A stretch of DNA of 64,000 bases from assembly GCA_963663165.1 (NCBI GenBank), contig OY760175.1:1056001-1120000 (forward strand), written 5' to 3'. Within the stretch, counting starts at the first letter, position 1. The number at the start of each line of letters is the position of its first letter. A model generated the notes under the pieces. That model ran no database searches, was not told the origin of the DNA, and saw only the letters and a list, made by a program, of their open reading frames with translations. Made by a program: the position numbers and the translations under genes. This document shows positions 1 to 64,000 of the stretch, piece by piece. The stretch comes from an uncultured Desulfospira sp. Lineage in GTDB: Bacteria; Desulfobacterota; Desulfobacteria; Desulfobacterales; Desulfobacteraceae.

Positions 1-502
1 TTTCAATGATCCAGGCAAGGAACATAAACCCGATATCGCTGTAAACCTGTGCCTTTCCCGGTTCCCTTTCCAGGGGTTCCCTTAGGATCATCTGCCTTAG
101 GGTCTGCCGGGTCATTTCCCCGGTCCGGATCAGATGCTTATAATATTTTCGCCAGGCAGCAAGCCCTGAGGTATGCCGCAGCAGCATGTCAACGGTAATG
201 GCCTGTTTTGGCGTCCCCCTGACCTCGGGGATGATCTCCTTAAGGCGGGTGTCAAAGCTTAACCGGCCCGATTGGATCAGAACAGCTACCAGGGCGGTGG
301 TGGCCATGGGTTTGGTCAGGGAGGCCAGATCAAAGATCGCGTCTTTTGACACAGGTTTTCCTGTACGAAGATCCGCCACCCCGTATGCCCTGTGGAAAAA
401 AACCTTATCTTTTTGGGCACACAGGAGGACAGCCCCGGGATACACCCGGCTCCGGACGCCGGCTTCCATGATGTCATTAAGGGCCGCCCGGTTCATTTCC
501 AT
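1..502 (-). CDS. Serine hydrolase, beta-lactamase class C family (3' end runs off the window)
   Basis: Not in the ORF track. Manual reverse-strand translation from ATG 502/496 gives MEMNRAALNDIMEAGVRSRVYPGAVLL...IFDLASLTKPMA (SxxK)...LLRHTSGL...YSDIGF. The start overlaps the stop of the LD-carboxypeptidase. Confidence 0.85.
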   Translation of the reverse strand, partial: MEMNRAALNDIMEAGVRSRVYPGAVLLCAQKDKVFFHRAYGVADLRTGKPVSKDAIFDLASLTKPMATTALVAVLIQSGRLSFDTRLKEIIPEVRGTPKQAITVDMLLRHTSGLAAWRKYYKHLIRTGEMTRQTLRQMILREPLEREPGKAQVYSDIGFMFLAWIIE

Positions 503-1371
503 TGAATGGTTTTATGGGAAGCATCCAGTTCAACCGCTCTGCCCATAATCAAGGAAAGGTTGGTATCCCCGTGTCCGGATTCAATGCCCATTAGGACGGG
601 AATATTTAACGGCTCAAAAATTTCCATCAGGATTTCCGGAATATAATCGGCATTTTCACATTTTTCAAAAGAGCCGGACACCACGCCGCAAACAGCATCA
701 AACATGCCGGCCATCTTCATCTGGACCAGGAACCGGTCGATTTTATATGCCGGTTCCCCCACATCTTCAATAAAGAGGACAGAACCGGAAAAATCAGGTT
801 GAAACGGTGTGCCGATCAGATGGGACAGTGTGGCCAGATTGCCCCCTGTTAACGTTCCGGTGGCTTTGCCTGGAATCAGGCATTCGCCTTGTTCCGCCGC
901 TATATCCACCGGCACACCGGAAAGGGCCCGGACAAATCCTGAAAGGGTGTTTTCGGGTGCATGGGGCAAAGAAACCAGGTTGGGCCCATGGATCGCCTCA
1001 ATGCCGGCCTCCTGGACCAGGGAAATCAGCAAGGCCGTTATATCTGAATATCCGATAAAGGGCTTGGGCTGTTCCCTGACCGCATCCCAATCGATGCGGT
1101 CCAGAATCCGCATGGCACCGTAACCGCCCCGGGCGGCTATGATCCCTTTAACATCAGGATCGGCAAACAGTTCATTGATCACATCAGCCCTGAGATCATC
1201 GTCCCCGGCCAGATACCGTCGGGCCCCAAAAATCCGGTCCGGCAGGCGAACCTCAAACCCAAGGTCTTTAAGGCACTGAACCCCCTTTTGGAATTCGTCC
1301 TTGTTGAACCGGGAAGACGGGGCTGCCACACCAACGGTATCACCGGGATTAAGCCAGGAAATCTGCGCCAT
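493..1371 (-). CDS. ldcA: LD-carboxypeptidase (peptidase S66, muramoyltetrapeptide carboxypeptidase)
   Basis: Motifs RGGYG, GYSD (catalytic Ser), GGNL, LFIEDVGE and SGHG. Confidence 0.9.
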   Translation of the reverse strand: MAQISWLNPGDTVGVAAPSSRFNKDEFQKGVQCLKDLGFEVRLPDRIFGARRYLAGDDDLRADVINELFADPDVKGIIAARGGYGAMRILDRIDWDAVREQPKPFIGYSDITALLISLVQEAGIEAIHGPNLVSLPHAPENTLSGFVRALSGVPVDIAAEQGECLIPGKATGTLTGGNLATLSHLIGTPFQPDFSGSVLFIEDVGEPAYKIDRFLVQMKMAGMFDAVCGVVSGSFEKCENADYIPEILMEIFEPLNIPVLMGIESGHGDTNLSLIMGRAVELDASHKTIQWK

Positions 1372-1438
1372 GTCGTAAACCCTTAAAAAAGGCGATTAGG
1401 CTGAAGTTTTCCGCCGTTTCATCCTTCATCCTTTATTA

Positions 1439-1774
1439 TTATCCTTCCCCCCCGGGCAGATACTCCTCCCTTACCGGAGAAAACACCTCAACGGCAACGG
1501 CATCTTCTTCCACCATGGCCGAGTGTTCCACATTCCCGGGAACGGCCCAGGCATCTCCTGGCCCCACTGAAAACGCGTCGGTTCCGATGACCAGGGTCAT
1601 TCTGCCGGACACCAGAAACCCGGTCTGTTCATGGGGATGGGAGTGCTTGGGAAGCCCGGCCCCCTTTTTCAGGTTGAACCTTGTTAACAGGGTCTTTTCC
1701 CCGTAGGCCAGGGTTTTCATTTCAATGCCGTCAGCCGGGCTTGAATATCCTTCATTGGAATGTTTGGTAAACAT
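1439..1774 (-). CDS. Cupin domain protein
   Basis: Cupin motifs HSHPHEQ and VPGNVEH, then EVFSPVRE. Start reassigned to ATG 1774 (MFTKH), downstream of an AAGGA RBS. Confidence 0.85.
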   Translation of the reverse strand: MFTKHSNEGYSSPADGIEMKTLAYGEKTLLTRFNLKKGAGLPKHSHPHEQTGFLVSGRMTLVIGTDAFSVGPGDAWAVPGNVEHSAMVEEDAVAVEVFSPVREEYLPGGEG

Positions 1775-1787
1775 AGATCTTTCCTTA

Positions 1788-3200
1788 TCAGGGTTTGATT
1801 CTGATGGACGGGTACAAGCCTTTGCGCTCTCCGGTCCGGTAGGGCTGGATAATATTAAAGGAGATGTTCTGGTCATCCTGGGCATGGCCCCGGTTTTCGC
1901 CATCCTCATACAGGGCCCCGTTGGCCTCCAGAATTTTTTTGAGCCTGGCCTTAAAGGCACCGATAAACACAGACCCCTTACCCGAAAAGGTCATCTTCCC
2001 GATGGTCAGGTCTTCCCTGACCTCCGCCAGGTCATCCAGGGCAATGGTCTGGGTGGCCAGATCTTCGGGAGACCCGATATATCCCCAGATCAGATGCTCG
2101 CCGGGAATATCAATGGGAACTGTCGGACTGATGATGGTATGGGGCATGACAATACAGCCTTCCCCGATGCGGATCCGGGCGTCCGGTTTGCCGTTTAAGA
2201 AGGAGTTGAATCCCACAAAACATTCCTGGCCGATATCGGCATGGATGATCTTGCCACCATGGGCCGTAATACAGTTGCCTTCAAGTACGGAATCAATGAT
2301 ATAGGAGTTTTCCTGGGCATTGGAACCGTCTCCCATGGTGGCATCCTCAAGGAAAGATCGCTGGGCCACCAGGACGTTTTCCCCGATACGGGTTTTCCCC
2401 TTGATCACAGCATACCGGTTGACCGCAGAAGTGGACGGCGCATCTATGGGTTCTAAGTGCATGACCTCAAACAGCCGTTCATATTCCTGGTCCCGTTCCC
2501 GGACAAAATCGTAAATCAGCCCCCGGGGCTGGTGGGCATCATTCACCCCAACAAAATTATCCAGGATGCTTTTCTTAAATTTGTATTTAAACTCAAAATG
2601 GGGACTTCTGATCCAGACCGTTCCCGGATCAATCTTCCGGTGAAACAGTTCGCCGACCTGAACATAGGAAAATTCCCCCACAATACACGAATGCAGGTTC
2701 ATCAAATCCACGGTGGCAAAAGGGCCAAGAAAACACCCTTCCAAGGTGGACCCGTGAATATTGGCGTAATGGGTGGAAATGGTGTTTCTTATCACAAATT
2801 CTTCGGGGCTTTCCGGGTTGTGGGAGTTGCTGTGGACCAGGGTTTTGTAAAGCAGGCTGTCCATAATGGCAATCATTTCATCTTCAACCAGGGGGATATT
2901 TTTGGCTGATTTAATGGAGTCGCCCCTTCTTTTGAGTTCATCTCCCCTGACATCACTCTTGTATATGGCGGACCGGCCCACATAACATTTTCCTAGAAAA
3001 TAGCTGCCGGCGATATTGGAATTTTTAAAATGAAAATAAATGGGGTGGCGGGAGGTAATGCCGTAAAACGCATAAAATTTGATCATCTTTTCATGATCAA
3101 GGGCGTTTCTGACAAAGGGCTCGGTGTCGAATTCAAACTCATCTAAGTTAACGTTCACACGGCTGATAATCCGATCGCTGAGTCGCTGTAACTGGCTCAT
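1788..3200 (-). CDS. Left-handed beta-helix (hexapeptide repeat) protein with two gamma-carbonic-anhydrase-like domains
   Basis: Hexapeptide repeats. Domain 1 has VRGDE, LVH and HYANIH; domain 2 has SNAQE and AHGGKIIH...CFVGFNS. Confidence 0.65.
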   Translation of the reverse strand: MSQLQRLSDRIISRVNVNLDEFEFDTEPFVRNALDHEKMIKFYAFYGITSRHPIYFHFKNSNIAGSYFLGKCYVGRSAIYKSDVRGDELKRRGDSIKSAKNIPLVEDEMIAIMDSLLYKTLVHSNSHNPESPEEFVIRNTISTHYANIHGSTLEGCFLGPFATVDLMNLHSCIVGEFSYVQVGELFHRKIDPGTVWIRSPHFEFKYKFKKSILDNFVGVNDAHQPRGLIYDFVRERDQEYERLFEVMHLEPIDAPSTSAVNRYAVIKGKTRIGENVLVAQRSFLEDATMGDGSNAQENSYIIDSVLEGNCITAHGGKIIHADIGQECFVGFNSFLNGKPDARIRIGEGCIVMPHTIISPTVPIDIPGEHLIWGYIGSPEDLATQTIALDDLAEVREDLTIGKMTFSGKGSVFIGAFKARLKKILEANGALYEDGENRGHAQDDQNISFNIIQPYRTGERKGLYPSIRIKP

Positions 3201-3498
3201 AATATATCCTGTATGTTAAGTTTTGATTTTAAGGATTTCCCGGTATCGTTACCAAAAATCCCTGATTTGGGCCTTAAGGGGCATGTTCGTAATTCAATTT
3301 ACGCTCCTTGGGGTTAAAACAGTTAAAAACCAAAAATCCATACCATAGAAATTAACGGCTGACAATAATTTTAGGAACACCTTCAGGGTAAGCGCTGGTG
3401 TCTTTCCAAAAATTAAAATCACTTTTAAATCGGATTACGATTATAATGTAAAGAACGCAGACCGTTAGACCGGATGAGGCAATGCTATTGGATCGATT

Positions 3499-3567
3499 GT
3501 AGGCCCGATTCATGAATCGCCCTTTCATGAATAACCCTTACGTGGGCAATTCATGAATTGCCCCTAC
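3499..3567. repeat. REP-like palindrome doublet (GTAG...ATTCATGAAT...CTAC family)
   Basis: gtaggcccgattcatgaatcgccc followed by gggcaattcatgaattgcccctac, with GTAG/CTAC ends and palindromic cores. Confidence 0.7.
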
Positions 3568-3638
3568 ACCACCATCCCTTGTAATATGATAATCCAAGAT
3601 TCAACTATATTGGAGAATCAAGCTTATCCCCAAAACAC

Positions 3639-3670
3639 AAAGGGCCGCCGGGAAATCCCGGCAGCCCTTT
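3639..3670 (-). terminator. Rho-independent terminator after fdh
   Basis: GC-rich hairpin aaagggccgccggg-aaat-cccggcagcccttt with a T-rich tail on the minus strand. Confidence 0.7.
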
Positions 3671-3694
3671 ATATTCAGCTGAAAACCTTAACTA

Positions 3695-6457
3695 TCAGTT
3701 CTCAAGTTTTTCGATTTTAACGGCACAGGCCTTGTACTCAGCCGTCAGGGTAATGGGATCAAAGGCCGGATTGGCCAGCCAGTTGGCATTGCCTTCCCTG
3801 AAGTGGAAAGCCATCCAGACCATACCCTTAGGCACTTCTTTGGTAACATTGGCACGGACCCTGACCTGCCCTCTCCTGGAGGAGACACTGATGTATTCCC
3901 CGTGCTGGATGTTCAGTTTCTGAGCATCGTCCAGGGATATATCGGCGGTTTCCTCGCCAAGAAGGTCGTTGAGACCGCCGCAGCGGCCGGTCTGGGTTCT
4001 GGTATGGTAATGGTACAGCCGGCGCCCCGTACTTAAGACAAAGGGATATTCGTTATCCGGTACTTCGGCCGGCGGGGTCCATTCCACGGGCAGGAACTGT
4101 CCCTTGCCCCTGGAGAAGGCACCGTCCTTGTGCAGGAAACTGGTTCCCGGGTGATCTTCAGTCGGGCAGGGCCACTGGAGGCCGTCCTGCTCAATTCTAT
4201 GGTACTTAATCCCGCAAAAAGCCGGGGCAACAACAGAGAATTCGTTATCCCACAAATCCTTGCCACTGTCGGATTCCCAGTCATGGCCAAACCGTTTGGC
4301 AATCTCCTTGAAGATCCACCAGTTGGGCATGGACTCCCCGGGAGCGGGACTGGCGGTTCTGACCCGGTTTACCCGGCGTTCACTGTTGGTAAACGTACCG
4401 TCGTTTTCGCTCCAGGCCTGGGCCGGGAACACCACGTGGGCAAACTCGGTGGTTTCGTTCAAAAAGATATCCTGGCAGATAAGAAACTCGGCCGATGACA
4501 GCTCATGTTCCACCTTGGAGATATCCGGCTCGGTATTGGCCAGGTTCTCGCCAAAGATATAAAAGGCCCTGACCTTGCCGTCCACCAGTCCGTCCATCAT
4601 CTGGGGGATCATCAGGCCCACCTGGTCGGACAAACCTTCCACGTTCCAGAACTTTTCGAACTTTTCTTTCATTTTGGGATCGGTGACCGCCTGGTAGCCC
4701 GGGTACACGTTGGGCAGGGCCCCCATGTCGCAGGCACCCTGGACGTTGTTCTGTCCTCTCAACGGGTTAACCCCGCCGCACTCTACGCCCATGTTCCCTA
4801 GAAGCATCTGGAGGTTGGCCGTGGAAACCACGTTGTTCCTGCCGCAGGTATGTTCGGTAATCCCCAAGGTATAACAGAGCATCAGGGGATGGACCGAAGC
4901 CAGACGGCGGGCGGCGTCCACTATGGTCTCTGCCGGGATGCCGGTCAGTTCGGCGGCTCGCTCGGGCGGATAGGTCTCCACCACTTCCACCAGTTTGTCA
5001 AAATCTTCGGTGTGTTCGTTTACAAACTCTTTATCATAAAGGTCTTCCTTGAGCAGGACATGCATGAGCCCGTTGAGCAGCGCGATATCCGATCCCACCT
5101 TTAACTGAAGGTGAAGCTCGGCAAAATCACACAACTTGTGCTTCCTGGGATCAGCAACAATCAGCCTGGCCCCGTTTTCCACCGCGTTTTTCAAGAACGT
5201 GGATGCAACGGGATGGGCCTCGGTCATGTTGGACCCGATCACGAAAAACATTTTTGCCTTGTGAAACTCCCCAAAGGAGTTGGTCATGGCGCCTGAACCA
5301 AATGATGCCGCAAGACCTGCGACGGTAGGGGCATGTCAAGTTCGGGCACAATGGTCGATGTTGTTTGTCTTAAACACCGACCTGAACAGTTTCTGCATCT
5401 GGTAAGAGTCTTCGTTGATGGACCGTGCGCAGGCGACCCCGGCCACGGCATCAGGTCCGGACTCCTCAATAATGGCCTTAAGTTTGTCAGCGGTATAGTC
5501 TAAAGCCTCATTCCAGGACACCGGCACAAGTTTGCCGTTTTTCCTTAGCATGGGGGTTTTAAGCCGTTCCTCGGAATAGATAAAATCATATCCGAACCGG
5601 CCTTTTACGCACAGGCGTCCCTTATTGGGAGACCCGTCTTCCACACCCGTGACCTTGACGATTTTTTCATCTTTTACGTGCAGCAGCTGCTGGCAGCCCA
5701 CCCCACAGTACGGGCAGGTGGTCCGGATGGTTTCCATGTCGTTGTGACTGCCCAGCCCAAAGGCCTTTTTCTCAAACAGGGCCCCCACCGGGCAAACCTG
5801 GATACATTCACCGCAATGGGTGCAGGCATCGAGATCCACAGCCGGATACCAGCCGTCAGGATGATCTTCCCTGCGGCCAAAGGGCGGCTTGATGGCCAGG
5901 TTGACCTGGACTTCGTTGCAGGCCTGGACGCAGCGTCCGCATCCAATGCACCTTGAAAAATCCCGGATAATGACCGGAGAAGCGTCATCCAGGGGATGGC
6001 CCTCAAAGGCCGAGTCGGTTCCCTTGACCTTGACATTGTACTCAATGGCCAGATCCTGAAGCCGGCAGTCGCCGTATGCGGGACAAAGGTTGTCATGCCA
6101 CGGCTGGTCCATGATGGCGGCCTGATTTTCGTTCCAGGAGTCAAAAGACGAATCCATAAGCAGGCAGTTATGGGCCCCTGAAGAGATAAGCATCTCGATA
6201 ATGGTTTTCCTGGCCTCAATGACGGCAGGGCTCTGGGTCATGACGACCATCCCGTTGCCGGCCGGGGTTTCACAGGCCGGTAAAAGTTCCCTGGTCCCTT
6301 CCACCTCCACCACGCAGATCCGGCACTGGCCGGTGGGGGTGCAGCCGGAAAGGTAGCACAGGGTGGGAATGTGAATCTGATTTTCCCTGGCCACTTCCAG
6401 AATGGTCTGCCCCGGTTCAAAGGACAGGCGGTTGTTGTTGATGTTGATAATCGGCAT
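3695..6457 (-). CDS. fdhF: Selenocysteine-containing formate dehydrogenase alpha subunit (FdhF-like, N-terminal [2Fe-2S]/[4Fe-4S] domains), about 920 aa
   Basis: ORFs 5336..6520 and 3695..5287 are in one frame, joined across TGA 5336-5338: [30 protein letters not shown]. Also TCPYCGVGC, LCVKG, LRGQNNVQG and C-terminal EYKACAV. Start at MPIIN (6457) after a GGAAAGGA RBS. Confidence 0.95.
5307..5338 (-). promoter_or_regulatory. Sec UGA codon and bacterial SECIS hairpin
   Basis: mRNA reads UGA-CAUGCCCCUACC-GUCGCA-GGUCU-UGCGGC, a stem-loop about 12 nt after the UGA with a GGUCU loop like the E. coli fdhF SECIS. Confidence 0.9.
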
Positions 6458-6592
6458 TATGATTTCCTTTCCATGATAACCGCTATCGGCGATCCCGGCA
6501 TTGAAGCCGGGGTTAACCATGATAAAATCATTTAAAATTTCCGTAATTTATAGCTACTTACACCCTAAAAGCACTTATAGATAAATGGGGGC

Positions 6593-8518
6593 CTAAAAGG
6601 CCGCCATCAGCATACGATAACACCTGAGGCACCGGGCTGCTTCTTCCCTGGCCTTATGGGCCGGAAGACACCCTTCCACCTCATCAAAACTTTTCACCCG
6701 GATGCCGGGCTTCATCACGGCGCCTTCCTGTCTTTCCGTACACCCGGGATAGGAAAACCCTTTTTCCCGGTCAAACAAGGATTTGGCTTCGGATACTGCA
6801 TCGAGCAGGTCTTTGTAATCGGGTTTGCATTCTCCGGTTTCAAGGTACTGGTCAATGAACTTGGCTGCGGTTTTGCCATGGGCCAGAGCCGCAATCAGGA
6901 TATCCGGGCCGGTCATACAGTCGCCGCCGCCAAACAGGTTGGGGACCTCGGACTGGAAGGTGGTCTCATCCACCACAATGGTGTTCCAGCGGCTGAGCAG
7001 TTTACCGGTTTCCGGCAAGAACTTGTCCACGGTACAGGCCTGGCCGATGGCCGGAATAATGGCATCACAATCCATGACAAACTCAGACCCTTCAATGGGA
7101 ACAGGCCGGCGCCGGCCACTCTTATCCGGTTCGCCAAGTTCCATTTTAAGGCATTTGAGCCCACAGACCTTTCCCTCCTCGTCCGGCACCACTTCAACCG
7201 GGGCCATGAGCTCATGGAAAATGACGTTCTCCTCCTGGGATTCTTTGATCTCAAGGGGGTCTGCCGGCATTTCCGCCACGGTTCTTCTATAAATCAGGTT
7301 CACATCGGTAAATCCAAGGCGGCGGGCGGTTCTGACACAGTCCATGGCCACGTTGCCGCCGCCGATAACCGCAATCCGTTTACCAGTCAAGGGGGTTTCT
7401 CCCCGGGCGGCTTTGGCCAGGAACTCGACACCGGGCATGAAGTTTTCATACCCGTCGTCTTCACCCTTGCATCTCATTTTCATGGCAATGGGGGCACCGG
7501 CACCGACAAAGACGGCTTTATATCCCATTTCAGCCATCTCATCCAGGGTGATATCCTCGCCCACCTTTGTATTGTATTCAATGGTGGCCCCTAGCTGCTC
7601 AACCATAGACACTTCGTGGGCAATCACGTTTCTGGGCAGCCGATAGGCCGGAATGCCGTAAGCCGCCATGCCGCCGGGCCCCTCCTGGGCCTCATAGATG
7701 GTAACCTTGTATCCTTTCCGACCCAGGTAATAGGCACAGGCAAGGCCGGCAGGGCCGGCACCCACAACCGCGACTTCATCTTTGAATTCAGAAGCTCCGG
7801 CAACCCGGCCCGTAAGCTTTCCCGCCATTTCCTGGTCAGCTAAAAATCGTTTGATGGACCGGATGGCCAGGGGCTCGTCCAGGTCATTGCGGCGGCACAT
7901 GGCCTCGCAGGGCCGGACACAGACACGGCCGATGGTTCCGGGCATGGCACAGTCCATTCTGACCACATCCATACCTTCGGACCAGCGGCTCATCCGGACA
8001 TTTTCCAGGTAGGCCGGGATATCCACATGGGAGGGACAGGCACTGATGCAGGGGGCGGTAACAATGGCTTCGTATTCGGCCGGTCTGCTCTGGTAGCTGC
8101 CCTGGGCAGCCTTGGCAAATGCGGTGGGAAAGGCCGCTATCAGATCGAGAACCGGTGTGGCCAGGGTCCGGCCGATATCGCACCGGGCCGTACGGCTGAT
8201 GAGGGTAACCAGGGTCTTGATCCGTTCAAGGTCAGCGGGTTTACCGTTGCCTTTGGCAAGGCCTTGAGCAAGCCGGGCCAGTTCCACTGTGCCCAGGCGG
8301 CAGGGGGTACACTGCCCGCAGGATTCCTGCTCGGCCTTTTTTAAATAGGCGGCCAGAAGTTCTGCAGGATCCAGACTTTCGTCCCATACCGTAAGCCCGC
8401 TCCAGCCCATAATGGCCTTGGGCGCCTTAAGGCTGGGAAACCATTTACCGATATCCAGGGCGGAAAGGTCAAGGTCCAGACCGGTTCTGCCCCACGTGTT
8501 GATTCCCGGATGATCCAT
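6593..8518 (-). CDS. FAD/NAD(P)-dependent oxidoreductase: NuoF-type [4Fe-4S] domain fused to a GltD-like body (SfrB-like); probable FDH partner subunit
   Basis: ESCGQCTPCR (NuoF 4Fe-4S), PCISACP, GRVCVRPCE, GAGPAG, GGGNVAMD..R, IYRRT and RCLRC. Start MDHPG at 8518 after AAAGGA. Confidence 0.85.
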   Translation of the reverse strand: MDHPGINTWGRTGLDLDLSALDIGKWFPSLKAPKAIMGWSGLTVWDESLDPAELLAAYLKKAEQESCGQCTPCRLGTVELARLAQGLAKGNGKPADLERIKTLVTLISRTARCDIGRTLATPVLDLIAAFPTAFAKAAQGSYQSRPAEYEAIVTAPCISACPSHVDIPAYLENVRMSRWSEGMDVVRMDCAMPGTIGRVCVRPCEAMCRRNDLDEPLAIRSIKRFLADQEMAGKLTGRVAGASEFKDEVAVVGAGPAGLACAYYLGRKGYKVTIYEAQEGPGGMAAYGIPAYRLPRNVIAHEVSMVEQLGATIEYNTKVGEDITLDEMAEMGYKAVFVGAGAPIAMKMRCKGEDDGYENFMPGVEFLAKAARGETPLTGKRIAVIGGGNVAMDCVRTARRLGFTDVNLIYRRTVAEMPADPLEIKESQEENVIFHELMAPVEVVPDEEGKVCGLKCLKMELGEPDKSGRRRPVPIEGSEFVMDCDAIIPAIGQACTVDKFLPETGKLLSRWNTIVVDETTFQSEVPNLFGGGDCMTGPDILIAALAHGKTAAKFIDQYLETGECKPDYKDLLDAVSEAKSLFDREKGFSYPGCTERQEGAVMKPGIRVKSFDEVEGCLPAHKAREEAARCLRCYRMLMAAF

Positions 8519-8874
8519 ATCATGTGTCCTTTTTCTTGTGGTAAGGCTGATGAGCGGTTGGCCATCAGCCGTTAGCAAGCGATATCAGTCCAAAAGCTAT
8601 CTGCTCATATCTAATAGCGGATAAGCCAATGGCTTTCAACAAATAAAATTTTTAAGATCGGAAAATCAAGCCAACCGGTATTAATAATCGGCATCAAAGG
8701 CTTAACTCCAAATGAGACAGCTAATAATAAATTCGAAGAAGGATATCAATAAAATTAGTAAATTTAAATCAAATTCTGCGAATCGGCAAAAAAAAGTCCT
8801 CTGGGCTACTCGGCTCCAAAAGTTTAAAATTTTATTAAGATTATTCTGGGGGAAATAATACAGTTAATTTTCAA

Positions 8875-8969
8875 TATAACGGCCACGGGCCGCTTTGGTT
8901 ATCCAACCAAGAGCCGCCCACAACAAATATTGAAAGTCTTCTCAGGACGTTAGTGAGACTTTCATATAA
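8875..8969 (-). repeat. ~90-bp structured repeat unit (inverted copy of the tandem units at 26137-26314)
   Basis: The reverse complement reads ttatatgaaagtctcactaacgtcctgagaagactttcaatatttgttgtgggcggctcttggttggataaccaaagcggcccgtggccg, nearly identical to 26225-26314. Confidence 0.9.
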
Positions 8970-8970
8970 A

Positions 8971-9400
8971 TGGACTTGGGACTTGGGATATGGGACTTGG
9001 GGATTGCAGTATCCGTGGCATTCCCAAGCCCCATATCCCGAGTCTCAAGCCGGTAGTTAGCGTGAGCCCGTTTTATTTGTCCTTCAAAAACAAAATGTTA
9101 TACGGAAAATGGTGGGCAACGCTTCGCTTTTGCCCACCCTACCGGGCTACCGGGCTGCTACGCTGCTACACTTTTTCCCACCAAACTTTGCTTTCAAAAA
9201 AACTCTCGCCAAGACGTAAAGGCGCAAGGCTTAAATTCCCTTGGACAATGGTATTCTTTGCGCCTTAGCGCCTTTGCGTGAAAATATAAAAAAGAGGGCG
9301 AAGCCCTCGATTTTAGCATCACAGAGCAAAGAGAAAAGCATTCCATACATCGAGAAATCCTTGCTGCCCCAAGCCCCAAGTCCCATATCCCAAGTCCCAA
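8971..9400. repeat. Mosaic of short repeat families: TGGGACT heptamers and inverses, a REP-like palindrome, and a cgcaaaggcg-type inverted pair
   Basis: Heptamers at 8971-9004, inverses at 9023-9050 and 9367-9400. ggtgggcaa..ttgcccaccctac at 9111-9142. tctcgccaagacgtaaaggcgcaag ... ctttgcgccttagcgcctttgcgtgaa at 9204-9282. Confidence 0.75.
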
Positions 9401-9475
9401 TTTTATACATTTATTTAATTTACCAGCAAAGAACACACATTTTGGTTGCGGCGTTGCCGCGCTGGGCTTCTCCGG

Positions 9476-10216
9476 CTATTTAAAGAAGGATAGCAGCGCA
9501 TGCAAATTGGTCATGGGATGGGGCGGACATCCCGGGATAAACAAATCCACGGGCAAAATGGTGTCCAGGCCCTCGGTGATCTCGGGGCTGCCCTTGAACG
9601 GGCCGCCGCTGATGGTGCAGGACCCTACCGCAATGACCACCTTAGGGGACGGCGTGGCCTCATAGGTTTCAAGCAGGGCTGTTTTCATATTCCGGGATAC
9701 GGGGCCCGTGACCACAATCCCGTCGGCATGACGGGGGGAGGCCACGAAATTGATCCCGAACCGGGCCAAATCAAAAAACGGCGTGGCCAGAACGTTCAGG
9801 TCAGCTTCACAGGCATTGCAGCCGGCCGCAGACACCTGGCGAAGCTGCAATGAGCGCCCAAACAATTTTTTAAAATGGGTTTTGGCATGGTGGGCAAGGT
9901 CCGGCAGGTCCCCTGAGGTAATCAACTCCTGTCTTGCGGCCGTGCTGATTTCATAGTCGTTGGTAAAGCTGATCCGGCCGTTGGAAACCTGTTCACAGGT
10001 GCCGCAGAACACGCACCGGCCCATATCGATTTTTCCGGCGGCAACGTCAATGGCATCCTGGGGACAGGCCTGGGCACACGCCAATAAGGTCTCTTCGGCC
10101 GTATCCGCCTGGATAACGGGTCGGCCTCGATAGCGGGGAAATACCGTTACCTTTTCCTGGGGATACCCATTGGTCCTGCATCCTTGTTCAAACCTGTTTT
10201 TTAATACGCTAAGCAT
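9476..10216 (-). CDS. Ehr/Hyf small subunit (NuoB/HyfI-like) with an N-terminal ferredoxin-like domain
   Basis: GCNACE, SPRHAD, GSCTISGG and PGCPP; N-terminal CAQACP...CVFCGTC. Confidence 0.85.
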   Translation of the reverse strand: MLSVLKNRFEQGCRTNGYPQEKVTVFPRYRGRPVIQADTAEETLLACAQACPQDAIDVAAGKIDMGRCVFCGTCEQVSNGRISFTNDYEISTAARQELITSGDLPDLAHHAKTHFKKLFGRSLQLRQVSAAGCNACEADLNVLATPFFDLARFGINFVASPRHADGIVVTGPVSRNMKTALLETYEATPSPKVVIAVGSCTISGGPFKGSPEITEGLDTILPVDLFIPGCPPHPMTNLHALLSFFK

Positions 10217-10234
10217 TGGGCATTCTCCGCTTTT

Positions 10235-11749
10235 TCAAAGATCAAATCCGCAATAGGACAGATTAAAGCTTTTATTGTTCAATGGGAAATCCGATATCCC
10301 GGTATTCCGCAGGGCCATGGCAAGCCCGTTCCAGTTATGAAAAGAGGGATCCTTTATCTTATACCGCAGGATCTGCCCATTTTCATCGGTGAGTATGGCA
10401 TGGGAGACTTCGCCGCGCCACCCCTCGTTCAAGGTGACCACAAAGCTATCTGCCGGCAGGTCATCCACCCTGCCCTGCCCCACGCAACGGGTTTCCACCG
10501 GAATGGCGGCCAAGGATTCAACGATCTGAAGGGATTGCAGGATTTCATCGTACCGGACCCTGGCCCTGGCATAGACATCCCCGGTTTGTTTCGGGTTTTC
10601 CGGTATGCCCATGTGGGGATAATTTTCCGTTGGAAAGCAGCGCCTGACATCGTATGAAAGGCCGGAAGCCCTGCCAGCCGGCCCCACCAGTCCGAGATGA
10701 TCCGCATCTTCTTTGCTGACCCTGCCGCATCCCTCAAACCGCGCCCGGACCGTGACGGCGTTAAACAACAGCTCTAAGACATGCGCCACCTCGGGCCGCA
10801 GCTCTGAAAGCCGCTCATTTAAAACTTTTCTGACATCATCGGACAGTGAAAACCTTACCCCGCCGGGCCTGACCAGCCCTTTGCCAAACCGGTTGCCGCA
10901 GATCAAAAGGGAAAGGTTAAGAAAATCCCCCCGGATCCGTCCAAAGTAATTGGCCGGCGGCAAAAAGGCCACGTCCCCGCTCAAGGCCCCTAAATCACCG
11001 ATATGGTTGGCCAGACGTTCCAGCTCCAGGGCAATGGTCCGGATAACCTTCGCCCCCTGGTCCGGAACAATTCCGGTTAAGCCTTCAATGCCCTGGGCCA
11101 TGCACAGGCCATGGCCGATGGTGGTGTCTCCGGCAATGTTTTCGGCCAGGATGGGAAGCCGTTTGGGGGCCGCCCCCAAGAGCAGATCTTCTATCCCCCG
11201 GTGCTGGTATCCCAGCTGGATTTCAAGATGAAGGACCCGCTCCCCGATGCAGTTAAACCGGAAGTGGCCCGGTTCAATCACCCCGGCATGGACCGGCCCG
11301 ACCGCCACCTCATGGATCTGGTCGCCGTCCACCTGATAATAGGGATAGTTTCCCGGGATATCTTCGGTATAATCATTGCCGAATGCATCCTTGACCCCTT
11401 CCCTGCCATTGGGATGGTACCGGACCATTTTCAACCAGGGATGATCCTCAGGGATAATCCCGAACTGCTCGGCCATTTCCCTTTCAAACAGATGAAAGGG
11501 CTCACAGACCCTTGTCAGTGACGGATAAGACTCAGGGGCGTCACAACCGGCCGTAAACAAGTGGTCCTTCCGCAGCACCGCCATCATTTTAACGGCACCA
11601 TGGTCCTGGTAGGCAAAAAACTGAACCACCTTGGCACCGGCGGACACCATCTCAAGGGCATGTTTTCGAAAACTTTCAAAGGAAAGATGGGGAATCGCTT
11701 CCCGAAGGACTTTCTGCCCGTTTGAAATTTGTAAAAAATCGTTGATCAT
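10235..11749 (-). CDS. Ehr large subunit (HyfG/HycE/NuoCD-like) lacking the NiFe-binding CxxC motifs
   Basis: GPVHAGVIEPGHFRF, GYQHRGIE, ELERLANH, EGWRGE and DPSFHNW are present. The L1 site reads AENIAGDT and the C-terminus NLSYCGFDL, so neither CxxC is present. Confidence 0.88.
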   Translation of the reverse strand: MINDFLQISNGQKVLREAIPHLSFESFRKHALEMVSAGAKVVQFFAYQDHGAVKMMAVLRKDHLFTAGCDAPESYPSLTRVCEPFHLFEREMAEQFGIIPEDHPWLKMVRYHPNGREGVKDAFGNDYTEDIPGNYPYYQVDGDQIHEVAVGPVHAGVIEPGHFRFNCIGERVLHLEIQLGYQHRGIEDLLLGAAPKRLPILAENIAGDTTIGHGLCMAQGIEGLTGIVPDQGAKVIRTIALELERLANHIGDLGALSGDVAFLPPANYFGRIRGDFLNLSLLICGNRFGKGLVRPGGVRFSLSDDVRKVLNERLSELRPEVAHVLELLFNAVTVRARFEGCGRVSKEDADHLGLVGPAGRASGLSYDVRRCFPTENYPHMGIPENPKQTGDVYARARVRYDEILQSLQIVESLAAIPVETRCVGQGRVDDLPADSFVVTLNEGWRGEVSHAILTDENGQILRYKIKDPSFHNWNGLAMALRNTGISDFPLNNKSFNLSYCGFDL

Positions 11750-13170
11750 TTAAGCCCTCCGCCTAACGCCGTCACGGCATCCAATATGGTTTGATTCAGT
11801 GAATCCGGAATAAAAAAGCATAAGAATAGAGAGGTTAACAGCAGAATATACTGGGGATAGACCATGCCGGCCCGTTCTTTTATCTTGATGGCCGTATCGC
11901 TCTCATCAAAGGATATCTTCATGACCTGGTTGGCAAAGCCGGCAAAAATAACGCATAAGCTGAGGATAAAAATGGTGACGGCCACATGGAGCCCGGCTTT
12001 AAAGGCGGCCATGATGATGCAGACCTCCCCGATGAAAATGCCAAAGGGGGGAAATCCGGCAATCCCTGCAAAACCGGAAAAAAAGGCCACAAAGGTTCCG
12101 GGCATGTCCTTGAGCAGGTTACCGGTGCGATTGATCAGCCGGTCCCCGTATCCGAGCAGGATATTGCCTGAACACAGAAACAATGAGGACTTTATCAGGC
12201 TGTGATGGATCAGGCAGATTACGGCCCCGTATACCCCTAATCCGCCGACCCCGGTGCCAAAGGCAATGATGCCCATATTTTCGATACTGGAGTAGGCCAG
12301 CAGCCGCTTGTACTCGTTCTGCTTTAAAATAAAGGTAGCGGCCGCCAAAATGGACAACAGGCCGAACACCACCAGGATGGTGCCTGAGAAGTCGGCAAGA
12401 CCTGCCTTGACCATGATCTTGTTGGTTTTAAAAATCCCCAGATAAGCACAGTTGAGCAGCACCCCGGACAACAGGGCCGACGCCGGGCTTGGGGCTTCGC
12501 TGTGGGCATCGGGCAGCCAGGTGTGCATGGGGGCCAGGCCCATCTTAGTCCCATACCCCACCAGGATAAAAACAAAACCGGCTTTGAGCCAGACCGGATT
12601 AAGGGTTTTGGCCGCCATGGTCAGGGCGGAAAAGCTGATGGGCATGCCCGCGTTTTCCTGGCCCATGGAAAAGGTGATCAGGACAGACCCCAAAAGGGCC
12701 ATGGCAATCCCCACCGAACAGATCAGCACATACTTCCAGGTGGCCTCAAGGCAGGCTGCGGACCGGTGGGTGTATATCAGGGGGGCACTGGCCAGGGTAG
12801 TGGCTTCAATGGCAATCCACATGACCATGATATGGTCCGACAGGGTCACCATGGTCATGGTGGATAAAAACACCAGCATGGAGCCGGTGAACAGGCCTTC
12901 GGAAGGCAGGTTGCTTTCCTTAAGGTACCCGAGTGTGTAAATGGAGATCAGCAAAAACAACAGGGAGATCACCAGCAGGGAAAGCATGCCTTCCGGGGTG
13001 ATGGCAAAATACTGTTCAAAGGTTGCGGCCGGCTGGTTTTTCCAAAGCATCAGGGAAAGCACCAGATGGACCGCACCGGTCAGGACCAGCAGTGCCCTGC
13101 CCCCGGCCTTTGGCAGAAAAAAAGCAACAAGCCCTGCGATAAAGGGTGCCAGAAATACAATTTCAACCAT
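11746..13170 (-). CDS. hyfF: Proton-conducting antiporter-like membrane subunit (HyfF-like)
   Basis: Highly hydrophobic, with EATTL, GTKMGLAPMHTWLPDAHSEAP and KRLLAYSSIEN. Confidence 0.85.
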   Translation of the reverse strand: MVEIVFLAPFIAGLVAFFLPKAGGRALLVLTGAVHLVLSLMLWKNQPAATFEQYFAITPEGMLSLLVISLLFLLISIYTLGYLKESNLPSEGLFTGSMLVFLSTMTMVTLSDHIMVMWIAIEATTLASAPLIYTHRSAACLEATWKYVLICSVGIAMALLGSVLITFSMGQENAGMPISFSALTMAAKTLNPVWLKAGFVFILVGYGTKMGLAPMHTWLPDAHSEAPSPASALLSGVLLNCAYLGIFKTNKIMVKAGLADFSGTILVVFGLLSILAAATFILKQNEYKRLLAYSSIENMGIIAFGTGVGGLGVYGAVICLIHHSLIKSSLFLCSGNILLGYGDRLINRTGNLLKDMPGTFVAFFSGFAGIAGFPPFGIFIGEVCIIMAAFKAGLHVAVTIFILSLCVIFAGFANQVMKISFDESDTAIKIKERAGMVYPQYILLLTSLFLCFFIPDSLNQTILDAVTALGGGLK

Positions 13171-13179
13171 ACATCCCAC

Positions 13180-13824
13180 CTAATCCTTTAAAGTTCTGAG
13201 CAATGCCGTGTTCACGTCATCAAAGGTCTTTTTGATATTCCGGAGGATGACCGCCATGATCATGACACCGGCCAGCACATCCAGCAAAATCCCAAATTCA
13301 ACAATATGGCGGGCCGTGGCCGACAGGCCCGATCCCACCAGGTAAATTCCGTTTTCCATCATGATATAGCCGATCACCATGACAATGGCATTCCGGCGGG
13401 CCATGAGCAGGAACATGCCCGTTATCAAAAGGGCAATGGCCGCAGGCGCCATCAGCTTGTAACCGCTGACCGTAACAATATCGAGCCGGGCCGAAAGATA
13501 GGTGGCCGCAATAATCACGGCAAGGCCGCAGAAAATAGAGGCATGATACCCCACAATAGGTTCCACTTCCCGCTGGATGGCCCCTTTTCTGACCGCCACC
13601 CAGATGCTCAGGGGAATAACAATCCCCCGGATAAGCAAGGTGGCAAGGGTAAACAAGGTGCCGCCCGGACTCATGTCATGGCCGATGAAAAAGGGAAGCA
13701 GGGAAATCACAATGCCCTGAAAGGCCAGCAGCTTGATCAGGACCCGGACCCGGCTGGAGCCAAAGGAAAACAGAAGCGACACCAGGACCAGGGATAAAAT
13801 AATGTCCACCAAATTGAGTATCAT
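13180..13824 (-). CDS. hyfE: HyfE-like membrane subunit
   Basis: Multi-TM protein with REVEP, GYIMMENG and EFGILLD; operon position fits. Confidence 0.8.
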   Translation of the reverse strand: MILNLVDIILSLVLVSLLFSFGSSRVRVLIKLLAFQGIVISLLPFFIGHDMSPGGTLFTLATLLIRGIVIPLSIWVAVRKGAIQREVEPIVGYHASIFCGLAVIIAATYLSARLDIVTVSGYKLMAPAAIALLITGMFLLMARRNAIVMVIGYIMMENGIYLVGSGLSATARHIVEFGILLDVLAGVMIMAVILRNIKKTFDDVNTALLRTLKD

Positions 13825-14741
13825 TTAACAAACTCCAGGGTTATGATGGTTGCAAAAAAGGCCAGGGCAAAGGAGGTCAGCACAAACAGGGGCACCTTGT
13901 CCATGCGGTACCGGGCCATGACCGACTCGGTCACCCCCACGGCCGTATACACCACCAGAAGGCCGATGACATACAGCAAAAGAGAAGCACCGAAAATCGG
14001 AATTTCAAAGGGAAGAATCATGTTGGAGATAATGGTGGCATAGAACATGAGCTTGCAAAAGGAACCCAGCTCAATGAGGCCGAAATCCGGGCCGCTGTGG
14101 TCCAGCACCATGACTTCGTGGATCATGGTCAACTCAAGATGGGTGGCCGGATCATCCACCGGCACCCTTGAATTCTCCGTTAGCAGGATAATGAAAAAGG
14201 AGATCACGACAAACAGCACCGGCGCACCGGCCAGGCCCCACATGCCGGCGGCGTGGCCGCCGCTAAAATAGGCGCCCAGTTGCAACTGCCCGGTGAGGCG
14301 GTAAAAGAAGATCAGGATCATGAACATGGCGGCCTCGCAGATAATGGGGAAATAGGCTTCCCTGGCAGCCCCCATGCCTTCAAAGGGAGAGGCGGTATCC
14401 ATGGCCGCAGCAATGGTTAAAAACCGGCCAAGCCCCAGAAGATACAAGATAAAAATCACATCCCCGTTAAAGGAAAATATGGGGGCATGGCCTGCAATGG
14501 GCAAAAACATGAGAACCGTAACGGATGCGGCAAATGAAACAATGGGCCCCAGTTTAAACACATAGGTGGTGCTGTTGCTGTAAACCGATCCCTTTTGGAA
14601 CAGTTTGATCAACGTATAGTAATTGATCAGCAGGGGCGGCCCCTTTTTCCCCCCGAAAAAGGCCTTGACCTTGAGAATCAGGCCCGAAAAAAACGGTGCG
14701 ATTAAAATGGCCCCAAGCCAGAGTAAAATGGATTGAATCAT
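13821..14741 (-). CDS. hyfC: HyfC/NuoH-like membrane subunit
   Basis: GPP, FEGMGAARE and ENSRVPVDDPATHLELTMIHE. Confidence 0.88.
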   Translation of the reverse strand: MIQSILLWLGAILIAPFFSGLILKVKAFFGGKKGPPLLINYYTLIKLFQKGSVYSNSTTYVFKLGPIVSFAASVTVLMFLPIAGHAPIFSFNGDVIFILYLLGLGRFLTIAAAMDTASPFEGMGAAREAYFPIICEAAMFMILIFFYRLTGQLQLGAYFSGGHAAGMWGLAGAPVLFVVISFFIILLTENSRVPVDDPATHLELTMIHEVMVLDHSGPDFGLIELGSFCKLMFYATIISNMILPFEIPIFGASLLLYVIGLLVVYTAVGVTESVMARYRMDKVPLFVLTSFALAFFATIITLEFVK

Positions 14742-14763
14742 GTCAGGTTTCCCTTGTTCTTTA

Positions 14764-14850
14764 AGCTTTTAGCTATTAGCTTTTAGCTGTTAGCATTTAT
14801 CTGTTACGGGAACTCATTGCTAACAGCTAATGGCTAACGGCTAACAGCTT
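14764..14850. repeat. Inverted arrays of a T(T/A/G)TTAGC heptamer inside the ehr operon
   Basis: ttttagc tattagc ttttagc tgttagc ... gctaaca gctaatg gctaacg gctaaca, which can fold into one long hairpin. Confidence 0.85.
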
Positions 14851-16821
14851 TCAAATAAAAACCAGCAGCAATACAATTGCCAGCAAAATATATCCGATAT
14901 AAAGGTGGATGTCCCCGTGCTGGATCCATCGAAGTTTGTCAAACAGGATCATGACCGGCCGGACAATCACATGTTCCATATGAAGTTCTGCAATATCGCT
15001 GACATGGCTGTGGTAATGGGTTTTGGCCGGAAACCGCCCTTTTATGGGCGGATGCGCCTCGGACAAGGGGGCGGCGAAACTGAAAAATTCCAGAATGGCG
15101 CCGGCAAAAGAGGTGCCGGTATACTGCATTTTAACCGTGGGCTGTGTAAACCCGCATCCCCAGGTTCCCGATTTCGTGACGGTCTTGTTCTTGTAAAAGA
15201 CGGTCCGAAGCCCCAGGGTGATCAGGACAAGGACCAGAAACAGCAGTGCCCCAAAGGTTATGTTGGAGGTCATCTGACCAAAGGGTTCTATGGGGATCCG
15301 ACCGTAGTCCAGCCCAAGGGCTGATACCGCCTTAAAGGCCATATGGATAAACAGCCTTGGAAACACGCCGATAAGGGCACAGGCCCCTGCCAGGACAGCC
15401 ATGGCCACCAGCATGGTGGATCCTTTTTCCACGGCATTTTCAGCGGCCTTTGCCCGGGGTTCCCCCTGAAAGACCACCCCCACCACCTTGGTAAAGCAGG
15501 CCAGGGCCAGCCCCCCGATAACGGCAAGGCCGATAATGGCAAACACGCTCATGGCAAAGGCCCAGGACCCCAGGGGGATGGATTTGAAACTGCCCATGTA
15601 GATTAAAAACTCACTGACAAACCCGTTAAAAGGCGGCAGCCCTGAAATGGCCAGGGAGCCGATGATAAAGGTGGTTCCGGTGATTTTCATGCCCTTGAGA
15701 AGCCCGCCCAGGGCATCGATGGTCCCGGTCCCGGTCCGGTGAAGCACCATGCCGGCCCCCATGAAGAGCAGGGATTTAAAAATGCTGTGGTTGAGCACAT
15801 GGAGAATGGCCCCGGAAAATCCCAGAACCGCCACCAGGGGGTTGCCCGATGCGGCACCGATCATTCCGATGCCCATTCCGATAAGGATAATGCCGATGTT
15901 TTCAACACTGTGGTAGGCCAAAAGCCGTTTGAGGTCATGCTGGCCCAAGGCATAAACCACCCCTAAAATGCCGGAAACCACCCCGGCGATCAGGGCAATG
16001 TAACCGAACAGTGGGCAATGGAACCCCAGGATCGCGTAAATTCGCAGGATACCGTAAATCCCGGTTTTGATCATGACACCGGACATGACGGCCGAAATAT
16101 GGCTCGGGGCTGCCGGATGGGCATGGGGAAGCCAGACATGGAAGGGAAACACACCGGCTTTCGAACCAAATCCCACAAAAGCAAAGATAAAAATAAGGAT
16201 TTTCACGGTTTCCGGAACTGTATCCATGGCACCACCCGTGGGACCAAACCCAAAGCTGCCGGTGTATCCGTAGATCAGGCCGAATGCGGCCAGGATAAAC
16301 ATGGCCCCGACATGGGAAAAGACAAAGTAAAGAAACCCGGCCTTCCGGTTCTCGGCCGATTCATGGCCGTAAATGACCAGAAAAAAGGAGGACAGCGACA
16401 TGATTTCCCATGAAAACATAAAGGAAATAATGTTGGCGGCTGTGACCACAAGGGCCATGGAAGCGATCAGGAGACTGAAGAAAAAATAATTGATCCCGGT
16501 TTTTACACTGGCGGTTTCATTTTCCATGTAATGAAAGCTGTAAACCGAGGCCATCAGGGAAACCGCAAATATGGCCGAAAGGAAAAAAGCAGACAGGCCG
16601 TCGATGCGAAAGGACAGAAAAAAAAGATCCAGGTACTTAAAAGAGGCATCGGTCCAGGTGTTGTTTAAAAGCCGGTTGCCGGCATCCAGCAGCCCAAGAA
16701 AACAACCGGCCCCGAGAAACAGGACCGCAACCATCCTGGAAAACCGGGCCTGCCGGGCAAAGACAAGAGACGCCAGGCCTCCCGATAAAATAATCAATAT
16801 GGAACTAAAAAATGGACTCAT
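14851..16821 (-). CDS. hyfB: HyfB-like proton-conducting membrane subunit
   Basis: WEIMSLSS, KAGVFPFHVWLPHAHPAAPS, KRLLAYHSVENIG and WGCG...MQYT. Confidence 0.88.
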   Translation of the reverse strand: MSPFFSSILIILSGGLASLVFARQARFSRMVAVLFLGAGCFLGLLDAGNRLLNNTWTDASFKYLDLFFLSFRIDGLSAFFLSAIFAVSLMASVYSFHYMENETASVKTGINYFFFSLLIASMALVVTAANIISFMFSWEIMSLSSFFLVIYGHESAENRKAGFLYFVFSHVGAMFILAAFGLIYGYTGSFGFGPTGGAMDTVPETVKILIFIFAFVGFGSKAGVFPFHVWLPHAHPAAPSHISAVMSGVMIKTGIYGILRIYAILGFHCPLFGYIALIAGVVSGILGVVYALGQHDLKRLLAYHSVENIGIILIGMGIGMIGAASGNPLVAVLGFSGAILHVLNHSIFKSLLFMGAGMVLHRTGTGTIDALGGLLKGMKITGTTFIIGSLAISGLPPFNGFVSEFLIYMGSFKSIPLGSWAFAMSVFAIIGLAVIGGLALACFTKVVGVVFQGEPRAKAAENAVEKGSTMLVAMAVLAGACALIGVFPRLFIHMAFKAVSALGLDYGRIPIEPFGQMTSNITFGALLFLVLVLITLGLRTVFYKNKTVTKSGTWGCGFTQPTVKMQYTGTSFAGAILEFFSFAAPLSEAHPPIKGRFPAKTHYHSHVSDIAELHMEHVIVRPVMILFDKLRWIQHGDIHLYIGYILLAIVLLLVFI

Positions 16822-17024
16822 ACCCTCCCCAATTCACCCAAAATTCAAATTTGACTGTCAATTTATCAAGAACGAAAAAATTCCTGCTATGTAAGTATTG
16901 TTTCACAGATTTGTCAAGACATTTGTTACAAAATGAAACACTTCTAACAAAAGATTAATGGGCCGAAAACCTAAGGCTTTGAGATATATGGTATTCGGTC
17001 AAGCCCTCCTGTTTGGACCAGACG

Positions 17025-18260
17025 CTAGTGGCGGGAAACGATGGGATGCCCTTCCGTATCAATGTCAATGGCCACCGTATCCGATGTTTTAAAGCCCAGC
17101 CGTTTAAATTCCCGGACCACTTCCTGATGGCGGTCCACATGCCAGTAAACCGACCAGAGGGGGTTTCTGACCGTGTCAATGCCGTATGCATCATGGCTGC
17201 ACAGGTTGATTCTGAACTTATCCTTTGCAATAAGGGTGTCGGCTTCGGAAAGAAAAATGTCTATCTGGTAAAGGTGGGCATGAAGGACCTTGGACACGGT
17301 TTTCTGGGCCTCAGGGTACTCATCTAAATAATGGTTGGCAATCTGGTACAGTTCCCGGGCATCCTGGATGGAAAAGCCAAGAACGGCAAACCGCTGATTC
17401 CTTAATGCAAACCGCTCCATCTCCTCTTCATAGGATTTGACATAATCAATGATCACCTGAAGGTCGGCATCCTGCTGCTTTGAGTGATGGACATAGTCCT
17501 CGCACCGGCTGATCACCTCAATATAGAAATCCTTGTTGTTCATGACATAGACGGGTCTTTCCCGGTAGTTTCGCCGTTTGCGGATTCTTCTGACCCCGTC
17601 CAGTTTGACCGACAGTTCATTCTCGCGGTCCTCAAGGGTTTCGATGCCTGAAATATCCTTGGCCTGGACCACATAAATATCCCCTTGTGTTGAAACAATA
17701 TATTCAATCTCGCACCGGAATCCCAAGATCTTTTGAATATTCTCGGAAAGCTGCATAAACCGTCTGTCGTGGGGGGTCCGGGTGATATGGGGGTCGCTTT
17801 CCACCTTATGGCTGCGGTTTCTGGTATATCCGAATTCCCAGTGGTTGCCGATCTTTTTTGCCATGACGCTGGAACCGGTAATAAAGGGCATGACAATCAC
17901 CCCCATTTCATCGATGTCAATCTGGGGGGCCTGGTTAAACACCTGCTGACGCTGGATGGAAAGCCGTTTGGAAGTCCTGGCCAGCTTGATCATCTTGTTT
18001 CTGGCATATTTAATGCCGGCAATATCGGCATAGGTATCCAGGGAATCAAAGGTGCCCCCTTTGAAAAAAGATTCCAGGGGGTGGGCGCTCCTGGCAATCA
18101 CCTTATAACTTTCCCGGTGTTTTTCTAAAAAGGACTCAAGTTCCTCAAAATCCCCATCAACAAACTTTTGGGCGGGGACATAAATAAACCCCGGGACATT
18201 GAAACCATATTCTGATAATTTTTCCAGCAGTTTAACCTTTTCAGAAACTTTGTTTTCCAT
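17025..18260 (-). CDS. Hypothetical protein with a reduced PEP/pyruvate-binding (PPDK_N, ATP-grasp-like) N-terminal domain
   Basis: K..L..L...GFNVPGF, ARSAHPLE..FKGGTFDS and EIEYIV...IYVVQAKDI resemble PEP synthase N-domain motifs. No His-phosphocarrier domain is visible. Confidence 0.55.
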   Translation of the reverse strand: MENKVSEKVKLLEKLSEYGFNVPGFIYVPAQKFVDGDFEELESFLEKHRESYKVIARSAHPLESFFKGGTFDSLDTYADIAGIKYARNKMIKLARTSKRLSIQRQQVFNQAPQIDIDEMGVIVMPFITGSSVMAKKIGNHWEFGYTRNRSHKVESDPHITRTPHDRRFMQLSENIQKILGFRCEIEYIVSTQGDIYVVQAKDISGIETLEDRENELSVKLDGVRRIRKRRNYRERPVYVMNNKDFYIEVISRCEDYVHHSKQQDADLQVIIDYVKSYEEEMERFALRNQRFAVLGFSIQDARELYQIANHYLDEYPEAQKTVSKVLHAHLYQIDIFLSEADTLIAKDKFRINLCSHDAYGIDTVRNPLWSVYWHVDRHQEVVREFKRLGFKTSDTVAIDIDTEGHPIVSRH

Positions 18261-18401
18261 GATTTTTCTTGACTTTTATTAGAATAGAAATTTAAATACT
18301 CGGGTCAAACTCAATCGCAGGGTTGACTATTCAGGGTGGTACCATATGTCCGGACAATTTGCAATGCCATATAGACACCCTATCCGTTCAGGAGACGTAA
18401 C

Positions 18402-18782
18402 GTGAAAATACTACTGGTTGATGACGAAGTAGAGTTTGTCCAGACCCTTGCCGAACGGCTTCAAATGAGGGATATGGACACAACGGTTGTGTATAACGGG
18501 CCCAGTGCCCTGGAACGGATTCAGGCCGATCCCCCTGAAATCATGATCCTGGATTTAAAGCTTCCCCGGATGGACGGCATGGAAATCTTAAAGTCGGTCA
18601 AACAGGTTCAGCCCGGTATAGAGGTTATCATTCTGACCGGCCACGGGTCTGAACAGGACCGGCTCAAGTGCATGGACCTTGGCGCCTTTGATTATATGCA
18701 AAAGCCCGTTGACATTGCCCTGCTGAGTGGCACCCTGAAAAAAGCCCATCAAAAAGCCGTCCAGACCGCCTCAGGCTGTTAG
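18402..18782 (+). CDS. Single-domain response regulator
   Basis: LLVDDE, ILDLKLP, LTGHG and QKP; GTG start after AGGAG. Confidence 0.9.
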   Translation: MKILLVDDEVEFVQTLAERLQMRDMDTTVVYNGPSALERIQADPPEIMILDLKLPRMDGMEILKSVKQVQPGIEVIILTGHGSEQDRLKCMDLGAFDYMQKPVDIALLSGTLKKAHQKAVQTASGC

Positions 18783-18853
18783 GCAGCACCACCGCAGTGC
18801 ATTCTATGCTTGACGAAATAGATGGATTTGCCCTAGAATCAAATTAATCTATT

Positions 18854-20314
18854 ATGAAGCGATTAAACAAATTCAAACCCGCCTTCTGGGACCACCGGGA
18901 CATCACGGCTGACCGGCCCTTAAGCGGGATCAGTTTTGCCGGAAAGTGGAAGATCATTGTGGGGTTTACCTCCTTTATGGCCCTTCTGCCTTTGGCCGTC
19001 ATGACCTTTATGGAGGTCAGCCTTACCCGGCAGATTGTTCAAGATGAAATCAGGGACAGCATGGACACCCTGACGGCCTCGGCCGTGGCGGCCATATCCC
19101 TTGAATCCAATCCTGAAACCGCTGTAACAGATTATCTTTCAAGGTTTGATCTGAACAGCGGCGGGGACCTGTTTGCCATTAACATGGCCGGCAGGCCGGT
19201 GACCCCCTCCCGGTATTTTAAGGGTGTCGACAGCCTGCCCGCCGGCATTTATGCCGCCGGCAACCATGGCTCCGCCACGGTCATCACCAAGGACAAAGAG
19301 ACCTTTCTGGTCTCCCATGCCAGAATCCCGGACTCGGACCTGACCCTGGTATACGCCAGAAGCCGGGACCAGATCACCCGGCAATACTTTGCCCCCCGGC
19401 TGAAACTGGCGGGATACCTGGTGGTGAGTATTGTTCTCATTGTCCTGTCCATCATGGGCCTTGCCACCTTTCTGGTGGGAAAAATCCATGCGGCCGACAA
19501 ACGAAGGACCCAGGCCCTTCACCGGGCGGAAAACGAAAACAAACTGGCCTCCATCGGCCGGCTGGCCTCGGGCGTGGCCCATGAGATCAACAACCCCCTG
19601 GCCATCATCAATCAGAAAACCGGCCTGATCCTGGATCTGCTGGAACTCAAGGAAAAACGGCCGGCCGACGACCGGCTGGTCACCCTTTCCCATGATGTTC
19701 TCAATGCTGTGAAACGGTGCGGCAGCATCACCCGGCAGATGCTGGATTTTGCAAGACACATGGAACCGTGTGTCCAGCCGGTGGATCTATATGAAATTAT
19801 TGATATGGTCCTTTCCTTTTTAAAGCCTGAGGCCGAAAAAAAACAGCTGATTATCTCTGTGGAAAACATCGGCACGGTTCAGGGGCTGGTCTGTGACCGG
19901 GGAAGCCTTCAGCAGATTTTTCTCAACCTGTTTGACAATGCCTTTGCCGCCATGGAAGACGGGGGACAGCTTACTATCGGCATCCAGGTAAAAAAAAGGC
20001 AGCACGTATGGGTGGTCATTTCCGATACCGGGGTCGGCATTCCCGAGGAAGACCTGCCCAATATTTTTGAACCTTTTTATTCTTCTAAAAATGAACATTG
20101 GGGAACAGGCCTTGGGCTATCCATTACCTACGGCCTGATCAAAAAAATGGGGGCCGATATCCTGGTTACCTCAACCGTGGGAAAAGGCACCCGCTTCACG
20201 CTTATTCTGCCCTTAACACAGGATAAAGACCGAATCTGTGCCCCCCCAAATCCACCGGAACCCTTAATTGAACCCATTCTTAACCCCATACCGGAACCAA
20301 ACCCCAAAGGGTAA
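18854..20314 (+). CDS. Membrane sensor histidine kinase
   Basis: Two TM segments, H-box AHEINNPL, N-box NLFDNA, DTGVG, FEPF and GTGLGL. Confidence 0.92.
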   Translation: MKRLNKFKPAFWDHRDITADRPLSGISFAGKWKIIVGFTSFMALLPLAVMTFMEVSLTRQIVQDEIRDSMDTLTASAVAAISLESNPETAVTDYLSRFDLNSGGDLFAINMAGRPVTPSRYFKGVDSLPAGIYAAGNHGSATVITKDKETFLVSHARIPDSDLTLVYARSRDQITRQYFAPRLKLAGYLVVSIVLIVLSIMGLATFLVGKIHAADKRRTQALHRAENENKLASIGRLASGVAHEINNPLAIINQKTGLILDLLELKEKRPADDRLVTLSHDVLNAVKRCGSITRQMLDFARHMEPCVQPVDLYEIIDMVLSFLKPEAEKKQLIISVENIGTVQGLVCDRGSLQQIFLNLFDNAFAAMEDGGQLTIGIQVKKRQHVWVVISDTGVGIPEEDLPNIFEPFYSSKNEHWGTGLGLSITYGLIKKMGADILVTSTVGKGTRFTLILPLTQDKDRICAPPNPPEPLIEPILNPIPEPNPKG

Positions 20315-20317
20315 CAA

Positions 20318-21010
20318 ATGACACAACACTTAGAAACAGACCCGTTTAAAGAATGTTTTGCCCCCATCGCTTATGTGGGAAAGATGGCTGCCGCCGCGAC
20401 CCATGAAATCAAAAACAACCTGGCGGTCATTAATGAAAGTGCCGGCCTTTTGTCCGATCTTTCGTTAATGGCCGACCAGGGGCATCCCCTGTCCCCGGAA
20501 AAGGTGAAGTCAGTGTCTGAAAAAATGGAGCGGCAGGTCAAGCGGGCCGACATGGTGATCCGAAGACTCAATCAGTTCTGCCACACCACGGACCAGCAGA
20601 CCCAGCCCATAGATATAGCCCAAACCGTTGGGTTTGTCGTTGAGATGGGAGACCGGATTTTCAAAGCTGCCGGGATGGTGGTTCAAATCATCCCGCCGCC
20701 CGCTTTGGTCCGGATAGACACCCATTTAATCTATTTTGAAACCCTGGTCTGGCAGATCATTGAAGCGATCATGACCCAGAAAGTCAAAAATCTTCTGGTG
20801 TCATTTGAAAATGATCCCGATGCGCCGGGCGTCTGGTTTTCCGGCAAGGCAGACGAGCCGGTTCAGGCCAATGAAATTTTCAGCCAGCTGAGGAATATCC
20901 CCCTGGCAGAAGGCTTAGGGGCATCCATTAAATTAAACGGCCCCCAAGACCGGATCGGGCTTGTATTTGAATCCAGTAATTTGATCGAACAAGGAGAACC
21001 CCATGTCTGA
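20318..21010 (+). CDS. HisKA-domain protein with a degenerate ATPase domain (possible phosphotransferase)
   Basis: H-box THEIKNNLAVI is present; N, G1, F and G2 boxes are not recognisable. Confidence 0.65.
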   Translation: MTQHLETDPFKECFAPIAYVGKMAAAATHEIKNNLAVINESAGLLSDLSLMADQGHPLSPEKVKSVSEKMERQVKRADMVIRRLNQFCHTTDQQTQPIDIAQTVGFVVEMGDRIFKAAGMVVQIIPPPALVRIDTHLIYFETLVWQIIEAIMTQKVKNLLVSFENDPDAPGVWFSGKADEPVQANEIFSQLRNIPLAEGLGASIKLNGPQDRIGLVFESSNLIEQGEPHV

Positions 21011-21362
21011 AAAAATTCTGCTGGTGGACGATGAGGAAGAATTCCTGGAAATCATGTCTGAACGGCTGGCCGCCAGGGGGATGGATGTAAGGACATCCAA
21101 CTTTCCGGATGAGGCGTTTCAACTCATTGAAACAGAAAACTTCGACGCCGTTGTCATGGACTTTCAAATGCCGGAAATGGACGGCATGGAGGCGCTCAAA
21201 GCCATTAAAGAAAAAAAACCGGCGCTTCAGATCATTCTGCTGACAGGGTATGCCACGGCTGAAAAAACGGATGAGGCCAAAAAGATGGGGGCATCAGACC
21301 TGCTTGAAAAACCGGCCGACATAGACCTATTAATACAGAGAATCAAAAACCGGGACGCCTGA
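21003..21362 (+). CDS. Single-domain response regulator
   Basis: LLVDDE, VMDFQMP, LTGY and EKP. Confidence 0.9.
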   Translation: MSEKILLVDDEEEFLEIMSERLAARGMDVRTSNFPDEAFQLIETENFDAVVMDFQMPEMDGMEALKAIKEKKPALQIILLTGYATAEKTDEAKKMGASDLLEKPADIDLLIQRIKNRDA

Positions 21363-21399
21363 AAAAAATCTGACGAAACCCCCGTGTTTGGACGAAAAG

Positions 21400-21453
21400 C
21401 TGCCCACCATTTCATGGATAACGGCGGCTACAAACAGTGTGCCCCCACCCTAC
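21400..21453. repeat. Degenerate REP-like element between convergent genes
   Basis: tgcccacc ... cccaccctac, the same family as 9111-9142. Confidence 0.45.
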
Positions 21454-21463
21454 AAGATTCCAG

Positions 21464-22417
21464 CTATGGAAGGCAAAAGGAGAAATCATAGCCGGTATTC
21501 TGGTCACACACCGAACAGGTAATTTTAACCACCAGCTGTTCACGCTTGATACCGGTTCTCTGCTCGAAGGAGACGGCCATGGGATTTGAGCAATGCTTGC
21601 AGAATCTGGGCAATACCAAAAACACGGGAATGGCATCTCGCCCCGGCCTTTCCCAGGGCAGGGTCTCTTTTCTGATCTCATAATCTGAAATCCCGGTATG
21701 TCGTAACTCTTCAAGGTAATTTCGAAACAATGAGATGGTGATTTCGGATTTTTTTTGGGCCAGTTCCCGGCCGGCCCGTGTGAACATATGGGATTCCAGA
21801 GATGCGGCATAAGTCAGTTCTTTGGTCAAGGTCTTCAGAATGCTGTTCCGGACCACCATCCCCCTGAGGGCCGATCTTTCAAAAAAATTGGCAAACCCCA
21901 TGTAGCCGACCTTGACCAGATAATCGGCATCGCTGACGATACGGGTATGAATGTTACCCTCCAAATGGTCATTGTAAAGGGCCAGAAGGCTTTGTTCGAC
22001 CTTTTGGATTTCTGGTTCCGGAAAATCAACCTGACTTAAGAGTTTTCTGGCGGTTTCAGCCCCAATTTCCTCTTCGGGCTTTACCCCTTCATGGTATTTC
22101 CCGTTCTGGAACTTTCCGCAGTCATGGAACAGTGCCGTGATTACGGGAATCAGGGGATCAAGGTCCTCTTTGCAGGCAATAAGCATGGCCATGGACGCCA
22201 CATGAACCGTGTGCTGCCATAAAAAGCTCTCTTTTCGGGAGCCCGCGCAGTACCGGATTTCCGATGTCTCGATAATCTCTTTTATAAGGGGCAGTATCCC
22301 CGGGCAGTGCCGGTGCAGCAGCACCTTTATATTGCGCTGTTCACCGGCATTGGCAGTCTGGCCTTCTGAAAAAAGCGTTGTTTCCAACGGTCCTATCGGT
22401 TCTGTTCTGGTCTGCAT
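21464..22417 (-). CDS. HD-domain phosphohydrolase with a C-terminal CxxC...CxxC region
   Basis: WQHT...ALFHDCGK...SDADYL; C-terminal CKHC and CSVC. Confidence 0.8.
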   Translation of the reverse strand: MQTRTEPIGPLETTLFSEGQTANAGEQRNIKVLLHRHCPGILPLIKEIIETSEIRYCAGSRKESFLWQHTVHVASMAMLIACKEDLDPLIPVITALFHDCGKFQNGKYHEGVKPEEEIGAETARKLLSQVDFPEPEIQKVEQSLLALYNDHLEGNIHTRIVSDADYLVKVGYMGFANFFERSALRGMVVRNSILKTLTKELTYAASLESHMFTRAGRELAQKKSEITISLFRNYLEELRHTGISDYEIRKETLPWERPGRDAIPVFLVLPRFCKHCSNPMAVSFEQRTGIKREQLVVKITCSVCDQNTGYDFSFCLP

Positions 22418-22446
22418 CAGGAATTTCCCTATCAGGGCAGGATACC

Positions 22447-22797
22447 TTAATGACCCGGGATAATTTTGGATTTCGGGCTGCCAGCGGATTTGTTCTTCAT
22501 CTGTTTGACCTGTTCCACCAAGGCGGCCAACGCCTTTTCCATGGCGGCGGGAAAGGCGTCCATGGCCTCATCTAATGAATTGGCGGACAGCATGGAACGG
22601 ACCGGGATCGGGCCTTCAGGAGAAATCATCTGGGTTTCACCAAAATACCGTTTGGAACGGGAGTCATCGTCAGTACCGTCGGGGTGAATGGGACAAAGCA
22701 CCTTTAACGTGGCAATCTTGAAATCCGTATAAGTTTCTTCACGGTACAGATTGGCCTTGTCCACACTAAAATCATCATGTTTAATTTCGTCAGTCAT
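22447..22797 (-). CDS. Conserved hypothetical cytoplasmic protein
   Basis: Clean 116-aa ORF with a GGGAG RBS; contains NLYREE.YTD and GPIPV. Confidence 0.7.
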   Translation of the reverse strand: MTDEIKHDDFSVDKANLYREETYTDFKIATLKVLCPIHPDGTDDDSRSKRYFGETQMISPEGPIPVRSMLSANSLDEAMDAFPAAMEKALAALVEQVKQMKNKSAGSPKSKIIPGH

Positions 22798-22895
22798 CTT
22801 AATCTCCCGTCTGTTTAAAAGTTAATGGGTTATTGTATTTTTAGAGGGGGTTTTACAGCAAGATACGCCATAGTTCAAGTAGATAGACTTAAATA

Positions 22896-22965
22896 CTGAA
22901 GGATTTTACCAGGCAAACAAAACCTGATCAAATCCTTCAGCCTAAATCCCTTCAGCCTTAGCCCC
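22896..22965. repeat. CTGAAGG / CCTTCAGCCT inverted short-repeat cassette
   Basis: ctgaaggatttt...aaatccttcagcctaaatcccttcagcctt; related copies at ~36598-36678 and ~53065-53134. Confidence 0.6.
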
Positions 22966-22968
22966 TAC

Positions 22969-24270
22969 TTATACATTCATCAGGTTGGGCAGGAAAAGAA
23001 TAATCTGAGGAAATATAATCATCAGAATGATCTGGCACAAATCCGCGATCAAAAAGGGGATAACCCCTTTAAATACCGTTTCCATGGGAACATTGGTAAT
23101 GCCCTTAATAATAAAGACGTTCAGGCCTACCGGCGGCGTGATCAATCCCATTTCCGTTACCCGGACCATGAGAATGCCAAACCAGATCGGGTTAAACCCA
23201 AGCTCAATGATCAGGGGATAAAATACCGGTACCGTCAACAGCACAATGGCCAGAGAGTCCATCAGGCATCCCATGATCAGCACCACTAAAAGGACCATCA
23301 CAATAATGACATACCGGTTAACCGGAAGTCCTGATACAAAGGATGACAGTTCAAATGGCAGCCGGGTAATGGAGAAAAAATACCCCAGGATCATGGCCCC
23401 AAGCACAATAATAAACAGCATGCCCGAGGTCTGCATGGTGTCGGCAAGGCTGCCGGTAAATTTCTTCCAGGTCATCTTTTTGCGGAACAAGGCAAATAAA
23501 AAGGTACAGAATGCACCGATGCCGGCAGCTTCCGTGGGGGTGAAAATTCCCAAATAAATCCCGCCGATAACCAGGCAGAACAAGAGGATAACTTCCCAGG
23601 TTTTAAGGATGGAAAGCATCTTTGTCCCCAGGGTGGTGCGGGGTCCGGGAGGGCCTAATTCCGGTCTAAAACGGGTTAAAATGATAATGGTGATGATATA
23701 GAACAATGCCTCAAGAATCCCCGGAACAAAGCCCGCCAGAAACAGTTCGGCAATGGATTGTTCCGTCAGGATCCCGTAAATGATCAGAATTACGGAAGGG
23801 GGAATCAGAATGCCGATACTGCCGCCGGCGGCAATGGAGCCGGTGGCCAGGGCTTTATCATATTTGTACTTAAGCATTTCCGGCATGGCCACACGGCCAA
23901 GGGTCGCGGCTGTGGCAAGGCTCGAGCCGCTGATGGCGGCAAAACAGGCACAGGCCGCCACCGTTGCCATGGCCATCCCGCCCCGCAGGCTGCCGAATAA
24001 TTTATGCACGGCCCGGTAAAGGTCCTCGCTCATGCCGGCGGCAAAAGCAAAAGAGCCCATGAGAATAAATAAAGGGATAACGCTCATTCCCTGGCTGGCA
24101 AATGTGGTATAGGGAACCGTCTGCAACACCCCTAAGGCCACATCGGTGCTGGTAATCCAGGCAAACCCAATGAACCCCACAAGCCCCATGCATATACCGA
24201 TCTGCATGCGGCATAATATCAACACAATCAGAATACAGATACCAATCACACCAACAGTTACCGGGCTCAT
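22969..24270 (-). CDS. dctM: TRAP transporter large permease
   Basis: IPLFILMG, FAAISGSS, GILIPPS, FTPTEAA and GLITPPVG. Confidence 0.93.
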   Translation of the reverse strand: MSPVTVGVIGICILIVLILCRMQIGICMGLVGFIGFAWITSTDVALGVLQTVPYTTFASQGMSVIPLFILMGSFAFAAGMSEDLYRAVHKLFGSLRGGMAMATVAACACFAAISGSSLATAATLGRVAMPEMLKYKYDKALATGSIAAGGSIGILIPPSVILIIYGILTEQSIAELFLAGFVPGILEALFYIITIIILTRFRPELGPPGPRTTLGTKMLSILKTWEVILLFCLVIGGIYLGIFTPTEAAGIGAFCTFLFALFRKKMTWKKFTGSLADTMQTSGMLFIIVLGAMILGYFFSITRLPFELSSFVSGLPVNRYVIIVMVLLVVLIMGCLMDSLAIVLLTVPVFYPLIIELGFNPIWFGILMVRVTEMGLITPPVGLNVFIIKGITNVPMETVFKGVIPFLIADLCQIILMIIFPQIILFLPNLMNV

Positions 24271-24791
24271 TACTCCACCTTCCTTTCCGTGAACCCGCCC
24301 ATGAGTTCATAAACCAGAATCAGCGTAAACATCCCCATGCCCAGGGCAACCGGAATGATAAACGGATATGTAACAATCAGCAGCACCGAAGATGTGAGTT
24401 TGGACGCATAGGTTTCCGCCACATAAAGACAGGTCTGCCAGGTGATCAACCCTGCAAATATAATGGTGAGCACATTAATGGGAAGCATAACGGCTTTTTT
24501 AAATTTTGCAGGGAATTTGTCCATAATAAATTCTACGGCTACATGGGACTGGGTGTAAGCGCAATAGGCCACACTGAACGGGATCAGTATGGCCATCATG
24601 TACTCCACAAGTTCTAGGGCTCCGGCAATGGGGTCGTTAAACACATAACGGCAGGCCACGTCAGCGGCGGTCAGAAACATCATTGATGCCAGAACCAGGG
24701 ACCCGATCCATTTTAAAACTGTCATAACGGCCGTGATGGGTTTTCCCAGTATGGTTTCTCTTGTCAGCATTTTAACTATCCTCTCAATCAA
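24270..24791 (-). CDS. dctQ: TRAP transporter small permease
   Basis: Four TM segments with DVACRY..N.PI.GA.EL and HVAVE; start uncertain (24791 TTG or 24770 ATG). Confidence 0.88.
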   Translation of the reverse strand: MIERIVKMLTRETILGKPITAVMTVLKWIGSLVLASMMFLTAADVACRYVFNDPIAGALELVEYMMAILIPFSVAYCAYTQSHVAVEFIMDKFPAKFKKAVMLPINVLTIIFAGLITWQTCLYVAETYASKLTSSVLLIVTYPFIIPVALGMGMFTLILVYELMGGFTERKVE

Positions 24792-24972
24792 GAACCTTTG
24801 AGGTGTTTTTCAAGCGTAAACACGATCGTTAAAGGCCAGGGCAAGGCATTTGGAATCAGACCAAATTTTTTTACCGGAATCTTAAATTTCATATAGTTAA
24901 CAACCGTTTTAAGATCCCTGCAGCAGCACCATGAAACGTTAAATGCCATACCCTGGCTTAAGGGCTAAGGGC

Positions 24973-26001
24973 CTATTTCCCCCCGTTCAGGACAAAGTCA
25001 AAAATCTGCTGGGCATTGCCATGGCCTTCTTTTTCCATCTTTTTGACCCAGGCAGCCCATACGGGTTTGCCGCCGACTTCAATCCAGCGGTCATATTCTT
25101 TGTCGTCCAGGGTAAAGATATTGTCCCCATTTCCCTGGGCTTTAACTTTTTCTACACCCGTGGTTTTCATGGTGTCGAAAAAATTCTTGCCCCAGAATTT
25201 GGATCCATATTCTCCGGATACGCTTTCGATATTATCCTGAACATCCTTTGGCAGCTTTTCCCATACCTTTTTGTTCATGGCGATTGAAAAGTATACTGCC
25301 GGAAAAGGAACTTCCGTATAATACTTTGCGACCTCATAAAACCGCCAGACCACAATACCTTCCCAGGGAGCGCCCATGCCGTCAATAACGCCCTTCTGCA
25401 TGGACAGATAGTTATCGGGCATAGGAATATTCATGGGGGTTCCGCCAATGGCCGTCATCATATCGGTTGGTGGTCCACCGGTCATCCTGACTTTCATGCC
25501 TTTGATGTCTTCCATGACTTTCACCGGTTTATCAACGGTGATCAGGGTGTACGGCGCACTGGTGTAAAACAGCAGTATTTTCAGGTCTTTGTACTCGGCC
25601 TGAATTTCCGGAAATTTTTCATACACTTTCCAGAGAAGGGCGCTTCCTTCTTCTGCGGTTTTAAAGGGCATCCCCGGCAGGCTGATAACGTCGGATAAAG
25701 GGGTCATGCCGGGCCAGTAACCGTGAAAGCACCACCCGATATCGGTAATGCCCATCTTTGTGGCATTCCACATGTCTTTTCCCTTGCAAAGGGTCTGTCC
25801 ATAAAACCGTTGAATTTTAACCTTCCCGCCAGTGGCTTCTTCCACTTGGTTCAGCCAGGGTTCGATACAGTTCGCCGAACTTAACCCTGTTTCAGGGTTC
25901 TGATGGGAGAACCTGAGCGTGATGGGTTTGGCAAAACTAAGTGCTGCCGTGCCTACAATAAAGGCAACACCAAGAGCCACAATAAGAAATTGTTTCTTCA
26001 T
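24973..26001 (-). CDS. dctP: TRAP transporter substrate-binding protein
   Basis: Signal peptide, DIKGMKVR, Y.SMQKGVIDG and MNKKVWEKLP. Confidence 0.92.
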   Translation of the reverse strand: MKKQFLIVALGVAFIVGTAALSFAKPITLRFSHQNPETGLSSANCIEPWLNQVEEATGGKVKIQRFYGQTLCKGKDMWNATKMGITDIGWCFHGYWPGMTPLSDVISLPGMPFKTAEEGSALLWKVYEKFPEIQAEYKDLKILLFYTSAPYTLITVDKPVKVMEDIKGMKVRMTGGPPTDMMTAIGGTPMNIPMPDNYLSMQKGVIDGMGAPWEGIVVWRFYEVAKYYTEVPFPAVYFSIAMNKKVWEKLPKDVQDNIESVSGEYGSKFWGKNFFDTMKTTGVEKVKAQGNGDNIFTLDDKEYDRWIEVGGKPVWAAWVKKMEKEGHGNAQQIFDFVLNGGK

Positions 26002-26136
26002 GCGTCTTTCCTTAATTATTTAAAGGGTTTGTCAAACATCGACCGAAAAATATGAGGTCATCCGGCGCCCCCAAAAGGAACTATTTCCTTTGAGGGCCCG
26101 GATGGTACTGCCCTTTTCCACGTTGGTCCCGCTGTT

Positions 26137-26314
26137 TTATATGAAAGACTCAGCAACCTTTTGAGTTCTTTCAATATTTGTTGTGGGCGGTTCTTGGTTG
26201 GATAACCAAGGCGGCCCGTGGCCGTTATATGAAAGTCTCACTAACATCCTGATAAGACTTTCATTATTCCTTGTGGGCGGTTCTTGGTTGGATAACCAAG
26301 ACGGCCCGTGGCCG
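26137..26314. repeat. Two tandem ~89-bp structured repeat units (26137-26224, 26225-26314)
   Basis: Each unit is ttatat-TGAAAG..hairpin..CTTTCA followed by ttgtgggcggttcttggttggataaccaagRcggcccgtggccg; a third copy is inverted at 8875-8969. Confidence 0.9.
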
Positions 26315-27496
26315 TTAGACGGAAAGAATGGTGGTGCCGCTGTTGCCCATGAGGCCGTAGGTCTGGGCCATGGCAACTTTGGGATTGGTGACCTGCCGCT
26401 CCCCGCATCTTCCCCGAAGCTGGTTGGCACATTCAATGACCTGCCAGAGGGCCTGGGCAGACAATGCTTCCCCATGGGAAGAAAAACCGCCGCTGGGGTT
26501 TACGGAGACTTTGGCGTCGATCTTGGTCTCGCCGTCCCGCAGCATTTTATCGGCTTCCCCGTCTTTACAGAAACCACAGGTTTCAAGGTAAACCAGGTAA
26601 TGCCAGGAGCTGTTGTCCGGAAGTTCGAGTACGTCAACGTCTTCGGGTCCGATCCCGGCCTTTTCATAGGCCTGCTGGGAGGCAGAGTAACTTTCACTGA
26701 GCATGGGGGCTTCGGGGGTGGACGGACAGGAGAGTGCGGAAATACGGATGGTGGGATCGCCAAAGATGGAACTGCCCATGGTGGTGGCGTTCACCTTGAC
26801 CGGATGGTCAGCCTTTTCGATCAGTTCCTTGTCGGCGGTGACAATAACCGCTGCCGCACCGGTGCTCACCGGACAAATTTCAAACAGCCGCAGGGGGTCA
26901 CACACATAAACCGAATTCAGGACATCTTCCATGGTATAGACTTTTTTGAAGCGGGCATCGGGGTTCTTGGACCCGTACTCGCTCATGAGTACTTTGACCC
27001 TTGCCAGATCCTCTTCCGTGGTATCGTAGGTTTCCATTCTTTTGCGGCATTCCAGTGCCCAGTAAATGGGATTGGGCATCCCGCCCATTTTCCACCGGAT
27101 AACGTCTCTGTCCTGCACGGCATTGTCTGATTTGGCTGTCAAAAACCCCTTGGGGGAAACATCAGCCCCAAAGGCCAGGGCCGTATCGGTTTCACCGGCG
27201 GCCACGCTGTTATAGGCCATTCTCATGGAAGCAGACCCTGTGGCACAGGCATTGTAGACGTTAACGACCGGCACGCCGGTCTCACCAAAAACACTTTCAA
27301 GGTACTGGCCGGACAGATGGCCGGCATTGCCTCCGTAAATAAAGATACCGGCCATAATGGCCTGAATTCTTTTCCATCCAATGTTGGCGTCTTTTAAGGC
27401 AGCGTCAACAGCCGTGGTGGCAAAATCGGCAAAAACCTGTTCGGAAAACCCCATCCACGGGTGAATTCCGGTTCCAATGATATATACATCTCTCAT
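26315..27496 (-). CDS. SCP2-type (lipid-transfer-protein-like) thiolase family protein with non-canonical C-terminal catalytic motifs
   Basis: VYNACATG (catalytic Cys) and VNPSGG are present; ELPDNS replaces ELHDCF and HGEALSA replaces GHPLGA. Confidence 0.85.
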   Translation of the reverse strand: MRDVYIIGTGIHPWMGFSEQVFADFATTAVDAALKDANIGWKRIQAIMAGIFIYGGNAGHLSGQYLESVFGETGVPVVNVYNACATGSASMRMAYNSVAAGETDTALAFGADVSPKGFLTAKSDNAVQDRDVIRWKMGGMPNPIYWALECRKRMETYDTTEEDLARVKVLMSEYGSKNPDARFKKVYTMEDVLNSVYVCDPLRLFEICPVSTGAAAVIVTADKELIEKADHPVKVNATTMGSSIFGDPTIRISALSCPSTPEAPMLSESYSASQQAYEKAGIGPEDVDVLELPDNSSWHYLVYLETCGFCKDGEADKMLRDGETKIDAKVSVNPSGGFSSHGEALSAQALWQVIECANQLRGRCGERQVTNPKVAMAQTYGLMGNSGTTILSV

Positions 27497-27520
27497 GATT
27501 ATTTATCCCTTATATATGGT

Positions 27521-27955
27521 TTATTTAACGGCTTTAAATGCCCAGGTCACTACCTGCTGTTTCTCATCATTGGTAAACAGGTCCAGGAGTGTGGTTTCCA
27601 TTTCCATCCCGACTTTAAGGGATTTAATATCTGTATCTGTGATAATGCCGGCCACCTGGATGTTCTGGTCTTTAAAATCAACCAGGCCGATGCCGTAGGG
27701 GGTAATCTTCTTTTCGGTTTTAAACGGTGCCGGACACGGATAGTACTGAATGGTATAGCTGGCCAGCACCCCTTTATTGGGAAGCAAAACCTCTTCTACC
27801 CCCTCTCTTGAGCATTCGGGACGGTGCTGATAGTGTTCCTTGGGGAAAAAGTAAACACCGCAGCTATTGCATTTTGCACTCATCAATCTGACTTCACCCG
27901 TGGACCAATCCACCAGATTGGGGATACGGGCGACTTTATTTGCCAAGTTTTCCAT
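27521..27955 (-). CDS. DUF35 Zn-ribbon/OB-fold protein (thiolase partner)
   Basis: CNSCG..FFP, G.LASYT, PYGIGLVD and LKVGMEM; adjacent to the thiolase. Confidence 0.88.
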   Translation of the reverse strand: MENLANKVARIPNLVDWSTGEVRLMSAKCNSCGVYFFPKEHYQHRPECSREGVEEVLLPNKGVLASYTIQYYPCPAPFKTEKKITPYGIGLVDFKDQNIQVAGIITDTDIKSLKVGMEMETTLLDLFTNDEKQQVVTWAFKAVK

Positions 27956-28047
27956 TGTTTATTTCCTTGTTCAACTTATGGTGTTGTTCTAAATGGTTTA
28001 GTAAATAACGTTTCCTTAACCTGTTGCCGTCTAATCACGGTAAGCCG

Positions 28048-28815
28048 TTACCGGCCCACAAATTTGGGCGCTCTTTTTTCAAGGTATGCATCCACCCCTT
28101 CTTTTTTGTCTTCAAGGGACAAGGACAGGGCATACATTTCATACTCATAGGCAAGGCCGTCTCTAAGGCCGGTGTTCATGCCCTTGTTAATGGACTGTTT
28201 TGCCAGCCTCAATGCGGCCGCGCTTTTTGAGGCAATCTTTGCGGCAACCTCTTTGGCTGTGGGCATGAGTTCATCCATTCCCACAACCCGGTTCACCAGC
28301 CCGATCCGGTATGCCTCATCCACCCGGATGATATCCCCGGTAAAAATCAGTTCCTTTGCCCTGAATGCACCGACGTGCCGCTGAAGCCGCTGGGTTCCGC
28401 CGCCGCCGGGGATGATGCCCAGGTTGATTTCCGGCTGGCCGAACTTGGCTTTTTCAGAGGCGATGATCATGTCACAGGCCATGGCGACTTCGCAGCCGCC
28501 GCCTAAGCAGAAACCGTTGACCGCCGCAATAACCGGCTTGGGCAGGGCTTCCACAATATCACCGACCCGGACAATATTATGGGCGGCAAAGGGCGTGGTG
28601 GCATGGAACTGTTTGATGTCTGAACCGGCCACAAAGGCTTTGCCGGCGCCTGTCAAAATCAAAACCTTTATATTGTCGTCTTCTTCAACATCTTTGGCAG
28701 CCTGAGCAAATTCAGCCCGCAGTGCAATGTTGAGGGCATTCATGGCCTCAGGACGGTTAAAGGTGATAATGGCAATATTGTCTTCTTTTTCTAAAATGAT
28801 GTTTTCATACGCCAT
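28048..28815 (-). CDS. Enoyl-CoA hydratase/crotonase
   Basis: NRPEAMNAL, AFVAGSD, GGGCE and FGQPE (both catalytic Glu), PGGGGTQRL; start MAYEN at 28815. Confidence 0.92.
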   Translation of the reverse strand: MAYENIILEKEDNIAIITFNRPEAMNALNIALRAEFAQAAKDVEEDDNIKVLILTGAGKAFVAGSDIKQFHATTPFAAHNIVRVGDIVEALPKPVIAAVNGFCLGGGCEVAMACDMIIASEKAKFGQPEINLGIIPGGGGTQRLQRHVGAFRAKELIFTGDIIRVDEAYRIGLVNRVVGMDELMPTAKEVAAKIASKSAAALRLAKQSINKGMNTGLRDGLAYEYEMYALSLSLEDKKEGVDAYLEKRAPKFVGR

Positions 28816-29115
28816 GGGTTTATTCTCCCTGTTTGTTATGAAAGTCCGCAGGTTTGCAACATGAACACTGTTAATATGCAGTTGCTTAATCTGTGTGTCT
28901 TTCAAAATTTGCCGTATCTTTGAGACACGGCTGATTTATGAAAGTGATCAGTATTAAAAAATAATCATCTATATATAATCGGGCCGACCGGAATGATTAT
29001 AATTTTCCGTAATGCCGGCCCGCTTCACTTCACTGGATCTGGATCAGGCTTTTTGCACCAATAGAATAATCCGGCCACCAGATCCTGATAGACCAGGACT
29101 GCCGTCTATTCCCCT

Positions 29116-29883
29116 TTACTGGGCGGTCAGGCCGCCGTCCACATAGATGGTCTGTCCGGAAACAAATCCGGCGGCTTGAGATGCCAGGTACACACAGGCA
29201 CCGGCCAGGTCTTCGGGAAGTCCAATCCGTCCCATGGGGACAGCGGCAGCGTACTTTTTGGCCAGTTCCGGATTTTCAGCAATATGTTTGGTGCCCGGGG
29301 TGATGATCAGGGCCGGCCCGATGGCGTTGACCCGGATGCCCAGGGGAGCCCATTCCAGGGCCAGGGCTTTGGTGATCAGTTCTACGGCCCCTTTGGTGGC
29401 ACAGTAACCGGAATTTCCACCGGTATACCCGCGGATGCCGCGTACGGAGGAAAGGTTGATGATAGATCCTTGTTTTTGTTCTTTCATTACCTGACCCACG
29501 GCCTTGCAGGCAATCATGGTTCCCTTGACGTTGACGTTGAACAGTTTGTCCCAGTCTTCCACCGGGTATTCAAAGGCATCGTGCTTGATGTTCATGCCCA
29601 TGGCGTTCACCAGAATGTCGATTCTGCCGTATTTTTCTTTCACCTGGCTGACCAGGGCGGCCATGCTTTCTTCACTGGTAACATCACAGGTAATGGCAAT
29701 GGCTTTATTGCCCGATTCACGGGTGATCTTCTCCGCCACCGCATCAATGGCACTCTGATTACGGCTGGATACCACAACTGTTGCCCCATGGATGCCAAGC
29801 CCTAATGCAAGGGCTTCCCCAATACCGCCGGCGCCGCCGGTGACAATGGCAATTTTTCCGTCTAATTTAAAAAAATCTTTCAT
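29116..29883 (-). CDS. Short-chain dehydrogenase/reductase (candidate polyhydroxybenzene reductase)
   Basis: TGGAGGIG, SS, YCATK and VDGG; Arg after the second beta strand (SSRN) suggests NADP(H) preference. Confidence 0.88.
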   Translation of the reverse strand: MKDFFKLDGKIAIVTGGAGGIGEALALGLGIHGATVVVSSRNQSAIDAVAEKITRESGNKAIAITCDVTSEESMAALVSQVKEKYGRIDILVNAMGMNIKHDAFEYPVEDWDKLFNVNVKGTMIACKAVGQVMKEQKQGSIINLSSVRGIRGYTGGNSGYCATKGAVELITKALALEWAPLGIRVNAIGPALIITPGTKHIAENPELAKKYAAAVPMGRIGLPEDLAGACVYLASQAAGFVSGQTIYVDGGLTAQ

Positions 29884-29918
29884 CGTATAGTACCTTTCGT
29901 TTTGCCGAATTGACCCGC

Positions 29919-30251
29919 TTACGGGGTAACAATAAACACGAGGACTTCGGCCGGTTTTCCATTATTGATAACCATATCCCGTTCTTCACCCGGAGCGATA
30001 TAGATCATTCCCCCCTCGTTGAGGACGTGGCTTTCACCATCCTTGCCGTTTACGGTAATGGACCCTTTGGTGACGTAGTAGACACGTTCTTTGGGAGACG
30101 GGCACATCTCAGCGCCGCCGTCAGGCTGAAAGTAGGAATAGCAAACCGTTATTCTTTTCGAATCAGCTTCGGTCAATTTTTGCAGGCCAAACACACCAAA
30201 ATGCTTGGCCGCATCATAAGGGGTTCCCTTTGCGTCTTCAACACTGATCAT
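29919..30251 (-). CDS. Small cupin-fold protein (metal His ligands not evident)
   Basis: ERVYYVTKG.I.V...L.EG..IYIAPGEER cupin pattern; GGAGG RBS. Confidence 0.78.
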   Translation of the reverse strand: MISVEDAKGTPYDAAKHFGVFGLQKLTEADSKRITVCYSYFQPDGGAEMCPSPKERVYYVTKGSITVNGKDGESHVLNEGGMIYIAPGEERDMVINNGKPAEVLVFIVTP

Positions 30252-30365
30252 ATGTTACCCTCCTTTAGAATGTGATGCGGTTCAATGGTCATGAACCCAT
30301 TGAATTTAAGTCGTCATTGCGACCCCATGGGATACTTATTATGCTACCCAAAATTGTCATACTAT

Positions 30366-30377
30366 ATTGCATGCAAT
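30366..30377. promoter_or_regulatory. Putative GntR (FCD) operator ATTGCATGCAAT in the divergent promoter
   Basis: Perfect 12-bp palindrome; the related TTGCATACAA lies at 36368-36377 upstream of the GntR gene. Confidence 0.5.
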
Positions 30378-30707
30378 TTCCCGAAACGCAAGTCTTTTTT
30401 TTACCATAACCACGGTATCTTGAATGGAAATGTCCGATTTTTTGCACAAGCTCCCGGGACGGATGGATTTTTCATTCAAAATTAAATGACATATTACATG
30501 AAAAAAAATCTTGACTCTTTACATTCCATGCCTGTAGGATCAATGCCAACCATACGGTCGCTGTATCTCCCTGTGGAAAAAAGAGCCTGCTATTACTGAC
30601 CCTGCCCCGTTCTGACCGTAGCCTGAAGATAACGCAAGCACCATTATTGTTATAGATTGAGCATCATTATCTTTAACCGTGTCTTTTACAAAAGGAGGGG
30701 TGTAACA

Positions 30708-33317
30708 ATGACGAAAATCAAAACCAAGGACAAAACTGTATTGCGCAGTCTTGGGCTGGGTGGTTTCTTTGGCGGCGGTGCCGAAGGCATGGTGGATGTC
30801 AAAGACGGCAAAATTGTACGGGTCAGGCCCATGCGGTACGGGTGGAAGTACGACAAAGAGGAGGTCCGGCAATGGAAAATGGAACGAAACGGCAAAACCA
30901 TTGAACCGGCCTGGAAATCCCTTCCCGGCCCCTTTTCCCTGGCGTATAAAAAAAGGGTCTATTCCCCCAACCGGATCAAGTACCCCATGAAACGAGTGGA
31001 CTGGGATCCCAACGGGGAACGCAATCCCCAGAATCGGGGCAAATCCAAATATGTCCGCATTTCCTGGGACGAGGCCACGGACATCATTGCTTCTGAGATT
31101 AAACGGATCCATAAAACCTACGGGTACCACGCCATTTTAATGCAGGGAGACGGCCATGGCGAATGCAAGACCATCAACACCCCCCACGGACATTCGGGCA
31201 CCCTGTTAGACCACATGGGCGGATTTACCATCCAGGTCAGAAACCCGGACTCATGGGAAGGCTGGTACTGGGGGGCCAAACATGTCTGGGGCCAGGGGGT
31301 CCAGGGCAACATGTGGCCGGCCGCCAACATTGTCAACGACACGACCAAAAATTCCGAAATGGTGCTGTTCTGGGGGTGTGACCCTGAGACCACGCCCTGG
31401 GGATTTACCGGCCAGTTTCCCTCGCGGCTGTGTTATTTCTGGTCCGAGGTGGGCATCAGCCAGGTCTATATCTGTCCGGATCTTAACTATGGCGCGGCCA
31501 TCCATGCGGACAAATGGATTCCCATCCTGCCCAACACCGATGCGGCCCTTCAGCTGGCCATCGCCTATGTCTGGATCACCGAAGATCTTTATGACAAAGA
31601 ATATGTAGACACCCATGTGGTGGGATTTGAACCCTTTAGCGACTATGTCCTGGGCAAAGAGGACGGTGTGGCCAAAACCCCGGCCTGGGCATCCAAAAAA
31701 TGCGGGATTCCCGAATGGACCATCAAGGCCTTGGCCCGGGAGTTCGGCAACAAGACCACCTCCATTGCCCACTACTTTGGCGGCGGGTTTATAAGGGCGG
31801 CCTTTTCCCATGAAAATGCCCGGCTTGAAGTCGTTTTGCTGGGCATGCAGGGCCTTGGCAAACCCGGGGTTCACCAGCACCAACTCACCTATTTCGGCAT
31901 GCCCAGGAAAGAAGGCCTTGGGGGCACCTTTTTCTGGAACCCGGAAATTGAAGAACGCCTGTCGGTTCCGGTCATGTCCTCGGTCACGGCCTGGCAGCAG
32001 CAGGTTATCCCGAAAACCTTGATTCACAAGGCCATTGAATCCGACGAACCCATCACCTTTTACGGAACCGGCGCCATTGAGGCCCTGGCCCTGGACCAGT
32101 TCAACGAATACACCTACCCCATTCCAAAAGAAGAAGGCGGCACGGAAATCCACATGATGTGGACCGACACCCCCTGCCGCATCACCTGCTGGAACGGCGG
32201 TAACGAAACCCAGCTAGCCCTGCGAAACCCCAAAATCGAGACCATTGTCTCCCAGCACCCCTGGCTGGAAAATGACTGCATTTACTCGGACATCATCCTG
32301 CCCGCCAACACCTATATGGAGGTGGATGACTTTTTAACCAATATCCGCCAGGGCACCCAGCAGCCCAACATGATGATTGCCGATAAAGCCATTGAGCCCA
32401 TCGGGGAATCCAAAAGCGATTTTGAAATCGTTGTGGAAATCGCCAAAAAGCTCGGATATGAAGAAGAGGTTACCGGCGGCCAGTCTATAAAAGACATGCA
32501 AAAGAAAATCTGGGGCTACATGGACGGCGAGAAGCTGGTTCCCTGGGAACAGCTTGAGGAAAAGAAATACTGGATGTACAACACGGCCAAAGACTGGGAA
32601 AAAGACCCGGCCGGATTTGAGATGTTTGCCAAAAATCCGGAAGCCAGCCCCCTGCCCACCCCATCCGGCAAGCTTGAATTCTACTCTGAAAGCCTGGCCA
32701 AAAACTTTCCCCATGATCTGGAAAGGCCCCCGATTCCCAAATGGATTGAAAAAAGTGCCATGCATGACGAGAGGCTGTCCAGCCACCGGGCCAAAATGTT
32801 CCCGCTGCTGCTCATGTCCAACCACGGCAGATGGCGGGTCCATTCCCAGTGCGATGATATTACCTGGACAAGGGAGGCACCGACCTGCAAGGTCACCGGA
32901 CCGGACGGCTATAAATATGAACCCGTATGGATTCACCCGTCTGAAGCTGAAAAAAGAGGCATCAAAAACGGTGATATTGTTAAAGTCTACAATGAACGGG
33001 GAATTGTACTGGCCGGAGCCTATGTCACGGAACGGCTGCGGCCCGGCGTGGTCTATATGGACCACGGGGCCCGGCATGACCCCATCAAAACCGGAGAAAT
33101 CGAACGGGGCGGCGCCATAAACACGATTTCCCCTGCCGGGATTACCTCGGCCAACTGTGTGGGCCAGGCCACATCCGGCTACCTGGTGCAGGCGGAGCGG
33201 CTTTCCGGCGAAGAGATGGACCAGTGGCGCAGGGAATTTCCCGAGGCTTTTGCCCGGGAATATGATGCGGCCGCAGGGTTGAGATTTGATGCATGGATAG
33301 AGGGAGGGAGCAAATAA
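30708..33317 (+). CDS. Molybdopterin (bis-MGD) oxidoreductase alpha subunit, pyrogallol-transhydroxylase (AthL)-like, divergent
   Basis: VKDGKI, YPMKRVDWDPNGERNPQNRG, RISWDEA, NPDSWEGW (Ser Mo ligand), DIILPA and TPSGKLEF. No N-terminal Fe-S motif or Tat signal. Start at 30708 after AGGAGG. Confidence 0.85.
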   Translation: MTKIKTKDKTVLRSLGLGGFFGGGAEGMVDVKDGKIVRVRPMRYGWKYDKEEVRQWKMERNGKTIEPAWKSLPGPFSLAYKKRVYSPNRIKYPMKRVDWDPNGERNPQNRGKSKYVRISWDEATDIIASEIKRIHKTYGYHAILMQGDGHGECKTINTPHGHSGTLLDHMGGFTIQVRNPDSWEGWYWGAKHVWGQGVQGNMWPAANIVNDTTKNSEMVLFWGCDPETTPWGFTGQFPSRLCYFWSEVGISQVYICPDLNYGAAIHADKWIPILPNTDAALQLAIAYVWITEDLYDKEYVDTHVVGFEPFSDYVLGKEDGVAKTPAWASKKCGIPEWTIKALAREFGNKTTSIAHYFGGGFIRAAFSHENARLEVVLLGMQGLGKPGVHQHQLTYFGMPRKEGLGGTFFWNPEIEERLSVPVMSSVTAWQQQVIPKTLIHKAIESDEPITFYGTGAIEALALDQFNEYTYPIPKEEGGTEIHMMWTDTPCRITCWNGGNETQLALRNPKIETIVSQHPWLENDCIYSDIILPANTYMEVDDFLTNIRQGTQQPNMMIADKAIEPIGESKSDFEIVVEIAKKLGYEEEVTGGQSIKDMQKKIWGYMDGEKLVPWEQLEEKKYWMYNTAKDWEKDPAGFEMFAKNPEASPLPTPSGKLEFYSESLAKNFPHDLERPPIPKWIEKSAMHDERLSSHRAKMFPLLLMSNHGRWRVHSQCDDITWTREAPTCKVTGPDGYKYEPVWIHPSEAEKRGIKNGDIVKVYNERGIVLAGAYVTERLRPGVVYMDHGARHDPIKTGEIERGGAINTISPAGITSANCVGQATSGYLVQAERLSGEEMDQWRREFPEAFAREYDAAAGLRFDAWIEGGSK

Positions 33318-34135
33318 TGAAAGCATTTTTTCTGGATTTATCCGTATGCAACGGCTGCTACTGCTGCCAGATTGCCTGCAAGGACGAACATGTGGCCAAT
33401 GACTGGACCCCCTACGCCAAACCCCAGCCCGACACCGGACAGTTCTGGATCGGCATCACCGAACTGGTCCGGGGCCAGGTGCCCAAGGTCAAGGTCACCT
33501 ATATTCCTAAAATGTGCCACCACTGCGATGATGCCCCCTGTATGGAACAATGCGCCTATGACGCCATTGAAAAGCGGCCAGACGGCCTGGTGCTTATCCT
33601 GCCGGACAAATGTACGGGGTGCAAGCTGTGCCGGGACGCTTGTCCCCATGATGCCATTTACTTTAATGAAGACCTGAACATTGCCCAGAAATGCACGGGC
33701 TGCGCCCATTTGCTGGACAATGACGATGATTGGGAAGTGCCCCGCTGTGTGGACCAGTGTCCTACTGATGCCTTAAGGTTCGGCGAGGAATCTGATTTTG
33801 CCGACTTTATCAAAGATGCCGAACCCATCAACCCCGCAGCCGGGACCAAATCACGGGTATATTACAAGAACCTGCCCAAAAAATTTGTGGCCGGCACCGT
33901 GTATGACCCGGTTGAGAAAGAGGTGATCATCGGGGCGGCCTGCACCCTTAAAGACAACGACTCCAAAGAACAGTTCACAGCGGTGACGGATAACTTCGGC
34001 GACTTCTGGTTCAGAAAGCTTGCCGATGACCGGACTTTTACCCTGAACATTGAAAAGGACGGGGCAAAGAAAGTGATTGAGAATATTGTCACGGATAAGG
34101 ACCTTTGCCTTGGGGACATTCCTATGGAAGGATGA
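33317..34135 (+). CDS. Fe-S beta subunit of the transhydroxylase-like enzyme
   Basis: CNGCYCCQIACKDE, CHHCDDAPC, CTGCKLC..ACP, KCTGCAH and CVDQCPT; C-terminal beta-sandwich (TDNFGDF). TAATG overlap with alpha. Confidence 0.88.
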   Translation: MKAFFLDLSVCNGCYCCQIACKDEHVANDWTPYAKPQPDTGQFWIGITELVRGQVPKVKVTYIPKMCHHCDDAPCMEQCAYDAIEKRPDGLVLILPDKCTGCKLCRDACPHDAIYFNEDLNIAQKCTGCAHLLDNDDDWEVPRCVDQCPTDALRFGEESDFADFIKDAEPINPAAGTKSRVYYKNLPKKFVAGTVYDPVEKEVIIGAACTLKDNDSKEQFTAVTDNFGDFWFRKLADDRTFTLNIEKDGAKKVIENIVTDKDLCLGDIPMEG

Positions 34136-34190
34136 GGGATGAAGGATGAAAATGCGGTTCGCCGGTTTCATCCTTTTCGCAAATCAATAT

Positions 34191-34235
34191 AGGGCCGGCT
34201 TGTGAGGTTACCCTCAAGCCGGCCTTTATTTTATT
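34191..34235 (+). terminator. Rho-independent terminator
   Basis: ggccggcttg(t)gagg-ttac-cctcaagccggcc followed by tttattttattt. Confidence 0.75.
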
Positions 34236-34624
34236 TAAAAGGTAGTAAAACAGGCCCTGTATAATCGTTATTCTTGATGATTGAAGGGCTGCCCGGATAT
34301 ACAGAAGGTTGAGTAAAAAGTGTTGCTTTTCCAGGGTTTAATCAAAGGCCGGAGTTTAATATATTAAATTTACTGGTGGCGTTTCCAGGCAGGCACAATA
34401 TATGGTGATCGGATAATTTCAGAAAAATCGTTCAATCATACCAGTAAAAACCTTTTGAAAATCTATATTATGATAGGGCACTTGAAATAGGTTCATTATT
34501 AATAAACAGCTAATTAAAATAAAAAAAAATTTGCATCTAACACTAACATTTTCCTGATATTGATGAATTTAGTATGAAATCATGTTTAGCAATTTGGGGA
34601 ATAAAAGTATTCTTAGGAAAAAGA

Positions 34625-35338
34625 ATGTTGAAAACTATTATTTTATTCACGACTATTTTTCTTTGTGCGACAAGCTCGAAAGCAGCTATTGTTAATTTTA
34701 ATTTTACAGGACACGTTGTCGACGGATCTATTAACTCACCTCATCGAGAAGGAGGGAGTGGATATTTTGGAGAAAGCTATTTAGGATCAATTTCTTATGA
34801 TACAGAGGGTGCTGAATTACTGAGTGGGTTAAATGGTCGATATTACTATACCCTACCTATAGCTGCATTCAACATTGCATTCTCAGAGACAAAGCTTAGG
34901 TATTTTGGCACCACTGATGGAGAGAACTCATCTCTTCATGTCATCGTATGGAATGATTACGAATCAGATTTTCCTCTTGTGCACATACCAAAACAAGACA
35001 GGTATGAGTTTTCATTTGTTTTCAACCAAACAAGTATCTTTCGATTTTTAGCATTAGATTTTGCGCTTATGGATGGAGAATATGATACTTCACTTATTGA
35101 ATCCGCTGAAATTCCTAATGACATTAGCTCCTTGATTGGATTCGAGTCCTATCATATGCATTATACTCATTACGATGGAATCACATATAGTTACGGGACT
35201 TCAGGTGTTGGAAATACCCCTTTTCCCGCCGTTCCACTGCCAGCATCTTTTTTATTGATGGGTGTTCCTCTTTTCTTTGGATTTTGTCTAAAGAAAGGTC
35301 GAAAAGAAGGGGCTCAGAGAAAAAAACGATTCATTTAG
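34625..35338 (+). CDS. AT-rich secreted protein with a VPLPA-CTERM (PEP-CTERM-like) sorting signal
   Basis: Signal peptide MLKTIILF...SSKA, then C-terminal AVPLPAS, a hydrophobic stretch and a basic tail. Visibly lower GC than the flanks. Confidence 0.75.
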   Translation: MLKTIILFTTIFLCATSSKAAIVNFNFTGHVVDGSINSPHREGGSGYFGESYLGSISYDTEGAELLSGLNGRYYYTLPIAAFNIAFSETKLRYFGTTDGENSSLHVIVWNDYESDFPLVHIPKQDRYEFSFVFNQTSIFRFLALDFALMDGEYDTSLIESAEIPNDISSLIGFESYHMHYTHYDGITYSYGTSGVGNTPFPAVPLPASFLLMGVPLFFGFCLKKGRKEGAQRKKRFI

Positions 35339-35644
35339 CTGAGTTTGGCTTCGAAAGATATGAGGATGAAAAAGAAGACTATTTCATATATGATTCATGG
35401 TATTGACTATGTCTATTAGTCCTGGTTTTTTTGGAAAACCATTCAACCCCAATATCTTGTGCTGCTTTGAAAGGTCAAGAATCAAGTCTATAGAACATAA
35501 AATTGATCAGACAATCATGGTGTGATGGGGTTCTTTCAGGGAGTGAAAGCCCTTTGCAAAAACCGCCGGCAGGAACGAACGTCTAAAACAGACGATCCCC
35601 CTGCCGGCGGAAAATATATTTGATACAGCAGGAAAAGCCGCAGG

Positions 35645-36310
35645 TCAGGCCCGCTGGGGCTTTTTTTGATCGAAAATGAGGGGGAACAGATTTTCTTTGG
35701 ACAAATCGCTGTGTTCTTTGACCAGCTTTTTGGCATTATGAACGTCTCTTTTGGCAATGGCTGAGAAAAGGGCGTCATGCTCATCAACGATTTCCAGCAA
35801 GCGCTTGGATTCCAGGTGTTCGGTCCTGAACCGTAAAAAGATCCGCTGATAAATTTCTGTATAAAAATCTTTGTAATACAGGTTGGCGGCCATTTCGCCA
35901 ATGGCGGCATGGAAATTCATATCCAGCGCAAACACATGCCGGTGCTGCCGTTCTTTTACCGATGAGGCGTACATATTTTTCCGGTCTTCAATATGTTTGA
36001 TGCCTTCAGGGGTGGCCTTCTCAATTGCCTTCTCGATGATCCCGAGATCAAGGATCAGCCGGATCTCATAAAGGGAATCGGCCTCTTCCCGTGTCAGTTT
36101 ATGCACGGAATATCCCTGGTTGGGGATAAAGTCAAGATACCCTTCCTTGGCCAGAATGGACAAGGCGTTGTTTACCGGTGTCCTGCTGACGCCGAGTTCT
36201 TTGGCCAGGTCAACAAAGACAAGCCGCTGGCCCGGCACGATATCATAGTTGAGCATCATCTGCTTGATATCGTCGTAGACCCGCAGGGTTAAATTTTTTT
36301 GTTCAGGCAT
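35645..36310 (-). CDS. GntR-family transcriptional regulator (FCD domain)
   Basis: PGQRL...LAKELGVSRTPV, D..FH and EH..L..AI. Confidence 0.92.
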   Translation of the reverse strand: MPEQKNLTLRVYDDIKQMMLNYDIVPGQRLVFVDLAKELGVSRTPVNNALSILAKEGYLDFIPNQGYSVHKLTREEADSLYEIRLILDLGIIEKAIEKATPEGIKHIEDRKNMYASSVKERQHRHVFALDMNFHAAIGEMAANLYYKDFYTEIYQRIFLRFRTEHLESKRLLEIVDEHDALFSAIAKRDVHNAKKLVKEHSDLSKENLFPLIFDQKKPQRA

Positions 36311-36689
36311 TCAAATTCTCCCATTGTAGGGCATTACAAAAAACGGATGATATGCGGCGACCTCATCTTGCATACAACAAGTATGTTATATTTTACATAC
36401 ATGCCCGATGACGAATCCCTCTTTTTTCCCCGGCATCTGCCGAACTGCAAACCCCGGAAAATTTTCAGCAGGATTTAAGCGTTTAATCCGTCAAAAACGA
36501 AACGATTCCGGCTTGTTTAACACAATACTTAGAACTTTGCCAGAGTTTTTACAGACTGACAACAGGCTTGATATGCAAAAACAGTACCTGTTGTTAAGAC
36601 TGAAGGCTGAAGACCGAAGGTTTAACGTATATTAACCATCTTTTACAATTCACGTTCAGTCTAAACACCTTCAGCCTATTTACCTTAAT

Positions 36690-37469
36690 TTAGCCTTTTT
36701 CAAACCTGAAGGTCTGATCCGGATCAACCACAGCCAGCACCCTTACAATGCAGCCGTCGCCTTCGACCCAGCGCCACGGGAAGGCCATGAAAAAACAGCG
36801 TTTGCCCGTGACTTTATCCAGGTCGCCGCCCACGTTTTCAATTCCCGGGATCCCGCCTTTGCACATCAGGTTTTTATGGCCCGGTTCCCAGTCCGGGAAA
36901 TCTTCCATGGGATCACGGCCGGTAAACTTTTTGTATTCTTCAATCAGATGGGGCTGGGAAGGTCCCAAACCATGGTCCACCAGTTTGGTGGCAATGGGGT
37001 GGTCATTGGCCTGGCAGCCGTACCCGACACATTTGATCTTCTTGTCCACCAGCCACTGGGCACCGGCACCGGAGATCCCGCAGCCATAGGCGAAATAGTC
37101 ATCACAATCAGCCCATTGATGATGGAAACCGGTATTGATCATGACCATATCCCCTTCCTGGATGGCCGGGGTGGCGGCTTCCAGATCTTCCGGGGTGATC
37201 ACCCCCCATTTGCCCTTGGGGATGGAAACGGCCACACCGGTGCCGCAAAGGCGCCACAGGGGATAATCGCTGATGCCGGGTGTATTTTCAGTCACATGAA
37301 TAGGGGCATCCATATGGGTACACCGGTGCATGATGCCTTCCCAGTTGACCTGGTAAACCCCGTCTTTTGCATGGAATTTGTTGACCGTTACATTCACGCC
37401 GGGTGAAGACGGCCATTCAGGCATATGCTGATGAAACGAATGACTTAAGTTGTATATTTCAAGACTCAT
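36690..37469 (-). CDS. Cyclase-family (kynurenine formamidase-like) metal hydrolase
   Basis: HRCTHMDAPIH, INTG, H..L and IEN. Confidence 0.85.
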   Translation of the reverse strand: MSLEIYNLSHSFHQHMPEWPSSPGVNVTVNKFHAKDGVYQVNWEGIMHRCTHMDAPIHVTENTPGISDYPLWRLCGTGVAVSIPKGKWGVITPEDLEAATPAIQEGDMVMINTGFHHQWADCDDYFAYGCGISGAGAQWLVDKKIKCVGYGCQANDHPIATKLVDHGLGPSQPHLIEEYKKFTGRDPMEDFPDWEPGHKNLMCKGGIPGIENVGGDLDKVTGKRCFFMAFPWRWVEGDGCIVRVLAVVDPDQTFRFEKG

Positions 37470-37490
37470 TTTTATTCTCCATTCAATAGA

Positions 37491-38294
37491 TTATTTACCG
37501 GCGTCAATGCGGCAGTTCCCGGAAGGGTCAATCATGGCAACAAACCGTACGGGACAGGCATCCCCGTATTTAAATTTCCAGGGCGTGGCCACGAAGGTCG
37601 CCCGTTTGCCGGCAAGCACATCCACATCGCCCCCCACCTGTTCCACTGTGGGGATTCCGGCACTCAACAGGGTTTTATGGGCCACATTCCAGTCGGGATG
37701 TTCCTTTTTGGGATCTTTGCCCGTGGCTTTGGTGTAGGCCTGAACCAGGCGGTTCATCTGGGGGCCGCCCCGGTGGGGTCCTAAAGACGTGGCCAGGGGA
37801 TGATCCACCTGGGGGGTGTCCACGGCCACCAGTTTACAATTCTTATCCACCAGCCATTTGGCCGCATCAGCGGTAAGGCCCGGGGATTCGCCAAAATATT
37901 CAAGGGCATCGGAATATTTGTGATGCCATCCGGTCAGGATCACCACAATGTCCCCGTCTTTTACGCCCGGGGATGCGGCTTCAAGATCTTCGGCCGTGAT
38001 GGTTTCCCAGCTTGTCTTGGGGATATTTAATACCACCCCGTTTCCGAAAAAACGGTCTTCGGGGATTTCAGACAGGTCTGCCGCGCGCTGAACCAGGTGA
38101 ATGGGGGCATTCATATGGGTTCCGGTATGCATCAATGTGCTGATTTTCCAGGCCAGGACACCATGCTGGGCATGTTTAACGCCCCTAACCATTTTCACAT
38201 CTTCCTGTCCCGGATAGGACGGAACGCCATGGCCCCACTCATGGCTCAATTCAACCAGTTGTAATCCTGAATAAGGATCGGATACCATTGTCAT
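37491..38294 (-). CDS. Cyclase-family (kynurenine formamidase-like) metal hydrolase, second paralogue
   Basis: HTGTHMNAPIH (Asp to Asn), VDTPQVDH, AHKTLL and VEQVGG. Confidence 0.85.
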   Translation of the reverse strand: MTMVSDPYSGLQLVELSHEWGHGVPSYPGQEDVKMVRGVKHAQHGVLAWKISTLMHTGTHMNAPIHLVQRAADLSEIPEDRFFGNGVVLNIPKTSWETITAEDLEAASPGVKDGDIVVILTGWHHKYSDALEYFGESPGLTADAAKWLVDKNCKLVAVDTPQVDHPLATSLGPHRGGPQMNRLVQAYTKATGKDPKKEHPDWNVAHKTLLSAGIPTVEQVGGDVDVLAGKRATFVATPWKFKYGDACPVRFVAMIDPSGNCRIDAGK

Positions 38295-38462
38295 AACAAC
38301 CTCTACTTTTGTTAGGTAAATAGGTTTAAGGCTCTTCCCTTAAAGAGAAGCACCCCCTTTGGGATTATAGCCTTTTAAATAACATAATGATCTAAATTAC
38401 ATTGTCATGTTTGCAGCGCAAACTTTTGTTTCAAGCCCGGGTTCTGCCCTGATGCCGCCCCC

Positions 38463-39686
38463 TTACAAGGACAGCACCTGGATCAGTGCGGTTTCCCCTT
38501 TGGCAAGTTTTTCCCGGCCTTCGGGGATGACGGCCACGGCCGTAGCATCAGCCATGGACTGAAGGCGCGCCCGTGATTTTAAGGGTTCAAATTCAAGGCC
38601 CTTTTCGCCTGCAGTGGTTTTTCCAAAGAAAAACCGGGTCCAGTTCCGGGGGCCCCAGTTGAGTTCAACGGCCATTACGGCCGGCACTTTGGGAAGCCCT
38701 GGGTTAAGGCACCCCGAAAGTCTTTCAAGGCCCGGCAGGGCGATCTGCAAAAACCCCATGAGATTGGATGGCGGCCCGCCGGGCAGGATAAATACAGGCG
38801 TATCCTTTCTCATGCCGAATCCCACAGCCTTCCCCGGTCCAATGCGAATCCGGTGAAAGGCCTTTTGCCACCCAAGGTCTGACAAAATTCTGGCCACAAG
38901 ATCCCGGTCCCCGGTCCAGGCACCGCCGGAGGTGACCACGGCATCACAGGATTCAAAGGCCGTTTCAAGGGCCTTTTTAATGACGGCTGGATCATCTTTT
39001 GCCGTAACCAAGATGGTTTCCATGCCCAAATGCCGGCAAAAAGCACTTAAGGTGACCATGTTACTGGCGTATAATTTACCTTCAGCCAGGGGCTTTCCCG
39101 GGGCCACCACCTCATCGCCGGTGGCCAGGACAGCCACCTTTGGCCGTTGATAAACCGGCACCTCACTGAATCCTGAAGCCGCCATAATCCCGGCAAGACC
39201 GGGGGATACCCGAAGGCCCTTTTGGGCCACGCAGTCTCCCTTCTGGACATCAGAACCCATGAGCATGATGTTCCGGCCGGGTTCAGCCACCGCTTTGGCA
39301 CTGATGCAGCCGTCACACAGATCGGCAAATTCCTCTGACAGCACGGCATCGGCCCCGTCAGGAATTCTGGCCCCGGTCAGAATCCGCATGGCAGCGCCCG
39401 GTGAAAGGCGGCAGGGTTTGTCCCCCCCGGCAGCGGAACAGGTGTCCATGAGAGGCAAGGTTACCGGCTGATCCGGCCCGGCACCGTCCAGATTCGCAGA
39501 CACCACGGCATAACCATCTTTAAGGGACGCATCAATGGAAGGGGAATTTACTCTTGACACCATGGGGGCGGCCACCACACGACCGGTACTCTGCGCTAGG
39601 GGCACCACTTCTTTTCCCAAAGGCCGGACGGTCTCAAGGGTAATCTTCAACGCCTCTTCAAACCCCATGGGCAGCCATGGAATCAT
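38463..39686 (-). CDS. moeA: Molybdopterin molybdenumtransferase
   Basis: SLKDGYAV, RILTGA.IP.GADAV, ATGDE, TSGG, PGK and LPGGP. Confidence 0.92.
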   Translation of the reverse strand: MIPWLPMGFEEALKITLETVRPLGKEVVPLAQSTGRVVAAPMVSRVNSPSIDASLKDGYAVVSANLDGAGPDQPVTLPLMDTCSAAGGDKPCRLSPGAAMRILTGARIPDGADAVLSEEFADLCDGCISAKAVAEPGRNIMLMGSDVQKGDCVAQKGLRVSPGLAGIMAASGFSEVPVYQRPKVAVLATGDEVVAPGKPLAEGKLYASNMVTLSAFCRHLGMETILVTAKDDPAVIKKALETAFESCDAVVTSGGAWTGDRDLVARILSDLGWQKAFHRIRIGPGKAVGFGMRKDTPVFILPGGPPSNLMGFLQIALPGLERLSGCLNPGLPKVPAVMAVELNWGPRNWTRFFFGKTTAGEKGLEFEPLKSRARLQSMADATAVAVIPEGREKLAKGETALIQVLSL

Positions 39687-39760
39687 AAAATTTATCCTTC
39701 AGCCGGCATGTCTAAGGCAATCCCGGCTGTTTGGTATTGGTTCTTAACAGGGTATAAGGG

Positions 39761-39955
39761 TCAGGCCGGTACAGCCTCAGAGGCATGGGTTTCAACCGCC
39801 CTTTCTTTAATTTCCCAGCTGACGCCCCGCCGGCGGGCCGAGTCGCTGACATAGGCTTCGGCGTCCTGTTTTGTCATGAATACTTTATCCAGATGTCCGC
39901 AACCGCAAGCCCCGCACTGCATGGGGTCAAACCGCACAACCACGTAGACTTTCAT
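39761..39955 (-). CDS. Small hypothetical protein with a CxxCxCxH motif
   Basis: 64-aa ORF with an AAGGGG RBS; contains QCGACGCGH; fills the gap upstream of moeA. Confidence 0.6.
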   Translation of the reverse strand: MKVYVVVRFDPMQCGACGCGHLDKVFMTKQDAEAYVSDSARRRGVSWEIKERAVETHASEAVPA

Positions 39956-40172
39956 AACATCCCCTTTTTAGATGAAAGTCTTGCTAACCAGCCAAACAGA
40001 CTTTCATTTTTCATTGTGGACCGATACCCGGTTGGATAACACAAGACGGTCCATGACCGCTATCGCTATGCAAAATTACATACACTTTAGCATGCAATAC
40101 CCCCCAGAGCAATCTTTTTTTAAAAGACCTTGAATGATCACGGGTATTTGTAGAAACCTTGATTCCAAGGTT

Positions 40173-41432
40173 TTACCCGGGAATTTGCGCCATGGTGCTG
40201 GCCGGAACGATATCCACCTTTTTTCTGAGTTTGGGAAGCTCTTGTTCAAGGGCCTGGAGGGTGGCTTTATAGGGATGACCGATGCCCAGGGCGGTGCCGT
40301 GTTTTTCAGCCAGATCAATTAGCCGGTTCAACTGTTTTGATATATACGTTACATTCTGGAAATTATCCAAAAACACATCCCGGTGGGCAAAAGGCAGCTG
40401 CAATAGCCGGGCGGACGCCAGGCATTTTGACCTGCCCGATGTCAGGGAATCCACAAAAAACAGGTTCTTTTTTTTCAGGATGGTAAAAATTTGATTCATC
40501 TGGTCTTCCCGGGTGGTCAACCGTGAGCCCATATGGTTGTTCACCCCCACGGCCATGGGGATCTGATTGATATTTTTGGTCAACTTTGAAATCAGTTGAT
40601 CCGGGTTCATGGAAACCAGTAAAGCATCCGGGCCAGGGTCAATTTTGGGATATTCCACCGGCTCCATGGGCAGGTGAAGCATGATCTGGGCCCCTTTCCG
40701 GCTTAAATCCTCGGCAATGGCGCGGCCATAGGGGGCCCCCGGGAGAACTGAAAAAGTAATGCCCGGTTCCAGGTTAAACAGGGCATAGGCCAGATCAATA
40801 TCATACCCGATATCGTCTATAATCAGGCAGATTTTAGGGGAATGATCCGGCGGCAGCACCATTTCAGGCCGTTTGGCGGGCGTTTTCCGGGGGGGCTCCA
40901 CCTTCTCGAAGACCTCATACACAAACTCCTTGCCTGTTTTTTCCTTGAGGCCGGCAAGTTTTGTTTTAGTCTCCAGTTCTTCGATGGGGGGAACGGCCGG
41001 TTTTCTGACCGGTTCAGGTTCCTTGGGAGGGGTTGCCGGTGCAGAGGGCTTAACGGTTTTGACGGTCTGTTTAATTTGCCTGGGCGGCTCACCAGGCCCG
41101 GTGTTAAAAACAATATCCAGGACCATGGCCGTTGTCAGGCAGATGGCGGACAGGGCCATGATCCCAATGAGAACCTTTTTTAACTCATGGGCCAGTTGGG
41201 GGGACGTTTGCTTTTTACCGGTCCGGCCGGCTCTTTTTTGTTTTCCGACCAGGCCGGGCCTTGCCGTTGCAGCGGGTTTTCTTCTGGGGGCCGTTTTTTG
41301 GGTACCGCCGGATTTCCGGGTTCCGGACGCCTTTGCCGGGGAACGGGTTTTGCCGGCGGTTCTGCCGGGGGTTTTACTGGTGGTCCCGCTGGTGGTTCCG
41401 CTGGTGGTTCCGGCCTTGTTTTTACTTGCCAT
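40173..41432 (-). CDS. Divergent polysaccharide deacetylase (YibQ family) with a low-complexity N-terminus
   Basis: IIDDIG, LHLPMEP, NNHMGS, FVDS.T, RDVFLD and IGHP; N-terminal GTTS x3 encoded by a 12-bp repeat at 41376-41412. Confidence 0.9.
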   Translation of the reverse strand: MASKNKAGTTSGTTSGTTSKTPGRTAGKTRSPAKASGTRKSGGTQKTAPRRKPAATARPGLVGKQKRAGRTGKKQTSPQLAHELKKVLIGIMALSAICLTTAMVLDIVFNTGPGEPPRQIKQTVKTVKPSAPATPPKEPEPVRKPAVPPIEELETKTKLAGLKEKTGKEFVYEVFEKVEPPRKTPAKRPEMVLPPDHSPKICLIIDDIGYDIDLAYALFNLEPGITFSVLPGAPYGRAIAEDLSRKGAQIMLHLPMEPVEYPKIDPGPDALLVSMNPDQLISKLTKNINQIPMAVGVNNHMGSRLTTREDQMNQIFTILKKKNLFFVDSLTSGRSKCLASARLLQLPFAHRDVFLDNFQNVTYISKQLNRLIDLAEKHGTALGIGHPYKATLQALEQELPKLRKKVDIVPASTMAQIPG

Positions 41433-42753
41433 TATTTAACCGACTGAACACTCCATAGCTGACCAGAATATCAAGGGCCCTTTGGATCTGTGAATCCTGG
41501 GCCAGCCGTTCTTCATCCAGCAAAGAAGCCGTTGCATCTTCTTCAAAGGACTCTTGCTCCTCTCCTTCAGGCTCAAGGCTGTTTTTTAAGTCCTTTTCTT
41601 TGATCATCCGGTCAAAGGGGGATACCTTTTTTTCTTTCTTCTCCAGCACTTCGTAGGCCACCGTAATATCCGGTTCAATCCCCTTGGCCTGAATGGACCT
41701 TCCGCTGGGCGTGTAATACCGGGCAATGGTATATTTTAAACCAAACCCATCCTTTAGAGGACGGACGGTCTGAACCGATCCCTTTCCAAAAGACGTGGTC
41801 CCCAAAATCAGGCCCCGGGAATTGTCCTGAAGTGCCCCGGCCACAATTTCCGAGGCGGATGCGGTTCCGCCGTTGATCAGCACGGCGATGGGATAGTGTC
41901 TTGTTTTGGTGTTAAGGGTGGCATTGTATACCTCATTGTTTCTGGCCCGCCGTCCCTTGATGGAAACAATGGTGCCCGACTCCAGAAACAGGTCTGAGAT
42001 GCCAATGGCCTGATCAAGAAGACCGCCGGGGTTATCCCGCAAATCAATAATCAGCCCTTTGAGCCCTTCCTTGGCATCGGCTTCGAGTTTTTCAAGCTGT
42101 TCTCTGGTTTCGTCATCCGTGTTCATCCGAAAGTTAGTGATTCTCAGATAGGCATACCCGGGCTTGAGAAAAGCAGACCGGACACTGGTCATGGGGATTA
42201 AATCCCGTTTGATGGTATAGTCTAACGGGGCGGGCTCCTCGTTGCGGACAATGGTGATCTGAACCGCTTCAAACCGCGGCCCCCTCATTTTGTTGACCGC
42301 CTCCCACAGGGCCATGCCCTTTGTGGTCAGGTCATCAATTTTAATGATGATGTCCCCGGCCTTGATCCCGGCCCGGTAGGCCGGAGTCCCTTCAATGGGC
42401 GAGACCACAGTGAGAATTCCTTCCTTCATGGTAATCACTATGCCGATGCCTGAAAATTCTCCCTTGGTGTCATCCTTAAGATCTTCAAAGGCTTCGGGGG
42501 GCATAAAGCTTGAATGGGGGTCCAGATTGCCCACCATCCCCTTGATGGAATTGTGGATCAGCTCATCGGCATCCACCTCATCCACATAATTTTTTTCCAA
42601 TTCTTCCAACACATCGGTAAACAGCTTCAAAGACGTATAGGTCTTGTCAGTTTCCCCGAAACAGGCCGGCGGCCCTGTCAAAATCCCTGTTAGCAGGATG
42701 ACAGCCAATACCGGTGCCAAAGGTTCAACACATTTCAACCATCTTGATTTCAT
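41422..42753 (-). CDS. ctpA: Carboxyl-terminal processing protease (S41)
   Basis: LDPHS, PDZ GIG, DLRDNPGG, TASASE, SFGKGSVQ and TIARYYTPSG. Confidence 0.93.
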   Translation of the reverse strand: MKSRWLKCVEPLAPVLAVILLTGILTGPPACFGETDKTYTSLKLFTDVLEELEKNYVDEVDADELIHNSIKGMVGNLDPHSSFMPPEAFEDLKDDTKGEFSGIGIVITMKEGILTVVSPIEGTPAYRAGIKAGDIIIKIDDLTTKGMALWEAVNKMRGPRFEAVQITIVRNEEPAPLDYTIKRDLIPMTSVRSAFLKPGYAYLRITNFRMNTDDETREQLEKLEADAKEGLKGLIIDLRDNPGGLLDQAIGISDLFLESGTIVSIKGRRARNNEVYNATLNTKTRHYPIAVLINGGTASASEIVAGALQDNSRGLILGTTSFGKGSVQTVRPLKDGFGLKYTIARYYTPSGRSIQAKGIEPDITVAYEVLEKKEKKVSPFDRMIKEKDLKNSLEPEGEEQESFEEDATASLLDEERLAQDSQIQRALDILVSYGVFSRLNNGK

Positions 42754-42762
42754 CTATTCTAG

Positions 42763-44313
42763 CTATGCTCCTTTTTCCAGCCAGTCCATGGGATTGAGAG
42801 GTTTGCCATGGTGCCTGATCTCAAAATGAAGGCAAAGCCCGGTCATGGAACCGGTGTCCCCGGCCGTTGCAATGACTTCGCCCGTATCCACCCGTTCGCC
42901 CTTTTTCTTAAACATCTCTTCCACATGGGCATACAGGGTATAATAATTGTCTCCATGATTGATAATCAAAAGGTTGCCGTAGCCTTTGAGCCAGTCGGCA
43001 AACATGATTTCTCCTTTGAAAACCGATCGGACGGGTTCGCCCCTTTCCACCCTTATATCAATTCCCTTTTGAAAAGTGAAGGCTTTGTAATCCCCGCTGC
43101 GTGAGGGGCCGAACCGGGATACCACCTGCCCTTTTACCGGAAAAACAAGCCGGCCCCTTAACCGGCCAAACGCGCTTTTATGCGTCGCCCCCCGGGATTC
43201 CCGGGAGGCTGCCGGGGGGGCGTTCTGGCCAAGACCGCTCATTTTCTGATCCAGGCGGCTGGCCGATTCCTTTAAGGCGGCCAGGGCGGCCAGGGAAAGC
43301 TGTTTTTTTCTTCGAATGTCCCTTAACAACGCCTCTTTTTTCTGGGTTTCCTTTTCTTTTATCCGGATTTGCATCCTTAATTTTTTTTCTTTTTCGGCTT
43401 TTTCCGTGATTTGGTGTTCCATATTTTCACGGGCCGTTGTCAGGGATTGCAGATCCTTGTTCCAGGATTCAAGGATACGGCTGTCCGATTCAATGATCCG
43501 TTCCATGGCGTTCTGGCGGACAAAAAAATCATACAAAGAGCCCGGCACGGCCGCGGTTTTAAATTCCCCGGCCTTCCCGAGTTTGTAAAGGGCGGTGAGC
43601 CGTTTTCCGGCATAAATCCGGTTTTCTTCAAGTTTACGGGTCAGGGTTTCAATATCGGCCTGCCCCTGTTTGATCTGTTCTTCAAGTCCGGTGACGTCTC
43701 TGGTGAGCCGGTCCGCACTGATCCTGGCCTGGTTCAGTGCCCGGTCAATATGGTCAAGCCCTTCAATAATTTCTTGTTCTTCTTTGGAAATCGCAGACAG
43801 CTTTTCATTTTCCCCGGCTATTTTCAAGGCAAGGTTCGCCTTTTGATCAGCTGCGTTGTTCTGGGCCGGTTCGGCGTCCTTGGCCGGTGCTGGGGCCTTG
43901 GCTGCCGGCCGGTCTTTTTTTAAACCCGTCTGGCTGGTTTTTACCGGCACCTCAGTCACTTTGGTTGCCTCCTGAGGCGGGGTGCCGGGTTTTGAAGCCG
44001 GTAACCGTCGCACATACCTGGGCCGGTTCCGGACATACCCGGTTTTCCCGTTGAAAACAACGGTAAGCCACCCGCCGATGCCGCCTTCTTCGGCAATGAC
44101 GTCCACCTGCTCTCCTTTGTCCATGACGGCCAAAACCGGCGATCCCTGGGCCGGCGCTTTTCGAAGATTAAGCTTTACCGAAACCACCGCTCCCCGGTAA
44201 AGCACCTGGCGGTCTGCCGAAACCGCGGGTCCGGGCAGGATCAGGGACAAAGCCAGCATCAGGCCGGCCAAAAGCCCGGTTATTTTAAAATCTGTTTTAA
44301 AGAAAGATAACAT
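42763..44313 (-). CDS. envC: EnvC-like murein hydrolase activator (SH3 + coiled coil + M23)
   Basis: LNLRKAP SH3, long coiled coil, KGIDI, LYAH and LHFEIR; follows ftsX. Confidence 0.85.
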   Translation of the reverse strand: MLSFFKTDFKITGLLAGLMLALSLILPGPAVSADRQVLYRGAVVSVKLNLRKAPAQGSPVLAVMDKGEQVDVIAEEGGIGGWLTVVFNGKTGYVRNRPRYVRRLPASKPGTPPQEATKVTEVPVKTSQTGLKKDRPAAKAPAPAKDAEPAQNNAADQKANLALKIAGENEKLSAISKEEQEIIEGLDHIDRALNQARISADRLTRDVTGLEEQIKQGQADIETLTRKLEENRIYAGKRLTALYKLGKAGEFKTAAVPGSLYDFFVRQNAMERIIESDSRILESWNKDLQSLTTARENMEHQITEKAEKEKKLRMQIRIKEKETQKKEALLRDIRRKKQLSLAALAALKESASRLDQKMSGLGQNAPPAASRESRGATHKSAFGRLRGRLVFPVKGQVVSRFGPSRSGDYKAFTFQKGIDIRVERGEPVRSVFKGEIMFADWLKGYGNLLIINHGDNYYTLYAHVEEMFKKKGERVDTGEVIATAGDTGSMTGLCLHFEIRHHGKPLNPMDWLEKGA

Positions 44314-45158
44314 CCAAACCACCCCAGAAAGGTGCTGGCCAGTATGAGCAGGCCAAGGGTTTCCAAAGACAGAAACCGGATATCCATTAAAAGACGGGTT
44401 TCAAAATTTTTTTCAATGGCCGACGAAATGCTCAGGTATGCCGTAAACAGGATGCCGGTCCCCAGGATCCCGCCGATCAGTCCCTGCAGGGCCCCTTCAA
44501 CGTAAAAAGGGGTTTTGATAAAGCCTTCCGTGGCCCCGACCAGCCGCATGATCTCCACCTCAAGCTCCCTTGAATGAAAGGCCATGCGAACCGTATTGGC
44601 AGTGATAAACAAAGCAATCAGTAAAAACAGGCTGCACATGACATACCCGGTGATCTTAAACAGGTGAAAGACCTTTAAAAAACGGTCCAGCCATTGCCGG
44701 CCGTATTCCACACTTTCAACCAGGTCCATGGCGCTGATTTTTTCCGTAAGGGCCTTGATCTTGTCATAATCATCAAAGCTTAACATCCGGATCTCAAAGG
44801 CATGGGGAAGTGGATTCTGATTTAAAGTTTCCAGAAAATCCGTGCTCGCCATGTCCTGCTTGAGCCGGTCCAATGCCTGCTCCTTTGAGATAAACACAAT
44901 GGATTCCACACCGCCCAAATCCCGGATACGGTCCTTGAGCCCTGCCATATGTTCCACCTGAAAGTCATCCTCAAGGTAAACCATGGCCCGGCCCCCCTGG
45001 TTCCAGGACTGGATCACCCGCCCGGCGTTTTCAAAAAAAAGCAGAAACAGGGAGACCACCAGGATGGACAAGGAGATGGTGACAATGGTGATCAGGTTCA
45101 TAAACCGGTTGGAACGAATATCGGTCAGGGCCTTTTTGATATATCGGGTCATGATCAT
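44280..45158 (-). CDS. ftsX: Cell division permease FtsX
   Basis: ISKEQAL, NPLP and EVEIMRLVGAT..FI..PF..EG. Confidence 0.93.
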   Translation of the reverse strand: MIMTRYIKKALTDIRSNRFMNLITIVTISLSILVVSLFLLFFENAGRVIQSWNQGGRAMVYLEDDFQVEHMAGLKDRIRDLGGVESIVFISKEQALDRLKQDMASTDFLETLNQNPLPHAFEIRMLSFDDYDKIKALTEKISAMDLVESVEYGRQWLDRFLKVFHLFKITGYVMCSLFLLIALFITANTVRMAFHSRELEVEIMRLVGATEGFIKTPFYVEGALQGLIGGILGTGILFTAYLSISSAIEKNFETRLLMDIRFLSLETLGLLILASTFLGWFGCYLSLKQILK

Positions 45159-45163
45159 CCTTT

Positions 45164-45859
45164 TTAAAGCATGGTCAATGTTTTCACCAGTTCTCCGTTT
45201 TCAAGCGCGATATTCCGGCCTTTGATCATGGTTTCCAACAAGAACACATTATGGCTTGCCATGATCACGGTGGCCCCCTTGCTGTGGTACTTCATCAGGG
45301 CATCAAGAACCAGCCGGGCAGACTTTTCATCCAGGCTTCCCGTGGGTTCGTCGGCCAGGATGATTTCAGGTTCTCCCACAATGGCCCTTGCCACAGCCAC
45401 CCGCTGCTGCTCTCCGCCGGACAGGGTCGGCGGCAGGGCCTTGGCCTTGTCTTCCATTCCCGTGCTTTTGAGAACGGCCATCACCCGTTTGCGGATAAGG
45501 GAGGGTTTTTCGCCGGCCGCCTCTAAGACCAGGGCCACATTATCAAACACCGTCCGGGTGGGGATCAGCTTGAAGTCCTGAAATACCATGCCGAATTTGC
45601 GCCTTAAAAACGGCAGCTTAAAAGACGAAATCCGGGCAAGGTTCATGCCGCCGATAATAATCTGTCCTTTTGTGACCTTTTCGGCCAGGTAAAGCACCTT
45701 GAGCAGTGTTGATTTTCCGGCCCCCGAAGGACCGGTTACAAAAACAAATTCCCCGGGGAAAATCTCCATGGAGATATCTTTTAAGGCCAGTTTGGTACCG
45801 TACTGCTTACAGACATTGAACATTCTGACAATGGGCTTTTCTGTCGGTTTCAGCTTCAT
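45164..45859 (-). CDS. ftsE: Cell division ATP-binding protein FtsE
   Basis: [22 protein letters not shown] and ADEPTG. Confidence 0.93.
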
Positions 45860-46082
45860 AGAGTCCGGTGCTTAAAATTGGGTGAAGAATCCTAAAAATT
45901 GACTGAGACTGAACTTAACTGTATAATCGGCCAGTGTCAAGGAGTGCTGACCACAGTTTTTCTTACACAAAGCCTTCACTGAAACCCGTAAACCGGCTTC
46001 TTCCAATCAGTGGAGGCTTTTATTTGATAATTAGAGGATAAGCAGCCGGTGATGATTGTATTGATTTTCGGACCTGAACACC

Positions 46083-46874
46083 ATGATTTTATTTGATTCC
46101 CACTGCCACCTTGATGACAAATCCTATCACCGGGATATAGAAACTGTTTTTTCCCGGGCCGGCCAGGAAGGGGTGCTTGCCCTGATGCTGGTGGGCATTG
46201 ACCTTGAGACCACCCAAAAAGCTATTGCCCTTGCCAAAGACCGACCGAATGTGGTGACATCGGCCGGCATCCATCCCCATTATGCAGCGGATTGTTCCCG
46301 AAAGTTGTTGAACACCCTCATGGGCCTTGTAAGGGAAAATCCCTGTATCCGGGCCTGGGGGGAAACCGGCCTGGATTTCAACCGGATGCATTCCCCCCAG
46401 GCAGACCAGGAGCAATGCTTTTCTGCCCAGCTCGGGATTGCCGGGGCCTTAGACCTTCCCCTGATTTTTCACGAACGCGATTCCAACGGAAGGTTTTATG
46501 AAATCCTGAAAACAGACGGTCCCAAAGACCGCAAAGGGGTGGTCCACTGTTTTTCCGGCACCAGAGAAGAGATGTTCAAATACCTGGATTTGGGTTATTA
46601 CATCGGAATCACCGGCATTGTGACCATTCTCAAGCGCGGCGCCCTGTTAAGGGAGATAGCCCCCCTGATTCCCGAAGACCGCCTCCTCATAGAAACCGAC
46701 GCCCCCTACCTGACCCCCTCCCCTGTTAAAAACAAGGTCCGGCGCAATGAGCCCGCCTTTGTAAAATATGTTCTTTTAAAGCTTGCCGAAGTCAGAAAAA
46801 CCGACCCGGAACGGCTCTCAAAGGTCATTTTCAACAACACCCAGCAGCTTTACGGAACGGATTTTGAAATTTAG
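46083..46874 (+). CDS. tatD: TatD family hydrolase
   Basis: DSHCH, GIHPH, GETGLD, HER, VHCFSG, ETDAPY and RNEP. Confidence 0.92.
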   Translation: MILFDSHCHLDDKSYHRDIETVFSRAGQEGVLALMLVGIDLETTQKAIALAKDRPNVVTSAGIHPHYAADCSRKLLNTLMGLVRENPCIRAWGETGLDFNRMHSPQADQEQCFSAQLGIAGALDLPLIFHERDSNGRFYEILKTDGPKDRKGVVHCFSGTREEMFKYLDLGYYIGITGIVTILKRGALLREIAPLIPEDRLLIETDAPYLTPSPVKNKVRRNEPAFVKYVLLKLAEVRKTDPERLSKVIFNNTQQLYGTDFEI

Positions 46875-47024
46875 GTTCCCGGCGGAGACGCCACCGGATT
46901 CCCCCGTTTCTATGAACCTTATTCGGGCAAAGGAAAACTCAAATCCCGAATATCACAAAAATGAGTTTTGATACCAAAGCTTATCTTTGTTATATTGGAC
47001 ATTTCAGGAAGGGAACAATTTGAA

Positions 47025-48353
47025 GTGTATCATCGGATATTAAAAATATTAATTGCAACACAGAATCATCAGCTTGAAACATTTCTTCAAAAGGTGCCGG
47101 CGGCTGACAGATTCTCACATGAATTTTTCTGCTGCCCGGATATGGCCGGAATCGACCTGAAAGGGTATGGGGTTATTGTGCTGGATTTGGGTTCTCTCCC
47201 GTCGGCATCCATTGAAAAAATTCTTGCCGCAAAAGACGAACATGCCGTTGTTGTGGGCTGTTTTTCTGCCGACAGCTTTGCAGCCCTGGCCGAACATTAT
47301 CCGCTTTTGGACCAGATCTGGATCAAGCCGTTTGTTCAAGACAAGGTTCAGTCCTCGTTCACACAGATACTGGACCGACTGAAGCGACAGGAAGATTCAG
47401 CCCTGACCCAAACATATCTGGACACCATGATCGACAGCCTGCCGGACCTGATCTGGTTCAAGGATGCAAAGGGGGCGCATTTAAAAGTCAATGACAGCTT
47501 CTGCCGGGTTGTCAATAAATCAAAGGCCCAGATCGAAGGCCGCGGGCATTATTATATCTGGGACCTTAAACCGGATGAATATGCCCAGGGGGAATATGTC
47601 TGCCTGGAATCAGAAGAGATTGTGCTCAACAAAAAGGAGACCTGCCTTTTCGATGAAACCGTAAAATGCGCAGATGAATTCCGCAAATTCAAAACCTACA
47701 AATCACCCATTTTCGACGATGACGGCAGCGTTATCGGCACGGTCGGATTTGCCCACGATGTGACCGACCTGCAAAATCTGCTGATTGAATTGAACATCCT
47801 GATAGAAAGCCTGCCCTTTGCCGTTATGATCACAGACAAGGACAGAACAATTACCAGTGTCAATCAAAAGTTTCTGGATAATTTTATGATAGACCGTATA
47901 GAGGTGATCGGCAAACCCGTTGATACGCTCCTGGATGAAACCAAGACTTTCACCCGTAATAAAAAATGGATCATTGAGCAAAAAAAGGAGGGCATCCAGT
48001 TTCTTTCTGAAAACAGGGTCCTCAAAATGCACGAAGAAAAGCTACTGGATACCTTCGGCAAACTGGCCGGCTATATCCATCTTTTTATGGACGTTACCCT
48101 TGAGCATCAGTTGCTTGAAGAAAAAAACAAGCTCGAAAAGGCGATTGAAGAAATAAAGAAATTAAGCGGGCTGCTCCCTATCTGCGCTTCCTGTAAGAAA
48201 ATCAGGGACGATAAAGGGTACTGGAAACAGATTGAGTCCTACATCATTGCCCATTCGGAAGCCAGATTCAGTCACGGATTGTGCCCTGAATGTTCGGAAA
48301 AATTATACGGGGATCAGGCCTGGTATAAAAAATCAAAAGAGCAAAAAAAATAA
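47025..48353 (+). CDS. PAS-domain sensor with a C-terminal CxxC..H..CxxC domain, no catalytic output domain
   Basis: Two PAS folds (SLPDLIWFKD, SLPFAVMITD); ends with LLPICASCKKIRDD...SHGLCPEC. Probable GTG start at 47025. Confidence 0.78.
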   Translation: MYHRILKILIATQNHQLETFLQKVPAADRFSHEFFCCPDMAGIDLKGYGVIVLDLGSLPSASIEKILAAKDEHAVVVGCFSADSFAALAEHYPLLDQIWIKPFVQDKVQSSFTQILDRLKRQEDSALTQTYLDTMIDSLPDLIWFKDAKGAHLKVNDSFCRVVNKSKAQIEGRGHYYIWDLKPDEYAQGEYVCLESEEIVLNKKETCLFDETVKCADEFRKFKTYKSPIFDDDGSVIGTVGFAHDVTDLQNLLIELNILIESLPFAVMITDKDRTITSVNQKFLDNFMIDRIEVIGKPVDTLLDETKTFTRNKKWIIEQKKEGIQFLSENRVLKMHEEKLLDTFGKLAGYIHLFMDVTLEHQLLEEKNKLEKAIEEIKKLSGLLPICASCKKIRDDKGYWKQIESYIIAHSEARFSHGLCPECSEKLYGDQAWYKKSKEQKK

Positions 48354-48493
48354 GCGGACAAAACTGGGGGTTCCGGCTCTTTTTTGGGATGGCGACAGCC
48401 GCCCCGCACACTAAAATACAGGCACCGTTATCCATGATTCAAGATCATTTCAAACGGCGCCTGTTCAGATTTTAAAAAGGTTCGATCCGGGCC

Positions 48494-49342
48494 CTATTGG
48501 GCCTGAAGCACGATCTCGCCCAGGTTCTTGCTGGCGTTTGTCTTCACCGAAACCTCTTCAGAACCATAGCCGGCATGCTCAACGACCACCACATACTCCT
48601 GGTTGTTTTCAAGGCTGGTAAACTCAAAGTCGCCGAGAAAATCCGTTACCGTTTCGGCCACCGGATTGCCGTCAGCGGTTTTAAGGACCACTTTGACGCC
48701 GCCGGCACAATCCTTTTCCTGGTCAGAAAAGACAACTTCACCGGCCACAAAGGTTTTGGGCAACCCCATATATTGGGTGACCGGCTTGGTATCGTGTTCG
48801 GGCATGAGCGATTCGAGTTTGTCCTTGTTGCCGGCCAGGAACTTGGAAATCTCGCTGTTGGGATCTTCTGTATCCCCAAACATTAAGGCCCCGGTGGGGC
48901 ATGCTTCGGCACAGCGAACAGTTTTTTCACCGTTGTCCAGCATGTGGGCACACATGGTGCATTTCTGGGCCACCTGTTTTTCTTCATTCCAGAATATGGC
49001 GCGGTAGGGGCAGGCATTGACCAGGTCTTTGTTGCCTTTGGCCTTGACCGGATCAATAACCACAATGCCGTCTTCCCGTGTGTAAACGGCGCCGTCGGGA
49101 GCCGCAGTGGCGCAGACGGGATTTTCACAGTGCTGGCACATGATGGGGACATAATCCACTTTGACCTTCCAGCCGGTTCCGTACTCCACCTCTTTGAGGC
49201 GGATCCAGTCGGCACCGCCGTCGGGCTGTGCCACGGATACCGGCAGATAGTCATTGGTATCAAACTCGTCTTTACATGCAACAAAGCAGTTATAACATCC
49301 GTTGCATTTGGTTACATCAATTGCAAGTGCATATTTTGCCAT
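48494..49342 (-). CDS. Fe-S beta subunit of pyrogallol transhydroxylase-like enzyme
   Basis: CNGCYNCFVACKDE, CQHCENPVC, ACPY, KCTMCAH and CAEACPT; C-terminal TDFLGDFEF domain. Confidence 0.88.
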   Translation of the reverse strand: MAKYALAIDVTKCNGCYNCFVACKDEFDTNDYLPVSVAQPDGGADWIRLKEVEYGTGWKVKVDYVPIMCQHCENPVCATAAPDGAVYTREDGIVVIDPVKAKGNKDLVNACPYRAIFWNEEKQVAQKCTMCAHMLDNGEKTVRCAEACPTGALMFGDTEDPNSEISKFLAGNKDKLESLMPEHDTKPVTQYMGLPKTFVAGEVVFSDQEKDCAGGVKVVLKTADGNPVAETVTDFLGDFEFTSLENNQEYVVVVEHAGYGSEEVSVKTNASKNLGEIVLQAQ

Positions 49343-49346
49343 GATT

Positions 49347-51863
49347 TCATCCCTCCCACTTTCTGATTTCACACAGACATGAATTGGGAGTCATGCCCGG
49401 CGCATGTTTAGACATATGTCTAGATGACGTCAACAGATTAACACATCCGCCTTTGTCGGGCGAGCCGGCTTTGCCGGGAATAATGGGATCATACTTTGCA
49501 GAGCAGCCGTAACTGTGCAGAATTCCTTTGGGAACACGTTCGGTCACGTCGGCAATACAGAGGACCGATCCCCTGTCATTGTAAAGTTCAACAATATCCC
49601 CGCCAGCGATATTCCGTTCCTTGGCATCTTCGGGGTTGATGCGGGCAGGCCACCAGTAGTAGCCGTCCTTTTCAACACGGTGAAGGGGAATTTTATGAAT
49701 CCATGAACAGACATCATACTCCACATGGAAGGAAAACCGCGGGTGAGGCATGATAATCTGCAAGGGGTATTTCTTGTACGGCTCACTTTTGTACCCTTCC
49801 CATGAGGGAATGAAATGGGGCACAATGGGCCGTTCCTCATCATCGGGCATGTTCTGCTTCAAGGATTCCGAGGCAAACTCAATCTTGCCGGTATAGGTGC
49901 CCAGTTCGCAGGCCTTGTCGGTCCCCCGTTTTTTGTTCCCCGTATCCGGGGTGTCCACAGGACGGCCTTCGGCAAACCAGCGCAGTCCCGGTGTGGGTTT
50001 GTAATCATCGGGGATGGGGATCAGGTGATATCCTTTTTTATTGAACTCTTCCCAGGGAACCGTCTTGGCCACATCGGAAGACTCATAAAAGAGGCGGCAC
50101 CAGTCTTCTTCGGTATTTCCTTCAGAAAACAGCTCTTCCATGCCCAGCCGTTCAGACAGAAGCCTTAAAATCTCATAGTCTGATTTGGATTCGCCCAGGG
50201 GTTCAATACATTTCATTTCACGGACAATCACCCGGTAGTTGTTGCCGATATGGGCATTGGTGGTGTAACCGCCGCAGGCAGACCATTCGCCAAGGTCGTC
50301 CCGTTCAAAGTTGGTGCAGGCCGGCAGGATAATGTCGGCAAACTTGGTTTCACTCATGAACCAGCAGTCCTGATTCACCACAAACTCCAGGTTCTCAGAC
50401 TGGTACATTCTCACCCACTTGTTGGTGTCCAGCATGGTCCCGATAAAGGAGCCGCCGTACCGGTAGAACATCTTGGCCAGGCCTTCCTGGGGATAGATAT
50501 TGTGGGTAAACTGCTGCTCAAGGCTCTGGCCGCAGAACCCTTCCCCGTAAAAATCCTCTTTGCCGGTCATGAAGGCTTCGGGCAGGGTCAGCCGGAACAG
50601 GCGCTGTTTGGTGGGGTTCTCAAAGCAAAGCTGCCGTTTGGCCACGGGCGATCTGCCCATCTGGCCCCTGGGTTCTGCATATCCCGGAAACCATGTGTCG
50701 GAATCGGCGGGTGCGCCCATGGTAAGCCCCCAGATGGACCGGCCGGGTTTGCCAAGGCCCTGCATGGCGGCCAGGGCAACCATCATCCGGGCCCATTCCG
50801 TTCCAAAAGCGGTCCGGCATGCGCTGCCCTCGCCACCGCGGCTTCCGCAGCTTAAAATGGTCCGTTTTTTGGCCCATTCCCTGGCCAGGGCGTAAATCTT
50901 TCTGGCCGGGATACCGGATTCATCTTCTGCCCATTCCGGGGTTTTGGGATAATTGCCGTCTCCCTCACCTAAGATATAGGCTTCAAACTGGTCAAAGCCC
51001 ACGGTTTTCTCGGCAATGTATTCTTTGTCATAGGTCCCTTCTGTCAGCCATACATAGGCGATGGACATGGCCAGGGCCGTATCCGAACCCGGGCGGGGCG
51101 GCAGCCAGGTGCCGTCCATGGTGGCCTGGGTGTAATTGTGGAAGGGGTCGATACAAATCACCTTTATCCCTTTTTCCTTGAGCCATACCCGCCAGATGGC
51201 GGATTCCTGGCCGCTGTAGGTGCCGCGGGTTGAATCCGGGTCACTGGACCACAGGACAATCATCTCCCCGTTTTGAAGGGCATCTTCCAGAAGGTCAAAC
51301 TGTTCGGGCATGCCCAGGCGCCAGTAAAATCCGTACATGTGGGTGGCACCCCAGTGCCATCCTTCCCAGGAATCGGTATTGTCAAGGATGGGCGTATAGT
51401 TGAGCATGTGCATAAACCGGTGGAACGGGCCCATTTTATAGCCCACAATCCCCCAGTTGTGATGGGAAGAGGTCATGCCCGTGATGGCGTGGCCGCCGTA
51501 GGTGTCGGTCAGGCGTTTGATTTCACTGGAAACAATGGTCAGTGCTTCATCCCAGCTGATTCTGACGTATCCGGATTTTCCGCGGTTCTGGGGGTTACGT
51601 TCCCCATTGGGGTCGAAATCCACCCGTTTCATGGGATAGAGAATACGATTTTTTGAGTAGACACGGCTTCTTTCCGCACAGGCTGTGGGCGCAAGGCGCA
51701 GTGCCCTGGGCGGTGAATACTTCTTTCCATCCGCTTCTATGGTCCATGGTTTGAATTCTTCGGCCGGAACCTGCAATGGCCGCATGCGGGTAATTTTCCC
51801 GTCTCTGACATAGACAGAAACAGGCCCGCCGCCAGTGAGATTGGTAAATACTTTTTCTTCCAT
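49347..51863 (-). CDS. athL: Pyrogallol:phloroglucinol transhydroxylase alpha subunit-like Mo enzyme
   Basis: TN..GGPV.VYV.DGKI, SSHHNWG.VGY, DSWEGWHWG..HM.GF.WRLG.PEQ.DLLED, FPGYAE and ACGGY match Pelobacter acidigallici AthL as I recall it. Confidence 0.85.
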   Translation of the reverse strand: MEEKVFTNLTGGGPVSVYVRDGKITRMRPLQVPAEEFKPWTIEADGKKYSPPRALRLAPTACAERSRVYSKNRILYPMKRVDFDPNGERNPQNRGKSGYVRISWDEALTIVSSEIKRLTDTYGGHAITGMTSSHHNWGIVGYKMGPFHRFMHMLNYTPILDNTDSWEGWHWGATHMYGFYWRLGMPEQFDLLEDALQNGEMIVLWSSDPDSTRGTYSGQESAIWRVWLKEKGIKVICIDPFHNYTQATMDGTWLPPRPGSDTALAMSIAYVWLTEGTYDKEYIAEKTVGFDQFEAYILGEGDGNYPKTPEWAEDESGIPARKIYALAREWAKKRTILSCGSRGGEGSACRTAFGTEWARMMVALAAMQGLGKPGRSIWGLTMGAPADSDTWFPGYAEPRGQMGRSPVAKRQLCFENPTKQRLFRLTLPEAFMTGKEDFYGEGFCGQSLEQQFTHNIYPQEGLAKMFYRYGGSFIGTMLDTNKWVRMYQSENLEFVVNQDCWFMSETKFADIILPACTNFERDDLGEWSACGGYTTNAHIGNNYRVIVREMKCIEPLGESKSDYEILRLLSERLGMEELFSEGNTEEDWCRLFYESSDVAKTVPWEEFNKKGYHLIPIPDDYKPTPGLRWFAEGRPVDTPDTGNKKRGTDKACELGTYTGKIEFASESLKQNMPDDEERPIVPHFIPSWEGYKSEPYKKYPLQIIMPHPRFSFHVEYDVCSWIHKIPLHRVEKDGYYWWPARINPEDAKERNIAGGDIVELYNDRGSVLCIADVTERVPKGILHSYGCSAKYDPIIPGKAGSPDKGGCVNLLTSSRHMSKHAPGMTPNSCLCEIRKWEG

Positions 51864-51968
51864 TAAGCTATCCTCTCTTAATATGCTTTCGTAACAAGAA
51901 TACGATACCGTTTCCGGCAGTATTTTCCCGTATCAGACTTCCCAAAGCAGGCCAATATTCCGGTTTGG

Positions 51969-51987
51969 TGTTCCGTATACCGAAACA
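51969..51987. promoter_or_regulatory. Putative IclR operator upstream of athL
   Basis: TGTTCCG-TATAC-CGAAACA quasi-palindrome; a matching GTGCCG-ACATA-CGAAAC at 52196-52212 lies just upstream of the IclR gene. Confidence 0.55.
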
Positions 51988-52240
51988 TCAGCGCTTATTT
52001 TAAATTAGTATACACCACAGCCTTCTTGAGTCAAGAAATTTCCGCAGAAAAACGGTCGGCCTTTTTGGCATCGAATCACATATATTCGGCAATTCGTCTG
52101 GTTTTCAGGTCATTGAATCGATCTTCACATCCCTGATTTTATCTTCACATATTGTGCCTCATATATTGACAAAACAGAACAAAACCTATAGTAATGTGCC
52201 GACATACGAAACGAAACGATCATTAGGCAAAGACAAACAC

Positions 52241-53020
52241 ATGCACAATCACCAGAGCAACGAATCATCGGTTGAAAAAGCAATGGCTATTCTCAGCACC
52301 TTTGCCGATCACGACGGCGAAATGGGAATAACCGAAATCGGCACCAAGCTCGGATTTCACAAGTCCACCGCAAACCGGTTGATTAAGAATCTGGAAAGTT
52401 CGGGGTTCCTTCAGCAAAATCCCATTACCAAGAAATATTTTCTGGGAAGGGTGGCGATCCAAATGGGCCAAAGCGCGGTACGGTCCTTAAACAACCGGAT
52501 CATATCAACGGCCATTCCCTTTTTAGAAGACCTGACCCGGCAGACCGGCGAAACATCGGCCCTTGAAATCCTTTCCGGATACAACGTCATTTTAGCGTTT
52601 CATATCCAGGGCCCAAGCCACCTTCACTTTACCTTTCGCCGGGGGGGACTGGTTTATTTAAATGTATCGGTGGGGGCCAAATCCATTCTTTCACACGCAC
52701 AAAATGACTTTCTTGATATCTGCCTTCAGCGCCCGTTCAGGAAATTTAACGAAAATACCATTGTTTCCAAAGAAGCCTTTCGTGCGGCCCTCAAAAAGGT
52801 CAGGGCGGAAGGGGTGGCCTACGACAGGGGGGAGCGGTACCAGGAGATTCACGCCATCGGGGCCCCCATTCTGTTGCCCGGCAAGCCGCCGGAAAGCGCT
52901 GTGGTGATTGCCGGGCCGGCATCCCGGATGACCGATGATTTTTTAAAAACCCTGATCATGCCCATCAAAAAAACCGCCGCCGATATTGCCCAGGCCCTTT
53001 TGGCCCAAAACATCGATTAG
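52241..53020 (+). CDS. IclR-family transcriptional regulator
   Basis: SVEKA..IL, HKSTANRL..L...GFL, TGET, GKS-like VGAKSIL and G.AYD.GE; divergent from athL. Confidence 0.92.
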   Translation: MHNHQSNESSVEKAMAILSTFADHDGEMGITEIGTKLGFHKSTANRLIKNLESSGFLQQNPITKKYFLGRVAIQMGQSAVRSLNNRIISTAIPFLEDLTRQTGETSALEILSGYNVILAFHIQGPSHLHFTFRRGGLVYLNVSVGAKSILSHAQNDFLDICLQRPFRKFNENTIVSKEAFRAALKKVRAEGVAYDRGERYQEIHAIGAPILLPGKPPESAVVIAGPASRMTDDFLKTLIMPIKKTAADIAQALLAQNID

Positions 53021-53146
53021 CCTGTTGCCCCGGGTAACCGTATTTGAAATAATACATTTGTGTAGGGGATTAGGCCGAAGGCTGAAGGGATTTAGGGTTG
53101 CGCATCCCCTTCAGCCTAATCACCTTCAGTCTAATTACCTTGCCAT

Positions 53147-54334
53147 CTATTCCATTAATTTGGTGACGGCTTTTTCCAGCCCGTCCAAGGAAAGCTCAAA
53201 CATGGGAAAAATACTGGAAATGGTCAAAATGGTATGGGTATACCCCCACATCCGCTGGGATACGGGGTTAAGCCAGACCGAGTGGGAAAAGGTTTCAGAT
53301 AAAAATTTAAGCTGTTCAAGGCTGGGCCGGCCGCTTCGCTCGGAAATATGGATGGAGCCGTCCCGGGCCATGAGTTCATAGGGGGCCATGGAGGCATCCC
53401 CCACAATGACCAGGCGCGTTTCCGGGTCCAGCTTTGAAAAATCCATGACCTTTTTGGGTTTTCTGTACCGGGCCGGGTCTTCCCATAACTGATCATATAT
53501 GGTGTTATGGAAAAAGTAGGTTTTCACTTCTTTGAACTGGGACCGGGCATAGTCAAACAGGGTCTGGACCACCTCTATATACGGATCCATGGACCAGCCG
53601 CCGTTGTCAATGGCCAGGATCACCTTGAGCCGGTCCTTAAGGGCCCGGTCAAATATCAGTTCGATCTCTCCGGCATTGCGCATGGTCTCCCGGATGGTTT
53701 CATCCACGTTGACCTGGTCTTTAGGGCCTGCCGGGATCATGTTGCGAAGGCGCTTTAAGGCCTCTCCGATCCTTGCCTGGGTCAAGGGGCCGGAGGTTGA
53801 ATAATCCTTATACCGCCGCTCATTGGCCACCTTTACCGCGGATTTGTTCCGGGATTCGCCGCCCACCCGCATGCCGCCGGGATGATAGCCGGAATGGCCC
53901 ACCGGGGAAAAACCGCCGGTCCCGATCCATTTGTTCCCGCCGTCATGACGGCCGTCCTGATCCTTGAGCCGCGCCTTAAAGTAGTCAATGAGCTCTTCCG
54001 GGGACATCTGGTTGAGTTTTTCCTGGCTCACCCCCAGGGCATCGGCCATCTGTTTGGGGTTTTTGAGCCACTCATCCAGCATGGCGCGGGCCACTTCATC
54101 CACCTCAAACCCCTTATCCTCGGGCAGGGGCACCCCTTCAAAATAATGGGCAAACACCTGGTCATACAAATCAAAATACCGCTCGCTTTTCACCAGGATG
54201 GCTCGGGCACAGGTATAAAAGTCATCTAAGCTGTTGATGCTCCCCTGGCTTAAGGCCTTTTGCAGGGTCAAAAAAGAGGTGGGGGATACGGGAATGCCCG
54301 CCTCCCTCAGGATATAAAAAAACCGGATAAACAT
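53147..54334 (-). CDS. VWA-domain (CoxE-like) protein
   Basis: HDGGNKWIGTGG.SP.GH.G, DNGGWSMDPY, YFFHN, VGDASMAPYE and WLNP. Confidence 0.85.
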   Translation of the reverse strand: MFIRFFYILREAGIPVSPTSFLTLQKALSQGSINSLDDFYTCARAILVKSERYFDLYDQVFAHYFEGVPLPEDKGFEVDEVARAMLDEWLKNPKQMADALGVSQEKLNQMSPEELIDYFKARLKDQDGRHDGGNKWIGTGGFSPVGHSGYHPGGMRVGGESRNKSAVKVANERRYKDYSTSGPLTQARIGEALKRLRNMIPAGPKDQVNVDETIRETMRNAGEIELIFDRALKDRLKVILAIDNGGWSMDPYIEVVQTLFDYARSQFKEVKTYFFHNTIYDQLWEDPARYRKPKKVMDFSKLDPETRLVIVGDASMAPYELMARDGSIHISERSGRPSLEQLKFLSETFSHSVWLNPVSQRMWGYTHTILTISSIFPMFELSLDGLEKAVTKLME

Positions 54335-54343
54335 GGCCGCCCC

Positions 54344-55195
54344 TTAAAACAGTTTGCGCCGGGACGTGATATTCTGGGCTCTTTCGTAATCCGGGCTTTT
54401 TTTAAACAGGACGCCAAGAAAGGGCAGCTTGCCGTTGACCAGATCCTTGGCTCTGAAATCCGGGTCCGCATCCAGAGCCCTGATCCAGTTGATCAGTTCC
54501 CGGGTGGCCGGTTTTTTTTCAACCGCCTCGATTTCCCTTAAACTGTAAAAAGCCTGAATGGCGTTTTCAGCCAGGTTGGCGTCAATATGCTCAAAATGAA
54601 CCCCGATGATTTTGCGCATCATCTTGGGATCGGGAAAGGCAATGTGATGAAAATTACACCGGCCCAGGAAAGGGTCTGACAGGTCTTTTTTGGCATTGGA
54701 GGTGATGATGATCACCGGCCGGTTTTTGGCCTGAATGGTCTGGTCGGTTTCAATAATGTCAAACTGCATCTGGTCCAAAACATCAAGCATGTCATCCTGA
54801 AAATCCGTGTCAGCCTTGTCAATCTCATCGATAAGCAGCACCGTCTTCCGGTCGGCACAAAAGGCCTGGCCGATCTTTCCCATCTTGATGTACTCATTGA
54901 TATCGCTCACGTCCCGCTTGGAGTCCCCAAACCTTGAATCATTCAGCCGGGTCAAGGTATCATACTGATAAAGGGCTTCCACAAGCTTCATGCTCGACTT
55001 GACGTTCAGGATGATCAGGGGCATGGAAAGGCTTTCGGCAATGGCATGGGCCAGCATGGTCTTTCCGGTTCCGGGTTCTCCCTTGAGCAGCAACGGCATT
55101 TCAAGGGTCATGGATATATTGACAATGGAGGCCAGTTCCGCATCCAGAACATATTTTCTGGCTCCCTGGAATTTGGTATCACCGGATTGGGTCAT
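54344..55195 (-). CDS. MoxR-family AAA+ ATPase
   Basis: GEPGTGKT, LLIDEIDKAD, ITSN and F.GRC.FH; start MTQSG at 55195. Confidence 0.9.
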   Translation of the reverse strand: MTQSGDTKFQGARKYVLDAELASIVNISMTLEMPLLLKGEPGTGKTMLAHAIAESLSMPLIILNVKSSMKLVEALYQYDTLTRLNDSRFGDSKRDVSDINEYIKMGKIGQAFCADRKTVLLIDEIDKADTDFQDDMLDVLDQMQFDIIETDQTIQAKNRPVIIITSNAKKDLSDPFLGRCNFHHIAFPDPKMMRKIIGVHFEHIDANLAENAIQAFYSLREIEAVEKKPATRELINWIRALDADPDFRAKDLVNGKLPFLGVLFKKSPDYERAQNITSRRKLF

Positions 55196-55473
55196 TTTAT
55201 ACTCTCTTATCTTGGCAGTTATCATAAGGCCGGCCGGTATAACCTTAGACCTTATGGATTTTATGGATTCCGACCGTACAGCCGCTGTTGGGTTGGAGCA
55301 AATATAATACCGATACCAATCTTTGCACAAGGTTTTTTGAGAAAATCAATTTTTATGACATATTTGTTCTTTTTTATTTTGACGGCTTAAATTCTAAATC
55401 ATTGACACTGTTCAAGCTTAAATGGTAAAAGTTGCCCAATAAACTTCAAGCGACACAAACTTAGGAGACAACT

Positions 55474-55659
55474 ATGATTGGTGGAATTGGGATGCCTGAA
55501 CTGATCATCATTCTGGTGATTATTCTGATCATTTTTGGTGCCGGCAAGCTGCCTGAAATTGGTGCGGGACTGGGAAAAGGTATTAAAAACTTTAAAAAAG
55601 CCACTAAAGAGCCCATTGAAGATACCAAAGACGACCCCCCTAAAATCGACCAGGATTAA
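55474..55659 (+). CDS. tatA: Twin-arginine translocase TatA
   Basis: IG.PEL...[20 protein letters not shown]. Confidence 0.95.
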
Positions 55660-55682
55660 ACGGCCTGACAGATCGGATCATC

Positions 55683-55720
55683 CACAGCCGGGCGATGGCC
55701 TTTCCCGGCTGTCTTGTTTT
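55683..55720 (+). terminator. Terminator after tatA
   Basis: acagccggg...cccggctgt hairpin followed by cttgttttt. Confidence 0.6.
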
Positions 55721-55790
55721 TAACGCCTTCAACAGAACTTGCCTGCCGATTATCTCTCAACCGTTTCAGCATCAACCACCGCGCAGGACA

Positions 55791-55840
55791 AATTACAAAA
55801 ATGGGGTGTTTTAATTTGATTTAGGTACATTTTTGTAATT
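55791..55840. promoter_or_regulatory. Inverted repeat, candidate enhancer-binding-protein site
   Basis: Perfect 13-bp IR aattacaaaaatg-N24-catttttgtaatt, about 70-120 bp upstream of a sigma54 promoter. Confidence 0.55.
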
Positions 55841-55912
55841 CAATTTTTGTTTTTCTTAAAAATTCGTTCGATATTTATGGACAAAAATCCAAAGCCCTTG
55901 TCGTTTAAAGGC

Positions 55913-55928
55913 TGGCACGCCCATTGCT
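55913..55928 (+). promoter_or_regulatory. Sigma-54 (-24/-12) promoter of glnD-glnB-glnA
   Basis: TGGCACG-CCCA-TTGCT matches the consensus sequence and spacing. Confidence 0.85.
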
Positions 55929-56021
55929 TATAACTTTACCGGTTTGGAAATGCGAGCCGCGGTACTGAACAGGAAAAAACCAAATATTACACGGAAGATT
56001 AGCAGCAGCATTAACACCATT

Positions 56022-58980
<2,959 letters not shown>

Positions 58981-59017
58981 ACCATACCCATTTAACCAAA
59001 ACAAGAAAGGAACAAAA

Positions 59018-60430
59018 ATGACACCAACAGACGTACTGGCAATGATCAAAGAAAACGATGTGAAAATTGTTGACATCAGGTGGCTGGACTTCATCGGCAC
59101 CTGGCAGCACTTTTCAGTCCCCGTTGCAGAGCTTACCGAATCCTCATTTGAAGACGGCTTCGGATTTGACGGATCTTCCATGAGGGCATGGCAGGACATC
59201 AACAACTCTGACATGATCGTTCTCCCGGACCCGGACACCGCCAAAATCGATCCCTTTTTCAAGGTCCCGACCCTGGCCATTATCGGCAACATCCATGACC
59301 CCATCACCCAGGAAGCTTACTCCAGGGACCCCAGGGGAATTGCCAAACGGGTAGAAGCCTACATCAAAACCACCGGCCTCGGCGATACCATTTATATTGG
59401 TCCTGAACCTGAATTTTTCATCTTCTCCAACATCCGGTATGCCTCAGAAGCCCATGCATCCTTCTTTGAAATTGACTCCCCGGAAGCCAACTGGAACACC
59501 GGCGAAGGCGACATCCCCAACCTGGGTTACAAAATCCGGCCCAAATCCGGGTACTTCCCCCTTCCCCCCACAGACCAGTACCAGGACATGAGAACTGAAA
59601 TGATGCTGACTCTGGAAAGCCTTGGCATTGCCATGGAATGCCAGCATCACGAAGTGGCCTCTGCCGGCCAGTCCGAAATTGACTTGCGGTTTGACTCCCT
59701 GACCAACATGGGCGACAAACTGGCCTGGTTCAAATATGTATTAAGAAACGTGGCCGCCAAATACAACCATACTGTCACCTTCATGCCCAAACCGCTTTAC
59801 GGTGACAACGGCACCGGCATGCACACCCATTTAAGTTTCTGGAAAGACGGCAACCCCACCTTTGCCGGCAACCAGTATGCAGGCATGTCACAGGAAGCCC
59901 TCTGGGCCATCGGCGGTATCATGAAACACTGCAAAGCCCTGTGCGCCATCACCAACCCGACCACCAACTCATACAAACGTCTGGTTCCCGGGTTTGAAGC
60001 GCCCATTAAACTGGCTTACTCCAGCCGGAACAGATCGGCTGCCATCCGTCTGCCCATGTACTCGAGCTCTCCCAAGGCAAAACGGATCGAGTTCAGAACT
60101 CCGGACCCCTCTGCCAACGGCTACATGGCCTTCTCCGCCATGGCCATGGCCATGATCGACGGTATCCAGAACAAGCTTGATCCGGGCGATCCCATGGATA
60201 AAAACATCTATGATCTGCCCCCCGAAGAACTGGCCACCATCCCGTCCGCTCCAGGCTCCCTTGAAGAAGCGCTTGAAGCACTCAAAGAAGACCATGACTT
60301 CCTGCTCAAGGGCGATGTGTTCACCAAGGACGTTATCGACTACTGGATTGACTACAAGATGGAAAACGAAGTTAAACCCGTTATCAGCCGTCCCCATCCC
60401 CATGAGTTCTACCTGTACTATGACATTTAA
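59018..60430 (+). CDS. glnA: Glutamine synthetase type I
   Basis: FDGSS, GPEPEFF, HHEVA, FMPKP, NSYKRLVPG, RIEFR and the NIY adenylylation site; start MTPTD at 59018. Confidence 0.97.
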   Translation: MTPTDVLAMIKENDVKIVDIRWLDFIGTWQHFSVPVAELTESSFEDGFGFDGSSMRAWQDINNSDMIVLPDPDTAKIDPFFKVPTLAIIGNIHDPITQEAYSRDPRGIAKRVEAYIKTTGLGDTIYIGPEPEFFIFSNIRYASEAHASFFEIDSPEANWNTGEGDIPNLGYKIRPKSGYFPLPPTDQYQDMRTEMMLTLESLGIAMECQHHEVASAGQSEIDLRFDSLTNMGDKLAWFKYVLRNVAAKYNHTVTFMPKPLYGDNGTGMHTHLSFWKDGNPTFAGNQYAGMSQEALWAIGGIMKHCKALCAITNPTTNSYKRLVPGFEAPIKLAYSSRNRSAAIRLPMYSSSPKAKRIEFRTPDPSANGYMAFSAMAMAMIDGIQNKLDPGDPMDKNIYDLPPEELATIPSAPGSLEEALEALKEDHDFLLKGDVFTKDVIDYWIDYKMENEVKPVISRPHPHEFYLYYDI

Positions 60431-60462
60431 TTTAACCTGAAGTATTAATTGCCTCTCCTTAG

Positions 60463-60504
60463 CCTGCCCCGGGAATTGACTCTCTCCCCCGGGGCAGGTT
60501 TTTT
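60463..60504 (+). terminator. Rho-independent terminator after glnA
   Basis: cctgccccggg...cccggggcagg followed by a T run. Confidence 0.85.
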
Positions 60505-60506
60505 GA

Positions 60507-60540
60507 TTTTAGCTTTTAGCTGTTAGCCTTTAGCTGTTAG
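60507..60540. repeat. Tandem TTTTAGC/TGTTAGC heptamers (same family as 14764-14850)
   Basis: ttttagc ttttagc tgttagc ctttagc tgttag. Confidence 0.8.
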
Positions 60541-60678
60541 GCAGGCCTTTTGGCATGGCGCGCCCGCCCGCTTCGCTTATAACCTAAATGCTTCATAACT
60601 TTTTTTGATGCAATCAAAAAGAAAATACGCTATAAGAAAACCTGTTTTTAACCAGCATAGGAGATAACCACACACACC

Positions 60679-61566
60679 ATGGGATTCTTATCTAACAGAT
60701 GTCGTCCAGGCCTTCTCATCCTTATTTTCCTGATGTTAATCACATGCTCCCATGCCTGGGCTGCCGGAAAACAGGCCCCCGGGGCAAAGGACCTGGATGC
60801 CCTGGCCCAGCGGCTGATCGCTGACGGGTTTGCCCCTGAAAAGATTACCCCTCTGTTTACCCAGAAGACCGTATTTTTTGATCCCGACGGTGTATCCCTG
60901 TTTTTCATCCATACCGAATCCAGCCTCAACTACGACCAGTTCACCACCAAAGAATCCATTGCCAAAGCGGCCAACTATATCAAAACCCACAAAGAGACCC
61001 TGGATAAGGCAGAAGCCGATTATGGCGTAGACAAAACCGCCATTGCCGCCATCCTCCTGGTGGAGACCCAGCTCGGCAGTTATCTGGGCAACCGGACGGT
61101 CATCAACACCCTGTCCACCATGGCCGCCCTGACAGACCCGGTTCTGGTGGAAAAAATATGGAACTCCATTCCTGACAAGAAAAAACCCAGCCGGGAAAAA
61201 TTCTTAGAAAAAGTCGAAAAAAAATCCGCGTGGGGATACGAGGAACTCAAGGCACTGCTCCAATATACGGAAAGGGAACAGCTATCCCCAGAATCCATCA
61301 AAGGCTCTTATGCCGGGGCCATGGGAATCCCCCAGTTCATGCCTTCCAACGCCCTGACCCTGGCCCGGGACGGCAATGCCGACGGCAAAATCGACTTATT
61401 TAACCATGAAGACGCCATTGTCAGCGTGGCCAACTATCTCAAAAGCCACGGCTGGAAACCGGACATCTCCCGCCAGCGCCGTCACGAGGTCCTGTTCGAG
61501 TACAACCATTCCAACTACTATGTAGATACCCTGATGAAAATTTCAGACAAGCTCAAGGAAGGATAA
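60679..61566 (+). CDS. mltB: Lytic murein transglycosylase B-like
   Basis: AILLVET (catalytic Glu), GSYAGAMGIPQFMPS, EF-hand DGNADGKID, SVANYL and YNHS. Confidence 0.9.
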   Translation: MGFLSNRCRPGLLILIFLMLITCSHAWAAGKQAPGAKDLDALAQRLIADGFAPEKITPLFTQKTVFFDPDGVSLFFIHTESSLNYDQFTTKESIAKAANYIKTHKETLDKAEADYGVDKTAIAAILLVETQLGSYLGNRTVINTLSTMAALTDPVLVEKIWNSIPDKKKPSREKFLEKVEKKSAWGYEELKALLQYTEREQLSPESIKGSYAGAMGIPQFMPSNALTLARDGNADGKIDLFNHEDAIVSVANYLKSHGWKPDISRQRRHEVLFEYNHSNYYVDTLMKISDKLKEG

Positions 61567-61579
61567 CCCCTAAACACCC

Positions 61580-61792
61580 ATGGACAATACCGTTTTATAT
61601 ATCCTGCTCATTGCCGGCATCTCGTTGATCCTGACCATGCTGTCCCTTATCGACATCATCAAAAAAGACTTTCCCTCCACCCGGATGAAAGTCATGTGGC
61701 ACTTCATCGCCCTGATCCCGCTTATCGGCTGGCTGATCTACCTGATTTTCGGGTTCCGCACGGGAAAGAAAAAAACGTTTCCCGAACCCTGA
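61580..61792 (+). CDS. Small membrane protein, PLDc N-terminal domain
   Basis: DII......K..W...ALIPLIG..IY pattern. Confidence 0.75.
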   Translation: MDNTVLYILLIAGISLILTMLSLIDIIKKDFPSTRMKVMWHFIALIPLIGWLIYLIFGFRTGKKKTFPEP

Positions 61793-61857
61793 GAATCGTA
61801 ATTTTCGTTGACTTTCCAGGGAACTTCATATAACTATACCCCTTGCATATAAACTTT

Positions 61858-61933
61858 GGTCCCATCGTCTAGTGGTTCAGGACGCCGGCCTCTCACGCCG
61901 GTAACACGGGTTCGAATCCCGTTGGGATCACCA
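61858..61933 (+). tRNA. tRNA-Glu (anticodon CTC)
   Basis: Cloverleaf with acceptor GGTCCCA/TGGGATC, anticodon arm CCGGC-CT-CTC-AC-GCCGG, T-loop GGTTCGAATCC and encoded CCA. Confidence 0.97.
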
Positions 61934-61943
61934 CCATACAGAT

Positions 61944-61976
61944 AAAGGCTTTCAGCGATTTGCTGAGAGCCTTTTT
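61944..61976 (+). terminator. Terminator after the tRNA
   Basis: aaaggctttcagc-gattt-gctgagagcctttt. Confidence 0.75.
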
Positions 61977-62112
61977 GATTTTAGGGCATTTGATTTCCCA
62001 ACCGTATTTTCAACCTTTTGTTTTGGGAGTATATCAGGGTAGATACTCTTAACAGGGGGAACAAAGAGCTACGCATCCTTGTGCAGCGTTCGTTGTTTTT
62101 GGCTCATCATAA

Positions 62113-62682
62113 TTAAAACCCTGAAATATCTATTCCAAATGTTTCTAAGACTTCTTCAAGAAAAGTTTTGTATGGCAGATCATTGGTGTAAGATAGCCAG
62201 CCAACCAGTTCTTTTATTTTTGTTTTATCGATATGATTGGCTTCATGCATTTTTATAAGCAATGACATTATCCGCATGACCTTGATGTTCATAGACTTTG
62301 CAAGGTCGATCATATTTTTGTCGTCTGTGATGACCGGGATGTCAAGGACATACCCTGCTGACAGCGCTCGAACATCTACCGGAGAAGCGCCATAGCCATT
62401 GTTAATGTTTTGTTCCCAAATATACGTTTCCGCGAGATTGATATCTTTTATATTTTGCTTGGAAAGTGTCAGGTACTTGCACCTGTTCTTTTTAAATTTT
62501 TCGTCATTTACCCATGGAAATTTTCTCTTAAGCCGTTGCTGCCGTTCAAACTCTTTTTGAAAATCTTTAATCAGGTATAATGTGAATTCCTCTTTACCAA
62601 ATGAAACAAAAAGAAGCGGATGGATGCTGTAAGCAAGCCTGAGATATGCGTTGGTATCAAGAAGAAGTTTTGTTTGTGGCAT
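62113..62682 (-). CDS. PIN-domain protein (putative toxin/nuclease)
   Basis: LLLDTN ... QKEF ... VD..AL ... VITDD acidic PIN pattern; its start overlaps the upstream stop (TAATG). Confidence 0.75.
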   Translation of the reverse strand: MPQTKLLLDTNAYLRLAYSIHPLLFVSFGKEEFTLYLIKDFQKEFERQQRLKRKFPWVNDEKFKKNRCKYLTLSKQNIKDINLAETYIWEQNINNGYGASPVDVRALSAGYVLDIPVITDDKNMIDLAKSMNIKVMRIMSLLIKMHEANHIDKTKIKELVGWLSYTNDLPYKTFLEEVLETFGIDISGF

Positions 62683-63818
62683 TACCGGGTCAGATCCGCA
62701 TGGATTTCCTTTGCATCAAGAAGGGTTGACCCTAAGACTGTTTGAACGAAGCCGGCAGATTTTTCAGTTTCGGATAAATATTTTTTCAATATTTTGAAAA
62801 ATGGCGTTTTAAAGATTTTTTCAGAAATATGGATATACATTTCTGCCGTTAACGGTCTCCCGTTGGTCAGCGTCTCACTGACTTTTGGATATTTTTTATT
62901 AAAATTGGTTGTGGCCCCGTACAAACTTTTATCAAATTTTAAAATCCGTTCCCCATAATGCTTGGCGTAACTGTTGATGGCTTTGTAGATAGTTATGGGT
63001 GAGATGTAATGTTTTTTGGCATATGAAAAAATTATGGCTACTTTTTTGGTCGTTTCTTTTTGCCGCGTTATATCCCGGTATGCTGTTTGTGAAAGTTCTT
63101 CCGGGAACAAAAAAGCCTGGGCAAACTGATCCGCGAAATCTTCACTTTTGTCGATGTTATCATTTAATGACGGAGAGATCAGATGCCCTAACTCATGAAC
63201 CATCCAAAACAAAAAATCGTTAACATGGCTGTCAATATTCAGATAAACCCATGTTGTTTTTGAGCCTGGCAAAAAAATTCTAAGGGCGTTTCCATGGGCA
63301 TCTTTGTTCCCCCACAAAACGGGGATAATAATAACTTCCAAGTCTACAAATTTTTGGATTAATTTTTCATAGGCTATGGGGTCACCGTTTCCAACGCCGA
63401 TATCCTGCCTTATTTTGGCTGCCACTTTTTGAAGGTAATCATATTCAGATGACGGATTTTTCAACGTCGGCGGCTGAACCAGATTTTCAAACGGATAGAA
63501 TTCAAGAAGCCGCTCTAAAAGCCGCCCCATGTCAGTGGCTTTCTCAAAATGTTCATCCTTTGTCTTCCGGTTCATTTTTTTTCTAAAGGACACCATGGGA
63601 GCCAGAGGACCAGGCTGCTCGATGACCAGTTTATTCAGCGGCAGCCCCAATGTTATCCCGAGTTTGAGCAATTTATCCGGTCTCGGGAATTTATCTTCCT
63701 TTAACCAGTTGGAAATAATGGTCCTGGACACAGACAAAGCCTCAGACAGGTTGGCCTGGTTTAAACCCTTTTCCTGCATGGCGTCCTGAATAAGGGGGAT
63801 ATTTAATTGCTTATTCAT
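62682..63818 (-). CDS. XRE HTH + ImmA/IrrE (COG2856-like) Zn metallopeptidase fusion
   Basis: GLNQANLSEALSVSRTIISNW HTH, SFRK, HELGH (HExxH) and E..AD.FA..FL.P. Confidence 0.88.
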   Translation of the reverse strand: MNKQLNIPLIQDAMQEKGLNQANLSEALSVSRTIISNWLKEDKFPRPDKLLKLGITLGLPLNKLVIEQPGPLAPMVSFRKKMNRKTKDEHFEKATDMGRLLERLLEFYPFENLVQPPTLKNPSSEYDYLQKVAAKIRQDIGVGNGDPIAYEKLIQKFVDLEVIIIPVLWGNKDAHGNALRIFLPGSKTTWVYLNIDSHVNDFLFWMVHELGHLISPSLNDNIDKSEDFADQFAQAFLFPEELSQTAYRDITRQKETTKKVAIIFSYAKKHYISPITIYKAINSYAKHYGERILKFDKSLYGATTNFNKKYPKVSETLTNGRPLTAEMYIHISEKIFKTPFFKILKKYLSETEKSAGFVQTVLGSTLLDAKEIHADLTR

Positions 63819-63867
63819 AGGTTATTATTAATCCTCTTGTAAACTTTTGTCAACTTTAATTTGTGTA

Positions 63868-64000
63868 TTAGAGATCAAGGCCGGCGCCATGCTTTTTTAA
63901 CCATTGCTTTCTTTCGCGGTAATCCGGCATCACCTTGTCCACTTCATTCCAGAACAGGTCGGTGTGATTGCGGTGGTGAATATGGCAAAGCTCGTGAACC
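63868..64000 (-). CDS. 3' end of a YgjP/DUF45 (M48-like) metallopeptidase
   Basis: Not in the ORF track. Manual translation gives VHELCHIHHRNHTDLFWNEVDKVMPDYRERKQWLKKHGAGLDL*. Confidence 0.85.
   Translation of the reverse strand, partial: VHELCHIHHRNHTDLFWNEVDKVMPDYRERKQWLKKHGAGLDL

Follow-up and report, generated by a model that had tools for sequence, protein, structure and literature searches.

The cluster at positions 22969-39686 of the window (the whole stretch of 64,000 nt analysed, whose coordinates are used throughout) is a conserved but unstudied operon in rearranged form; gene for gene, that operon mirrors the known anaerobic pathway of phloroglucinol breakdown. The gene set is co-conserved, and six genomes have it alongside the canonical cluster; since both systems are found together, a different substrate is likely. 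We give about an even chance to the reading that this parallel operon acts on a phenol related to phloroglucinol but distinct from it, most probably a 1,3,5-trihydroxybenzene with a substituted ring. Such a phenol would come from plants or algae.

Table 1. Position and supporting evidence of the features of the cluster and of its neighbours in the window
Feature	Position	Strand	Evidence
TRAP transporter (dctM 22969-24270, dctQ 24270-24791, dctP 24973-26001)	22969..26001	-	Pfam
SCP2-type thiolase-like protein	26315..27496	-	PDB alignments
Zn-ribbon/OB-fold (DUF35) protein	27521..27955	-	PF01796
Enoyl-CoA hydratase, likely start 28815	28048..28905	-	Pfam/NCBIfam
SDR	29116..29883	-	Ser-Tyr-Lys triad
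Small cupin	29919..30251	-	PF07883
Palindromic box TTGCATGCAA, divergent cupin/athL-A promoter	30367..30376	.	motif picked post hoc
AthL-A, Mo-bisPGD subunit, likely start 30708 (869 aa)	30657..33317	+	418 bits to PDB 4V4C_A
AthS-A, beta subunit with fourth 4Fe-4S motif	33293..34135	+	alignment to 4V4C_B
PEP-CTERM-like surface protein, low GC	34574..35338	+	GC 0.367; Atlas PEP-CTERM clusters
GntR/FCD regulator	35645..36310	-	Pfam
Second box TTGCATACAA, upstream of GntR gene	36368-36377		
cyc2, cyclase-family subunit	36690..37469	-	PF04199; orthologue alignment
cyc1, cyclase-family subunit, metal Asp to Asn62	37491..38294	-	PF04199; orthologue alignment
MoeA, molybdenum-cofactor biosynthesis	38463..39686	-	Pfam/NCBIfam
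AthL-B (49347-51863) and three-cluster AthS-B (48494-49372), beyond the cluster	48494..51863	-	871 bits to 4V4C_A
IclR regulator, beyond the cluster	52154..53020	+	48% to L046 IclR

All the genes listed in the earlier note were confirmed, with their coordinates and strands, by Pfam/NCBIfam. The left block of the minus strand encodes DctM/Q/P, an SCP2-type thiolase, an OB-fold (DUF35) protein, an enoyl-CoA hydratase, an SDR and a cupin; the plus strand encodes AthL-like and 4Fe-4S subunits, and the right block of the minus strand a GntR regulator, two PF04199 cyclases and MoeA. All 15 genes are real, and they are co-conserved apart from the PEP-CTERM-like gene, which splits the cluster, was present in 0 of the best 80 of 234 related loci and is an insertion outside the pathway. 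Neither this low-GC gene nor the second AthL/AthS pair and the IclR gene, located 9-13 kb to the right of the cluster, had been mentioned in the earlier note. DctP keeps the position of the carboxylate-binding Arg, and its nearest PDB chains are 7NR2/7NRA, 4N6D, 4PGN, 4NAP and 4P56, which we take to be aromatic-acid binders; a literature search on aromatic-acid binding by these chains found no paper.

Synteny was studied around the genes of cyc1 relatives (best 80 of 234 loci), full 10-kb flanks being available in only 49 of the 80. Among these best 80 loci, cyc2 was beside cyc1 in 79 (the contig of the 80th stops just past cyc1), and genes for AthL-type enzymes (42), SDR (34), cupin (21), thiolase (20), OB-fold protein (18), hydratase (18), GntR (10) and MoeA (8) were also identified, a co-conservation beyond what chance would give. 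The SDR, the cupin, the thiolase/OB-fold/hydratase set and the AthL-type Mo enzymes recur near cyc1 relatives of Desulfobacterota, Bacillota and Actinomycetota. When 301 genomes were drawn evenly from the order, a sample in which kin are not independent, the thiolase was present in 11, cyc2 in 15 and AthL-B (cut-off of at least 66%) in 15; cyc2 was present in 10 of the 11 thiolase genomes, and cyc2 and AthL-B overlapped in 14 of 15. The relatives' compact operon has the order IclR-(dctPQM)-athLB-athS-cupin-SDR-cyc1-cyc2-ACDb-ACDa-ECH-OB-thiolase in L043, L046-L049, L057 and L062 (L049 and L062 are broken off at contig ends), and its leading IclR is homologous to that of the window. Genome G013 has the window's layout, but with athL-B/athS and ACD still in place.

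The non-conserved, low-GC spacer between the blocks, filled by other genes in the sister genome, together with the missing ligase and operon-type AthL-B and the many paralogues elsewhere in the genome, would also agree with a patchwork of separately acquired, partly decayed blocks that no longer form one working pathway. We give this explanation only a very slight chance, as the genes are all intact and mostly at 75-92% to their compact-operon orthologues (the TRAP subunits lower), the layout is kept in G001, and similar palindromes precede both blocks and, in four relatives, athL-B or cyc1. The box TTGCATGCAA is a candidate GntR operator; the motif was chosen post hoc and occurs 18 times genome-wide vs. 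25.6 expected.

The earlier note had built the cluster around the divergent AthL-A. However, of the Mo enzymes it is AthL-B, encoded outside the cluster, that has the closest tie to the operon: it is the product of the gene ahead of cupin-SDR-cyc1-cyc2 in the compact operon, and its subclade is found inside the cyc1/cyc2 operon in L056, L068, L097, L109 and L114. In the alignment with 4V4C_A, AthL-B keeps S143, H144, Y152, D174, S175, W176, Y404, C557 and Y560, and it has both the catalytic residues and the three-cluster beta subunit of pyrogallol transhydroxylase; its substitutions are R153K, H154M, L351R and W354E. It was rejected as a true AthL orthologue because the pyrogallol-pocket residues Arg153/His154/Trp354 are K/M/E and a separate true orthologue exists in G664. 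In the same alignment AthL-A keeps the positions of His144, Asp174 and Ser175 (the Mo ligand) and lacks Tyr404, Tyr560, Cys557, Trp354 and Arg153, pocket residues whose roles in pyrogallol transhydroxylase were reportedly described by Messerschmidt in 2004. These losses, and a beta subunit that is not of the three-cluster type, set AthL-A apart from pyrogallol transhydroxylase. The AthL-A type forms a separate clade, made up of 5 of the genome's 9 paralogues, and the fourth 4Fe-4S motif was present in 22/22 A-type, 0/22 B-type and 0/7 C-type partner subunits and absent from 4V4C_B. AthL-A was not found in either of the two Bacillota genomes searched that have the cyc1/cyc2 pair, G663 and G666 have the pair with no AthL match, and no orthologue from the AthL-B subclade of the compact operon is present in the window's genome. 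A third Mo enzyme, FS0-bearing and accompanied by a small ferredoxin, was a neighbour of the cyc1/cyc2 pair in 9 loci (of the best 80 of 234) and lies here beyond the cluster, at genome positions 79704-81911; it may act as a catechol dehydroxylase.

Ring opening by a cyclase is backed by the characterised ring-opening enzyme DPGC, itself a cyclase-family protein (Zhou et al., 2023, PMC10470551); the same paper lists D. aestuarii proteins as putative DPGCs, to which the cyc1/cyc2 orthologues were matched by length. The metal site of cyc2 (H48, H52, D54, H58, H198, E211) is intact in 76/76 orthologues and Trp19 is kept, the position of DPGC Tyr22 being Ser in 76/76. In cyc1 the metal-binding Asp is replaced by Asn in 80/80, and the W20/Y22 positions of DPGC are Y/G (W/S in cyc2); we infer that cyc1 is a non-catalytic partner of cyc2. 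Two hydrolases had been proposed, and both PF04199 genes are real; however, they likely encode one heterodimeric ring hydrolase and not two steps, as indicated by the natural fusion P0122, whose halves group in the tree with cyc1 and cyc2, respectively, and by a complex model scoring 0.94 vs. 0.07 for the best control. The runs share at least 96% of contacts, with a partner pLDDT of at least 94; the score mark is reached by 51/78 solved and 2/108 mismatched pairs, and resemblance to cyclase dimers of solved structure may account for the pass. In the cyclase tree, a single clade (SH-aLRT 95) unites cyc1, cyc2 and the DPGC group; it falls within a superclade (97) that excludes 10 generic cyclases. 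P0173, used as the DPGC reference, groups with a Eubacterium ramulus protein and has W20/Y22 as well as the DAPRHV motif that the published primer implies. With 29-33% identity to the DPGC clade and the above replacements, cyc1/cyc2 are a sister clade only and not canonical DPGCs.

Kynurenine formamidase and isatin hydrolase are also among the characterised cyclases, so the substrate could be an aminophenol or a hydroxylated N-heterocycle whose lactam/imide C-N bond is opened by the cyclase, as in other family members. The grouping of cyc1/cyc2 with DPGC and not with generic amidohydrolases, and the lack of a recurrent amidase, deaminase or xanthine-oxidase-type gene among the annotated neighbour clusters, make such a substrate very improbable, even though AthL-B gains a Glu at the Trp354 position and alcohol/aldehyde dehydrogenases occur near the pair in L090, L113, L117, L120 and L121.

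The SDR, in which the triad is complete, is predicted to be the ring-ketone reductase. It shows 35% to a gut PGR-clade protein, itself identified as PGR by synteny and a C-terminal primer motif, and groups with it and with a canonical-DPGC-adjacent SDR vs. four generic SDRs (SH-aLRT 91, with long branches). As the SDR beside canonical DPGC nests among the pair-operon SDRs, the SDR type does not separate substrates. A cupin homologue of about 37% was found in 41/80 canonical gut phloroglucinol loci.

Regarding the lower pathway, no CoA ligase/transferase or 3-hydroxyacyl-CoA dehydrogenase was found within 22969-39686, as the earlier note had reported, and tblastn gave no ligase remnant between the SDR and the hydratase. 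However, an ADP-forming acyl-CoA ligase (ACD alpha/beta) lies between the SDR/cyclases and the hydratase in 16/80 and 18/80 loci (best 80 of 234), and a ligase-bearing paralogous block is present elsewhere in the genome (4.517-4.522 Mb); therefore, the absence looks like a local loss. Missing both this ligase and the operon-type AthL-B, the locus depends on genes in trans. In PDB alignments to SCP2 thiolase, BbsB and an archaeal thiolase, the nucleophile Cys84 of the thiolase-like protein is kept, while HDxF is PDNS, the GHP His is Glu343 (GEA) and the second Cys is absent, so that both the thiolase His pair and the aldolase Tyr are missing; these residues are invariant in 21/21 orthologues. 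Accordingly, the protein has the Cys of SCP2-type/BbsB thiolases without their HD(C/A)F and GHP histidines, and the catalytic Tyr of the Ltp2/Sal retro-aldolase motif YDHF/YDCY, as given in PMC12329534, is Pro. Such a His-less, nucleophile-retaining thiolase may carry out an unreported vinylogous cleavage; a literature search for this chemistry found no paper. The OB-fold protein, with C29, C32, H41, H44 and C48 invariant in 20/20, is likely its partner subunit, and the hydratase has both catalytic Glu139 and Glu159 (the pair in 20/20).

In Bacillota and Geopsychrobacteraceae the cyc1/cyc2 pair is accompanied by a hydroxyacid dehydrogenase, a beta-keto acid cleavage enzyme, a 3-oxoacid CoA transferase and a thiolase, the enzyme types for a 3-hydroxy-5-oxo acid. 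Among the best 80 of 234 loci this dehydrogenase/cleavage branch was found in 13 and the ligase/thiolase branch in 21, with an overlap of 1/80; the exclusivity is weak (1 observed vs. about 3.4 expected) and tracks taxonomy. Hydroxyhydroquinone (1,2,4-trihydroxybenzene) as substrate, converted via a 4-hydroxy-1,3-dione to 2- or 4-hydroxy-5-oxohexanoate while the Mo enzymes funnel in resorcinol, catechol and similar phenols, is improbable, since both lower branches (3-hydroxyacid dehydrogenase/beta-keto acid cleavage and two-Glu crotonase) need a 3-oxygenated acid that this route does not give. In its favour, an NAD(P)H-dependent hydroxyhydroquinone reductase has reportedly been found in the sulfate reducer Desulfovibrio inopinatus, and resorcinol hydroxylase is among the AthL relatives. 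A D-2-hydroxyacid dehydrogenase stands ahead of this genome's paralogous ligase block, as does a 2-hydroxyacyl-CoA dehydratase ahead of the SDR in L106; however, these 2-hydroxyacid neighbours are single cases.

The canonical and pair systems occur together in G664, G665, G666, G667, G487 and G603. In G664, two canonical DPGCs and a separate pair operon occur with a true AthL orthologue of 875 aa that has the Pelobacter acidigallici motifs; true AthL orthologues occur separately in G664 and G594, and canonical AthL accompanies canonical DPGC in two genomes without cyc2 and the thiolase, G506 and G594. Each enzyme appears to be a sister of its phloroglucinol counterpart, at 30-52% identity and with an altered pocket, a relation evident for the cyclases and weaker for the SDR. 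The pocket changes are one-directional (cyc2 Tyr22 to Ser, the TAL motif, AthL L351R/W354E), TAL being GAWP in 35/35 motif-matched canonical proteins vs. GAGT/GAFV/GAGP in the four read beside the pair. Coexistence in the six genomes, one with true AthL too, the separate company of canonical AthL and DPGC, and the differing pocket residues of cyclase, cleavage enzyme and AthL make it rather unlikely that the cluster is an old, divergent, isofunctional pyrogallol/phloroglucinol pathway whose only novelties would be a hydrolase of two subunits and a lower branch with a CoA ligase. This explanation is favoured by the presence of both cyclase families in the DPGC list (Zhou et al., 2023, PMC10470551). 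In addition, AthL-B keeps nearly all transhydroxylase residues, the cupin is common to both systems and most pair genomes are without canonical DPGC. The gene set of L090 (cupin, dehydrogenase, CoA transferase, two thiolases, pair, SDR) also resembles the enzymology that P. acidigallici is said to have. Canonical DPGC, PGR, TAL and TfD were not found in the window's genome (best 33%, 35%, 47% and 36%), TfD/TAL being absent from the cluster and the genome's only BKACE having Val at the TAL Trp16 position, and canonical DPGC was missing from 13/15 cyc2 genomes of the order; both absences fit plain phloroglucinol use equally well.

For the favoured substituted phenol, an acidic phenol would be imported by the TRAP transporter, and AthL-B would shift a hydroxyl, with no net redox change, to give the meta-trihydroxy pattern. 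AthL-A, whose extra Fe-S cluster would be the electron exit, and the third Mo enzyme would place hydroxyls on feeder phenols or take them off, or else supply the tetrahydroxy co-substrate. After reduction of one ring ketone by the SDR, the cyc1-cyc2 heterodimer, with its single metal site in cyc2, would hydrolyse the 1,3-dione by a retro-Claisen reaction, giving R-CO-CH2-CHOH-CH2-COOH. Finally, the in-trans ADP-forming ligase would form the CoA ester, the hydratase would dehydrate it to the 5-oxo-2-enoyl-CoA and the thiolase/OB-fold complex would cut C4-C5 via Cys84, giving R-CO-CoA and crotonyl-CoA, with no dehydrogenase needed. This last step is the weakest of the scheme: vinylogous thiolysis is a tentative assignment, while retro-aldol cleavage is rather unlikely, and so, to the same degree, is ordinary beta-oxidation with the SDR as dehydrogenase. 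Apart from the central place given to AthL-A, the outline of the earlier note is supported (anaerobic breakdown of a polyhydroxy-aromatic through TRAP uptake, Mo chemistry, SDR reduction, ring opening by a cyclase and CoA-dependent C-C cleavage). Synteny and the presence of both systems in the same genomes also speak for the different substrate and the variant lower pathway that it had proposed.

Compared with known systems, the cluster resembles the PGR-DPGC-TfD-TAL cluster of Clostridium scatologenes (Zhou et al., 2023, PMC10470551) in its SDR, cyclase-family hydrolase and cupin neighbour and, in relatives, in cyclases paired with dehydrogenase, cleavage enzyme, CoA transferase and thiolase. 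It differs in having two cyclases, one without the metal Asp, and no TfD or TAL, and its ligase/hydratase/thiolase-OB branch matched 0/80 canonical loci. With P. acidigallici AthL/AthS (4V4C) it shares a Ser-ligated Mo-bisPGD alpha subunit without FS0 and a beta subunit in which Fe-S clusters are combined with a C-terminal domain of the beta-sandwich type; AthL-B is alike in His144, Asp174, Tyr404, Tyr560 and three clusters and unlike in R153K, H154M, L351R and W354E, whereas AthL-A has lost Tyr404, Tyr560, Arg153 and Trp354 and AthS-A has a fourth cluster. The SCP2-type fold with a Zn-ribbon/OB-fold partner is that of BbsAB (PDB 7PXP), SCP2 thiolase, PhlABC and the Ltp2/Sal aldolases (PMC12329534); the nucleophilic Cys is as in BbsB and SCP2 and the pair adjoins a hydratase, but HDxF/YDxx is PDNS and GHP is GEA. 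The candidate counterpart of the catechol dehydroxylases Dadh/Hcdh/Cadh (PMC7028382) is the third Mo enzyme, beyond the cluster.

All fifteen genes that the earlier note had named or implied for the cluster were borne out by the ORF listing and the family scans. With cyc1, the first of the two adjacent cyclase-family genes, as bait, 234 stretches containing a relative were recovered, and the best 80 of them (71–97% identity) span Desulfobacterota, Bacillota, Actinomycetota and Acidobacteriota. Among these best 80 of 234 loci, cyc2 was found in 79, the SDR in 34, the cupin in 21, the thiolase in 20, the Zn-ribbon/OB-fold protein (OB) and the enoyl-CoA hydratase (ECH) in 18 each, the beta and alpha subunits of an ADP-forming acyl-CoA ligase (ACD) in 18 and 16, respectively, GntR in 10 and MoeA in 8. 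In addition, a transhydroxylase-like Mo alpha subunit (AthL) of any type was present in 42 of them, type A in 21 and a third, FS0-type, Mo enzyme near the cyclase pair in 9, and the PEP-CTERM-like gene in none. The cluster genes recur together across these loci; that the stretch is a non-functional patchwork is the least credible of the explanations weighed here.

According to the gene maps, seven loci, two of which are truncated where the contig stops, share one compact operon, IclR-(dctPQM)-athLB-athS-cupin-SDR-cyc1-cyc2-ACDb-ACDa-ECH-OB-thiolase. In the related genome G013, the orthologue of the window AthL-A is divergent from athLB-athS-cupin-SDR-ACDb-ACDa-ECH-OB-thiolase-dctPQM, and therefore the left block of the window has the same arrangement minus athL-B/athS and the ligase; no ligase remnant was found between the SDR and the hydratase of the window. 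The right block (moeA, cyc1, cyc2 and gntR) stands apart in G013, and another relative, L042, matches it at 91–100% identity. In a draw of 301 Desulfobacterales genomes, the thiolase occurred in 11, cyc2 in 15 and AthL-B (at least 66% identity) in 15, the last count being based on only three AthL candidates scored per genome. Cyc2 accompanied the thiolase in 10 of 11 genomes, and AthL-B accompanied cyc2 in 14 of 15; the remaining thiolase genome, which lacks cyc2, carries this operon with just one related cyclase (L251). In the phylum-wide draw of 351 genomes, a close cyc2 was present in 4 and a close thiolase only in the host genome.

The host genome is a single contig of 6.74 Mb with nine AthL-like alpha subunits. 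It also holds a second cupin-SDR-cyclase group (3.81 Mb), a second ligase-hydratase-OB-thiolase block (4.52 Mb, with the ligase at 4.517–4.519 Mb) and a third kind of Mo enzyme beside a closely related TRAP set (0.08 Mb). The group at 3.81 Mb is another sister module, and operons resembling it were found in L251, L253 and L271.

Features of the window and of the host genome (G000) with their coordinates
Location	Feature	Remarks
window 14851-16821	Hydrogenase-4/Mrp-type membrane subunit	Left of the cluster
window 26137-26317	Palindromic repeat of ~60 nt, two copies	Between thiolase and dctP; 252 blastn matches in the genome, REP/MITE-like
window 30367	TTGCATGCAA	Palindromic motif in one promoter region
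window 34574-35338	Low-GC PEP-CTERM-like gene	In variable spacer; four other genes there in the sister genome
window 36368	TTGCATACAA	Palindromic motif in the other promoter region
window 49347-51863	AthL-B	Outside the cluster
window 62113-63818	Low-GC gene pair	Right end; by eye PIN-like and HTH/peptidase-like
G000 76385-83905 (L008)	Nearest TRAP paralogue (73/48/61%)	With FS0-type Mo enzyme, small ferredoxin and GntR paralogue
G000 1138206-1140788; L075:14947-18015	AthL type C	N-terminal extension of ~150 aa; Trp at the Arg153 position
G000 3813495-3816947 (L001)	Third cyclase, separate clade, WPF motif	With AsnC regulator, cupin, SDR (52%) and MFS
G000 3843510-3864743 (L003, L004)	Array of AthL/AthS genes: four pairs intact, one further alpha subunit in fragments	With TRAP genes

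Across the genome the palindromic motif is present 18 times, where 25.6 copies would be expected. A search of 92 loci gave 13 matches against 6 expected, 3 of them in the sister genome and, of the remaining 10, 4 upstream of athL-B or cyc1. As the motif was picked post hoc, it is a lead only.

The characterised cyclase of the phloroglucinol pathway (DPGC) was shown by Zhou et al. (2023, PMC10470551) to be a Mn-dependent enzyme with Trp20 and Tyr22. Their DPGC list also names, without an assay, D. aestuarii proteins that are 260 and 268 aa long, just as the cyc2 and cyc1 orthologues of locus L075 are; the UniRef50 clusters of these proteins are separate from that of CsDPGC. When metagenome contigs were searched with the published DPGC qPCR primer, there were 0 matches. 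A profile search through representatives did recover the DPGC clade, with protein P0173 clustering with an E. ramulus protein, and this clade shows 29–33% identity with cyc1 and cyc2. In a tree of 28 rows (as all trees here, quick or FastTree and without bootstrap), cyc1, cyc2 and DPGC grouped together (SH-aLRT 95), with ten generic cyclases apart. Cyc2 keeps all of the metal-ligand positions in 76 of 76 complete ORFs, and 80 of 80 cyc1 sequences carry Asn where the motif has Asp. A natural fusion of 524 aa joins cyc1-type and cyc2-type halves (6 cluster members, 4 of full length). The model of the cyc1-cyc2 complex scored 0.94 versus 0.07 for the best control, with contact agreement of at least 96% and pLDDT 94, passing a mark that was also passed by 51 of 78 solved pairs and 2 of 108 mismatched pairs; this pass may reflect known cyclase dimers. 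Beside the DPGC clade, a nested cyclase (P0133/P0134) carries Trp-Pro-Ser, with the same change of Tyr to Ser as cyc2, and may be an enzyme with which other anaerobes cleave substituted rings.

AthL-A aligned to the P. acidigallici pyrogallol transhydroxylase (PDB 4V4C_A) with 418 bits, keeping His144, Asp174 and Ser175 and lacking Tyr404, Tyr560, Cys557, Arg153 and Trp354. The alignment of AthL-B, which lies 10 kb beyond the cluster, scored 871 bits; this subunit retains the catalytic set and carries the substitutions R153K, H154M, L351R and W354E. The roles of these residues are reportedly described in Messerschmidt 2004. Atlas naming of AthL-A was at family level only. A FastTree of 64 rows separated types A, B and the N-terminally extended C, and a fourth Fe-S motif was detected in 22 of 22 beta subunits beside type A, 0 of 22 beside B and 0 of 7 beside C. 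The P. acidigallici subunit 4V4C_B also lacks this motif, like the partners of types B and C. From these sequences we infer that type A would carry out net redox chemistry, and type B hydroxyl transfer. The cluster had been described as built around the divergent AthL. The search for AthL-A was positive in 3 of 3 Desulfobacterota genomes that have the compact operon and in 0 of 2 Bacillota genomes that have the pair. AthL-A is an associated enzyme and not the core. Genomes G665 and G667 gave 16 AthL-type matches each, an unusually large expansion.

Two lower branches were found beside the pair, dehydrogenase/cleavage enzyme/CoA transferase in 13 loci and ligase/hydratase/OB/thiolase in 21, with both in 1, and the split between them tracks taxonomy. 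In the thiolase-like protein Cys84 is retained, HDxF is replaced by PDNS and the His of GHP by Glu, without variation in 21 of 21 orthologues, and its active site had no match among the motif sets compared. It also lacks the catalytic Tyr that Ltp2 and Sal have (PMC12329534). Its single-sequence AlphaFold model was unusable (mean pLDDT 35). On chemical grounds only, we propose a branch in which a 3-hydroxy-5-oxoacyl-CoA would be dehydrated and then undergo vinylogous thiolysis to an acyl-CoA and crotonyl-CoA; this would fit a gene set that has a ligase, a hydratase with two Glu and an enzyme with a Cys nucleophile but no dehydrogenase. Our literature search returned no paper on vinylogous thiolase chemistry. 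In L053, L073, L077, L097 and L121 the pair has succinyl-CoA synthetase or methylmalonyl-CoA mutase nearby; as a hint of a succinyl or propionyl product this was set aside, being too sparse and partly housekeeping in context.

Regarding the substrate, both the pair and the canonical system were present in four of five genomes checked for both, G663 having the pair only. G664 encodes a true AthL (875 aa, P. acidigallici motifs) and two canonical DPGCs and, in a separate locus, cyc1-cyc2-Mo-AthL-B-thiolase-cupin-dehydrogenase-cleavage enzyme-SDR-TRAP. Such coexistence in one genome argues against plain phloroglucinol as the substrate of the pair, as do the consistent pocket shifts (Tyr22 to Ser; Trp to Gly/Phe in the cleavage enzyme TAL; Trp to Glu and Leu to Arg in AthL). 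However, most genomes with the pair, the host genome included, are without the canonical enzymes, and the SDR tree fails to split canonical and pair contexts; both observations speak against a different substrate, although we regard plain phloroglucinol as rather unlikely. In the 301-genome draw the pair was commoner than canonical DPGC (15 vs 4 genomes, two of the four with the pair and two without). The PGR structure 5G4L was absent from the top 60 of 250 PDB matches for the SDR and from the 11 for its paralogue. In our estimation a substituted phloroglucinol-type ring has an even chance of being the substrate, hydroxyhydroquinone is improbable and an N-heterocycle more so.

The boldest reading would be that substituted phloroglucinol-type rings (e.g., phlorotannin, flavanol A-ring or hydroxyphenyl-acid fragments) are degraded anaerobically by a pathway so far undescribed and shared across phyla, with three new kinds of catalyst: a cyclase heterodimer of which one subunit is metal-dead, a branch of the transhydroxylase family that has four clusters and is redox-active, and a His-less thiolase/OB complex acting on a 5-oxo-2-enoyl-CoA by vinylogous retro-Claisen thiolysis, with the dehydrogenase unneeded. 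Taken whole, we judge it unlikely. The anaerobic mineralisation of buried plant and algal polyphenols is poorly resolved and, if the substrate of the pair differs, genomes called phloroglucinol degraders from these cyclases are mis-annotated. The pair is present in the cultured Desulfopila aestuarii DSM 18488, Desulforhopalus singaporensis DSM 12130, Desulfamplus magnetovallimortis and Neomoorella sulfitireducens and is therefore directly testable. Our literature search gave no study of the operon beyond the listing of Zhou et al. (2023), and no paper on aromatic-acid binding by structural relatives of DctP. In 80 canonical gut loci (Clostridium scatologenes type, PGR-DPGC-TfD-TAL), no homologues of the ligase, the hydratase or the SCP2 thiolase were matched; an SDR was found in 65 of these loci, a dehydrogenase in 58, a cleavage enzyme in 56 and a cupin in 41. 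The cluster is a real, conserved and uncharacterised sister of the known phloroglucinol pathway.
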